Origin: Tubulanus polymorphus
Taxonomy: Eukaryota > Animalia > Nemertea
Length of the DNA stretch: 64,000 nucleotides
Reading direction: 5' to 3'
Assembly (NCBI RefSeq): GCF_964204645.1
Contig: NC_134036.1
Coordinates: 248,001 to 312,000, forward strand
The notes under the pieces: model-generated
What the model was told of the DNA's origin: nothing
The model's database searches: none
What the model saw: only the letters and a program-made list of their open reading frames with translations
Part shown: piece by piece, positions 1-64,000 of the stretch
Layout of the letters: every line of letters starts with the position of its first letter
Position numbering within the stretch: position 1 is the first letter of the stretch
Program-made: the position numbers and the translations under genes

Positions 1-591
1 TTTTTAAGTAACAAAGCTAACAATTTATTATCACGTGAACTTCAAGAAGCACTGGATAAAAATTCCAAATTTAGAACACAATTGAAAAGAGAAGCCATTG
101 GAAAGAAATCGTAGACAACCGAATTTCTAGTTCAAGCAAGGTTCGGGACATCCTCCAGTACCGCCAGTCGAAGCAACTAACTTCAGAAAAATGTATCTGC
201 CTCCGTGAGACTTGTATGTCTTAATAAATTACCAATTAATTTTCTTTCCAAACTTAATCGAGTTACTTTAACGACGATACCGTCGTGAAAAGATTAATGG
301 CAGCAGTCATAATTTGGTGTATCTGGTTCGAGTGTAAGTTTGATGAGGTAATTATAGTGTTAGTTATTGGAGTATGAATGTTCAGACAGATTGAGGAGGA
401 GAGCTGCTGTAATTGAGCGGATATTGAGAGGTAATCAACTAGAGATCATTTAACTCCAGCTCAAGCTCTCTCTATCTATCTCCGCCGCTCACCTACCTTA
501 GTTTAATTATCTACTTGTTCATCAAAGACATTAACAGATATAAGAGACTTCAACTGGATGTGCCAGTAATAAATGTTATATGTATATATCT

Positions 592-647
592 AACTATCTG
601 GGGCAGCCCCAGATAGTTGACCAACTGCAGCCGCTGCAGTTGGTCAA
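592..647. repeat. Two abutting perfect hairpins (12-bp and 15-bp stems)
   Basis: aactatctgggg-cag-ccccagatagtt (592-618) overlaps ttgaccaactgcagc-c-gctgcagttggtcaa (617-647). Confidence 0.7.
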
Positions 648-2868
648 AAGTTGGTTAAAGATGACCTCTGTTGATGAAACCATAGTAACAATGAACTTTT
701 AATTGTGGTAGAAAAGCTTGTGAAATTCTTCATTGAGTTGTAAACAACTCAATTCTGCAGAGATACAAATAAACCATCAAAGCAACTCTCTCTCCCCCTC
801 TCTCTCTGTCTCTATCTCTTGTTTTTGATATCTCAATCTCGTCCTGTAATTGAGAATTTCAAACTGTGTATCGCAACACCTGAAGCCAAATCTAGATTCA
901 TAAAAACTGCGCCTTTCTTGTTGCTGTAGCTGAGATGGAAACTCAGGAAAATTTCCATTTCTCATTTATTTTTTTCCAAAGCAGCACAAAAAGGAATGCC
1001 CGAAGAAACGTTGAGAAACTGCTACTGAATTCACAGAAAAAGGTCAAACTTACAACAAGCGAGGCGGCTAATCGTCTATTCAAACTATGCTTCAGAGCAC
1101 ATCAGGTTGCCTAGCTCACTCAGTTTTAGTGTTACATGCCTTTGTAAGACCAAAATTGTTAAACTTTCAAATTATGGAGTCATTTTTCTCTTTTCAACCC
1201 CTTTCAATGAAGTCTTTTTGGTAATCCTTTAATACAGTTTAAAATGGATTAGAAATTACTGGCATTTAAAGATATCAGGTACTGAACTGACTGTGAGTTG
1301 CTAGAAAACCGTAGCTATTGGGACCATAAATATTTATGCGATATTATTGTAATAAGTTCATTGATATGCAAACCGATGGCCAGGTAACTTCACTGTAATC
1401 TAATGCATATATCTTACGGTCTTTAGGGACGAGATGACTATGAAATATTCTAGAATTCCATAGAAATTCGTATCTAGTTTCAGAGTATGTGACGTTTCCT
1501 AGCGATGGTAATGCAACGAATTCAAATATAACTGTTTACATTGTTGTTCGCTAATGTTTCGGGTGCATAGATTCGTCAAAAGCTTTTGATTCGGTTACGT
1601 ATTCATTGTGGATCTAGAATTATTCATTAAACATTAACAACATCCTTTGTTTTGATATGACGACAACTTCAAAACTAACAACAGCTTGTACCGAAAAGCT
1701 GTCGAACTAACTACAAACATAAAAATATTTTAAGTTAAAAAGCTTTTGACCCTATAGACTGTCAAACTTACTTAAAAAACTAAAATCAAAACAGCTTGTG
1801 CAAGAAAGCTTTCGATCCTATTGCAAGGAAGTTTTAGAATATCGAAGTCAAGGTTTTTAAACTCGAAGAAAAACAACAACATCAAATTTCAGATTAATTC
1901 AAACAAAGCCTTTGATACTGTAAAACTCTGGTGCCTCGTGTGGGTTGCTCATGAAACGAAGTCGAGATATTTCTTATCCGTTTGAAAATCTAATTAAAGT
2001 TTTCAGATAAAATCTTCTGCCAACCGCAACATTCAATTAACACCTCGTCTAATCCGCCTGCTCGAAAACCACATCGTCACTGGATGTTTCATCAAAATTG
2101 AAATGAGTGTTTTTCGCGCGCACTTCATAAAAAATCTGATTTAAATTTGCGACCTTGAAATAGTAATCAACGTCCAATAATGCGAGTTCGGTTTGTGTGT
2201 AACATGGCAACGTTTTGTCGATGATTTGAATTTTTGAAATGATTCAACGGTTTATTGATTGGGGAAAATATAACGAGGTCAACACTTCAAATTTCAATTT
2301 CCAAAATTCATTAATACGATATTGAATGTGCACCAGATTTAGTCTATTTGCCAAATCGTCCATCAGCGAATAAAGCATCTGCCATAAAAATGGTGAAGAT
2401 CTTCATCATGCTGATATGATACTGTCACTGGAGGGAATGTTTTGGCACGTTGTGGTTTCATTTTTCAAAAGATGGTTCAAATGATTTTAATCAGTAAGAC
2501 TTTTTCATTGATCACTAAACACAGTTTCTGAGGGACACTAGCAGTACGACTGTCCCTGTGTCCAGTGTCTCGCATTTCAAGCATATTCTAATTGAATGTT
2601 TGTATTAGATGCTGAATTTCACACCTATTTGAACAATAGCCGCTGGCGGGACTACACTAAAATCTCTACGAATCCCGTTTGTGTACGCACGCGTGTGTGT
2701 GTATGTGTGTGTGATCGTCACAGGTACAAAATCAATTTTATCGATTTTTATTTCGCAGACGCTGCTGTGTGGTCTGAATCAATTTCATGACGTAGGTACG
2801 TCGCAGTAACATCCGGTCAGTGCTAAACTTAGCACAGATCAGACGGATGCCTGAGACAAAATCGCTCG

Positions 2869-2913
2869 ACCTAACCATGGACGTATATTTAGTTTATACG
2901 TCCATGACCTAAC
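2869..2913. mobile_element. 31-bp micro-MITE-like hairpin with 7-bp target-site duplication
   Basis: acctaac [catggacgtata-tttagtt-tatacgtccatg] acctaac; same termini as the element at 50947. Confidence 0.55.
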
Positions 2914-3695
2914 TATGAAAATCCTAAGGTTAAAACCTCCCTAACTTTGGTGATAAGATCAGAGCCACTTAAAAACTAAGAATATTAGAAAACTTAACTA
3001 CACTTGCCCTGAATGAAATATGGCTAAAACCAGATAGTAGCGTCGAGGAGCCACTCAAAGGTTGTCTGTCCTAGAGACTAAAATAGTAACATTGAGGGGC
3101 CTCTCAAATGTTGTCTGTCTCTACAGACTGACACTTTGGTATTTCATGTCTACAAATGATATCATCATCATGAATTTAATTCCGACCCGACGTCACAGAA
3201 ATCATTATAAATCTAATCATCGAAATCAGATATGTTCGGGTATGATTTCATAGCAGCAGCCACCAGCAGCACCAACAGTCTTACTGACCCCAAACTGAAA
3301 CTCTCGCAGACTATCTGTTGCGTTGCTTATTATATTAACAATATTTTCCCCGTGATTCAATTATTTGCATAACTTCATCATTCAACCGTCGTAATTGATC
3401 GAATTGTCCAATCAAAATTCGCGCATAATTAAATCGACCAATCGCGTTACGCGCTGTAGAATCCGTTGAACGGTTCTCGTATGCAGATGAAAAGATACGA
3501 TTAATCGTATTTCACAGCTGATATTTATATTCCTTTGATCGTATCGTAATCGTATCAGGATTCATGATACGGAATTCGACGGTGGCCGAGACTGCGGACA
3601 AATCCTCCAACTTCTCTCTTTGCCAATATGTCGAGGTTCCGGGCATTGCCTCCGAACGGAAGGGGCTGTTGAGGCCGAAACCGTGTAAAAGACTT

Positions 3696-3835
3696 GGATA
3701 GTTAAGTTATCCACCAAATGGAGAGTTAAGGTAACCAGTGGATAGTTAAGTTATCCACCAATGGAGAGTTAAGGTAACCAGTGGATAGTTAAGTTATCCA
3801 CCAGTGGATAGTTAAGTTGACCAGTGGATAGTTGA
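3696..3835. repeat. Short tandem repeat (tggatagttaagttatccacc.. units)
   Basis: Several direct copies of gtggatagttaag. Confidence 0.7.
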
Positions 3836-5345
3836 CATAGTTGACTATTGAAAGTTCGTTGTTACTATGGTATTTATCCGTCGGTTATCTTTCACCAACT
3901 TATGAGTTACTGCAGTCCCTGGATGCTAAGTGTCAACGAACGAACACATAAAATCTCAATCGTGACGTCATAAAAACCTAGACGTCCTGAAATCCGTCCA
4001 CGAAGAAGAAAATGTCGAACATGCACCCAATGAATGTCTCAGCGCCTCATTAAAGGGGCCAATATGTATTCGGTGACCTGTAAAGCAATCACTACATTAA
4101 GCAAGGCTGAAGTTGTTAATGGTAAAGTTAATCATTGTCGTTCGTCCGAGCAACATGTTACCGGATATTGCGTCGTGTTCTTTTTCTGGTCGTCATGACT
4201 CTGACTCACTCATTGTTGTAGACTTATTTGGGCATGATCAGAAAATCAAGGTGTGCGCAACATTCTGTTGTCTTGGGAACGTGAACGAAATTCATGATTG
4301 GAAAAACAGATCGGGATGCACACGTTGTTGCAAAGCTTAATTAGTAATATGGGAGATGAAGTTGGTAAACATCATATGGACCTATAGTTTATTTGTGATG
4401 GTAGTCTGACTGATGTAGTTTTAGAAGGGACCTTGTCTCTGATAGTGACGCTGCTGGTATTATTGTGGTGAGCATTGCGTTGCACAAACATGCTAAACTG
4501 GTTGTAATCAACAGCGGTCAAAACGCGCATTAAATATCACTATTCATCACTAAGTGAAAGAGCATGCTTCCGTCATTACATCATATATTCATTCGTAATT
4601 TAAACCATTAACGGGAGGTATTGTTGCGGTGAACTGTAGTCAAGGTAGATCGAGAGATGGAAAGAGGTAGAGCTGCTTTGACGGCAGGCTAGCGAGGAGA
4701 GAGGTAGATCACTGGCGACTAATGAGGAGAGACTTGAGGTAGATCATTGGCAGCTAGCGAGGGAAAGAGGTAGATCACTGGCAGCCGATTACTCTAACGA
4801 GTAAACACAATATCAGATCATATTTCTGTATCCATGATCGATCGATATTTGTTGTTGATTTAGCAGACGATGGAGATATCATCGAAATCATTGACCTTCA
4901 GTGTGTGAGTGGTGCGCTGGGTCTTTTTTTGTAACGAAATGCCGACGTTGTCAAGTTTGTTAAGATCTTTCCAATAGGTGGCGTGTTGTTCCATTATATG
5001 CAAATGAAGTCAATCAGTACGGAAGAAGAAACAATAACAAACAGTATCGATCGATATAGTGTGTTACAATTTTCACATACAACATTAACCAGAACTTCTC
5101 GATAACTTCTGGATCGGTATCTAGTTCCAACGGGCTTTTGGTGAACAGGTGTTTCTACATTTCTCGCCGGATATAACGTAAATTGATCTGATTTTCTTGT
5201 ATTTCAACGATTTTCTTACAATTTTATAATCATTTATTGAGGTAACCTCTTTTTGTAAAGCACTATGATTATGTCGTAGTACCAGCGCTATGAAAACCAA
5301 AAAAATTATTATTTTCATTTATTATATTTCATCATCGTTATCAAA

Positions 5346-5450
5346 GCCCAGTTTCGCAAAAAGGATTAAGGCCTAAATCGATTTAAGATTAACTATATTA
5401 ACAAAGAAATTGAACCGATTTAAGAGTCAACCCTTTTTGTGAAACTGGGC
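5346..5450. mobile_element. MITE-like palindromic element (GGGCCCAGTTTC-type termini)
   Basis: gcccagtttcgcaaaaagg ... cctttttgtgaaactgggc inverted termini; relatives at 9761, 10620, 11121, 16546 and 34492. Confidence 0.5.
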
Positions 5451-5949
5451 CCCAGTATCAATTCGAAAAAAACACCAATTGCGTTTGAGTAAATAATTCT
5501 TTATGAAATCAATTTGGCGGCAGCCGGGCTGCGAGGGTTTTTATCGGTTTAAGTGCTATGTTTAGTCGGAGCGGTAAGTCGCTTCCTGGATACCACCGAT
5601 CTGTGTTAGCGGTAGAACTATTTGAAATGGAGAGACAAAATGAACGTTTCAGCGGAGAAATTGGGGTCGTGACATTTTGGATACCATTTGAATGAATAAA
5701 AGATATACAATATAAAGTAAATCGTTTGATGATTATTAGATTTTAGACTTTAGAACTTTGGGAAGAGCCAAAAAGATTTTGATGCAATTGTTCGGCGATT
5801 TCCTGCAATCGCCAACTTTTTCAGTTTTAAGATTAAGGGCAGTTCGAAAAGTTCGAAAACTTGGTGATGATAGTTTTGTAACAGACAATAACTAGACGTA
5901 GACCAGATGTGCGCAGATGCAACAGGAGGAAGGGAGCAACACGAGACCG

Positions 5950-5950
5950 C

Positions 5951-5981
<31 letters not shown>

Positions 5982-5982
5982 T
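5950..5982. repeat. (GCGT)n microsatellite
   Basis: About 8 tandem GCGT units. Confidence 0.9.
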
Positions 5983-7519
5983 TCATTCCTCACTAGTAGT
6001 ATACACTCACACACACAGAGCAATCAGTCTCCACACAACCTACCGTATCGCGCGCGCGCCATAATCATTATCACCTAACCAGATAAACTTATATCGAACA
6101 ACTAATGTCGATAGTTGGATAATCACGACAACTCTATCAAATGCTCATTTAACGGAATTAGAAGTGCTCGCCGGCTTATTGCGAGGTAGGTCTATTCAAA
6201 CTTTTCAGTACGGATATCTCTACTCTATAACATCTGAACAGCTCGTGTAGGATTCCCTAATCCACGCACGTTCTCGGTAATTCCCAAACGGGCATTTCAT
6301 CCGATAGAATTAAATAAATCGGAACAGAATTTATAGTGATGAGGTTTTAATTCAAAGCATTGTTTGGTAGAAAGTTGAACGGATACATAGTAACAAAGTG
6401 TTGTAAAATGCAAATCGTCATATATAGTAACGAAAGATTCGGTTCATTATTTCAAACAGTTTGAGTTCAATGTGCATTTTATAATAGAATTAAATACATT
6501 AGGGCGAAATTCAAAGTGATTAGGTTTTAATATAAATGGCTCTTTGATGGCATTCAAAATAGAATAAATTGCTATTAGATACATTGTAACAAACTATACA
6601 TTGTACGCAGATTATTCTCTTACAATGTAACAAAATGTTCTATTCACTTTTCATTTCTAATATCTTCTCACAATGTAACAGTGAGTTGAAATGTCATCGT
6701 GGTGAAGTTGCTTCGGATGACACAGAAGTGCGGTTATTTTTGCGAGTACCATTTCTAAGAAAATGCAAGCAAGAAAGCCGTTAAAAATGAAAGGCTTTCA
6801 AAGATAAAAAAAGACTTTTTGAAATCGTTTTAAAAAAAGCGAGTCCTAGTGAAATATTCGAAATACATTATGACACGTGTAAGGTTTCCTACCAGCGAAA
6901 GAGAATAGACGAATATCGGATATCTTTCAGTGTTTGAAAATATTCGAATTTCACTTTTTAAAAAGATTTCGAACGATGATGCAAATATCCGATACGCCGG
7001 AAGTGACATGGTGCGTTTAGATTAAGTTCAAGCAGTGAAACGTTTTACTTTTTGATAATTCTTTGGAAGTTATTGCAAAAACTGTAGAAAGCAAATCGTA
7101 AAAAAATCTGGTTTAGCGGTATAAAAAGCTTTGCGAAACAGTTAATTAGTATCAAAGGCTTCTTAAAAATCAATAAACGCCAAAAACTAAGATGAAAGGT
7201 AGGCGCACGGAAATGTTGCTTAGTTAATCACAAATATTGCTGGATTCTTTTCCTATTCATAATCAGATTAAAGGAATCCAAATCGAAAAAAGCAGCCACG
7301 TGACTAATAACGACACGAAGTTAATTACCAGGGAGGCAAGATGCACATTTCTCTCTCCAGATCGTGGGATTTCGCGTTTATGAAAAGGACTGAATGACGT
7401 GCGCGGATAGCTCTGACGATGACTCGGCGTAAAGTCACGCTATACCGGGTTGTGACTGATTAATAGAATGGGTGGAGACAGGAAATTGGAAGTCAGATCA
7501 GTTCTGAACACTAGTTACA

Positions 7520-7810
7520 TGTACCACGGCACCACCACGGTACCACCACGGTACGGTACCTTGTACCATGTAGCACCGTACGGTACCTTGTACCACAACG
7601 GTTCGGTACCTGAACCACACAGCACCGTACGGTACCTTGCACCACGTACTCACCGTACCGGTACCTTGCACCACCATGGTTCGGTACCTTGTACCACAGC
7701 ACAGTGTGGTACCTTGTACGTACAACCACGGTACCTGTACCACACAGCACCGTGTGGTACCTGATACACACAGCACCGTACCACCTGTACCATACAGCAC
7801 CACAGGTGCT
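7520..7810. repeat. Degenerate GTACC/CACGG-rich minisatellite
   Basis: Repeated ggtaccttgtaccac-type units; explains the overlapping spurious ORFs. Confidence 0.85.
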
Positions 7811-8294
7811 TGTTCTGTAAAACAGACAATTTCTTAACCGTCGCCTCCGATCCAATGATGTACACATGTTTTAATCCGTGTCGTCTTGGTAATACTGAAA
7901 TCACTACGGATACCACAACAATACGCAGCTTAATACATGTCGCTATGGTTACATACCTTCCCTGATACAAAACGGAAGTGGAAAGTATTAAAATGAATTA
8001 AGAAATGTCGTGCTCGATTGAAAATATGATTAACGATTGGATTGGAAAAAAAGATAACAAAGCTTTTAAACAAGTGATCCCAAGGTTTGATAGTTCCATG
8101 AGACCACTGAGTATTTTCTGTAAAAAGATCTCTACTGTTGCCGGAATCACGGATAATAAATACTGAACGGCTCCCGGAATCGCGGATATTCATCATATTA
8201 CTGAACGTTAAAAGTTCAGATTTTATTGTGAACCCTAGAAGAAAGGTTGATTACACGAAAACACGTGATTGAGAAGCATTGTTTTCGAAGGCTA

Positions 8295-8408
8295 AATTGA
8301 AGTCACGAGGGAGAATTCATTAATTGAAGTCACGAGGGAGAATTCATTAATTGAAGTCACGAGGGAGAATTCATTAATTGAAGTCACGAGGGAGAATTCA
8401 TTAATTGA
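8295..8408. repeat. 27-bp tandem repeat x4
   Basis: Unit aattgaagtcacgagggagaattcatt. Confidence 0.9.
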
Positions 8409-8829
8409 CGATCTGTCCATCATAATCTATTAGTTTGTCAGACGACTGATTGAAACGTCACCAACCGCTGAAATTGTCAATTTACCGCCACTTAGTTTTA
8501 ATAATTCGCCACTCTTCCGCGATATCAGGACACGATGTAGCAATTCTATGTCGTGTGAGTTTCTCAGAATTCCGCAGAACAAAACTCACCACTAAAATAG
8601 GAAATCTGCAGAGCTCGCTATTTGGATGATATTGAAAACACTGCGTTTTATTTACACGAGTAATAATTGCCGGCGTAGATGTAACCACCGATTTCCAATC
8701 AAACGATTCGATCGATTTTGTTCTCAATTCATACGGAATTACGGAATATTTACACAATTACAGATTTTATCTTGGGTATTGAGATAATTGAGTGTGTAAC
8801 ATGTAATATGAAACCGTACTCAATGTAGT

Positions 8830-9140
8830 TATGAGGGCTGAGGAGGGAGAGGAGAGTGTGAGGGGACGAGAGGGGAGGGGAGAGAGTGAGGGGACGAGAG
8901 GGGAGAGAAGAGTGTGAGGGGACGAGAGGGAAGAGGAGAGTGTGAGGGGACGAGAGGGGAGAGGAGAGAGTGAGGGGACGAGAGGGGAGAGGAGAGTGTG
9001 AGGTGACGAGAGGGGAGAGGAGAGTGTGAGGGGACGAGAGGGGAGAGTGTGAGAGGGGAGAGGCGAGTGAGGTTATAAGAGGGGAGAGAGTGAGAGGGGA
9101 GCAAATGGGGGAGGGAGTCAGAGACGGAGGGAAGGGCGAA
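8830..9140. repeat. Purine-rich (GA) minisatellite
   Basis: gagtgtgaggggacgagaggggagag-type units. Confidence 0.85.
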
Positions 9141-9760
9141 ATGCAATCTTTTTAAAAGAAAACGGCCTTTATTGTTGAATCCATGAATACCGTCCAATTT
9201 TTGATGCGTAAATACTCTTAATTTTATTAATTATTTTTCAAAATACATTTTCAATTCGTCTAATTACTCTTACATCGATGGCAAAGCCGCTGACGTTTGA
9301 ATTTTGAATTTCAACGCTTGTGTTTATTGGCAGGCGTAATGTCGATCGCAAAACGATAGAAAGCCCTAGAGAGAAATTACCCATAATCCACTGGGACAAA
9401 CCGGAAATCTGTAAATATCACGCGAAATAAGTTGATCGAGTGGTGTCTGCTGGGAAAACACACTTTCAGCAAATAGAAACTAACGCATTTTTCTAACGGT
9501 TGATAATTGTTTAAAATTCAAATGTAACGACGTTTTTGACACGATTAATGATTCGTGATTTTGATCGATGCGTAATTTGAAGGACGAATCCATCATCAGT
9601 TTCCATGGAAATAGTTTCTACAGACATTCGCAATATGCAAATTAGAATATAATTGTTGGAAGAAAAGTTGCTGACAATTTGGCCCTTTTGGGGCTGAGAT
9701 AAATTCTGCTGCAACTTGGTATTTTAGTGCAAATAAATACAGTTGTTGAAGTTGTGGATT

Positions 9761-9830
9761 CAGTTCCACAGTTGTGAGTATGAGTTAACTCTGAGTTAAC
9801 ATTTCAACTCACAACTGTGGAACTGGGCCC
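9761..9830. mobile_element. MITE-like palindrome
   Basis: cagttccacagttgtgagt ... actcacaactgtggaactg inverted repeat. Confidence 0.5.
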
Positions 9831-10328
9831 TATGATGTATGACTAAGCCATCCTCCTCTTTTTAACCAAGCCAGATAAATTGTAACACAGATAGGCCTAG
9901 TTTGAACTGGTCTGACACACGTTGAGCGACGTGATTTCGATGCTGCTGCTGCTGGTGCTGCTGCTGATGATGAGATATATAGAGTGATAAATAATGAAAT
10001 TTGTCACTGAACATGAGCGATCTTAGTCATTATAGTCCAGTAATAGGAAATGTCAGAGTTTATGATAGATCTATAAGGCACTGACCACGCCGGACCACGC
10101 CGGACCAAAAACAGTGGTCTTGCTGTTTTGCTGTACGTATTTATGGAAACATGCACTTTTGAAGTCTTCTTTCAGAACTGGCTGGCCTTGAACAGTCCTC
10201 GCTGTACATGAATAGCCAGTTTGATATCGCTATCGAATAAAGAATGATTGACAAGCAGTCAGATCACACCTGACTGGTTACTGGTCACCACATTGACCAG
10301 ACACACTGACAAACTCCGTGGATCAATA

Positions 10329-10500
10329 CCGGTCTATGGTCTAGTGGTTAGCATGCTCGGCTGGCATTTCTGAGGTCGCAGGTTCGAGTCCGGCTAGGGT
10401 TATGGTCAACCTAGGGTTAGGGCTAAGGAGGTACGAGGTTCGAATCCTCCTTGGGTTAGGGTTATAGAGGTCCGAGGTTCGAATCCTGCTAGGGCTACCG
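10329..10500 (+). mobile_element. tRNA-derived SINE-like head / tRNA pseudogene with reiterated B-boxes
   Basis: A-box tggtctagtgg (10337) and B-box ggttcgagtcc (10381), plus two more ggttcgaatcc (10437, 10476); the anticodon stem does not pair. Confidence 0.55.
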
Positions 10501-11120
10501 TTGAATTTTTATGGTCAGGTTGCTGTTGGTATTGGCTATTTTAATGCCCGTTTGTCGAGTTCACTTTTTTGTGAATTACTGATCCCTGGGCTGAGAGTTC
10601 TCAAGACCTAAAAGTTCCAGGGCCTAGTTTTATGGAATGGTATCATCTTTAACCCACGGGTTAATTCAACTGAAAATTAATTAAGTTAGCCCCGGGTTAA
10701 AGTTAATACCAGTCTATAAAACCGAGCCCAGGCATGCAGCTGTGAGGTGATGATTAAGACAATAGTCGATATGTTGAGCCGAGTAATGTTAGAGGTAAAC
10801 TAAAGTGAACCCATTCTTACCGAGGGAATTCATACATAATCGTAAACTACCTTGCTAAGTGATAAATCATGTAACATTCAATCTCAATCTACTGTGTATA
10901 TATATATTTATATATAAACTGTTGGTCAGTTAAAATCGATACATAGTCAGTCTGATAACGTTCGCCCGTATCTACCTTTATTACATGTATAGAAACTATT
11001 TTGATACACGGTGTTTATCGGGGGTGAGGGGAACAGTATCTATGTCAGTTACGTATGGAAACTAATGCTTGGTCGATACCTGCCTATCGTCCAAAATAAA
11101 TGTATGGGACCAGATTTCCA

Positions 11121-11248
11121 GGATCTAGTTTCACAAAAAAGTTAAACTCAAATTTTTTGTGTTAATACTACTGGTTACTTCATGTTTTCAATGAGAACAA
11201 TTCAAACTTTACCGTTTCAGGCTTAAACTTTTTCGTGAAACTGGGCCT
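11121..11248. mobile_element. MITE-like palindromic element
   Basis: ctagtttcacaaaaaagttaaac ... aaactttttcgtgaaactggg inverted termini. Confidence 0.45.
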
Positions 11249-13688
11249 TAGATGGGATATATATTTTGCACGTTACTTTTTGGGGAGCATACCAGTATTT
11301 AGGTCTTTACAGAATGCCAAAAACCCGAGTTTATACTAGTTCTGTACCAATAAGAAGGATTTGCAAAGAGTCTCCTTCCATCAAATTGAATCATAGAGAA
11401 AGGCCTTCATTATTTGTGAAATTTCGGGTCATACCAACTGACACATCATAGCGTCCTATATTTTATGGAAATATTTTAGAAATCACGGTGAATTTCAAAT
11501 ACGTGTCTAAAAAGTTCATTAATCCTATCCCATGAAAAAGTCCGTGTGAAATGTGAATGTATCTTTGTGCTGTTAGTCAGTTTCTGGTGACACCTGTTTC
11601 GTGCCCTGCAGGGGGGTAGGCTGTGGCATGCGAATGAGGTCGATAGTTTATTGGTTGGCACTGTCTGCTGAGCTACAGCAAGCCGCTTGAGAAGCAGACG
11701 ATCAGATATCAGCTGGAAACAATTAATTGATAATTAACTAATCAGCCTTACAACTTGCCACGCGACGCGCTGAACTGTGTAGTCGTCAAAGATCTCTCTG
11801 AACCCTGTTATTGATTGAACCCCGGATCGAGTAGGACTACATCAGTCAGACTCGTCTCGTCTGTCGTGTATCTCAGAGATCGAACTGTTTTTGATTTATC
11901 GGATCGTATGAGCGCAGTTTGATGTTTGCCATTTATCACGTTAAATCCTTATTATAAATACTTATCATTTCGATATAGTTTTATAGTCATTGGTTCAGTG
12001 GTTCAGACAAATGTGTCAAAAATATCGCTATTACCAAGTTAACAGTTATCAAGAGACCCCCTAAACCTTAAGGGTGAATCCCGGGGAGTTGTGAGACTTG
12101 TACGAGACCTCAGGGCTGGATCCAGGGGGAGGTAAGACTGGTACATGTAGTAATGTTTTCGTTGAATGATGCCTTTTGTACGCAAAGATAATTGGTGCAT
12201 CCCAGTGCGTGAGTGTGCACCTAATATTCTTCGACAACAAGTCTTCCAAGAGACTAGCGGCCCAAAAGTCTCCAAAGTAGTCGACGATTCAAGCGTGTCG
12301 TATTGAATTCTTTGAACCTGCCCGACACGTGGCGACCTCTGCAGAGGGCGCTAGCTGACGGTGAAGCGAGCTGCGGCGGGAGGTCGAATGGTTTTATCAT
12401 AATTCCAGAAATTACACTGAAAGAATACGATATGAGAATTACTCATTGATATCCACCGAATTAGGTGACAGTTAATCCGACCGGAAGTCCACAAATAGAA
12501 GGATATCGTATTGACGAATTAGAAAGCGCGTTACATGACCGGCTGGTTGCGCCCTCTATAGAGGGCGCCAGCTGATGGCAAGTCGTGACGACTGCAAGTT
12601 TTACGATTACAAATGAGTAGTAAAAACTAAATGATCACAGCTCTATGGAACAAACCTTACTTGAGCCAATATTTTTTTCAACGTTTCGAAAAAATCCTGA
12701 GATTATCACCTTTTTTAACAAAGCTTTTAAAATTCTATCTTTTCAGATAAAGCGATGTCAATGTGACGCACGCGCAGTGAACGTGTGAAATAATAACTAA
12801 ACGCAAGAACGATAAATGATAAGCAAGTAATGGCAGGTGATAAACAGCAGTCAACGATAAGCAGTCGTTTTTAATACACAATTGCAGAGTATTTCACTGA
12901 CAGACAGACACAGACACAGAGGGAGACCATTGCTTAAATATTTAATAGTAACGTCCGCCTGTTTGATGGCGATGTTGTAGACAGCGGACAGCAACGTGTG
13001 AAATCAGCAAAAAAAAATCAGTCGCAATCACAGCGGAATGTGCTGCTTAATTTCCGCAGTTATCGAGACAAATGATAGCAGAAAAATTGAGGAGTTTGGG
13101 GATTGAATCGAACAAGAAATAGGCTTTAAACCTGGCGATCCTCAGGGTATCAGTTCCGAGTGTAAATCAGGAAAGCTATGATTTGTGATATTTCGATAAA
13201 GTTTTGGAAGTTTTTGACCGAAAGAGATCAGGAGAATACATGATGATCGCAGCGGCGAAATCTTATCGAGATCTCACTGTGTGAGTTGAGTTGATAGATG
13301 ATATTCTAATGAATTGATTGATATCGTGTTCTGAGAATTTCAGTCCTAATGAGACTTGTGGATGTGAACTATATTATCAATAATATAAACTGAAACCAAA
13401 TTCATTTTCGATTATATCATGTTCTATAATCTAGAATGGAACTGTTATATCGCGTGCCCGGTTCAACACAGTTTTATTATCTTTCTACCGTCTGGAGGCA
13501 GATGTGAAGTAACTGAATTCTAACTCCCGGAGAAATCCGAGATTAAACGTTTCAGCGGATTAAAAATTTATTCGCTCTACGAAAACACCTGAATATCGAT
13601 CGAAATGAACCCGGTTCCGTACCGTGAGGTGATTGGTCGATTTTTTTCATAGCTACGCAGGGACGACGGAAGTAGTTTTAACGGCAAA

Positions 13689-16205
13689 ATGCGCCACATA
13701 GGGGGCGTTCAACACTACAACGAACGTTACGACCACACGAAACCGTGGTACAAATCAACGATCATCAGAAAACGCGTAACTAACAATCAGACCGCTGAAC
13801 TACTGCATTATATCTACGATACGCGTGAGACTGGTCTCCGCAACTACAGTCACGGCAACCAGTCCATTATAGCTAATCATTTCCTGACGAAGAAGTTGAC
13901 GTTAGGAGATATGACGACTCGTCACGTGAATTCCAGTCAACCGTTTACAACAATCATCGTCATAGCGAGTATATTTCTATTCGTTACTATAGCAGTAACG
14001 GCCGCCATGGTTATATTTTGTAAAAAGAAAAATACTGTTTTCGTTTTCAATAAATCTGAATTTGCCGACTTCGAAATGGACGAAATGGCCGGAAGTGGAG
14101 CTAGCGATAGCGAGGCTGCCAGGATGTCACCCACTAGCGCCACTAGCGGCCAAACATCGCGTAAGAAAATGACGAAAAGCGCCAGTATTTTGTCCACCGG
14201 AAGTGGAAACCGACGCTCGCAAGAATACGAACTGTTGCCTAGCGGCGCGAACTATTACACCACGGGAGCGGGTCAAGGAGCAGACGGCTTCGAAATCATA
14301 CCAGCTCATTATCATTACTATCCCGAATCAGAATGCGTCAACAACGATTACTGTTGTTACCACGACAACGGTAACTATGGTAAATATATATACGAAACGA
14401 GCGCCGCCGAAAACAGCGCCCCCTCGTGTCAGCAGCATCATCCACTCATTAGAATCGCCAGTCACGTGGGACGGGACTCGTTGCACCTACAGCGAGTATC
14501 AGCAGTTGTTGAGCGACAGAACTGTACAATCGAAAACGAGTTAGCGGACGATATCGACGACGATCGCGCCCTCTATCGGATCCCTAAGCGTTGTAGACAG
14601 AAAATGTCTAAAGGTTTCTATCGAATAACGACCCTTTCCGACGCCGAGTACAGCGATTTCGACAACGGAAGTCCTACTAATAAACTATTGCCTACGTGCA
14701 GTATGGAGTCTGTCTGTTTGTCTACCGGAAGTCCGTCTTTAGGGCGGAAATACAACAGATCGAATTCCGCCGACGAAAACCAGTCGCTTATAAACAGTCG
14801 TAACCGTGACAACAATCGTTTCGGCGGTAGCTATGGTGATATCAGTTTCTCGAAATCGACGAAAGAGTTACAACAGTCAAACAACTCGAATCGCTCCAGT
14901 TTCGACGAAGAAAGTCGACTGTTGCCCCAGCAACAACGTGAACATCCCGACCATAGTCGTACGTCGGTTAGTAACGCTACGGCCGGTGATGACCTCGGTG
15001 ACCGCTGGAAAATTGTTTACGTGAAACAATCATCGAACGGACACCCGTGTCATCATACGTGCAGGTGCGAGTACGTGCCCAAAATAATCCCTAAATGGCC
15101 CACAGGACCCGACACTCAACAGCCTCGGTGCGATTCGTATTCATGTTGTAACTATGAAGGCCATCGTTACGTAGAATTACAACCAAATAAAAATCGCCAT
15201 AGCAACGTCGATGTACGGCGTTACCAGGCAATGCCGTCGCAACTGTCGTCCGATTCTGAAAGTGAAGGTCAAGTGGACGAGAGAGTTATGAACGATTCCG
15301 ATAGGAGGCGCATCGCGGCGATGTTCTGCGTTGAGAAACCCGGGCAGAGAATCCGAAACCGAACCGTCGAGGAGATCAGCTGGTCGGAGAGCCCGAAACG
15401 TAAAAAACTTACGGCGCCCTCTAGCGGACATAAGCAGAGGATGAACTACGAAGAGTTGAGAAATTCGCGTTCGTTCGACAGCGACACCAGGAGTGTATCG
15501 ACAACCTTATCAGAACTATCGACTCAGCAGCAGCAGCAGCAGCAGTCCGCCTCGTACCAGAATCTGGACACGGTCACAATCGGCGGCACGGAACAGAGTA
15601 ACATCGATTGTTGTTACGAGAATAAAAGTGCTTCCAACGATAACAAGGGCGAAAACAATGCAAGCAATCGCGTAGCAACGACGGAAGAGAGCGATCCTCT
15701 ATTGGCAACAATAGTGACCAAACCCTCCTCCTCGTATCGACCGAAAATCAGTGAATTTAGACTTAATCTAAAATCAAATACGAATAAAGATGGCGCTGGC
15801 GTCATTTACGGCAAGTCAAATCGTTCCGAAATACCGACAACAAAGACCCCGTCGCCCGGGCAACTACTGCCCCCACAATCCTCGAAAAATGCGCCAAAAC
15901 ATGTTTCAAAAAAATCACCAACGAAACCGAATAAACCATCGCAACAATCAGGACGGTTAAACAAAACATTCAATCCATCGCAGAAAGTTTTAAAGGCGGA
16001 GTCTTCCCAGAATTCTGCGCTTCGGAGGTTCCGTCTTCCGGTCTCGGAACAGTTATCAAAATCGTGCGCGAAATTAGACGAGGTGGCGCTTCTGAGCCCC
16101 GAGCTGGAGGACAATCCGACAACCGACGCCATTTTAGAGAAACAGAGCCCTCTATTGAGCCCCGAGGGAATCCTCACATTCGACGATGACGTCATACAGG
16201 ATTGA
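13689..16205 (+). CDS. Uncharacterised single-pass membrane protein with long disordered, Tyr-motif-rich cytoplasmic tail (838 aa)
   Basis: 2.5-kb uninterrupted ORF with higher GC; hydrophobic segment IIVIASIFLFVTIAVTAAMVIFC followed by KKK; 4 N-glycosylation sequons before the TM. In-frame acceptor tttttttcatag at 13651-52 suggests an upstream exon. Confidence 0.75.
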   Translation: MRHIGGVQHYNERYDHTKPWYKSTIIRKRVTNNQTAELLHYIYDTRETGLRNYSHGNQSIIANHFLTKKLTLGDMTTRHVNSSQPFTTIIVIASIFLFVTIAVTAAMVIFCKKKNTVFVFNKSEFADFEMDEMAGSGASDSEAARMSPTSATSGQTSRKKMTKSASILSTGSGNRRSQEYELLPSGANYYTTGAGQGADGFEIIPAHYHYYPESECVNNDYCCYHDNGNYGKYIYETSAAENSAPSCQQHHPLIRIASHVGRDSLHLQRVSAVVERQNCTIENELADDIDDDRALYRIPKRCRQKMSKGFYRITTLSDAEYSDFDNGSPTNKLLPTCSMESVCLSTGSPSLGRKYNRSNSADENQSLINSRNRDNNRFGGSYGDISFSKSTKELQQSNNSNRSSFDEESRLLPQQQREHPDHSRTSVSNATAGDDLGDRWKIVYVKQSSNGHPCHHTCRCEYVPKIIPKWPTGPDTQQPRCDSYSCCNYEGHRYVELQPNKNRHSNVDVRRYQAMPSQLSSDSESEGQVDERVMNDSDRRRIAAMFCVEKPGQRIRNRTVEEISWSESPKRKKLTAPSSGHKQRMNYEELRNSRSFDSDTRSVSTTLSELSTQQQQQQQSASYQNLDTVTIGGTEQSNIDCCYENKSASNDNKGENNASNRVATTEESDPLLATIVTKPSSSYRPKISEFRLNLKSNTNKDGAGVIYGKSNRSEIPTTKTPSPGQLLPPQSSKNAPKHVSKKSPTKPNKPSQQSGRLNKTFNPSQKVLKAESSQNSALRRFRLPVSEQLSKSCAKLDEVALLSPELEDNPTTDAILEKQSPLLSPEGILTFDDDVIQD

Positions 16206-16209
16206 ATGC

Positions 16210-16300
16210 ACACCAAACATGGCGAGGGCACCAAATATGGAGAAGTTACCAAATATGGAGAGGGTACCAAATAAGGCGAGGCCACCAAATATGGAGAGGG
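16210..16300. repeat. 18-bp tandem repeat x5 just after the stop codon
   Basis: caccaaatatggagaggg-like units. Confidence 0.75.
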
Positions 16301-17904
16301 TATTTTGTAAGATGATACAGTATTTGTTATTAAAGGCTTTTCATTTCATGTCGAGAAAATCGTCATTAAAAATTATATTAAACTATGAGAAAAAATGTTG
16401 AATCGCTAGTTCGTGTTGAATTTATCGTTTCCAATGGTTTATGAGGATTACATACGCTAGATGGCGTTGAAGTGAAGATCGACTAGAAAAGAAACGCCTG
16501 TCTTCGTCGTCATGGTGAGAGCAAGAATGAAAGTGACAATGAACAGGGCCTTGTTCCATAGTCATGGCATAGACTTAAGACGAATTTAAGACCATCTAAG
16601 TTCTATAACCAATGTAACAACTTAAGACCAGTCTTAAAATTTAAGACCATAGTCTCTCAACTGAGGAACCGGCCCCTGGTCTTCATTGACAGAACAAATG
16701 ACGAATGATATATAAATCCTAATATTTAAATTCACTTTCTGTCATTCTTTACCAATCAATAAAAGAAATTCGTTTAAGTTTCTCAGACTTTTAAAGTAAT
16801 GGATGAACCCGATTGAAAGCGAAATCGAACGAAAACTTTTGGGGAAATAATTTCGGCAAAATACTTCGAAAAGGAAGTAATTACCTTCTCGCAAACGATT
16901 CCAATAGATTTCGTTAGACATGAATAAGAAATAAATGATAGCCAGACAGATATAAGGCATGACGCTAAAATAAAATGATATCTTGTTTCTCCTAATCGGC
17001 TGGGTCACTTATATAAACTGCAATGAAATTTGTAATCAGTTCATTTCTATAACTGCCGGGTCTCTTATTGTTAGCTTGATCATGAATTGAAAACAAATAG
17101 TAAAGTACAGGGTAGATAGGCGGCCGGGTCGACATTTAAACTCAGCAGAAATGAACTTTTTGAAATCAATTTCTTAAGCCCTCTGAATTCAGTGTTAATG
17201 AGTAAGACCCACTGATGACTCGATTAACCTCCATAGTTCCTTAACCTTCCTTAGTAACATCTATATCATGTTATTTTCGCTTTTCTGATGAAATCTATTC
17301 AAAACTTGGAAACTGCCAGAGAAAATTCTTAATTATCATCGACCTGTTGGCTTTGGTGAGAAATAAAGTTTTATCCCGAAATTAAAAGTGAAACTATATT
17401 TATTTCTATAATCAGAAATTATTGCAACATTTGGTATTTTCTCTATGAATACGTAGTTGTCTGCGAAATGAGCCACCGGTTCAGCGCTGTCGTCTGCCTG
17501 TGTGTGAATAAACCTCTCAGGACCGAACGACATTCTTAGAATTTATTACACTTTCTTGTTTGTTTCTTTACAACGGGTTTCGCTTGAGTGATCCTGACAA
17601 AAACAAGCACTGCCCTGCATACAACCCTGCACACCCTATACACTATACTACCTACACACTATATGGAAATATATATAATAGTATCTGATTTTAATTGCAG
17701 TAAACATATTAAAACATTTTCAAAGAATTTCAATTTCAGAGCGCACGGACGTACATTTAGGAGAAAAAATTCCGCACGGAACAAGAGCTATTTATTGAAG
17801 TCAAAACGATTTCTACAAGAATTGGATTATTTGTCCTACTTTCTGGGGATTTATATAAATCAAGAATTGCAGGCGTCATCCGATTTTAAAAAGGACGTGT
17901 GAAA

Positions 17905-20781
17905 ATGGCGTCACAAACCCAGATATATATTCTTGTTTTGTTCGGTGTTTGTTGCATTGGTAAGTAATGCATGTAATTTATATTCCGAAATATCTTATCA
18001 TTTTAGATTTAACAAACGAATTCAGATTTTAACAAATATAAGATCGAAATAAATATCTTCGTGTGTTGATATATATTTCGAACGTTTGAATTAACTTTCA
18101 TTCAAATTTGAAAAAATCAGTGTAAATTCATGCAAAGTAACATATTTTTATTGTTAGCCTTGGTCCAATTTTGTGGACAAATTTTATTTAAATCTTTAGT
18201 TAAGCCAATTATATTTTGATTCATGTTTTCAATGAGGACAATAATAATTCAAACTTTATGCTTTGGAATGGTTTTTACCTGAAATAGTATTGAAAACTAT
18301 TTTAAATCAGCTCTTAAAATCTTTTTAAAATTCAAGCTTATGACTAGCCACACTTTTTCTTTTGTCCAAGTAGCAGCTATATCGTTCTATGTATCAATAT
18401 TTCGGCAGTATTTAATAGAGCAATCTACAGCTTTCAGGCTCTGGATGAGTCCTTCATAGTTCATCTAAATATTTTGTAAGAGAAATTGTAATTATGTCCT
18501 ATGAAAATAAAATCAATCTATCCGAATGAATAGAGGCACCAAATACGGTAAAAATGATAATTATGATTAATATTATCATCAAGGACATCAGTTTTAAGCC
18601 AATATGAAAAATTGTTATTGAAATTTTGTTGTTGTTCTAGTTGGTATAGTCGGGCAAGAAGAGAACAGAGGTGACGGAAGACAATGGAAACGATGTTATC
18701 AATGTTACCACGAGAGACGTAATCAGTACGACGCCAGCTACTATTTCAATTTAGAATATGGATACATGAAAAGGTAAAAAAATTCACCTACCTTCAAATC
18801 CTAATCCATCTTCTTAATTCTAATCTTCCATTTATTCCTTTAATTAGCTAAATCCTCCTTAATTAAAATCATTGTTTGTCCCATTCCTCATAAATCCTCC
18901 TATATTTGAATATGTTCCTTGAAATTGTCATTCCTTAAAATCGCTACCTCTCTCTGTCCATGTACCTCGCTACCTCTCTCTGTCCATGTACCTCGCTACC
19001 TCTCTCTGTCCATGTACCTCGCTACCTCTCTCTGTCCATGTACCTCGCTACCTCTCTCTGTCCATGTACCTCGCTACCTCTCTCTGTCCATGTACCTCGC
19101 TACCTCTCTCTGTCCATGTACCTCGCTACCTCTCTCTGTCCATGTACCTCGCTACCTCTCTCTGTCCATGTACCTCGCTACCTCTCTCTGTCCATGTACC
19201 TCGCTACCTCTCTCTGTCCATGTACCTCGCTACCTCTCTCTGTCCATGTACCTCGCTACCTCTCTCTGTCCATGTACCTCATATACTAAAACGTGTATGA
19301 ATGTATGAATGTATGAATGTATATGTCTGACCTGTCCAGCCATCTGTAGAAAATCCGATCTGACCTTGATCCAAATTTCTTTCTACAGACCCCCAAAACC
19401 GTATTGAGACCATCATTCAATGTTAATCCTCATGATCCAGGTTACAGTTTCACAGTCCTGGCTAGATTTAATACCAGTCTTAATTCAATAACCGATCTAA
19501 CAACTTAAGTCTAGTGTATTTAGCAAGGCCAATTTTGGTTACGATATGGACGTTATATATTTTCTAACATGTGCTGCTAAACACGCATACATACATTTCC
19601 TAAATATGTATTCAAAAAATCTTCATTTCTAACTACAATTCATATTCGAAATATATAATCTATTTCTAAATCTATACTTATTATTATCACGTCACTCATC
19701 AATTAGTATCATTAGTATTATCAACTATCTCTAATTAGTATCAGTCTGTTGTCTTTTCATTGACTCTTGACTTGTTCACCTGATGCTTCTATACACTAGT
19801 AGCGAAAGCTAGTGCGTCAAATAAATAGTTAAACTATATAATACTACTCGTCTCGTTACTTATTCTGAACCCGGTTAACACGAGGCTACTCTACACATTT
19901 TTCTACCAGGGTTCTATATAGGTTGACTATTTTTGACAAGTTTTGATACTAATGTATAGAAGCCTCATCAGGTGAATCGAATATAAAAATGAATAGTTAA
20001 CATATTTAGTACTATTTGTCTCGGTGTTTATTCTAATAGGCTAATCTACAACAGGCTAATCTACGAATCTTTAAATCTATACTTGTAGGGCGGTTGACGG
20101 GGCGTCGTTTCGGGGTGGAATTCCTTATCACGGGTTTTGTACACCGAATCGTACCTACTCAATTAATGGAGTATTACAGGACTATCTGCCTTCTTCACTG
20201 GAGAAAACATGTTCCAGAGACTGGTACTGCGTGGTAGGCATTCTTTGAAACTATCAATGCATTCATTTAAAGAACTCTCAGCGTCTTACAATTTGGGACG
20301 TTCATTAGCATATATATTTGCATATGCGAATTAAGTTTGAAAATTAAATTTGGTACTTTCATTAGCATACGTATTTGCATATGCAAAGTAAGTTTGAAAA
20401 TTAAATTTGGGAATTTCATCAGCATAATGTTTTGCATAAACGAATTATGTTTGAGAATTTTGAGTCGGTTATTCAAATTTTAGACCTTCATTTGCATAAA
20501 TTTCGAATATGCAAATTTCTTATGAGAGCGTAATTTATTCATATTTCCAGAAAGATTTAGTGGAATTGAATTACAGGAACTACTTTGTGGTGCGGCAGTG
20601 TCGACAGCAGTGTCGCGAGAGATGGAAAACTCTGGCAGACGGTACGAAACTCATCCGGGAATGTTGCGAAGATGATCTATGCAATAGTGGTCGTGACGTC
20701 ACGTCTTCTCGCGTGAGCGTCACCATTTTCGGAGCCTTAGCTTGCGTGGTGACGTCATTATTGCGTAAAATACAATTCTGA
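17905..20781 (+). CDS. GPI-anchored Ly6/uPAR (three-finger, Quiver/Sleepless-like) protein, 4 exons
   Basis: Exons 17905-17959, 18641-18773, 20089-20233, 20551-20781 join in frame: signal peptide MASQTQIYILVLFGVCCI, CYQC start, 10 Cys ending CCEDDLCN, hydrophobic GPI-type tail. Confidence 0.85.
18941..19280. repeat. 26-bp minisatellite x13 in Ly6 intron 2
   Basis: Perfect unit tcgctacctctctctgtccatgtacc. Confidence 0.95.
19767..19976. mobile_element. Penelope-like element remnant with two degenerate minimal hammerhead ribozyme motifs in opposite orientation
   Basis: Plus strand: ttgac..cac-CTGATG-cttctatacactagtagc-GAA-AGCT-A-gtg-c-gtcaa then aataaa. Minus strand at 19933-19976: ttcacCTGATGAggcttctatacattagt. 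Confidence 0.4.
20300..20430. repeat. 57-bp tandem repeat (~2.5 copies) in Ly6 intron 3
   Basis: attaaatttgg..ttcattagcata..tttgcatatgc..aagtttgaaa repeated. Confidence 0.7.
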
Positions 20782-21064
20782 TGACGCAATGAACATTTTT
20801 CGATTACGTCATAGTTTTATGCACAGATCTTGAAGAAATATTTATTCATATTATTAGCTGTAATTATGTAAATTTAGTTGAGAAAAGTTTATTTTTGGAA
20901 ATTTTCTTTTACCACAAAAAATGTTTAGGTTTGGACCAAAGCTTTTAAAACATGTGTACAATTCATATACACGCCACTGTTTATACATTAAACACACGTA
21001 TATAACACGCGTAACACTGTGAAAATGATACAGTAATTTCGATGTCGACAGATTTTGGAGTTCA

Positions 21065-21182
21065 CTATGAGAAAACTGGACTCGTGCGAACAGACACTAT
21101 CAGCGCAAACAGTACTGCAATAAGCGACCCCTTGTGGGTGAAAGAAGAGTTACAGTAACTGCCACTCAAAGAACACTTAATC
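21065..21182 (-). pseudogene. Fragment of the Ly6 terminal exon
   Basis: Matches the 3' half of exon 62482-62700; CC changed to CS; no upstream exons. Confidence 0.75.
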
Positions 21183-22193
21183 GGATCATTAACTTATGTA
21201 TTGAGATTCAAGGTCACACGACTGTTTTTTCTGTTAAATGATCTCAAGTATATTACATGTACATGTATTATCAACTATATATTTTATATGTACAATTATC
21301 AAAATTAGTGTTATCCCCACGAGGTAACTAGCTTCGCTTCATTTTTCAAAATTGACCGATATTTTACATCTTCCAATAAAGCTTGAAACTTGATGAAATA
21401 AAATGTCGACAAAACAAAATAGTTTTTGTATCAAAAATGATTTTATTTTATTTCATTTCGAGCGGAAATCAATGGATTCGATTTAGCAGAATTGTTTTGG
21501 ACAAAATGTTGCCTTCGTTTTGCAGAATTTGACCTTTTCACACTTTTTTCGACAACGTTTTGCCCTTTTTGACAGTGTAAATAATTGGAACGCCTATAAT
21601 GTTCAGGGCTGGTTTCATAGTCATGGCTTAGACCTAAGGCCACGCAATTGTCGCTGTAGTTCGAGCCCCAGTTCCAAGATGGCCGACACTGTGAAATACG
21701 TTACTATAGTGCGTTCGGTTATTAGTTCTGACCACTATAGTCGACTAGATACGAAAACCGAAGTTGGCCCTGTAGTGACGTCACACCTGACGCTGATCTC
21801 TCGGGAAGAGTTTGTAACGTCGTGTATTTTAATATATATTTTTTGATTCAATAGATTATCGGTTTTTAATATTTCTAATCTATAAACAGTGGATTCGTAT
21901 TCTATCGTTCTCCATCCACGTTTGATTGTAGCTATTCTACCCACGTGACAGACTGAGGTTGTTTTCAGAACTTTCAAAATTCATTTTCTCAATAATGATT
22001 TTGTTTTTCTTTCGGTGCACCAGGGGGCGGGGGGAGAGGAGCGTTTATCTACAGTATCGAATCTTTACAAATACAAGTCGTATTTCAACGAGCTTCTCAA
22101 ACCCTGAGACTATGAAATGATCGGTGCCACTCTGTAATAAAACAACTAAGGAACCGGTTCGTGTAGAGTCTATATCTAACCGTGAGTTATCTT

Positions 22194-22204
22194 GGGGATT
22201 CCCC
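22194..22204. promoter_or_regulatory. Perfect NF-kB/Rel site GGGGATTCCCC upstream of RPTP copy A
   Basis: Exact match to the classical palindromic kB element, ~420 bp upstream of the ATG; conserved upstream of copy C. Confidence 0.45.
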
Positions 22205-22623
22205 GAACGGTATTTATTGAACATTCCTAAATCATGAATTTACCTGGTTGTCAATACTGAACGTATACGATACCGATACCGATATTGAGTTGGAAATCAT
22301 CGATAAAAAATCAAGTGTGTTTAAAACTTTCCATGATGAGTTCATTACGAATTCTAGATATTTTAAGATTTAAATAAATATGTGCTCACATTGTTAGGAT
22401 GGTCTTACAAATGTTTATGTCATTTTGCACTCGATAGTCGTGGTGCATTTGATTTAACTTTATTCCAACATTAAAAAACGACTTTATCATAATTCCTTTA
22501 GAGCCGATATTCAAACTGCCAAAAATAAACTTTCACTAGGTCATGAATTGATATTGCAGGACGATTTAATAGATAAAACATATATGAAAACGTGTTTTGT
22601 ATATAGGGTTGAATTGTGGTAAA

Positions 22624-25600
22624 ATGTTCGGCCGAATTCACTTCCTGGTTTTGCTGGTGTTACTGGTGAATACTGTATTTACTGGAGGAACCTCAGGTAA
22701 AATTATTTTCTATACTAAAATACAAAAATGGGCAAAAGAAATTGCTTTCTATTCTGTTGGCCAAATACAATAACTACAAAAAGGAACTGTGTCACTGTCA
22801 GGATTCAAACTATCAATTGTGGGGGGTGGAGAGCTCAGAGAAGAACTACAGAAAGAAACTCTGTCATTGTCAGGATTCAAACTATCAATTGTCGGGGGTG
22901 GAGAGCTCAGAGAAGAACTACAGAAAGAAACTCTGTCATTGTCAGGATTCAAACTATCAATTGTCGGGGATGGAGAGCTCAGAGAAGAACTACAGAAAGA
23001 AACTCTGTCACTGTCAGGATTCAAACTATCAATTGTCGGGGTGTGGAGAAGGCAGCATTTGGAAAGAACATTCTGTTTAAATAATTTTCTTCTTTTTTGT
23101 TACATCAGCCAAATGTTTTGGGAAGAGTTGTACTGGTTGGTTGTGCCATTGCAGTAATACAGCCGTAAAAGTATGTCCAATAAAGGATCAGAATGAAGGT
23201 GGCGCTTTAACGTGTCCAAATCCAAACACTGCATGTGAGTCTACAATAAAAACTCCACATCCCTGGACACCACCAGGATGGACCGGACCAGCTTGTCAAA
23301 TCGGTAAGTTTTCTGTGTCAACTGTTTCTACTCCAGTTAGTTATTCTGAAATGCCCATATAAGGGAAAAACGGAAATAAGATTTATCATTGATGAATATG
23401 TCAGACATCCGTGCTGGCTGATTGTGTTCGGCTAGAGAAACGATAAAAAAATTCACCAAAAAGTTTGGTTTTATCGCGAGAGAATTCAAAACGTTTTGTT
23501 TTCTTGCGTGCGATAACAAAAAGTGGTCAATGTGAATATTGTTTCATCTAGCCCTTAGCCGTACCTTTTTATGTACGGTCCGTCTCAGCTACCATACATC
23601 CGGGACTGTTGTGACCCAACAAACTGAGACACAACATTTTATCCCGTTGAGAAAACAATATCCTTAAATACAATCGATTTTACTCACGCAAAAATGTTAA
23701 TTTTATGTGGTTTTTGTTTTGTAGGAAACGTGGCTCGTGGTAAAACAGTTACAATGTCATCCACTTTCGGTGAGTCAACCGCTATCAAATGTACAGATGG
23801 ACGGACAGTAGCTGACAGTGATACTTCCAGCAACGAACTATGTCACACTAATGCGGATCAAGACGCCTGGATTAGAATTGATCTCGGAACTCAATACGTG
23901 GTACATGAAGTTACACTTTGGGATAGATCAGGAGCGACTGGTTGCGACGCTGAGTGGAGTGAGTACAGACAACTTTTAATTTCTGAGTAGAGTATTTTAC
24001 TCGTTCAAATCAAATCTGATAGAAAAAAAGTGAAACCATCAACTCGACACTCCTCGTTAGATAAGCCCGCTCTTGGTGAGAGATTCTTAAAATAAACCAT
24101 TATTGGTGGATTCTAGCAACCACGTGTATCTATCGAATGACCGCGGTAGACACGGGTCGAACATGAGGCTGGACTCAGTTCGATAACAAGTGTCTGTCGT
24201 ATCCATGGCGATATCGTTAGTTAAACCCAATTTGTTGAAATATTTTGATGCAACTTTACTTTATCAAAACTGCCGTAGAAAATATACGAATTTAACCGCT
24301 TCAAACTCGAATAGAATTTTTCTGCATCTGAAGCAATGGATGAAAATCTTTCATCAACTTTCCTAACTTCATGATGTATTATTGTCCTTCGCGATTTTTT
24401 GATTCTTTTAAATTTTTTCTCAGAAAAACGCGCGCGCAACCTGGAGATTCGAGTTGGAAGTTTAGCATCTAACCAGAAATGTGCTTACCAGGGCCCCCCT
24501 CTCTGTGGTAAACATGAAACATTAGAATGCAGCCCGGGTCCTGTAGTTGGACAATACGTTACTGTTCAACACAAGAACATTAGTAAGGCAGAGTATCTAA
24601 ACCTGGCAGAAATAGAAGTTATCGGGTTCAAATATATCGGTAAGTTTTTCTTAACTATTTGATTAAAGTTGAGAGTATTGATATAGATTATGAATGAATC
24701 TTATTAATTTCTGAAATGACAATAGCTCATCTGTTTTCTGATTAAATAGGTTAAGTAGTGCGGGTGACGCATTACATCTATCCTCCTCACTAGTCGACGC
24801 CATTAATATCGCATTTTATTATATACCGTCTTTAAAATCACCTTTAAAATGTCTGTTTAGCGCCCGGTGATTGCAGTAAGGGATCGAACTCATTTGGATG
24901 TATGATTGAATGTTATCCATGTTACACCAGTGAAAGTTGTAACTATTTGAGTGGTATCTGTGAATCTGGCTGTTCACAGAATTACATCGGAAAGTGGTGC
25001 GAGTCAGGTATATTACGCTGAATCATAGATTCCTGGGAATCTCACTCAATATTCCCTAAATATAGTAACCAATATGAACTAATATATCTTGAATCAATTT
25101 TTCTATTTCAGAATTGAAGTTATTTTCGAATTTGACAAAATCTGTGCTGACAGATAACAGTGTAAAAGTCAGTTGGACAGCTTACTCGGGTTCTGTAGTA
25201 GATTCAGGACGTGGTACTGTCAGCGTTCAGTATCAAGTCGTTCATCGTAAGACATCAGAAAACACTTGGACTAATCAGGAATCTGCAGGAGTCCTTACAC
25301 ATCACACAATTACTGGTTTAACGCCTAATACCGGGTATAACATAGCTGTTAAACTACAGAAATTAGTGAACAGTCAACTTATATCAACTGCGAGTTTGAC
25401 TAGTCCAATATTAACTATACAGACTTTGTGTGCAGGTAAAAACCCCTCATTCTTATAAACTCTTAATCATCAATTCAAAACATAGAATTGTGTTAAACAT
25501 GTTTGTCTTACTGCAGGTCCATTAAACGGTCCTAAAGATGTTCGTGTGGTGTCCACAGCGGTCGAGGACAGTAACACGTGGCCCCAGACAACCAATCTGA

Positions 25601-28600
25601 TACTTGCATGGACCGTAAGTGTGCCTCAACCAGAATTACATAAATTCACCTGATGCTCTGTTTATGCACCTTCTCTTTCACTGACACACGATACAAACTC
25701 ACGACTAAACGAAATTAGATACGATTTAAACAGAGCAGTGAGTTGTATATAAACCCAGATGCCCCAAATTGGGACGACCAAACCAAATTCAAAACTCTTC
25801 TCACGGATAAAAAACTACATGGTCCAATTGGGGAATACATCTCTCGAGGCTTTGAAATCCTAGATACTGGTAGTTAATAAGGAACCACTGTTATCCCTAT
25901 TATTGTTGTTATTGATGAAAATGTTTATGCTTTGTAAATACTACTTGTAAATACCACTCTGTACATCTCGACCCGAAATGGTGCAATCAGTACAATAAAG
26001 AGACTTTTGAATTGAATTTTGAATTGTAGTGAACTATTATTATGTTGCAGGCTTTAACTGCTGCAGAGTTACAGTGTGACGTCACTAAAGCTGTTTATCA
26101 AATCCAATATAAACAACTGAACGGACAAAAATGGACCACAACAGTGGCGCAACCTACCGGCCACACACTTACAGGACTAGAACCATATACTGATTATGAA
26201 ATTAGAGTTGGTGTAAAGAATGACGTCACTCAGAAGTTTGTCTACAACAAAACTATAAATTACAAAACAGCGACTGCAGGTAATTCAGAAACGAAACGAG
26301 ACGATCTTCTGAATTCCTGAAGGTTTCAAATATGAAACCAACAACGCGAAAAGTTCAGCGACCTTAGCAACTCGCTCAACAATCCAGTTTCCTAATAATC
26401 AGTATCTATGGTAATTACCCCGGTTAAGTAAATCGTCCATATCTTTATAACTTTCCATTTATTTCAGCTCCCGGGCCTGTGACGTCACTCACTGTCTCTC
26501 AGCAACAAACCGAGAGGGCCTTAAGAGTCACGTGGTCTGCACCCGATAAACCAAATGGAATTATCACTAAATACAGATTATGGTACAAACTTCTCAAATA
26601 TAAAACTTGTCCGACTCAAGCACAGGGAGGTGAACCTAAAGAGGTTTCGCCCTCACCAAATACTGCTGTAGAACATGTATTCACTGGGTTAAAGCCTCAT
26701 GCGGAATATGAAATCACGGTCTCGGCCGAAACCTCGGCTGGTGGCTTAGACTCAAACAAGAGGGCAGTTACCGGGACAACTCTTCAGTCTGGTTAGTTAT
26801 GAAATTATCATATTGAAAATGTTATAAGTTACATTCTTTTTGAATTGTTTTAGAGTTTAATGAACATTTCCATGTTACAGCACCAACTGGTAAACCTGGC
26901 GTGGCTGATGTCACTGTTGAGACTATTCCAAATAGCAAAATCAAGATTGACACTTATATTGATATCAACTTCAAGGATTTGGCGTGTGAAAACCAGCATG
27001 GACCTGTCAAACATTATAGATACAAGTTACTGGAGAAAGATACGATGAATCTTGTTAAAGATGGAACAACACCGAATAAACAGTTCAGAATAGATAAACT
27101 GGTCCCGTTTACAGAGTATGAACTGACGTATAAGTGGGTGAACAGTAAAGGTTCCAGTAATGAATCTCTAAGTAAAATATTCACAACTGACGAAGCTGGT
27201 GAGTTTTTCAATATTCAACTCATTTTGACTTCAAATTTGAGGAAATTGAAAGAAGCATGTTTGAAAGTATTTATACATTTCAGTTCCAGGTGTACCGATC
27301 CCTGAAGCTCGATCAGCTGCTCCAAACAGTATCATATTCGCGTGGAGTTCTCCTGTTCCTCCGTTAGCAAGAATAACCAAATATGCATTTAAGTGTGGTA
27401 ATTCAACTAAAAATAATTCGAAAATTCAGCAAATAACTACGGAGGATGTTGAACCCAATGATGTGCTTACAAAAACAGTGTCTGGACTCACACCAAACAA
27501 ATGGTATGGTTGCAAGGTAGGTTTGAATTTATAAATCCTATATTTGGTAACAATTCAAAATTGAAACTGAAAATATGTTCATGAATATTTACAGGTTGTG
27601 GCACTAGGTAAAAAGGGTTGGGGAAATTGGAGTGAAATTGTTTACTTTTTGACGCAGGTCGGAAGTAAGTAAAACAATTTGTTGAAAATGTCAATTCACA
27701 GAACCGTGTTATAAATGTTTAATTTGTCTGTGGTGTTTATTTCAGTACCAGGACCTCCCGCTTCTCTCGACTTCTCATTCACAAGGGATACATTTAAATC
27801 AACATTGACATGGGCGTCACCAAACAGTCCCAATGGTGATATCACTAATTATCGGGTAGGAATAATGTTGTTCTGGCCAGCAGAGGGCACCACCTGCTCT
27901 ATACCGTAACGTGTCTCCAATCTGTTTTCAGCTCACGTGTGAACCCATCAGTACAACTTCCACAACACCTTTACCAGACATAAAAACAGTTAATAAACCT
28001 ACGATCGAAGGCTCCATCACAACTTTAGACATAACGACGTCACTGATACCTTTTACTCAATACAACTGCTCAGTTTTTGCCTCGACTAGTAAAGGTGAAG
28101 GGTCGCCAGCCAGTGTAAGCTTCTGGTCACCGGGTAAGTCGTTAAAACATATCAAAATTCAACCTTATGTCACGTGCAACTAGTTAAGTATTCAACTGAT
28201 ATTTCAGGAAAAATAACAATTCCTCAACTGGTTGTCAAGAAAGCAGCGGTAACAGACACGACTGTTACACTTCAAATAACACGTGTTAACACTGGTAACA
28301 TTACGTAAGTGTCCTTCAGCCTTTTATCCATAGATAACGCATGCTTTTATAAAACAATATATTGTCTGATTTTCAGCGGTTACGAGGTGATCGTGAAGAA
28401 ACACGATGGACCAATCAACCGTCGCCGGAAGCGCGCAGTCAACCAATCACAGTACGTCTCATACGGAGAAGCTAAACAGCGAGGATTATCAGTTTATATT
28501 ACTGCAGTTCTACCACCGGAAGTGCCCTCTGAGTTTATAGTTGGTGATACACGTGACTATAGTGGTTACTTAAATGCTCCTCTAGAAACTGGGAAATCTT

Positions 28601-31600
28601 ACAGTTTTATTTTAGGAATCATTGAGAATTATAACGGAGTGAGTTCATCTTGTCTCTAAATGTGAATTGTAGTTTCCAAATTTAAAATGACTTCAATAAT
28701 TTGTTTTCAATTTTTCAGGAAACGTTTCGGCATTATCCGTCAATAGAACAGCAAGAAAGAATCATTGTTAAAACACCGTCTAGTAATGCAGGAATAATAG
28801 GTGGCGTTGTTGCAGTTGTTGTCATACTGATATTGGTTGCTGTTGTTCTAGTTATAATCTGGAGGTACGAATGATTAGCGGCCACCGTTTGATGACCACT
28901 ATATCCATCTATTTGAGACAATAAAATACGTCCAATTCCTATGTTCCAGACGTGGATGCTTCAAACGTAGGAATAAGCAGAACAATTCTCCTGTTCCAAT
29001 GAACAACATTATGCAAAATAATGGTGCAAGTGCAAGTCAAGCTCCTCCACCACTCCCAGCAGCTGTCAATCAGGGAACCGTCAATCAGGCGTTAGCAATG
29101 GGTACTGTGATTCAATAAGACGCACGTCTTTCTGTAATTCCTCCTTCTCCAAAATGAATTCGATTCTAGAATCTTATTTGCTCTATAGATGATGAAAATG
29201 AATACGAAGTGGTCGTAAGAGATGGTACCCTCATCAGCGAACTGTTGAACCATACGCTTAACAAGTCAGCGAACTCTTGGCAAGAAATGACTAAAGAATT
29301 TGAGGTAAATATAGAATATCAGTGGCAACCAAACGAGGTTAAGTCTTTAAGCGTGTGAGTTGAAATTTGACTAGAAAGTTCTGCATCTGCATGATATGTT
29401 ACCGCCTATTGTATAAATGTTGCACCCATAGAGTCAGTTGTGAGTTGAATGGAGGTTGAATTAAAACATTGAAGATGAACCAAGAGTCAAACTTAACCAT
29501 GAACTTGGACTCCAGATTGTTACAAACAGTTCCCAAAACGGTCAATAGGTTCATGATCGTCTCTGACTCTACGAAACAATCTGACTTAACTCCTGCCAGT
29601 AATCCAATAAGGTTTACTGTGTTTAAAAACCTTGAAAAGAAAAAACCTTGACTAACACCTAGGTCTCGTACACTCAAGACCAGCGTGCTTACTGTTAGTC
29701 CAACACGCCATTTGGCTCTCTCTCTGTCTGGTCAGTGGTTATACAACTTGAACTAATTGAATGATAACTATTTACAGAGCATACCCAAAACGATCAACGG
29801 GGCCAGCGTCAACGCATTCCTGAAGGCAAACTTCCATAAAAACAGATTCAAGAACATTATGCCCTGTAAGTATAAAGTAACTAAGAGGCAAATGTTGAAA
29901 CACTGATATATTTATAGACTCATTCTATAAACTTTTATAAGTTGAATTGTGGAACTTCCTCACATAGCATTCATGGTTTTTACATGAGGCTTTTGGTATT
30001 TACAAACTAACATCTGCATAGTTTATGTCATTCTATTGAGTAAATGCTGTTGTTTTTTCCAGATGATTCGACTAGAGTTGTTCTGGAACAAATCGGTGAC
30101 GATCCAACGTCAGATTACGTCAACGCCAATTATATTCGGGTAAATTATTCTCTTCGAGAAAATGAGGTGTCTACTGTTGTTGTTTCTGATGGTACTGTAG
30201 AACTGATAGGCAAGTTTTCTCTTGCTAATTATAGGGGTCGCAAGGTGATGAGACGTACATTGCGAGCCAAGGTAAGCTTTGAGTAATAAAGCTTTTGGTG
30301 ATTCATATTTTGAAAATCATATATATTTCTTCGTGTTGTTAGCCCCGATTCCAAGCACTTTCATTGACCATTGGCGGATGATTTGGCAAGAGAAATGTCC
30401 GGCTATTATTGTACTCACTGATCTGACTGAAGGACAAGACAATGATAAGAAGGTACAGAAATACTTTTAGATGCTACTATGTAAACAAGAGAATTAGGAA
30501 AAATTAGTCTTTTCATATTCCAATTGCAGGTGAAGTGTCATTTATATTGGCCAACAAAACTGAATACAAAAGGTCGATATGGAGATATAACAGTGACAGT
30601 TGCAAAGAAAATGGAAAAACACACTGAACCTCCTACTTTTGTACATTTTCTATCAATTACAAAGGTATGATCATATCTTTATTCTAGAAAGTAAACCATG
30701 TCCGATGTTACCTTGTTCCACATATGTAAATAAACTGTCTCTCTCGATGCGTAACGTTAGATTTATTTTATAGCGTGGCCACAAACAAGCGCATAATCTA
30801 ATAGTGTTTCACTATCGAGGATGGCCGGATCATGGTGTACCGTTCCCGGCTTCATCTGTTGTTCGTATGCAAGAGTTCATCAAACGGCGTCTCACCGAAC
30901 AGAACCAGGGACCAATACTCATACACTGCAGGTAAAGTTTGAGATAGAGAACAAAGTCGAAACATACTTGTTACTGAGAAGCTTCCTATGTATAGTTCCA
31001 CAACATTTGGTTCAGTTTCAAGACTCAAGAGTTCAAAACATTCATTTTTAAAGATTTGTCCAGGGCATAGGTCCCAAGGAATACCAGAAAGAACTGTCAA
31101 TATATTGTAATTGGACTACGTTTTTTTTATGATATGGATGTTTGTAGTGCTGGTGCTGGAAGGACTGGTAGCTATATAGCTACAGAATATCTACTGAGAC
31201 AGGCCCAAACTACTGGACGAGTCGGAATCTTCCCGCTGTATCGAAACCTGCGACAACAAAGACCAGAAATGATCCAGAACACGGTAAACCTTAATCTGTA
31301 CTAACTGTCTTTCATTGCACGATCTAAAATCGAGAACTTCTCAAACATGTTGTGTTTTACTATCATTTACTGCAGAAACAGTACATTCTCGTGCACCAGA
31401 TTCTACTGGAGGAACTGGTACTGGGACCGGTGGCATACCCGACCACGAGTTTCAGAGAATCATACGAGGAAATAAAAGCAATGCGTCCTGTATCTAGAAA
31501 CGTATCTGATAAAATAGAGGAGCAATTTCTAGTACGTATAGAGTTAGATAAGCTGCCTGAAGAGAAATTCTTACATATAAGAAAAACTTGTCAAAATGTT

Positions 31601-33187
31601 ATTTTAGATATACAAAGCATCTACTCCGATACAAGGTCCTGCCACGTTGGCGATTGCAAAGTTGCCAATCAACGTCAAGAAGACACGATACCAAGAAATA
31701 CTTCCAGAAACCAAATATCAAGCGAGGATTTCCAACGAAAAAGAGTCGTTCATCAATGCTTCATTTGTACATGTGAGTGAAGCTAAACTATGATAATTGA
31801 GATCATCTTTACTGTCAGCTCTTTTCTGCATGATCATATATCAATATCTATAGTTAGAACCTGCACTAAAAAGACGCCATATTTCATAAATGGAAAAATA
31901 TCACAATTGAGTTTATTGATCTTATATTTTCGAGATTTTTTCATTTTTCATTAATTTTATTCCGTTTCTGTAGATGGAATTTAAATGAATCTTGAAAATG
32001 TCCCATAAACAATATTATCATCATAATTGTGGGATATTTCATCATATCTACACTGAGTTAATATGGTTTTAATCCGTAATTTTTTCAAAACTCGATTATT
32101 CGGACAATTCATTGTTTTTACAGACGATCACTAATGACAACGTGTATATAGCTACACAAAGTCCGATGCCGAACACAATTACTGATTTCTGGCAAATGAT
32201 CTTTAAATATAACTGTGAACGTATCGTTATGATGCATCAAGAACATCCGCACGATCCGGTAAGGCTTATTCCAAATGTCTCAAATTACGTATTTGCTTTC
32301 TGTCCATACGAATGTGTAGATGTATGTTTTACAAAATTTCCAGACTTATGCAAATTACTGGCCAACCGATGGTGTTATGCAATTTGGACCGTTCGAAGTT
32401 TCGTTGGAACAATCGCATACGATGCCAAACGAACAAGTCATCTATCGTGACCTCATACTACAGACTGACAATGTAAGTGCTATCCTACAAAAGTTCGAAA
32501 ATAATATCAAGCCGTGAAGTATGAGTTGTTCTCGCTGGGATCTGATCCTCCCAAAGATTTATTTGAAAACGATTTTGATAGCAACCTTTCAGGGAAAGAT
32601 GGCCGAATTTACAGAATCCCCTTAGACATTTCTATTTACTATCACCTGATCAAATCAATTTGATTTCTTTGCTTTCACAGGAATCGCGTCAGATTCGTCA
32701 GATCCAGTTTTTAGGATGGCCTGAGGATGAGTCGGTTCCTGATGTACAGAGTCTATTTGACTTCGTGCAGCTTGTTACAAAGGAACGCGTCACCAGTCCG
32801 ATTGTTGTACATTGCATGTTCGTATCTTAGCAACGTCTAAGTCAATTATTCAAAAAACCATCACATATTTATTGATTATGCAAATTTACAGGGACAGCAC
32901 AACGAGAACAGGGCTATTTTGTGCGGCATTAGAATTGATCACCAAGGCGCCATCTAGCGAAGAAATCGATATCTATCACTGTATTCAAAAGCTACGAATG
33001 ACGCGACCTCAATTCATTCCAAATTTGGTAATTTCCTGATATTTTCTAGATATTCTGAATTGAGAACTTATAATGTTATTGATGTCTTTTGTTTATCTAC
33101 GTATTTCAGGAACAATACAAATTCCTGCATGACCTGGTGATACTGTATTTCCAAGGATTCGAAACGTACGCAAATTTCGTGCCCTAA
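22624..33187 (+). CDS. Receptor-type protein tyrosine phosphatase, copy A (F-type lectin, EGF-like, ~7 FN3, TM, PTP D1 + D2), 33 exons
   Basis: In-frame GT-AG exons: SP 22624-22696; Cys-rich 23109-23303; F-lectin 23725-23958 + 24424-24639; EGF 24861-25007; FN3 exons 25112-28638 (RRRKR furin site); TM 28719-28864. D1 has KNRF, DYVNA, KCHLYWP, WPDHGVP, HCSAGAGRTG. D2 has WPE, HCMDSTTRTG. Last exon 33110-33187 ends ETYANFVP*. Confidence 0.92.
22787..23050. repeat. 72-bp minisatellite (~3.5 copies) in RPTP-A intron 1
   Basis: Unit ctctgtcactgtcaggattcaaactatcaattgtcggggg...agaaagaaa. Confidence 0.9.
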
Positions 33188-34610
33188 TTAACATATAACG
33201 GAAGTCAGTTGCTCAAAGAAAGGAGATGGATAACATTATGTCATCATCTAACCATAAATGATATTCGTATTTAGCTGTGATATTTAGAAAGGAATTTTCT
33301 CATAATTTACCGAAACATTGCTAACAACTGACTGTATATAAGTTATCGTGCAGGTCCAGTTTCAAAAATCATACTCTTAATTTCGTAGAATAAACGATTC
33401 TATTCTAATCAAGTAATCCAGAAATCTGTTCGTCATAACCGTTTATGAGATGATTTATTTTCAAGTAAGATTTTTACAAAATTAATGAGTTAGGTAATAC
33501 ATTAAAGATGTAATAATATTAAATGAATGATAACCAATAGGAAATTAATGAAATTGTGTTACTTGGGAGGAAATTCTATACTAGTTGTATCCGATGAATC
33601 GTTGTATCTGAGTTTATTATGTTAAGGTTCACACTGTACAAAATAGAAGGCGTGTATTTTTACTGTTAACTAACTCAATCATATACTCGTTTAATGATAC
33701 TGAAAACAAACTGTATCTGATTCATGAACTAATGAAAACCGATATGTTTATTCAGTTGACTCCAGGTTGGAGCTTACAGATGAGAGTCTTGCACTGAGCT
33801 TGGAATAATCATTTGATTACTCCAAGCACTGAGGTGGCTAATTCTCCAGAACGAGTTTTAGTGAATGCAAACATTTGTGAAGCACTACAGAATCGAGGCA
33901 ACTTAAGCAGCAATCGAAATGAATTATTATCATATAGTTATAATTATCATAATTATTATCAGCATTATTATCATCAGTAAATGTTCATTATTATATAATT
34001 AAAATTGAAGTATTGAGAACTTGTCTATATATGGAACTGGGTTACAGACATCATATCGAAAATGTTTTAAGCTCAATCGGGTTCCTTGTGTCAAAGCCGC
34101 TCGTTCTAAAAGTTATAGAATTAGGTATATATCATTTATTCGTCTTTTTACAATTTTTGTTAACACGAATATTGAACTGTGATAACTATTTGCGCATGTG
34201 TTCATTATATATTTGCAATAAAAACCGCTTGCGAAATAAAAATATTTTAACGTTCTTAAATTTGTTTTGTTTTGTTTCTATTTTTTTGCTTAAGGTCGTC
34301 CAAAGCCTATTAGACTATTGTTCATTGTCACATGAAGTGCGCACACTGTAAGCAGCCAGCAGGACTCGAACCCACTTGCCATTCACCAGTGATTGAGTTT
34401 TTAAGATTTTCATTCCCAACACTTAACCTTCTGTCTTCTGCTTCATGAATGAAGTGACTTTGTGTCATAAGAAACTCATTTATTAAACTCTGGACCCAGT
34501 TTAACAGTTCTGAGTTAAGATTTGACTCTGAGTTAAATCATCGGAAATGAAATAATTTAGTAACTCTCGAGTTAACAATAACCCACAACTGTGGAATTGG
34601 GTCCTGAATA

Positions 34611-34830
34611 TCAATAAATTGACATTGAGTTCACTATGAGAAAACTTGACAATATCAGCGCAAACAATACTGCAAATAGCGACCCCTTGTGGGTGAAAGA
34701 AGAGTTACAGTAACTGCCACTCGAACAACACTTTATCTCCTTCGTATAAGTGGGACCTTTAATCGTCTCCTCTACACAATCCGGGCTACATTTCCTCGTC
34801 ATGAAGAAAGTACCGTCTCTTAGCGTAATC
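34611..34830 (-). pseudogene. Orphan copy of the Ly6 terminal exon
   Basis: Near-identical to 62482-62692 (..RKCSPDC..KCCSSGSYCN..) but lacks the splice acceptor and upstream exons; C-terminus altered by a deletion. Confidence 0.75.
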
Positions 34831-35121
34831 ATTGATTACATGTTTACCCGACAAAATATAAATGGTACAAAAATTGATAAATTTGTGCCCGCATTGTTAA
34901 CAGGATGGTCTTATTTTATGTCATTCATTACCCGCACCGGATAGTGGTGCATTCAACTTTATCTCACTGTTAAAAACAACTTTATAAAATTCCGAAAGAG
35001 CCGATATTCAAACTGCCTAAAAATAAACTTTCATTATTACACGGATCGATATTGCAGGAAGATATATAAAATAAAACATATATGAAAACGTGTTTGGTAT
35101 ATAGGGCTGGATTGTGCTAAA

Positions 35122-38100
35122 ATGTTCGGCCGAATTCACTTCCTGGTTTTGCTGGTGTTACTGGTGAATACTGTTTTTACTGGAAGAACCTCAGGTAAAA
35201 TTATAGTTTGTATTTTCTATTCTAAAAAGCTCTCAGAGAAGAACCACAGATCAATTGATTGGAGATGTTTAATTATATAATCTTGTTTGCCATTTCAGCA
35301 AAATGTTATGGGAAGAGTTGTACTGGTTGGGAGTGTCATTGCAGTAATACAACCGTGGACAAATGTCCAATAAATGGTCAGAACATAGATGGCGCTTTAG
35401 CATGTACAAATCCTAACACCGCATGTGAGTCTACAATAAAAACTCCATATCCCTGGACACCACCAGGATGGACCGGACCAGCTTGTCAAATCGGTAAGTT
35501 TTCTGTTTCAACTGTTTCTGCTCCAGTAAACCGGGGTCACTGGCTTTATATAACTGAACCCCGGATTTTTTTAGATTAACGGATTAACTAATCCATCGTG
35601 TGAATCGGCTTTGAAATGCCCATATAAGGGAAAAGCGGAAATAGAATTTTCATTATTGATAGAAAATGTCAAACATCCGGGAACTGCTGTGACTAAACAA
35701 ACTGATATCAACAACGCATCAGATGAAATTATTCATCAAATAAAATGATTCTTATGAAAAATTATGAAATAAGTTCGATAATATTTGTTTTTTCACGTCG
35801 TCCTGGAAGTTGTTGTATCTACATCTGGTCAACTCTAATTCATTTTAATCGATACTGCTCAAAATGTGTTTTTTAGGTAACGTGGCTCGTGGTAAAACTG
35901 TTACAATGTCATCCACTCATCATCCGTCGTTTCCCGGTAGTAAATGTACAGATGGTCAGACGGAGAGTGGAATATGTCACACTTTAGCGGATAACATGGC
36001 CAAACCATAGAAGTTGCTTCTTTTGTCCATGTCTAAGAAGCTGTCACAGCTCAGCAACCGGGGAACTGCTGCGACTCAATAAACTGAGACCAACTAATTA
36101 TTTCATCGCGTGATGAAAAAGTGTATCACAAAAACATAATCTATGTTTTTAAAATCGATTATATACAAAATGTGTTTTGTAGGTAACGTGGCTCGTGGTA
36201 AAAAAGTTACAACGTCATCCACTCACCCTGGATCACCCGCTAGTGAATGTACAGATGGCCAGACGGTAACAAGTGGTGGTGCTGAACTATGCCACACTAA
36301 TGCGGATCAAGACGCCTGGATTAGAATTGATCTCGGAACTCAATACGTGGTACATGAAGTTACACTTTGGGATAGAACAGACGCGGCTGATTGCGACGCT
36401 GAGTGGAGTGAGTACAAATTATTATTAATTTCTCATATCATGATTGTTATATTGTTATTTCATGGATAGATCAGATGCGACTGGTTGCTCCGATAAAACG
36501 GTGGGGGGGCAGGTTTATAGGTTGCCATTAACTATCACAGGAGTTTGGCGATGGGCTTAGATCTTATTTCCGGGTTGTTGATAATCTCGCGAGAGTGGCG
36601 CTAAATATGAACTGCGAATAAATTCAAAATATCACAGAAATACCTTGTGTTTATATTGTTTATCTATCCGCTATAAAGTTCCGTTAAAAAATTGGTCGTT
36701 AAGGATCATTATCAGACGCAACGCTTTACTATATAAAATCAGTAGTTTTAAAATAAAAAAATAAAATCCAACCGATTAAACGGGGGGGGCAGGTTTATAG
36801 ATTGGTATTAAGTACAACCCGGATATTAACTCATTTTTAAAGGGGTACCAGCTACTGCGGGAAGCGAGGATTCTCAGCGAAAGTCCGCTAGGATCGCTAG
36901 TGGCATTGGGTTGTGCCCTGCCTGTAACACCCTATGAGATGAGCTTCATATCATTTATAACTGCACTATGCTAAGTGATCTGCGTGATAATTCCATCCAT
37001 TTATGTATATCCAGAAACTTCTAAATATGAAGGAATCCTACCCCACAAATAGCTAAATTTATCCAGTTAGGTTTAAGTTTATACAAATCCCTCCAGTGAA
37101 TTGTGTATATACGTGTGATATATCTTGCTGTATATAATTCAATCTCTGTACATGTACTTGCTTTGCCTGTAAATAGTTTTACCGAAAATTAGATTTTAAA
37201 TTTTGTTATGGAATCCTATTTTCTTTTGTCTGTATGCATATATGTATATAATTCTGTTCATGTTTTGAAAAGATTGGAGTAAAATAAATATCTCATCTTA
37301 TCTTACCTCAATTCACTTCTACGTTTCAATTAAATTTGAACCGACTTTTCTGATTAGTGAATCAATGTTCAGTAAAATCTAAACGATACACTGAGTGAGA
37401 TAGAAAATCTTATATCTATCCAATGACTCGTTTGATAATTTTCTTAAAACTCATTGAAAATGAACTTATTTTGACTACGAATAACCCGGTTTTGTAGCGC
37501 CATCTAGTGGTACCGGTATGCCGTTAAGTTAGCCCGGCTTTAAAGTTTATAACAGTCAATAAAACCAGTCGCAAATTATTCTCATTGATATCAAAACTGA
37601 TAGAAAATAGAACAATTTCAACTTTCAACACGAAAAGTCTCGTTGAATGTAATCCCCGTTTAGATGAGATATATTCAGAACCAACCGATTTATTGATGGA
37701 CTCTCGGAACCACAAATTTTGTGTATCAATCAAACATGAAGCTAGCCTCAGTTTGACAACAATGTGTCTGTGGTATCCATGGATTATATCTTTGAAAAAA
37801 ACCTGTTTTATTGAGATATTTTTTAATTCAACTTTCTTTAACACAAAAAAGCAGATAAATATTGTTAATATCATTGATTATTTTGTTTGAGATCTGATGG
37901 ATAAAGATAACAAATAATTTATTAGAATCGCTAATTAAACAATAACCAATTTAGATAAAAGACTCAAAATCAACAAATATTATCAATTGGTTCTAGGAGC
38001 GCCAAAATCGTGGTTCTACAGTTATACAGTTTTGTGGGTGAAGTTCATTGTAGATTCTATTAACAATGTGTCTGTTGTGTCCATGGATAAAAATTAAAGT

Positions 38101-41100
38101 CAAAAAATTATGAAGCTTGATTATTCCCTTCTAGGAAAGGGTGACGTGTAATAAACAAATCACTATGCTTCACTTGCATATATTCCATGTATCATTGTCC
38201 GATTTGCAATATTTTGAAGCTTTTTAATTTATTCTCAGAAAAACGCGCGCGCAACATGGAGATCCGAGTTGGAAATGAATATGGCACTAGTAAAAATATC
38301 TCTACATCTAACCCGATATGTGCTTACCAGGGCCCCGCTCTCTGTGGTAAACATAACACATCAGCATGCAGCGCGGGTCCTATAGTTGGACAATACGTCA
38401 CCGTTCAACACAAGAACATTAGTAAGGTGGAGTATCTCGCACTGGCAGAAATAGAAGTTATTGGTTTCAAATATATCGGTAAGTTTTTCAAAACTAATCA
38501 ATTAATGTCGTGAGATAATCAGAAATAGATTAATCATAATTTTTTGAAATGATATGACTCATCTCCGTTGTGAAGTTGAGAGTATTAAAATCACGAAAAG
38601 GTTTGTTATGAATTGGAAATTTCTCTGAAATGAAGATGCTTCATCTCTGTTTTCTTGTTAAGTAATGCGGGGACACATTACATCTTAAGAGATAAATCCA
38701 CCACTGATAAATAATGAAGTCGATGCCATCATTATTGCGAACATCGTATCATCTTTAAATTTCTGTTTAGCACCCGGTGATTGTAGTAAGGGATCGAACT
38801 CATTTGGATGTATGATTGAATGTTATCCATGTTACAACAACAAAAGTTGTAACTATTTGAGTGGTATCTGTGAATCTGGCTGTTCACAGAATTACATCGG
38901 AAAGTGGTGCGAGTCAGGTATATTACAATGAATCAGAGATTCCTGGGAATCTCACTTCTTATTCCCAAAATTAACCAATTTTAACTAATATATCTCAATT
39001 CAATTTTTCTATTTTAGAATTGAAGTTGGTTTCGAATTTGGCAAAATCTGCGCTGACAGATAACAGTGTAAAAGTCAGTTGGACAGCTTACTCGGGTTCT
39101 GTAGTAGATTCAGGACGTGGTACTGTCAGCGTTCAGTATCAAGTCGTTTATCGTAAGATATCAGAAAACACTTGGACTAATCAGGAATCTGCAGGAGTCC
39201 TTACACATCACACAATTACTGGTTTAACTCCTAATACCGAGTATAAGATAGCTGTTAGACTACAGAAAGTAGTGAACAGTCAACTTGTATCAACTGCGAG
39301 TCTGACTAGTCCCGTACTAACTGTACAGACTTTGTGTGCAGGTAAAAACCCCTCATTCTAATAAACTCTCAATCAGAAATTCAAACAGAGTTGTGTTAAA
39401 CATGTTTGTTTTACTGTAGATCCATTTAAAACAGTGCTAAGTATGCGGTTGCTGTCGTCATCAATTAGATATCAATTCATGAATCGTATAAGTTAAATTT
39501 GTCTGTGATCTTTATTTCAGTACCAGGACCTCCCGCTTCTCTCGACTTCTCATTCACAAGGGATACAATGAAAACTACATTGACATGGACACCACCAAAC
39601 AGTCCAAAATGTGACGTCATAAATTATCGGGTAGGAAATCTCTTGTCCTGACCAGTAGAGGGCACCACCTGCTCTATACTGTAACATGTCTCCTATCTGT
39701 TTTCAGCTCACGTGTGAACCCATCAGTACAATTTCCACAACACCTTTATCAGAGATAAAAACAGTCAATAAACCTAGAATCGAAGGCTCCATCACAACTT
39801 TAGACATAACGACGTCACTGATACCTTTTACTCAATACAACTGTTCAATGTTTGCCTCGAATAGTAGAGGTGAAGGCTCACCTGCCAGTGTAAGCCTTAA
39901 GCCAGGTAAGTCGTTAAAATATCAACCTCAAGAGTAACCATTGATGTCACGTGTCACCAGGTAAAGAACTGATATTTCAGGTAAAATAACGATTCCTCAA
40001 CTGGTTGTCAATAAAACAGCGGTAACAGACACGACTGTTACACTTCAAATAACACGTGTTAACACTGGTAACATTACGTAAGTGTCCTTCAGCCTTTTAT
40101 CCATAGATAACGCATGCTTTTATTAAACGATATATTCTCTGATTTGCAGCGGTTACGAGGTGATCGTGAAGAAACACGATGGACCAATCAACCGTCGCCG
40201 GAAGCGCGCAGTCAACCAATCACAGTACGTCTCGTACGGAGAAGCTAAACAGCGAGGATTATCAGTTTATATTACTGCAGTTCTACCACCGGAAGTGCCC
40301 TCTGAGTTTACAGTTGGTGATACACGTGACTATAGTGGTTACTTTAATGCTCCTCTAGAAACTGAAAAATCTTACAGTTTTATTTTAGGAATCGTTGTCA
40401 ATTATAACGGAGTGAGTTCATCTTTCAATGTGAATAGTTAGTTTCCAATTCGAAAATGACCTCAATGATTCGTTTTCAATTTTTTAGAAAACGTTTCGGC
40501 ATTATCCGCCAATAGAACAACAGCAAGAGAGAATCACTGTTAAAGCACCGTCTAGTAATGCAGGAATAATAGGTGGCGTTGTTGCAGTTGTTCTCATTCT
40601 GTTATTGGTTTCTGTTGTTCTAGTTATAATTTGGAGGTATGATTGAATACCTGGCGACCTCTGTGATATTTTAATGACTCCTCTGTCAATTTCTGACAAT
40701 AAAACATTTCCGATTCCTATTTTCCAGACGTGGAGGCTTCGAACGTTGGAATAAGCAGAACAATTCTCCTGTTCCAATGAACAACATTACACAAAATAAT
40801 GATGCTAGTGCAAGTGAAGCCCCTCCCCTGCTGCCAGCAGCTATCAATCAGGCGTTAGAAATGGGTACTGTGATTCAATAAGACGCACGTCTTTCTGTAA
40901 CTCCTCTCTCTCCAAAATGAATTCGATTCTAGAATCTTATTTGCTCTATAGATGATGAAAATGAATACGAAGTGGTTGTTAGAGATGGTACCCTCATCAG
41001 CGAACTGTTGAACCATACGCTTAACAAGTCAGCGAACTCTTGGCAAGAAATGACTAAAGAATTTGAGGTAAATAGAGAACAATGTCATTGAGAGACAAAA

Positions 41101-44100
41101 AAGTGAAATGATTAAACCTCCCAGGTCCCAGAATGATGACGAACAGTATCTAAATGTGTCGAACCAAGTTTTAACGAGAACTGACAGAAAATTTAGTATG
41201 CGACTGAACTCACTGGGAATCGAACCCGGGTCTGGTATACTCTAGGCCAGCGCGTTACCCATCAGACCAAGAGAACACACGTGCTGGTAGATGTTTAATA
41301 CAGGTTTTGGTGTTTCTATGATTACCACATTTACAGAGCATACCCAAAACGATCAACGGGGCCAGCGTCAGCGCATTCCTGGAGGCAAACTTCCATAAAA
41401 ACAGATACAAGAACATAATGCCCTGTAAGTATAAAGTGACTAAGAGGCAAATATTGAAACTCTGTGTTTTGTGTGTGAACAAATTCAATATATCTATTCA
41501 TATTATCAATTTTCATAAGTTCAATATTGTTATATTAATTTTTAATATAAGTTTAATATTTATCATTCCTCACTGAAAATACATGGTGTTTTTGGTATTT
41601 AGTAACTATTGAATACACCTATATCAGTTTATGTCATTCTATTGAGTTTGAATTTTGTTGTTTTTCCAGATGATTCGACTAGAGTTGTTCTGGAACAAAT
41701 CGGTGACGATCCAACATCAGATTACATCAGCGCCAATTATATTCGGGTAAATTATTCTCTTCGAGAAAAGGAGGTGTCTACTGTTGTTGTTTCTGATGGT
41801 ACTGTAGAACTGATAGGCAGGTTTTCTCTTGTTTTGCAGGGGTCGCCAGGTGACGAGACTTACATTGCGAGCCAGGGTAAGGTGAAGTTTATGGAGCTTG
41901 AAGTGATTCATGTTTTGAAAAACCTTAATGTTTGCTTTCTTACTGTTCTTAGCCCCAATTCCGAGCACATTCAACGACCATTGGCGGATGATTTGGCAAG
42001 AGAAATGTCCGGCTATTATTGTACTCACAGATCTGACTGAAGGACAAGACAATGATAAGAAGGTACAAAAATACTTTGATATGCTGACGTGTAAACAGGA
42101 GAAATTGGAAAAATGTGTCTTTTCTTATTCCGATTGCAGGTGAAGTGTCATTTATATTGGCCAACAAAACTGGATGAAATAGGTCGATATGGAGATATAA
42201 CAGTGACAGTTGCAAAGAAAATGGAAAAACACACTGAGCCTCCAGCAGCGGTACATTTTCTATCAATTACAAAGGTATGATCATATCTTTATTTTAGAGA
42301 GTGGACCATGTCCGATGTTACCTTGTTCCACATATGTAAATAAACTGTCTCTCTCGATGCGTAACGTTAGATTTATTTTATAGCGTGGCCACAAACAAGC
42401 ACATAATCTAATAGTGTTTCACTATCGAGGATGGCCGGATCATGGTGTACCGTTCCCGGCTTCATCTGTAGTTCGCATGCAACGATTCATCGAACAGCTA
42501 CTCACCGAACAGAACCCGGGACCAATACTCATACACTGCAGGTAATCTATCAAACGAAATAGTGAACATAGTCTAAACCTACTTGTTACTGAGAAGCGTC
42601 CTAGGTTTAGTTCAACGGTATTTCCTTTAGTTTGACTCAAGAGTCCAGAATATTCATTTCCAACGTTTCTAGCAAAATATTTCTCCAGGGTATAGGTCCC
42701 AAGGGATACCAGACAGAACTGCCAATATATTGTAATTGGACTATGTATTTTTGTGATATGGTCCTTTGTAGTGCTGGTGCTGGAAGGACTGGTAGCTATA
42801 TAGCTTCAGAATATCTACTGAGACAGGCCAAAACTACTGGACGAGTCGGAATCTTCCCGCTGTATCGAAACCTGCGACAACAAAGACCAGAAATGATCCA
42901 AAATATGGTAAACCTTTGAGGAGAATCATATCACGTTTTTCAAAGTCCAAAACTTCTACAACATGTTGGTTTATTGTTTTCTGCAGAAACAGTACAGTCT
43001 CGTGCACCAGATTCTACTGGAGAAACTGGTATTGGGACCAGTTGCATACCCGACCACGAGTTTCAGAGAATCATACGAGGAAATAAAAGCAATGCGTCCT
43101 GTATCTAAAAACGTATCTGATAAAATAGAGGAGCAATTTCTAGTACGTATAGAGTTAGATAAGCTTCCTGAAGAGAAATTCTTACATATAAGAAAAACTT
43201 GTCAAAATGTTATTTTAGATATACAAAGCATCTACTCCGATACAAGGTCCTGCAACTTTGGCGATTGCAAAGCTGCCAATCAACGTCAAGAAGACACGAT
43301 ACCAAGAAATACTTCCAGAAACCAAATATCAGGCGAGGATTTCCAACGAAAAAGAGTCGTTCATCAATGCTTCATTTGTACATGTGAGTGAAAAATCCAA
43401 ACAATGTTTGAGATCATCTTTACTGTCAGCTCTTTTCTGCATGATCATATATCAATATCTATAGTTAGAACCTGCACTAAAAAGACGCCATATTTCATAA
43501 TGGAAAATATCACGTTTGCATTGATAAAGTTTATCGATCTTACATTTTCGAGATTATTTCATTTCATTAGTTTTATTCCGTTTCTGTAGATGGAATTTAA
43601 ATGAATCTTGAAAATTTCACATAAACAATATCATCATAATTGTGGGATATTTCATCATATCTACACTGAGTATATATCGGTTTTAATCCGTCATTTCATC
43701 ATAACTCGATTATTCGGACAATCTATTGTTTTTACAGACGATCACTAATGACAACGTGTATATAGCTACACAAAGTCCGATGCCGAACACAATTACTGAC
43801 TTCTGGCAAATGATCTTTAAATATAACTGTGAACGTATCGTTATGATGCATCAAGAACATCCGCACGATCCGGTAAGGCTTATTCCAAATGTTTCAAATT
43901 ACCCATTTGCTTCCTGTCCATACAAATATGAATATGATCGTGTATTTTTCTAGACTTATGCAAATTACTGGCCGACCGATGGTGTAATAACATTTGGACC
44001 GTTCGAAGTTTCGTTAGAACAATCGCATACGATGCCAAACGAACAAGTCATCTATCGTGACCTCATACTACAGACTGACAATGTAAGTGCTATCCTACAA

Positions 44101-44824
44101 AAGTTCGAAAATCTTATCAACAGAAGATGTAGAAGTATGAGTTGTATTTCTGTTAAAATGGGGAGGTACTCGCTGAGATCTGAATTTCCAGATTTACCAC
44201 AGCTGATAATGATCTCGATAGCATCCTTTCAGGCAAAGATGGCCGATACAGAATATCCGGCATCTCTGTTATTTACCATGACCTGATCAAATCAATTTGA
44301 TTTCTTTAAATTCACAGGAATCGCGTCGGATTCGTCAGATCCAGTTTTTAGGATGGCCTGAAGATGAGTCAATTCCTGACGTACAGAGTCTATTTGACTT
44401 CGTGCAGCTTGTTACAAAGGAACGCGTCACCAGTCCGATTGTTGTACATTGCATGTTCGTATCTTAGCAACGTCAGTAAATTATTCAAAACAATATCACA
44501 TATTTTAACGATTATGCAAATTTTACAGGGACAGCACAACGAGAACAGGACTATTTTGTGCGGCATTTGAATTGATCACCAAGGCGCCATCTAGCGAAGA
44601 GATCGATATCTATCACTGTATTCAAAAACTACGAATGACGCGACCTCAATTCATTCCAAATTTGGTAATTTCCTGATATTTTCTATATATTCTGAATTGA
44701 GAACTTATAATGTTATTGATGTCTTTCTTTTATCTACGTGTTTCAGGAACAATACAAATTCCTGCATGACCTGGTGATACTGTATTTCCAAGGATTCGAA
44801 ACGTACGCAAATTTCGTGCCCTAA
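35122..44824 (+). CDS. Receptor-type protein tyrosine phosphatase, copy B (F-type lectin, EGF-like, 3 FN3, TM, PTP D1 + D2), ~27-28 exons
   Basis: SP 35122-35194; 35299-35493; F-lectin 36183-36407 + 38239-38478; EGF 38771-38917; FN3 39018-39341, then a jump to the exon-13 homologue at 39521; TM exon from 40488; KNRY, WPDHGVP, HCSAGAGRTG; ends YANFVP* at 44824. Confidence 0.9.
35877..35990 (+). pseudogene. Truncated extra F-type lectin exon in RPTP-B intron 2
   Basis: Intact acceptor, then GNVARGKTVTMSSTHHPSFPGSKCTDGQTESGICHTLAD, after which homology stops. Confidence 0.75.
36911..37305 (+). mobile_element. 3' fragment of a non-LTR retrotransposon (LINE ORF2 C-terminal CCHC region) in RPTP-B intron 3
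   Basis: Translates LCPACNTL*DELHIIYNCTMLSDLR ... IAKFIQ; aataaa then a (tctta)-like tail. Confidence 0.55.
41209..41280 (-). mobile_element. tRNA-derived SINE head in an RPTP-B intron
   Basis: Reverse strand has A-box tggtctgatgg and B-box gggttcgattccc; paralogous copy at 58079. Confidence 0.55.
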
Positions 44825-46046
44825 TTAACATATAACGGAAGTCAGTTGCTCAAAGAAAGGAGAAGGACAACATTATGTAACCATTTAACCAAAAATGATA
44901 TTCATATTTAGAGAGGAATTTCCTAATTATTATTTATGGAAACATTGTTAACAACCTACTTTAAGTCAAGAGGTTTTTTGGTGCAGGTCCTGTTTCACAA
45001 ACCATACTCTGAATTTCGTATAAACAAGTTTCTATATGGCATTCATTCATAAATTCTTCTATGGACCCGGTGTCCGAAATATAGTCTTATTGCCATTATC
45101 ATCATTATAACAATCAGTAATTACATGTTATTAAAAAACTTGGGGAAAACCCGTGGAATCCACTGCCAATATTCGATTCATTGCACATGAATTGAGTGCA
45201 GCATTTTTAAGTTGCCTATAAATATATATGGTATCTATATGATCACTAATAGCTGTAGAGACCATATCGGATCTCTTGACCTGTGCCCGTGGACACTGGG
45301 TCCATTGATCGCTTAATGAAGAGAGTCTTGTTCTCGTCGAGGCCCCGGTAACAGAACTATAGATAGCAAACAAACATGTTGAGTAGTTTAATTGCCCGTG
45401 AATCAAGTTTGATTATTTCATAATGTTTGTATTGAAGATCTGATCTGATGCAGCAGGAAACAAATAGGAAACAAATATGTAGATTACATTTTAATCGCCC
45501 ATGAATTTACTGTGGACATTTCCTGTCCAAAAGAAAAAACAAATGCATTTAATCTGAAGTACATATCTCTCTCCACACGGGAGTCGAATCTCTGATCTGC
45601 GTGCGCTGCTTACAATGCACACGTGATGTGTCGTCGCAGTCACGTGATCTCACAGTCACGTGAGATCCGTGCGACGTCGAAAAATGATCGTAGAAAAATG
45701 TATTAGGCTCAATCAGGCTCCCTTTTATAAACATGTATATGTATCATAGCCATGGTTTGAGAGTTAAATAATTAAGTTTGTTTTATTTATTCGAGTTTTT
45801 TTTAAACGTTTTAAACTTTTGTTAATGCGAAAGATAACTGTTAACTATTTGTGCGTGCATGTGTTCGTTAAATATTTGGAATAAAAACTGCTATTAATAA
45901 AGAAAATGTTTTAAGCGTTTCTTTTCGAGGATTAAAAAAAAATTAGGCTAAAGCTGCTGCAAAAAGAGTGAAGTCACTTTATATTGACCTGAAAAATACT
46001 GTGAAAATGATACAGTAATTTCGATGTCGACAGTTTATAGAGTTTA

Positions 46047-46164
46047 CTATGAGAAAACTGGACTCGTGCAAGCAGACACTATCAGCGCAAACAGTACTGC
46101 AATAAGCGACCCCTTGTGGGTGAAAGAAGAGTTACAGTAACTGCCACTCAAAGAACACTTAATC
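46047..46164 (-). pseudogene. Fragment of the Ly6 terminal exon
   Basis: Near-identical to 21065-21182, including the flanks (21018-21497 matches 45998-46471). Confidence 0.75.
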
Positions 46165-46457
46165 GGATCATTAACTTATGTATTGAGATTCAAGGTCACA
46201 CGACTGTTTTTTCTGTTAAATGATCTCAAGTATATTACATGTACGTGTATTATCAACTTGTATTTTTATATGTACAATTATTAAAATTAGTGTTATCTCC
46301 TCGAGGTAATTAGCTTCGCTTTATTTTTCAAAATTGTCCGATATTTTATATCTCCCAATAAAACTTGATATCAGAAAAATTTCGACAAAACAGAAAAGTT
46401 TTTGTATTAAAATGATTTTATTTTATTTCATTACGAGCGGAAATCAATGGATTCGAA

Positions 46458-48071
46458 TTAGCAGAATTGTTGTTTGACCATTGTCAGGTATTTCGCCGGA
46501 ATAACCACTACAAATATCAACATGAGAAAATTACTTGAAATTATATAAGAATAAAGAATATCTCAAAATTTCAAATTCGAATTGAATAAAATTTGAAGAA
46601 ATCTCATTCTAAATCTAAACGAAACAAAATCCATATTTAATTTATTAAGGGTTAGTTAATTTATGAGGAAAATGATTTTAGAAAACGTCTTTTGAATTTT
46701 GTTTCAATTGGCAATTTCTAAGATTTCAATCTGTGGATCTGTTTGATGCTCAACTTACGTTCGTCGTATTCCATCATGGTTTTGAATTCGTCGGTTCCAT
46801 AATCGGGCATTCCAGTGACTCCGATGATATTCTTCAATATCGTGTAGATATTTTTGCCGTGTTTGCAGCCACCGTATTTAAACGGAGTGATCTGATAGAG
46901 CACGTAGGGTCCGACGTTACCGGTTCTGTCGCGGGTGCGGAGATCGGCGTAACAACTAGAAATTAAAGTTATAAAAAAATATCATTATTACAACTGAAAG
47001 AATCCACGGAAAAAGAAACTCAATTTGAGAATTAGAATCCTACAAATTTAATTTATGAGATTTTTCTAAATTTTTGCTACAAACATCAGTCATTAGAAAG
47101 GCATCGGTTTACTGTCATGATTCACCTTTCTACTTCGATTTGAAAGGGGGAAATTCTGTAAATTTGACTGCCAGTTCCCTGGCGAGTGAGGCTTGTCGGT
47201 TCGTGAAAGGGGACAGACATCAAATCAAACCAATAGAACTAATATAATCACGTCAATTTAAACAACCAACGAATCTACTTTAATTAGTCATAGGAGCTCT
47301 GATGTTTTAGCAGAAAGTACAAAATCCATAACTATTCAGAAAAATAGTCTGTCTCATGAATATTATTCGAACCCAACCGTGGACAGTTTGGGTTCAGTTC
47401 TGTATAGTTTAAAATGAAATCGGTTTAGAATTCCATGGTTTAAAAAAGAATTTTTCCAATTTACAACTTACACCTCACTGCTCATAACACGTAGGAAAGG
47501 TTTCTCAGCGGTACGTGGCACAAACTGGAAGCATTTATCAGTGGCCGATTCAAACAGATTCTTGTAAACTTCAAACGATTTTTTGGTCTCTTCTACAAGA
47601 AAAATGAAACGCGACCCGCGTCGCGAAAATTATTATCTTGCGAAAATAACAATTCGTTTCAACCCACGTCGCAAAAATTTTTATCTTGCGAAAATAACAA
47701 TTCGACACGACCCGCGTCGCGAAAATTATTATCTTGCGAAAATAACAATTTGACACGACCCGCGTCGCGAAAATTATCATCTTGCGAAAATAACAATTCG
47801 GTATTTGATATTACAGTAAGTACTAACTTTTGACTTGTTTGTCTCGGGGACTTACCCATGTCATATTCGCCGAAATCGTACGGAACTACATTTCCTGGGA
47901 ATTTCAAAGCCTGCAAAAATGACATGAACGTTTCTCACGCTGTCAACAGAGTTCGGGTTGATACAGCACAATTTATGATAAACGCCCCGAGTCCACTGAC
48001 ACGTGACTGACACGTGATATTCTTACCTGAGACGCAACGACCAAACTGGCAACAATAAGAAACCTATACAT
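46458..48071 (-). CDS. Secreted astacin-like (M12A fold) protein lacking the zinc-binding motif, 155 aa, 5 coding exons
   Basis: Exons 48071-48027, 47910-47856, 47592-47472, 46955-46759, 46507-46458 join in frame: MYRFLIVASLVVASQALKFPGNVVPY...KCFQFVPRT...CYAD...GGC...TMMEY...QFC*. Probable 5'UTR exon with donor at 48609. Confidence 0.75.
47610..47800. repeat. 48-bp tandem repeat x4 in an intron of the astacin-like gene
   Basis: Unit gacccgcgtcgcgaaaattattatcttgcgaaaataacaattcgacac. Confidence 0.85.
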
Positions 48072-48386
48072 TTTGTGTCACTTCTGCAAAATCTGAAATT
48101 ACACAATCCATAATGATATGACGTCACATGTATATAGTTATTCATTCATTTCAAGGTCCAATCAAAGCCTTATCATTTTCACGAAACCGAGCCATCAGGT
48201 CGGTTAGTGGTCAGAGCCCGTGAGAACATCATTTGGATGAGGATACCAGTCCAAACTTTATTAAAACCCGCATGGCATCAAAATAAATACAAGTCCTATA
48301 GTATTTATTTCGAAAGATTTCAAGGTTTTTTGTTCGATGTGGCCCTGAAAGGATTCTACGAAAAAAAATGACAATATAAGTTGAAC

Positions 48387-48504
48387 TGACATTTCGGGTA
48401 TAGAATGCTTTTACCCAACTTAAAGAGATTTATTGTAAAAATATTATCACTTTATCATAGATGGATCTCCTATGTTGAATAAAAGCATTTTGCCCGAAAT
48501 GTCA
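48387..48504. mobile_element. MITE-like inverted repeat (~30-bp arms)
   Basis: tgacatttcgggtatagaatgctttt ... aaaagcattttgcccgaaatgtca. Confidence 0.45.
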
Positions 48505-49206
48505 AACCAGATTATCGTTGTTATATCTTCGATTATATTCACTACATGAACAGCGAGAGGTTTAAATGTCGACATTGAAGGGAGATGTTGTTTAATAAGG
48601 AACACTTACCTCCGTTTGAGAAAACTTGAAACAAATCGCATCGATTCATGAAATCGGCGTGAGTTTAATATAAACGGGAAATCTATCAATATTTACCGCA
48701 GATATCTTATCTGATTTAGAACCGGTAGAGATTTGAACAAAAAAAAACATCGAAATTCATGAAAAAGATATCGATTGATGGCGGAAAATGATAAAAATCC
48801 CGACAAGGATAAAATAACGGCTCAAATGTCATTGAATTCTGTTAAAATGAATTTGTACTTTCTGTGTGTCGACACAATCTGACTGAAATGTGAACCTCGA
48901 ACCACAACTTCCAGTCTCAATCTGCGACATGTTTCTGCTAATTTTGTTGAGTTTTACTCTGACCTCTCCACCCCCAACAGTTCCAAATCTGAAATTCTCG
49001 AAATTCACTTTTTCAATAAGGTTTTGTCTTCCGGGGTTGGGTCTACATCAATTAGCGAATCCGACAGTGTCGAATCCGTACAAATACAAGTTTTACAAGG
49101 TTCTCAAACCCTGTTTTATGAGACTATGAAAAAGTCGGTCACGCTGTAATGAAACAACGTAGAAAACCGGTTCGTGTAGAGTCTATATCTAACCGTGAGT
49201 TATCTG

Positions 49207-49217
49207 GGGGATTCCCC
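49207..49217. promoter_or_regulatory. Perfect NF-kB/Rel site between the divergent astacin-like and RPTP-C genes
   Basis: GGGGATTCCCC within a block homologous to 22070-22345. Confidence 0.45.
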
Positions 49218-50095
49218 GAACGGTATTTATTGAACATTCCTAAATCATGAATTTTCCTGGTTGTCAATACTGAATGTATACGATACCGATACCGATATTG
49301 AATTGGAAATCATCGATAAAAAATCAAGTGTGTTTAGAACTTTTCGTGACGAATTCTTCATCCAAATGATTAATATTTCAAAGCCAACACATGCACGTGG
49401 TGCTCATGCCCTGCTTGGGCCAGGTGCCACAGACCTAGTTTAAATTTAGGCCAAGACCCATTTTAGTTCTATAGCCAACCTAAAGCCAATCTAAAGACCA
49501 GTCTGAACTCATTTTGGTTCTATAACCAATCTAACAACTAAAGACCAAAGCTCATTTTGGTTCTATATCCAATCTACCATCTTTAAGACCAATCTTAAAT
49601 ATAAGACTATGATGTTTTGGACCTCAGTAACTGAGCTCAATATTCAAGACTTTATAAGACTTTGACGCAACGTTTGAACTTGGGGCCCGGCTCACAAAAT
49701 TCGAATTCATAAAAACTTTTTATAAAAGATGAAATATCGAGATTATGCCGGTCAAGGGGAAAGTGACAATACAAATGATTAATGAATCATTGAGACTTTA
49801 AATTTTCAATGTCATCTAAACTTTTTCCGACAAAAATACATTGAAATATTGATGAATTTGTGCTCGCTTTGTTAAGGCTTATCTTTATTACTATTACCCG
49901 CACCGGATAGTGGTGCATTTGATTTAACTTTATTTCACCAATTGAAAAATGACTTTATTAAAATTCCTTAAGAGCCGATATTCAAACTGCCTAAAAATAA
50001 ATTTTAATTAGGTCATGGATTGATATCGCAGGACGATTTAAGAGATAAAACATATATGAAAACGTGTTTTGTATATAGGGTTGGATTGTGCTAAA

Positions 50096-53000
50096 ATGTT
50101 CGGCCGAATTCACTTCCTGGTTTTGCTGGTGTTACTGGTGAATACTGTTTTTACTTCAGGTAAAATATCTTATTCGTTTTTGCGATTGTCTTATTTGTTT
50201 AAAAAAAACTTCATTAAAACTCTGTCACTGTCAGGATTCAAACTATCAATTATCGGGGATGGAGGGCTCAGAGAAGAACTACAGAAAGAAACTCTGTCAC
50301 TGTCAGGATTCAAACTATCAATTGTCGGGGTTGGAGAGCTCAGAGAAGAACTACAGAAAGAAACTCTGTCACTGTCAGGATTCAAACTATCAATTATCGG
50401 GGATGGAGGGCTCAGAGAAGAACTACAGAAAGAAACTCTGTCACTGTCAGGATTCAAACTATCAATTGTCGGGGTTGGAGAGCTCAGAGAAGAACTACAG
50501 AAAGAAACTCTGTCACTGTCAGGATTCAAACTATCAATTGTCGGGGGTGGAGAGCTCAGAGAAGAACTACGGAAAGAAACTCTGTCACTGTCAGGATTCA
50601 AACTATCAATTGTCGGGGATGGAGAGCTCAGAGAAGAATTTGGAGAGGACATTCTGGTTAAATAATCTAGTTTTCTCATTTCAGCGAAATGTTTTGGGAA
50701 GAATTGTACTGGTTGGGAGTGTCATTGCAGTAACACAACCGTGAACATATGTCCAATAAAGGGTCAGAATATAGATGGCGCTTTAACGTGTCCAAATCCT
50801 AACACAGCATGTGAGTCTACATCTTGGACACCACCAGGATGGACCGGACCAGCTTGTCAAATCGGTAAGCTTTTTGTATCAACTGTTTCTGCTCCAGACA
50901 ACAGGGGTCAAATTTAATATCAATGAAACTCACATCTAAGATTAACCATGGACTCTAAGACGTTTAGAGTCCATGAATTAACTCCACAAATTCGTTATTT
51001 TCATTCGTCTTTTGTGAGTTTATATTGAAATGCCCATATATGGGATAAACGGAAATAGAATTCCTCATTGACGTATCAAACATCCGGGACCCAATGAACT
51101 GAGTTTAATTCATCAAATCTTATCGCTTGAAAGAAAAAAAAATGTTTCATGTTTTGTTTCATGCAAAACAAAATGTGTCTTTTGATAAATCATGAAATAA
51201 GATCTCGATGTGCTGAATCGATTTTACACAAATTCTGTAAAGAACGTGACTCGTGAATCATGAAATTGTTTACCGCTGAATCTAAATCGATTCTACACAA
51301 AATGTGTTTTGTAGGTAACGTGGCTCGTGGTAAAACAGTTACAATGTCATCCCATTTGGACCACCATGGGACTGGCGATAAATGTACAGATGGTAAGACG
51401 GCAATAAGTGGTGGTACTGAACTATGTCACACTGGTGAGGAACAAGACGCCTGGATTAGAATTGATCTGGGAACTCAATACGTGGTACATAAAGTTACAC
51501 TTTGGGATAGAACAGACGCGACTAATTGCACCGCCGAGTGGCGTGAGTACACACTATTATTGTTATTATGAATGACCCGGGACGGATACAGTCAAACATG
51601 AAGCTGGACTAATTTTGACAACAATGTGTCTGTGGTATCCATGCTTATGACTTTTCAATTAAAATTTTTTAACACAAAATGGCAGTTAAAAATTCACGAA
51701 TTTATCATTGATGGGTTACAAGAACCAGAATTATCCATTTATAATAGGCCTAAGTCAAACGTGGTATCCATGGATAAAAGATATCTTTGTTAAGATATTT
51801 CAATGTTTGGCTTGTTTCGACATTAATAGCAAAATGCAGTTGAAAATAAATTGATTTAACCGCAATTGAATTTATCTGCATCAAAAGCAATCGACGAAAT
51901 TTTCTTTACAACTTCATAATGAGTTCTATGCATTATTGTCCATTTTCCTATATTTCAAAACTAACAATTTATTTTCAGAAAAACGCGCGCGCAACCTGGA
52001 GATTCGGGTTGGAAGTCTAACATCTGACCAGATATGTGCTTACCAGGGCCCCCCTCTTTGTGGTAAACATAACACATCAGCATGCAGCGCGGGTCCTATA
52101 GTTGGACAATACGTCACCGTTCAACACAAGAACATTGGTAAGGCGGTGCATCTCGGACTGGCAGAAATAGGAGTTATCGGGTTCAAATATATCGGTAAGT
52201 TTTTTTCAAAACTTAGTAAATTGTAAGGTAATGGAATTGATTATGAATGATATAAATTAAGAATATCTGAAATGAAATCACGTTTAAATTTGTGTTTAGC
52301 GCCCAGTGATTGCAGTAAGGGATCGAACTCATTTGGATGTATGATTGAATGTAGATGTTACAACAGTGAAAGTTGTGACTATTTGAGAGGTACCTGTGAA
52401 TCTGGCTGTTCACAGAATTACATCGGAAAGTGGTGCGAGTCAGGTATATTACAATGAATCAGAGATTTCTAGGAATCACACTCCCTATTCCCGAAATATA
52501 GTAACTAATATGAATCAGAAATGACCGAAAGAAAAATATTCGTGTAACCTCAATGTGAATTTATAGTAACCTATGTGAATCCTCGAATGAAAATGATCCA
52601 AATGCAAAGATCCTTATTCATGTCTAAAAACAACATCGATTTTTTTCAGAATTGAAGTTGTTTTCGAATTTGACAAAATCGGCGCTGACAGATAACAGTC
52701 TAAAAGTCAGTTGGAAAGCTTACTCGGGTTCTGTAGTAGATTCAGGACGTGGTAATATCAGCGTTCAGTATCAAGTCGTTCATCGTAAGACATCAGAAAA
52801 TACTTGGACTAATCAGGAATCTGCAGGAGTCCTTACATATCACACAATTACTGGTTTAACTCCTAATACCGAGTATAACATAGCTGTTAAACTACAAAAA
52901 TTAGAGAATGGTCAACATGTATCAACTGCTAGTGAGACTAGTCCAATACTCACTATACAGACTTTGTGTGCAAGTAAAAATCCCTCATTCTAATAAACTT

Positions 53001-56000
53001 TTAATCATCAATTCAAACACAGAATTGTGTTAAACATGTTTGATTTACTGTAGATCCATTAAACGGTCCTAAAAATGTTCGTGTGGTGTCCACAGCGGTT
53101 GAGAACAGTAACACGTGGCCCCAGACAACCAATCTGATACTTGCATGGACCGTAAGTGTGCCTTCATGCTGGTGTTCATTTATGCACCTTCTCTTTCACT
53201 GACACACGATACAAACATGTAGTGAATTATAATTATGTTGCAGGCTTTAACTGCTGCAGAGTTACAGTGTGACGTCACTAAAGCTGTTTATCATGTCGAA
53301 TATAAACAACTGAACGGACAAAAATGGACCACAACAGTGGCGCAACCTACCGGCCACACACTAACAGGACTAGAACCTGATACTGATTACGAAGTTAGAG
53401 TAGGTGTAAAGAATGACGTCACTCAGAAGTTTGTCTACAACAAAACTATAAATTACAAAACAGCGACTGCAGGTAATTGAAAAAAGAATGATCTTCCAAA
53501 TGCTAAATATCCCAGTGATGATCTTTCAAATTACAAAATGTTTCAAAACCATGTTTTTGTTATGTCAGTAAAATGTTTTGGGAAGAGTTGTACTGGTTGG
53601 GAGTGTCATTGCAGTAATACAGCCGTGGGCGAATGTCCAATAAAGGGTCAGAATGGCGCTTTAACGTGTCCGAATCCTAACACTGCATGTGAGTCTACAA
53701 TAAAATCTCCACCTTGGACACCACCAGGATGGAGCGGACCAGCTTGTCAAATCGGTAAGTTTTCTGTATTAAACCGGGGTCACTGGTTTTATATAACTGA
53801 ACCCCAGATTTTTTTAGATTAACGCATTAACTCAGCTAATTCCTTGTGTGAAGCTTACATTATTAAAATAATGCCAATGTTCATTGATAAAAATGTCAGA
53901 CATGAAACATCCGGGGAACTGCTGCGACTTTGTAAACTGAGATCAACTCTAATCATTTCATCGCGTGAAGAAAAAGTGTATCACGAAAATAGAATGTATG
54001 TTTTGAAAAAAAATCATGGAATAATTTTCCGCCGAATCTAAATCGAATCTCCACAAAATGTGTTTTGTAGGAAACGTGGCTCGTGGTAAAAATGTTACAA
54101 TGTCATCCACTTACGAAAAGTTTACCGGTAGTAAATGTACAGATGGTCAGACGAAGAGTGGCATATGTCACACTAATTTGGATCAAAACGCCTGGATTAG
54201 AATTGATCTCGGAACTCAATACGTGGTACATAATGTTACACTTTGGGATAGATCAGACGCGACTGGTTGCACCAATAACCCTACAGAGTGGCGTGAGTAC
54301 TAATTATCATTAAAATGATTGATGAGTAACTTTACTATGAAAGAACAGACGCGACTGGTTGCGATACTGATTGGAGTGAGTACTAATTATTATCATTGAT
54401 CATTTCATTTAAATCTGATAGGAAAATTACAACTTTCAACACGAAAAGACTAGCTGAATATAAAATCCCGGTTAAGATGAAAGATTTTCGATTTCAAACA
54501 ATTATTGATGGATTCTAGCTGCGAATATGCTTATTAAATTATCATTATCCGAGGCATTTTCGTGAAACTGAACCAAGTTCGACAACAATGTGTCTGTGGT
54601 ATCCATGGATAATGACTATGAAAAAAGTCTGTTTTCAAATTCAACTTTTTAAATAAAAGAAAATTGTGACAGTAGAAAATATACGAATTGAACCGTTGTA
54701 AACAGGAGTTGAATTTATCTGCATCCAAAGCAATGGCAGAAATTGTCTCTTTAACATCCATAACTTTCATGGATTATTGTCCGTTTTGCGATATTTCGAT
54801 TGAAGTGTTTTAATTTATTCTCAGAAAAACGCGCGCGCAACATGGAGATTCGAGTTGGCAATGAATATGGCACAAGTACGAATATTTTTACATCTAACCC
54901 GATATGTGCTTACCAGGGCCCCGCTCTCTGTGGTACACATAACACATTAGAATGCAGCCCAGGTCCTATAGTTGGACGATACGTCACAGTTCAACACAAG
55001 AACATTAGAAAGGCAGAGCATTTAAACCTGGCAGAAATAGAAGTTTTCGGGTTCAAATACATCGGTAAGTTTTTCATAACTAATCATTAACAGTTGAGGG
55101 TATTGAAATAGCGTATGAATGAATGTTATTAATAAGAATTTTTGTAATTATTATGATTCATCTTCGTTGTTTTCTGGATTAAGTAGTGCGAAGGCGCATT
55201 ACATCTAATGAGATTAATCCACCTCATTTAAAAAGAATTCATAGTCAACGCCATTGATATCACAAACATCGTCTTTTAACTTCACCCAGTCCTGGTCACC
55301 ACAGTGATCTACGTTGTTCTACGGTCCTAATGTACCCACCTGTGGTCCATTAGACACTAAGGTTCTTGGTGAACTTTCTACGTATCAGCTTTTAAATTTC
55401 TGTTTAGAACCTGGTTATTGCAGCAAGGGATCGAACTCATTTGGATGTATGATTGAATGTAGATGTTACAACAGTGAAAGTTGTAACTATTTGAATGGTA
55501 CCTGTGAATCTGGCTGTTCACAGAATTACATCGGAAAGTGGTGCGAGTCAGGTATATTACAATGAATCAGAGATTCCAGGGAATCTCACTCCCTATTCCC
55601 TAAATATAGTAACTATTATGAATCGGAAATGACTGAAAGTGAAATATCCGTGTAACCTCAATGTGACTTTATTCATTGAAATGCATATATTTTCAGAATT
55701 TAAGTTGTTTTCGAATTTGACAAAATCTGCGCTGACAGATAACAGTTTAAAAGTCAGATGGACAGCTTACTCGGGTTCTGTAGTAGATTCAGGACGTAAT
55801 GGTACTGTCAGCGTTCAGTATCAAGTGGTTTATCGTAAGATATCAGAAAACACTTGGACTAATCGGGAATCCGCAGGAGTCCTAACAAATCACACAATTA
55901 CTGGTTTAACTCCTAATACCGGGTATAACATAGCTGTTAGACTACAGAAATTGGTGAACAGCCAACTTATATCAACTGCGAGTCTGACTAGTCCAATACT

Positions 56001-59000
56001 AACTTTGTGTGCAGGTAAAACCCTTTAATTCTAATAAGCCCTTAATCATCAATTCAAACACAGAATTGTGTAAAACATGTTTGTTTTACTGTAGATCCAT
56101 TAATCGTATGAGTTAAATTTGTCTGCGATTTCAGTCCCAGGACCTCCCGCTTCTCTCGACTTCTCATTCACAAGGGAAACAATGAAAACAACATTGACAT
56201 GGACAGCACCAAACAGTCCAAATTGTGATGTCATCAATTATAAGGTAAGAATCCCCTTGTTCTGACCAGCAGAGGGCACCACCTGCACTATACTGTAACA
56301 TATCTCCTATCTGTTTTCAGCTCACGTGTGAACCCATCAGTACAACTTCCACAACACCTTTATCAGACATAAAAACAGTTAACAAACCTGAAATCAATGG
56401 CTCCATCACAACTTTAGACATAACGACGTCACTGATACCTTTTACTCAATACAACTGTTCAATTTTTGCCTCGAATAGTAAAGGTGAAGGCTCGCCTGCC
56501 AGCGTAAGCTTTTGGACAGGTAAGTCGTTAAAATATCAACCTCAAGAGTAACCATTGACGTAACTTGTCACCAGGTAAAGAACTGATATTTCAGGTAAAA
56601 TAACAATTCCTCAACTGGTTGTCAAGAAAGCAGCGGTAACAGACACGACTGTTACACTTCAAATAAAACGTGTTAACACTGGCAACATAACGTAAGTGTC
56701 TTCCACATATTTATTCATTGATAACGCTTGAATTTATAAAACAATATTTTCTCTGATTTTCAGCGGTTACGAGGTGATCGTGAAGAAACACGACGGACCA
56801 ATCAACCGTCGCCGGAAGCGTACGGTCAACCAATCACAGTACGTCTCCTACGGAATAGCTAAACAGCGAAGATTATCAGTTTATATTACTGCAGTTCTAT
56901 CACCGGTGCCCTCTGAGTTTATAGTTGGTGATACACGTGACTATAATGGTTACTTTAATGCTCCTCTAGAAACTGGAAAATCTTACAGTTTTATTTTAGG
57001 AATCGTTGTGAATTATAACGGAGTGAGTTCATCTTGTCTTTCAATACAAATTGTAGTTTACAAATTTCAAAATGATTTTAATTTCTTTTTGACTTTTCAG
57101 GAAACGTTTCGGCATTATCCACCAATAGAACAACAAGAGAGAATCATTGTTAAAGCACCGTCTAATGCAGGAATAATAGGTGGCGCTGTTGCAGCTGTTC
57201 TCATACTGTTATTGGTTGCAGTTGTTCTAGTTATAGTTTGGAGGTATGATTGATTAGTGGCGACCCCTATAGTTTAAGACAATAAAACATGTCCAATTCC
57301 TATTTTCCAGGCGTGGAGGCTTCAAACCTAAAACTGAAGAGAACAATTCTCCTGTTCCAATGAACGACATTATGCAAAATAATGATGCAAGTACAAGTCA
57401 AGCTCCTCCCCCACTCCCAGCAGCTGTCAATCAGGGTACCGTCAATCAGGCGTTAGCAATGGGTACTGTGATTCAATAAGACGCTCGCCTTTCTGTAATT
57501 CCTATTTTCCCAAAATAAATACGATTCTAGAATCTTATTTGCTCTATAGATGATGAAAATGAATACGAAGTGGTTGTTAGAGATGGAACCCTCATCAGCG
57601 AACTGTTGAACCATACGCTTAACAAGTCAGCGAACTCTTGGCAAGAAATGACTAAAGAATTTGAGGTATAAACAATGTCATTGAGAGACAAAAAAGGGAA
57701 ATGATTAACCGCCCAGGAACCAGTTGTAAGTTTAGAGGTGACACGAAGTTTATGTGTGATATTTTGCTGCATCCCTGTCTGTGACATATTCGAAAATGGG
57801 AGAGAGAGTTGGTCTGTGTAGCGCAGAGTGCTGCTATAGGCATCCCCTTAAAGCCAGCTGGCAAAGGGCAGCAAGGAATCCCACTGGAGTCGGTTGTCTG
57901 TATTGTCACTGAAGTTGATTAAAACATTGAAAATGAACACAAGAAACTCTAGAAGCAAACTTAATAATGACCTGTGGAACAGTTACCATTGTCTCTGAAT
58001 AAACCCCTGCCACAAATACAAAAAGGTTCACAACCGTGCACCAAACTTTGCGTTTGTGTTCAAGCGATCACCAATGCACTCACTGGGAATCGAACCCGGG
58101 TCTCGGACACTCAAGGCCAGCATGTTAACCACTAGACCAACAGGACACACGTGCTTGGTATGATGTTCAATACAGTTCATCATTTTTCCATACATTACAG
58201 AGCATACCCAAAACGATCAACGGGGCCAGCGTCAACGCATTCCTGAAGGAAAACTTCCATAAAAACAGATTCAAGAACATAATGGCCTGTAAGTACAAAT
58301 TAACTAAGAAGCAAATATTGAGACGCACTGTGTTGTTTGAATAAATATTTTCTAGATTTCATATATTTCATAGACTTAATCTAAATACCTTAATAAGTTT
58401 AATTGAGAAACCTCCTCACTTAAGATGCATGGCGTTTACACGAGTCATTCGGTATTTGGGTAACTATTGATACATATGTATTGGTTTTCATTCTAATGCT
58501 GTGTTGCTTTCATAGATGATACGACTAGAGTTGTTTTGAAACAAATCGGTGACGATCCAACATCAGATTACATCAATGCTAATTATATTCGGGTAAGTAA
58601 TTATCTTCCATAGAGGTGTAAACCGTTGTAGTTACTGATGGTACTGTAGAACTGATAGACCCGTTTTCTCTTGCTAATTATAGGGGTCAAAAGGTGATGA
58701 GACGTACATTGCGAGCCAGGGTAAGCTTTGAGTAATAAAGCTTTTGGTGATTCATATTTTGAAAATCATATATATTTCTTCCTGTTGTTAGCCCCGATTC
58801 CAAGCACATTCAACGACCATTGGCGGATGATCTGGCAAGAGAAATGTCCGGCTATTATTGTACTCACAGATCTGACTGAAGGACAGGACAAAGATAAGAA
58901 GGTACAGAAATACTTTTAGATGCTGCTGTGTAAACAGGCAAAAAGTAAAAAAGTGGTTTGTCATATTCCGATTGCAGGTGAAGTGTCATTTATATTGGCC

Positions 59001-61666
59001 AACAAAACTGAACACAAAAGGTCGATATGGAGATATAACAGTGACAGTCTCAGATAGAATGGAAAAACACATTGAACCTCCTACTTTAGTACATTTCCTG
59101 TCGATTACAAAGGTATGATCTTATCTTAACCTTGAATGGCTCAAACAGCTGTTTTTGTCTCCTGATCCTGGTTCTGACATTTATAACATTATGATAATGG
59201 GTTGTTTCAATGTTAGGTCTACCATATTTCACATCAGTAACGTCTTTTTTTAACGTCTAGTTTCTCTCTCTCTCTCGATGCGTAGTAACGTTAGATTTAT
59301 TTTATAGCGTGGCCACAAACAAGCACATAATCTAATAGTGTTTCACTATCGAGGATGGCCGGATCATGGTGTACCGTTCCCGGCTTCATCTGTAGTTCGT
59401 ATGCAACAGTTCATCAAACAGCGTCTCACCGAACAGAATGAGGGACCGATACTCATACACTGCAGGTAATCTATCAAATGAAATAGGAAATATCTTCAGA
59501 ACCTACTTGTTACTGAGAAGCTATTTAGGTATAGTTTTACATTATTTGGATTACTTTGACTCCAGAGTTCAAAACATATATTTCTAAAGATTTGTCCAGG
59601 GTACAGGTCCCAAGGAATACCAAAACGAACTGTAAATGAATTGTAATTGGTCTTTGTTTTTTTAATGATATCGTTGTTTGTAGTGCTGGTGCTGGAAGGA
59701 CTGGTAGCTATATAGCAACAGAATATCTACTGAGACAGGCCCAAACTACTGGACGAGTCGGAATCTTCCCGCTGTATCGATACCTGCGACAACAAAGACC
59801 AGAAATGATCCAAAATATGGTAAACCTCAATGTCTTTCATTTACTTACTCCCAGGTTTCCAAATTCTAGACCTTCTTCGACGCAATGCTGTTTTTTACTG
59901 CAGAAACAGTACAGTCTCGTGCACCAGATTCTACTGGAGGAACTGGTACTGGGACCAGTGGCATACCCGACCACGAGTTTCAGAGAATCATACGAGGAAA
60001 TAAAAGCAACGCGTCCTGTATCTAAAAACGTGTCTGATAAAATAGAGGAGCAATTTCTAGTACGTACAGAGTGAGACGAGCTGCGTGAAGGAAAATACCA
60101 ACATTTTAGAAATACTTGTCGAAATATTATTTTAGATATACAAAGCATCTACTCCGATACAAGGTCCTGCAACGTTGGCGATTGCAAAGCTGCCAATCAA
60201 CGTCAAGAAGACACGATACCAAGAAATACTTCCGGAAACCAAATATCAAGCGAGGATTTCCAGCGAAAAAGAGTCGTTCATCAATGCTTCATTTGTGCAT
60301 GTGAGTGAAGCTAAACGAAGCTCGATATATTTGATTTCGGCCCCTTGTCTTGATAAATACTTTGTATCAAACATCTATAATGGAAAGATCTTGGTAATTG
60401 GTTATAATTACTTTTATTTCATGATGTCAGAGATATACACTTTATATATCACAACAATGTTATGGGATTTATAATCAAAATCTACACTGGGTAAATATCA
60501 GTTACATTGATAACAACATAACTCGATTATTCGGACAATTCATTGTTTTTACAGACGATCACAGATGACAACGTGTTTATAGCTACACAAAGTCCGATGC
60601 CGAACACAATTATTGATTTCTGGCAAATGATCTTTAACTATAACTGTGAACGTATCGTTATGATGCATCAAGAACATCCGCATGATCCGGTAAGGCTTAT
60701 TCCAAATGTTTCAAATTTCGTATTTGCTTTCTGTCCATACGAATGTGTAGATGTATGTTTTACAAAATTTCCAGACTTATGCAAATTACTGGCCGACCGA
60801 TGGTGTTATGCAATTTGGACCGTTCGAAGTTTCGTTAGAACAATCGCATACGATGTCAAACGAACAAGTCATCTATCGTGACCTCATACTACAGACTGAC
60901 AATGTAAGTGCTATCCTACAAAAGTTCAAAATCTAATTAAGCAGAAGATGTGTTGTAACTCTGTTCAACTGGAGGATCTGTTATTGCCCTTTACAAAATA
61001 GTTCGCCGGGATTTGATGGTCGAAAAACAGTTGACATAAATGAAATCGATAGCATCCTTTCAGGGAAAGATGGCCGCATATACAGAATATCCGGCATCTC
61101 TGCTATTTACTATAGCCTGATCCCAATCGATGTTCTTTTTATTCTTTGCTTTCACAGGAATCGCGTCAGATTCGTCAGATCCAGTTTTTAGGATGGCCTG
61201 AGGATGAGTCGGTTCCTGATGTACAGAGTCTACTTGACTTCGTGCAGCTTGTTTCAAAGGAACGCGTCACCAGTCCGATTGTTGTACATTGCATGTTCGT
61301 ATCTTAGCAACGTCTGAGTTAATTATTCAAAACAACATCACAGATTTGAACGATTGTGCAAATTTTACAGGGACAGCACAACGAGAACAGGACTATTTTG
61401 TGCGGCATTTGAATTGATCACCAAGGCGCCATCTAGCGAAGAGATCGATATCTATCACTGTATTCAAAAGCTACGAATGACTCGACCTCAATTCATTCCA
61501 AATTTGGTAATTTCCTGATATTTTCTAGATATTCTGAATTGAGAACTTGTAATGTTATTGATGTCTTTTGTTAATCTACGTATTTCAGGAACAATACAAA
61601 TTCCTGCATGACCTGGTGATACTGTATTTCCAAGGATTCGAAACGTACGCAAATTTCGTTTCCTAA
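50096..61666 (+). CDS. Receptor-type protein tyrosine phosphatase, copy C, with a duplicated lectin-EGF-FN3 module, ~34 exons
   Basis: SP 50096-50159; module 1 at 50685-53472 (Cys-rich, F-lectin, EGF, 2 FN3); 96-nt phase-1 intron; module 2 at 53569-56014 (Cys-rich, F-lectin, EGF, FN3); FN3 exons from 56135; RRRKR; TM exon from 57101; KNRF, DYINA, WPDHGVP, HCSAGAGRTG; D2; ends YANFVS* at 61666. Confidence 0.88.
50217..50650. repeat. 72-bp minisatellite x6 in RPTP-C intron 1
   Basis: Same unit as 22787-23050. Confidence 0.9.
50940..50982. mobile_element. 29-bp micro-MITE-like hairpin flanked by (g/a)attaac direct repeats
   Basis: gattaac [catggactctaa-gacgt-ttagagtccatg] aattaac; absent at the paralogous sites near 35573 and 53816. 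Confidence 0.55.
58079..58150 (-). mobile_element. tRNA-derived SINE head in an RPTP-C intron
   Basis: Reverse strand has A-box tggtctagtgg and B-box gggttcgattccc; does not fold as a tRNA. Confidence 0.55.
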
Positions 61667-62481
61667 TTAACATATAACGGAAGTCAGTTGCTCACAGAAA
61701 GGAGGACAACATTATGTAATCATTTAACCAGAAATGATATTCGTATTTAGCTGTGATATTTAGAGAAAAATTTCCTGCTAATTATTATTTATGGAAGCAT
61801 GAAAACAACTCACTGACCAATGAATATGTTAAGAGTATTTCGGTGCAGGTCCAATTTCGCGAATCATATTCTTAATTTTGTAAAATTGACTTTTCTTTTC
61901 ATATTAGATTATTTGAAATTTCTCTGAAAAAATAGAGGAGTCCCATTGCTATTATCATCATCACTACGGTCGCTTTTATAAAACAATCAAAAATGGAAAA
62001 ATGAGAACTTGTCTATCGCGTGGAACTGGGCCAAACATCATTAAAAAAAAGTATCCGACCCAATCAGATTCCTTGAATATATTTAAATATACGAATCATA
62101 TAGCCTTGTTTTTAAAGTTATAGAATTAAGTTTATTTTATTTATTCGAGTTTTCTTTTAATATTTTTTGTTTATTGCGCTATAACATGATAACATATAAA
62201 ATAACTATGATATTTATTTGTGCATGTGTTCATTATATATAAAATATTTGCAATAAAAACCGCTTGTGAAATGAAAATATTTCAAACGTCCTTATATTTG
62301 CTTTCAAGAGTTTCTTTTTGAGAAAAGAATATGTTTATTCCTGCTGCAAAAGAGTGATGTCACTTCGTGCCTATTTTTGATACAAGCCAGAAAGAAACAT
62401 ATTCATTCAACTCTGAATATTAACAAATGACATTGATGATGAAATGATACAGTAATTTCGATGTCGACAGTTTATAGTTTA

Positions 62482-63846
62482 CTATGAGAAAACTGGACTC
62501 GTGCAAGCAGACAATATCAGCGCAAACAGTACTGCAATAAGCGACCCCTTGTGGGTGAAAGAAGAGTTACAGTAACTGCCACTCGAACAACACTTTATCT
62601 CCTTCGTATAAGTGGGACCTTTAATCGTCTCCTCTACACAATCCGGGCTACATTTCCTCGTCATGAAGAAAGTACCGTCTCTTAGCGTTATCGTTTCTTT
62701 CTAGAAAATAAAATTGATCGGTTTTTAATAGACATCTAAATTAGTTAGAGGTATCGTATTGTAAATATAGGATAGTGTTGCATTGTATTTTGTGTGTAAT
62801 TGTTAAAGATCGGACTCTCAAAGAGTCCAAACCTCGGCAACAATGCCCGAAAAGATGTGGGTGTCTGACTAGATGGGGCACTGTTTGACAATACCACATT
62901 GGATGAAGCATATTCTTGAATAGGACTGAATGATGGCCGGTTTTTTGTTTTCAGTTGCTAGGAGACGATCAAACACTTACCATACAATACGTGGTATCTC
63001 CTCCGTTGCCACAGCGATATGAGGTAAAGTCTTCCGTGCTGCTGCGGCTACCGTACAGTCGATCCGGGTCCTCGTAACAGTAATGGATCGACCTGACACC
63101 TGGCGGAGAAAATCACTCCATACAATACATACAAAGTTACAATGTATTAACAGGGATGGATCTAGGAAAGGCCAGAAGAAAGGAAAAGACATTTTTCAGA
63201 TTGGCCTAAAGCATCCAAGTCAATCGCTTCTACTTTGGTGGTAGATACTTTTTTTTAAGAAAATAGAACAGAAAATATTCAATTTCCGAAAGGATGGGCT
63301 TTAAAAAATTTGCAGGTTTTAACGAACTTTGAATTAACGAAAAGGGCAACCTCAATGGGAAGGCAGGGGTCCAGACCCCCGACACCACCCCCCTTAATCC
63401 GCCCTAGTATTAAATTCCTATTGTTTATCACCAACCACGAGCTTGTTGTAGCTAGCTTACAATGTATACATATGTTTGGCAAATTTAGGCGTTTATTTGC
63501 GAGATTTAGGCCGACGAATTTTTGAAAAGCGAATTGGTAATTTTTGAATGATAAAGATCTTTACCTAGATTGTAATTCCTTCGCTTCATGCTCGATACCT
63601 CCTTCAAGAACAGATCCGACTCCACGGTCAGCGGGTCGTATGTACCGTATTCGCATTGGTAACATTTCCACGCCAGACCGTCAGCGATTCCTGTACCGAA
63701 AAAAATGGCGCTCAATCAGAATATTTCAACCGTCTAAAGGCTATTCGCATTACTAGATTATATAAAGATTATGACGTGTGCCATTGATTACCTGTGACGG
63801 AGTAAACTGTGATTAAAGTTGCCGTTAAAATGGTCGTCAAAGACAT
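62482..63846 (-). CDS. GPI-anchored Ly6/uPAR (three-finger, Quiver/Sleepless-like) protein, 4 exons
   Basis: Exons 63846-63792 (SP MSLTTILTATLITVYSVT), 63690-63565 (WKCYQC), 63099-62981, 62700-62482 (CCSSGSYCN + hydrophobic tail); 10 Cys; splice phases consistent. Confidence 0.87.
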
Positions 63847-64000
63847 TCTCTTTCCTATTGAAGAAGATAAGAATTTCGATGACGTAATGATATTCCTGAA
63901 GAAAAAACGCCCTCATTTTCTTCTACAAGTTTTATGTGTTAAAGACCCCTATTTAGTACTATCAAAGAGGCAGCAGCAGCCCATAGTTCATCCATACATC

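Follow-up and report, generated by a model that had tools for sequence, protein, structure and literature searches.

The window analysed here is a 64,000-nt stretch of the Tubulanus polymorphus (Nemertea) genome, positions 248,001-312,000 of NC_134036.1 in the assembly GCF_964204645.1. Three genes for receptor-type protein tyrosine phosphatases (RPTPs), copies A, B, and C, are found in the window. Each has a spliced model that stays open, with introns that all obey GT-AG and agree in phase. The features, in window coordinates, are as follows.

17905-20781, + strand: four-exon Ly6/uPAR-like gene a, whose 187-aa product has a signal peptide and a hydrophobic C-terminus
21023-21182, - strand: 3' fragment of Ly6 gene b, 93% identical to 62442-62599, marking the edge of a duplicated unit
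22194-22204, no strand: kB-consensus palindrome, ~430 bp before copy A
22624-33187, + strand: RPTP copy A, 33 exons, 1740 aa
23725-24639 (exons 23725-23958 and 24424-24639), + strand: lectin head A, His/Arg/Arg triad, CDR4 Asp changed to Gly
34648-34833, - strand: 3' fragment of Ly6 gene b, 97% identical to 62510-62695, directly upstream of copy B
35122-44824, + strand: RPTP copy B, 27 exons, 1316 aa, one lectin head, D1 intact
35877-35990, + strand: intronic relic inside copy B, corresponding to the 5' half of one more lectin exon that differs from the others
36183-38478 (exons 36183-36407 and 38239-38478), + strand: lectin head B, within copy B
46005-46164, - strand: 3' fragment of Ly6 gene b
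46718-48071, - strand: open model of a single-copy, four-exon gene for a small secreted protein of 152 aa
49207-49217, no strand: second occurrence of the kB-consensus palindrome, ~890 bp ahead of RPTP copy C
50096-61666, + strand: RPTP copy C, 34 exons, 1781 aa, two in-frame lectin cassettes, D1 intact
51315-52194, + strand: lectin head C1 of copy C
54071-55064, + strand: lectin head C2 of copy C, with a relic exon end at 54339-54383
62482-63846, - strand: four-exon Ly6/uPAR-like gene b (172 aa), from which the three 3' fragments derive

The open spliced models confirm the claim of a preliminary description that three intact RPTP paralogues with four F-type lectin domains are present. Copy A encodes, in order, a signal peptide, a Cys-rich EGF-like module, an F-type lectin, an EGF, seven FN3, a TM, D1, and D2, with a furin-type site within the last FN3. 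Its active site is intact in D1, and D2 is degenerate. The EGF-like modules are called by Cys pattern and do not reach a Pfam match. The full copy A protein matches PF23144 (Fn3_PTPRU, E 4e-12) and, in two stretches, PF00102; it has no Pfam match to MAM or Ig, and carries lectin and FN3 instead. The number of FN3 repeats is 7 in A, 3 in B, and 5 in C, and the PTP domains of the three copies are 91.9% (D1) and 96.4% (D2) identical. These counts and identities bear out the earlier observation that the phosphatase halves are nearly identical, and that the lectin loops, lectin number, and FN3 stalk vary.

The copy A model equals the RefSeq protein XP_074661320.1 at every residue, and residues 92-1781 of copy C equal a second RefSeq protein. 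The RefSeq annotation, in which A and B are merged, C is truncated, and the genes are named kappa-like, is corrected here. RefSeq isoform X2 joins the tail of copy B to copy A. Alternative splicing was rejected as its origin; this A/B chimera is probably an annotation artefact. A search for contigs encoding either RefSeq protein gave no match. Spliced RNA derived from the family was found, and one run contains copy C-specific pieces with spliced joints. On the possibility raised earlier that only one copy is expressed, the RNA evidence thus speaks for the family and for copy C.

Flanking Ly6 genes, kB sites, and a secreted zinc-less astacin had also been listed at this locus. The two Ly6 genes are real and intact, with a signal peptide, a Cys pattern ending CC-x4-5-CN, and a hydrophobic GPI-type tail. 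The last exon of gene a matches Toxin_TOLIP (E 1.8e-4) and UPAR_LY6 (E 4.3e-4), and gene a is single-copy in the genome. The fragments of gene b look like passengers of duplication; gene a is a probable bystander, and both genes look like bystanders. The small secreted protein resembles astacin by eye, and its model is indeed open and lacks the zinc-binding motif HExxHxxGxxH. Its identity as an astacin is unconfirmed: exon-by-exon searches of Pfam, PDB, an atlas, and homologues gave no match, and a single-sequence model has a pLDDT of 42. As the Ly6 and astacin-like genes are single-copy and were not found beside the other family clusters fetched, a role for them as functional parts is not supported. 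A kB palindrome does precede A and C, but it is one ancestral motif that was duplicated. The block is absent before copy B, and consensus kB sites are no commoner in the window than in shuffles (2 places versus ~3 expected). The kB sites are therefore weak evidence of immune control. The Ly6, astacin-like, and kB features together give little support to the reading of a recognition array.

The four lectin cassettes (A, B, C1, and C2) have a mean identity of 76.7%, with loop indels in frame. The F-type jellyroll fold is supported by an AF2 model (pLDDT 95), for which the best Foldseek matches are lectinolysin, SP2159 modules, 1k12, and 3cqo (TM 0.75-0.80). The His/Arg/Arg triad with H-X26-R spacing is seen in all four heads, and both Arg are nearly invariant in a 100-sequence alignment. 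The lectin alignment contains the DG and E-x-E-V elements of a putative structural calcium site. The canonical CDR4, R-X-D-X4-R with vicinal Cys-Cys, is absent from the window heads, which have a single Cys. The distance between the CDR4 Arg residues is 13-16 versus the canonical 7, and the loop is 6-9 residues longer. Because CDR4 is longer and without vicinal cysteines, and head A is without the Asp, fucose binding by these heads is not assured. Relic pieces of lectin exons are located at 35877-35990, 36464-36488, and 54339-54383, and a runs test among the four cassettes indicates mosaicism (p=0.012), so that the relic cassettes and mosaic exons described before are both substantiated. C1 groups most closely with the head of a tailless neighbour and that of a dead-type gene, rather than with heads A or B (support 96/90 and 98/94).

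The catalytic Cys codon of D1 is at 30927-30929 in A, 42537-42539 in B, and 59461-59463 in C, all on the + strand. The HC-X5-R P-loop, the WPD loop, the Q-loop Gln, and the aromatic pTyr loop (KNRF in A and C, KNRY in B) are present in all three copies. As these motifs are intact, phosphatase activity of D1, and with it direct dephosphorylation, is plausible from the sequence. A genome census of the catalytic exon yields 21 copies: 17 with Cys changed to Gly, one broken copy with Cys, and the three of the window, which alone keep an intact active site. The dead-type D1 is under purifying selection (omega 0.27). The survey of a further family cluster, at 1.32-1.47 Mb, covered four short loci and drew otherwise on pattern counts and RefSeq proteins. 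Just past the window lies a neighbour with the same head, no PTP domains, and a short Tyr-motif tail. A self-contained three-gene locus was considered and rejected, as the family is genome-wide; judged by its sequences, the trio makes up the subfamily with intact catalytic residues within a family of roughly 21 genes. The locus had been read as an array of variable ectodomains with constant signalling. The divergence of heads and tails agrees with this, but the signalling end varies as well, being active, dead, or absent across ~21 genes.

Based on the phylogeny, the window tails form one clade (99/100) against the dead clade (100/99). The lectin cassettes and the stalks of the window are not monophyletic (AU p=0.012 each). 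Head exons are equally distant within and between types (pS 0.07-0.18), and several ectodomain introns are also common to both types. Tail exons 19, 26, 28, 30, and 33 differ between types at pS 0.6-0.9. These facts show that active, dead, and tailless genes draw their heads from one common pool, which genomic exchange has reshuffled among ~21 genes. The exons kept distinct include the juxtamembrane region, the neighbourhood of the P-loop, the start of D2, and the C-terminus. That the exons setting the type stay distinct suggests selection keeping the outputs apart while the heads mix. The exchange is not limited to heads, since tail exons 21, 23, 24, 27, 31, and 32 are also homogenised between types. 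Homogenised ectodomains with divergent tails, a feature of paired receptors, are thus found in this family.

The sharing of heads among sister genes and the loss of the catalytic residue indicate a family built like the on/off paired receptors of vertebrate immunity. We somewhat favour the reading of a young paired-receptor-like glycan-sensing family that evolves by birth and death, in a probably immune setting, with the trio as its catalytically intact members. The signalling end takes three forms: an intact D1, a Cys-to-Gly D1 that is still conserved in 17 genes, and a Tyr-motif tail without PTP. Each head might bind a somewhat different fucose- or galactose-type glycan. Ligand binding through an intact copy would lead to removal of phosphotyrosine and damping of the signal. 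Dead or tailless copies could bind the same partners, or dock them, but leave the phosphotyrosine in place, so by its architecture the family may turn one class of ligand into outputs that are opposite or graded. The surveillance of microbes, parasites, or altered self would be the most likely setting. It can be speculated, only tentatively, that one recombining repertoire of hypervariable F-type lectin heads is distributed over three kinds of signalling end with opposite phosphotyrosine outputs: an active phosphatase, a pseudophosphatase that holds substrates, and a bare Tyr-motif tail. Opposite outputs would then come from enzyme versus pseudo-enzyme, not from ITIM versus ITAM, and such an invertebrate paired-receptor system is conceivable but at present doubtful.

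A glycan-sensing family could also be diversified without being paired. The active and dead subfamilies would work in separate cells or pathways, and the sharing of heads would simply result from ectopic conversion between similar sequences. The promoter and signal exon of the trio occur only in A, B, and C, which also have their own juxtamembrane exons. The private promoter and signal exon fit separate use, as does the homogenisation of some tail exons. We regard this explanation as rather unlikely, as the exons staying distinct include those that set the signalling type, and the tailless gene next door has a head sister to C1.

Selection differs between the two ends of the protein. Among copies, dN is 0.148 in the lectin versus 0.041 in D1 and 0.017 in D2, so the lectin is more divergent at nonsynonymous sites than the PTP domains, which passes a check set in the preliminary description. 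For lectin exon 1, M2a places 15% of sites at omega ~5 (LRT 57.5); the PTP domains show no such positively selected class. The loops are 55% identical versus 87% for the framework, and the variation is concentrated in loops around the conserved His/Arg/Arg pocket. Simulations with recombination only (n=10) give LRT up to 23, and pS is higher in the loops too (0.26 vs 0.14), so the signal is partly due to segment swapping and alignment uncertainty. The lectin loops are hypervariable and mosaic, and probably under diversifying selection; the phosphatase tails are under purifying selection (omega 0.2-0.3). Drift of young duplicates under relaxed constraint, with unequal crossover making and breaking copies and no selected recognition repertoire, would accord with the several broken copies on C7, C9, C10, and C57, the intronic relics, omega of 0.79 over the whole lectin and 0.9 over FN3-1, and a pN/pS of only 1.07 over all loops. 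It is nevertheless improbable, because the observed LRT exceeds all ten null simulations, the loop indels of open cassettes do not disrupt the reading frame, there is almost no variation in the triad and scaffold, and the PTP omega is low.

The F-type lectins of eel (AAA and its isoforms) and oyster bindin (PMC5712786) resemble the window heads in fold, triad, and variation of the CDR loops. Like the window heads, these lectins also recombine and vary in repeat number. Unlike these, the Tubulanus proteins are membrane receptors with an enzyme tail, and their CDR4 is extended by 6-9 residues without vicinal cysteines, with loops varying in length and not just in sequence. By analogy with bindin, which diversifies alike in lectin number, mosaic exons, and selected loop sites (PMC5712786), the family might serve as a gamete or allorecognition receptor, on the egg side or in self/non-self recognition of tissue. 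This has little likelihood, given that the closest architectural analogues are tied to parasite resistance. Bindin is a secreted acrosomal protein of few loci, and diversity at allorecognition loci is usually allelic, not among paralogues; both count against this role. That the copies are an assembly artefact of stacked haplotypes, as near-identical tandem copies and the merging of A and B in RefSeq itself might suggest, is extremely unlikely: intron identity is 83-88% and the intron alignments have hundreds of gap columns, exon counts differ (33, 27, and 34), the copies lie on a contig of chromosome scale (11.5 Mb), and DNA contigs match copy C-specific intron pieces exactly, so the mis-assembly named in the preliminary description is rejected.

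To our knowledge, nobody knows how the lectin-headed RPTP clusters of snail parasite-resistance regions signal. In this one genome, heads that are almost alike are combined with an active, a dead, or no phosphatase, which amounts to a natural experiment. If the paired-receptor-like reading holds, the logic of balanced signals in vertebrate immune receptors arose independently in a spiralian from different parts, and ligand control of an RPTP could be tested directly. In the available portions of PMC12297450 and PMC13712769, parasite-resistance regions of Biomphalaria contain clusters of fucolectin-EGF genes, both PTP-tailed and tailless. The SudRes1 MEGF/galactose-binding-domain RPTPs and LG5R subgroups 1B/1C described there are likewise clustered paralogues, with an EGF and fucolectin-like head, a single TM, and tandem PTP domains. 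They share diverse ectodomains, domain loss, copy-number change, and adjacent PTP-tailed and tailless forms with the Tubulanus family. The stalk consists of 3-7 FN3 in Tubulanus versus multiple EGFs in Biomphalaria, and the split of active and Cys-to-Gly forms with shared heads is not described for the snail clusters in those portions. The lectin-PTP tails of molluscs, Biomphalaria not among them, branch outside the Tubulanus clade with long branches.

The likeness to paired receptors is that gene conversion keeps the (in Tubulanus, putatively) glycan-binding ectodomains nearly identical, while the intracellular parts diverge. There is no homology. Paired receptors are linked pairs with ITIM versus DAP12/ITAM output, whereas the Tubulanus family has many members on several loci, and its proposed output is an in-built phosphatase, pseudophosphatase, or Tyr tail. 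The R2B RPTPs (PTPRK/M/T/U) share the membrane-proximal Fn3_PTPRU with a furin-type site, the tandem PTP, and the degenerate D2. Their ectodomain of MAM, Ig, and four FN3 is not seen in Tubulanus, which lacks MAM and Ig, and their homophilic adhesion head is replaced by a lectin head. In the pseudophosphatase PTPRU there is precedent for substrate competition by an inactive sister (10.1101/805119). Unlike PTPRU, the dead Tubulanus forms are inactivated by loss of the Cys itself and belong to a multigene repertoire. The Tubulanus tail is 33% identical to that of PTPRT.

Self-comparison reveals three tandem units in the window, and exon-level models yield three open receptor tyrosine phosphatase (RPTP) genes, A, B, and C, whose introns have GT-AG ends and agree in phase. 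A tailless neighbour (L017) is located 1.5 kb beyond the window end.

22624-33187, RPTP copy A, 1740 aa (exon-level model)
35122-44824, RPTP copy B, 1316 aa (exon-level model)
50096-61666, RPTP copy C, 1781 aa (exon-level model)
G000 (T. polymorphus genome), contig C12, ~313550-319100, minus strand, tailless neighbour L017

The A protein is identical to RefSeq XP_074661320.1 (Tubulanus polymorphus). C is identical from residue 92 onward to a second RefSeq protein, which itself lacks the first two exons. No separate protein for B is seen among the RefSeq matches; its tail is joined to the 5' part of A in isoform X2 (P0270, XP_074661321.1), which is probably an annotation chimera. The domain order is signal peptide, Cys-rich EGF-like module, F-type lectin, EGF, FN3 stalk, TM, and two PTP domains, catalytic D1 and degenerate D2; EGF-like modules were assigned from the Cys pattern. 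FN3 repeats number seven in A, three in B, and five in C, and C contains two lectin cassettes (C1 and C2) in frame. The preliminary description, three intact paralogues with four F-type lectin heads and with varying lectin number and stalk length, is thus borne out. A 72-bp tandem repeat is seen in intron 1 of A (22772-23049, 3.8 copies) and C (50217-50638, 5.9 copies), while none is reported in B.

The trio had been proposed as a candidate recognition locus. The three genes are real, but they belong to a larger family, for which ~28 closely related lectin cassettes and ~21 PTP tails were counted; most of these lie on the chromosome of the trio. Among 21 copies of the catalytic-residue exon, 17 encode His-Gly (dead members, with catalytic Cys replaced by Gly). 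The D1 domains of the dead members are still under purifying selection (omega 0.27). His-Cys is seen in one copy disrupted by a stop as well as frameshifts and, among intact copies, only in the three window genes. L017 has the full family ectodomain and TM, but lacks PTP domains and ends in a short tail bearing three tyrosine motifs; the old last exon can still be seen 3' of its stop.

P0163, encoded on the same chromosome, is a more distant paralogue (47% tail identity). Its D1 P-loop keeps Cys while Arg is replaced by Trp, so from its sequence it is a probable pseudophosphatase by a second, independent route; its Cys fits Cys being the ancestral state. Several dispersed copies (L021-L030; contigs C7, C9, C10, and C57) are frameshifted, truncated, or interrupted by stops. 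The one on C10 combines a dead-type tail with a catalytic Cys that is still present. The cassettes of L009 and L010 (C12, ~1.388 and ~1.444 Mb) are identical at the protein level, either by very recent duplication or by an assembly repeat.

The tails do not share the history of the heads. The window tails form one clade (support 99/100) apart from the dead clade (100/99), and the promoter and signal exon are found only in the three window genes. In trees built without L010 (a duplicate) and without the broken copies of C7, C9b, and C57, neither the four window cassettes nor the three stalks form a clade (AU p=0.012 for each), and C1 is placed together with L017 and one dead-type gene. Exon by exon, the distance between types in head exons is no greater than that within types (pS 0.07-0.18). 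Exons 19, 26, 28, 30, and 33 show pS of 0.6-0.9 between types, and some further tail exons are homogenised. Several ectodomain introns are common to different types, indicating that the exchange was genomic; this assigns neither a donor nor a sequence of events.

The four lectin heads are 76.7% identical (dN 0.148, dS 0.187), whereas D1 is 91.9% (omega 0.31) and D2 96.4% identical (omega 0.21) among A, B, and C (Fisher p=0.008). Over 16 cassettes, identity is 55% in loops and 87% in framework, and pN/pS is 1.3-1.9 in CDR1-3 and 0.5 in framework. The contrast noted earlier, of variable loops with near-identical phosphatase halves, therefore holds. Mosaic lectin exons are likewise supported, since recombination among cassettes is detected by a runs test (p=0.012) and an incompatibility test (p=0.001). 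For lectin exon 1, a site model restricted to gap-free columns gives omega ~5 on 15% of sites (LRT 57.5). The EGF-like and first FN3 exons show weaker signals, and no selected site class was found in the PTP domains under the same model. Recombination by itself raises the outcome of this test, with LRT values of 0-23 in ten null simulations that included it. Diversifying selection on the lectin loops is thus probable, although the raw p-value overstates its strength.

The F-type lectin fold is certain. In exon-wise searches the lectin exons match lectinolysin, FBP32, SP2159, and eel agglutinin, and an AF2 model of the lectin head (pLDDT 95) aligns with these same structures (TM 0.75-0.80). The fucose pocket of F-type lectins consists of His, Arg, and Arg (PMC5712786), and this triad is kept in all four window heads. 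In contrast to canonical F-type lectins, CDR4 is 6-9 residues longer and carries a single Cys where those have two vicinal ones, and its Asp is missing in head A. Sugar specificity predicted from these residues is accordingly not certain.

Compared with copy C, run X2, a sequencing run of unrecorded kind, shows splicing across predicted introns with GT-AG ends; among the joints are the one linking exon 8 to the second cassette and the one between the two exons of head C2. These spliced joints mark the run as RNA. A 148-nt piece crosses the C1 hypervariable exon with zero mismatches. Some joints may come from paralogues, and the runs, contigs from one study, allow no reading of levels, tissue, or polymorphism.

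The nearest architecture is found in Biomphalaria, where schistosome-resistance regions hold clusters of fucolectin/EGF RPTPs, some forms having PTP domains and others lacking them (PMC12297450, PMC13712769). The nearest logic is seen in Siglec-type paired receptors, whose similarity is maintained by gene conversion (PMC13358205), and in PTPRU, which competes with active R2B phosphatases (10.1101/805119). The window genes are not R2B members, since they contain no MAM or Ig. Their resemblance to paired receptors is one of architecture.

The variable heads constitute one shared, recombining pool across three kinds of tail. We propose that glycan binding would change receptor clustering, that intact copies would dephosphorylate upon binding, and that dead and tailless copies would hold or dock the same partners, resulting in opposite or graded outputs. 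We give this whole mechanism slightly better than an even chance. Separate pathways, with head sharing as incidental conversion, are possible but unlikely. Relaxed drift is rather improbable. Gamete or allorecognition is improbable to nearly the same degree. An artefact is hardly credible: introns of A, B, and C are 83-88% identical with many indels, which for practical purposes rules out stacked haplotypes, the mis-assembly raised earlier.

The accessory features once ascribed to the locus stand in part. The two Ly6-like genes are each intact, encoding 187 and 172 aa. Three fragments of the 3' end of the second one mark where the duplicated unit has its borders, and neither gene turned up next to the other clusters examined; the simplest view is therefore that both are bystanders. 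The kB palindrome is present before A and C, but as one duplicated site, missing before B. The supposed zinc-less astacin is an open, single-copy, secreted gene of 152 aa without a zinc motif; its astacin homology was not confirmed by any exon-by-exon search. Astacins are numerous genome-wide (at least 163 exon matches in G000). Intron 2 of the small secreted gene contains a 48-bp tandem repeat (47612-47800), and an intron of the first Ly6 gene contains 13 copies of a perfect 26-bp repeat (18941-19280). A plus-strand open frame of 838 codons (13689-16205) has no Pfam match; with a TM-like stretch close to its beginning and a long tail rich in Ser, it probably represents the terminal exon of a membrane protein unrelated to the others.
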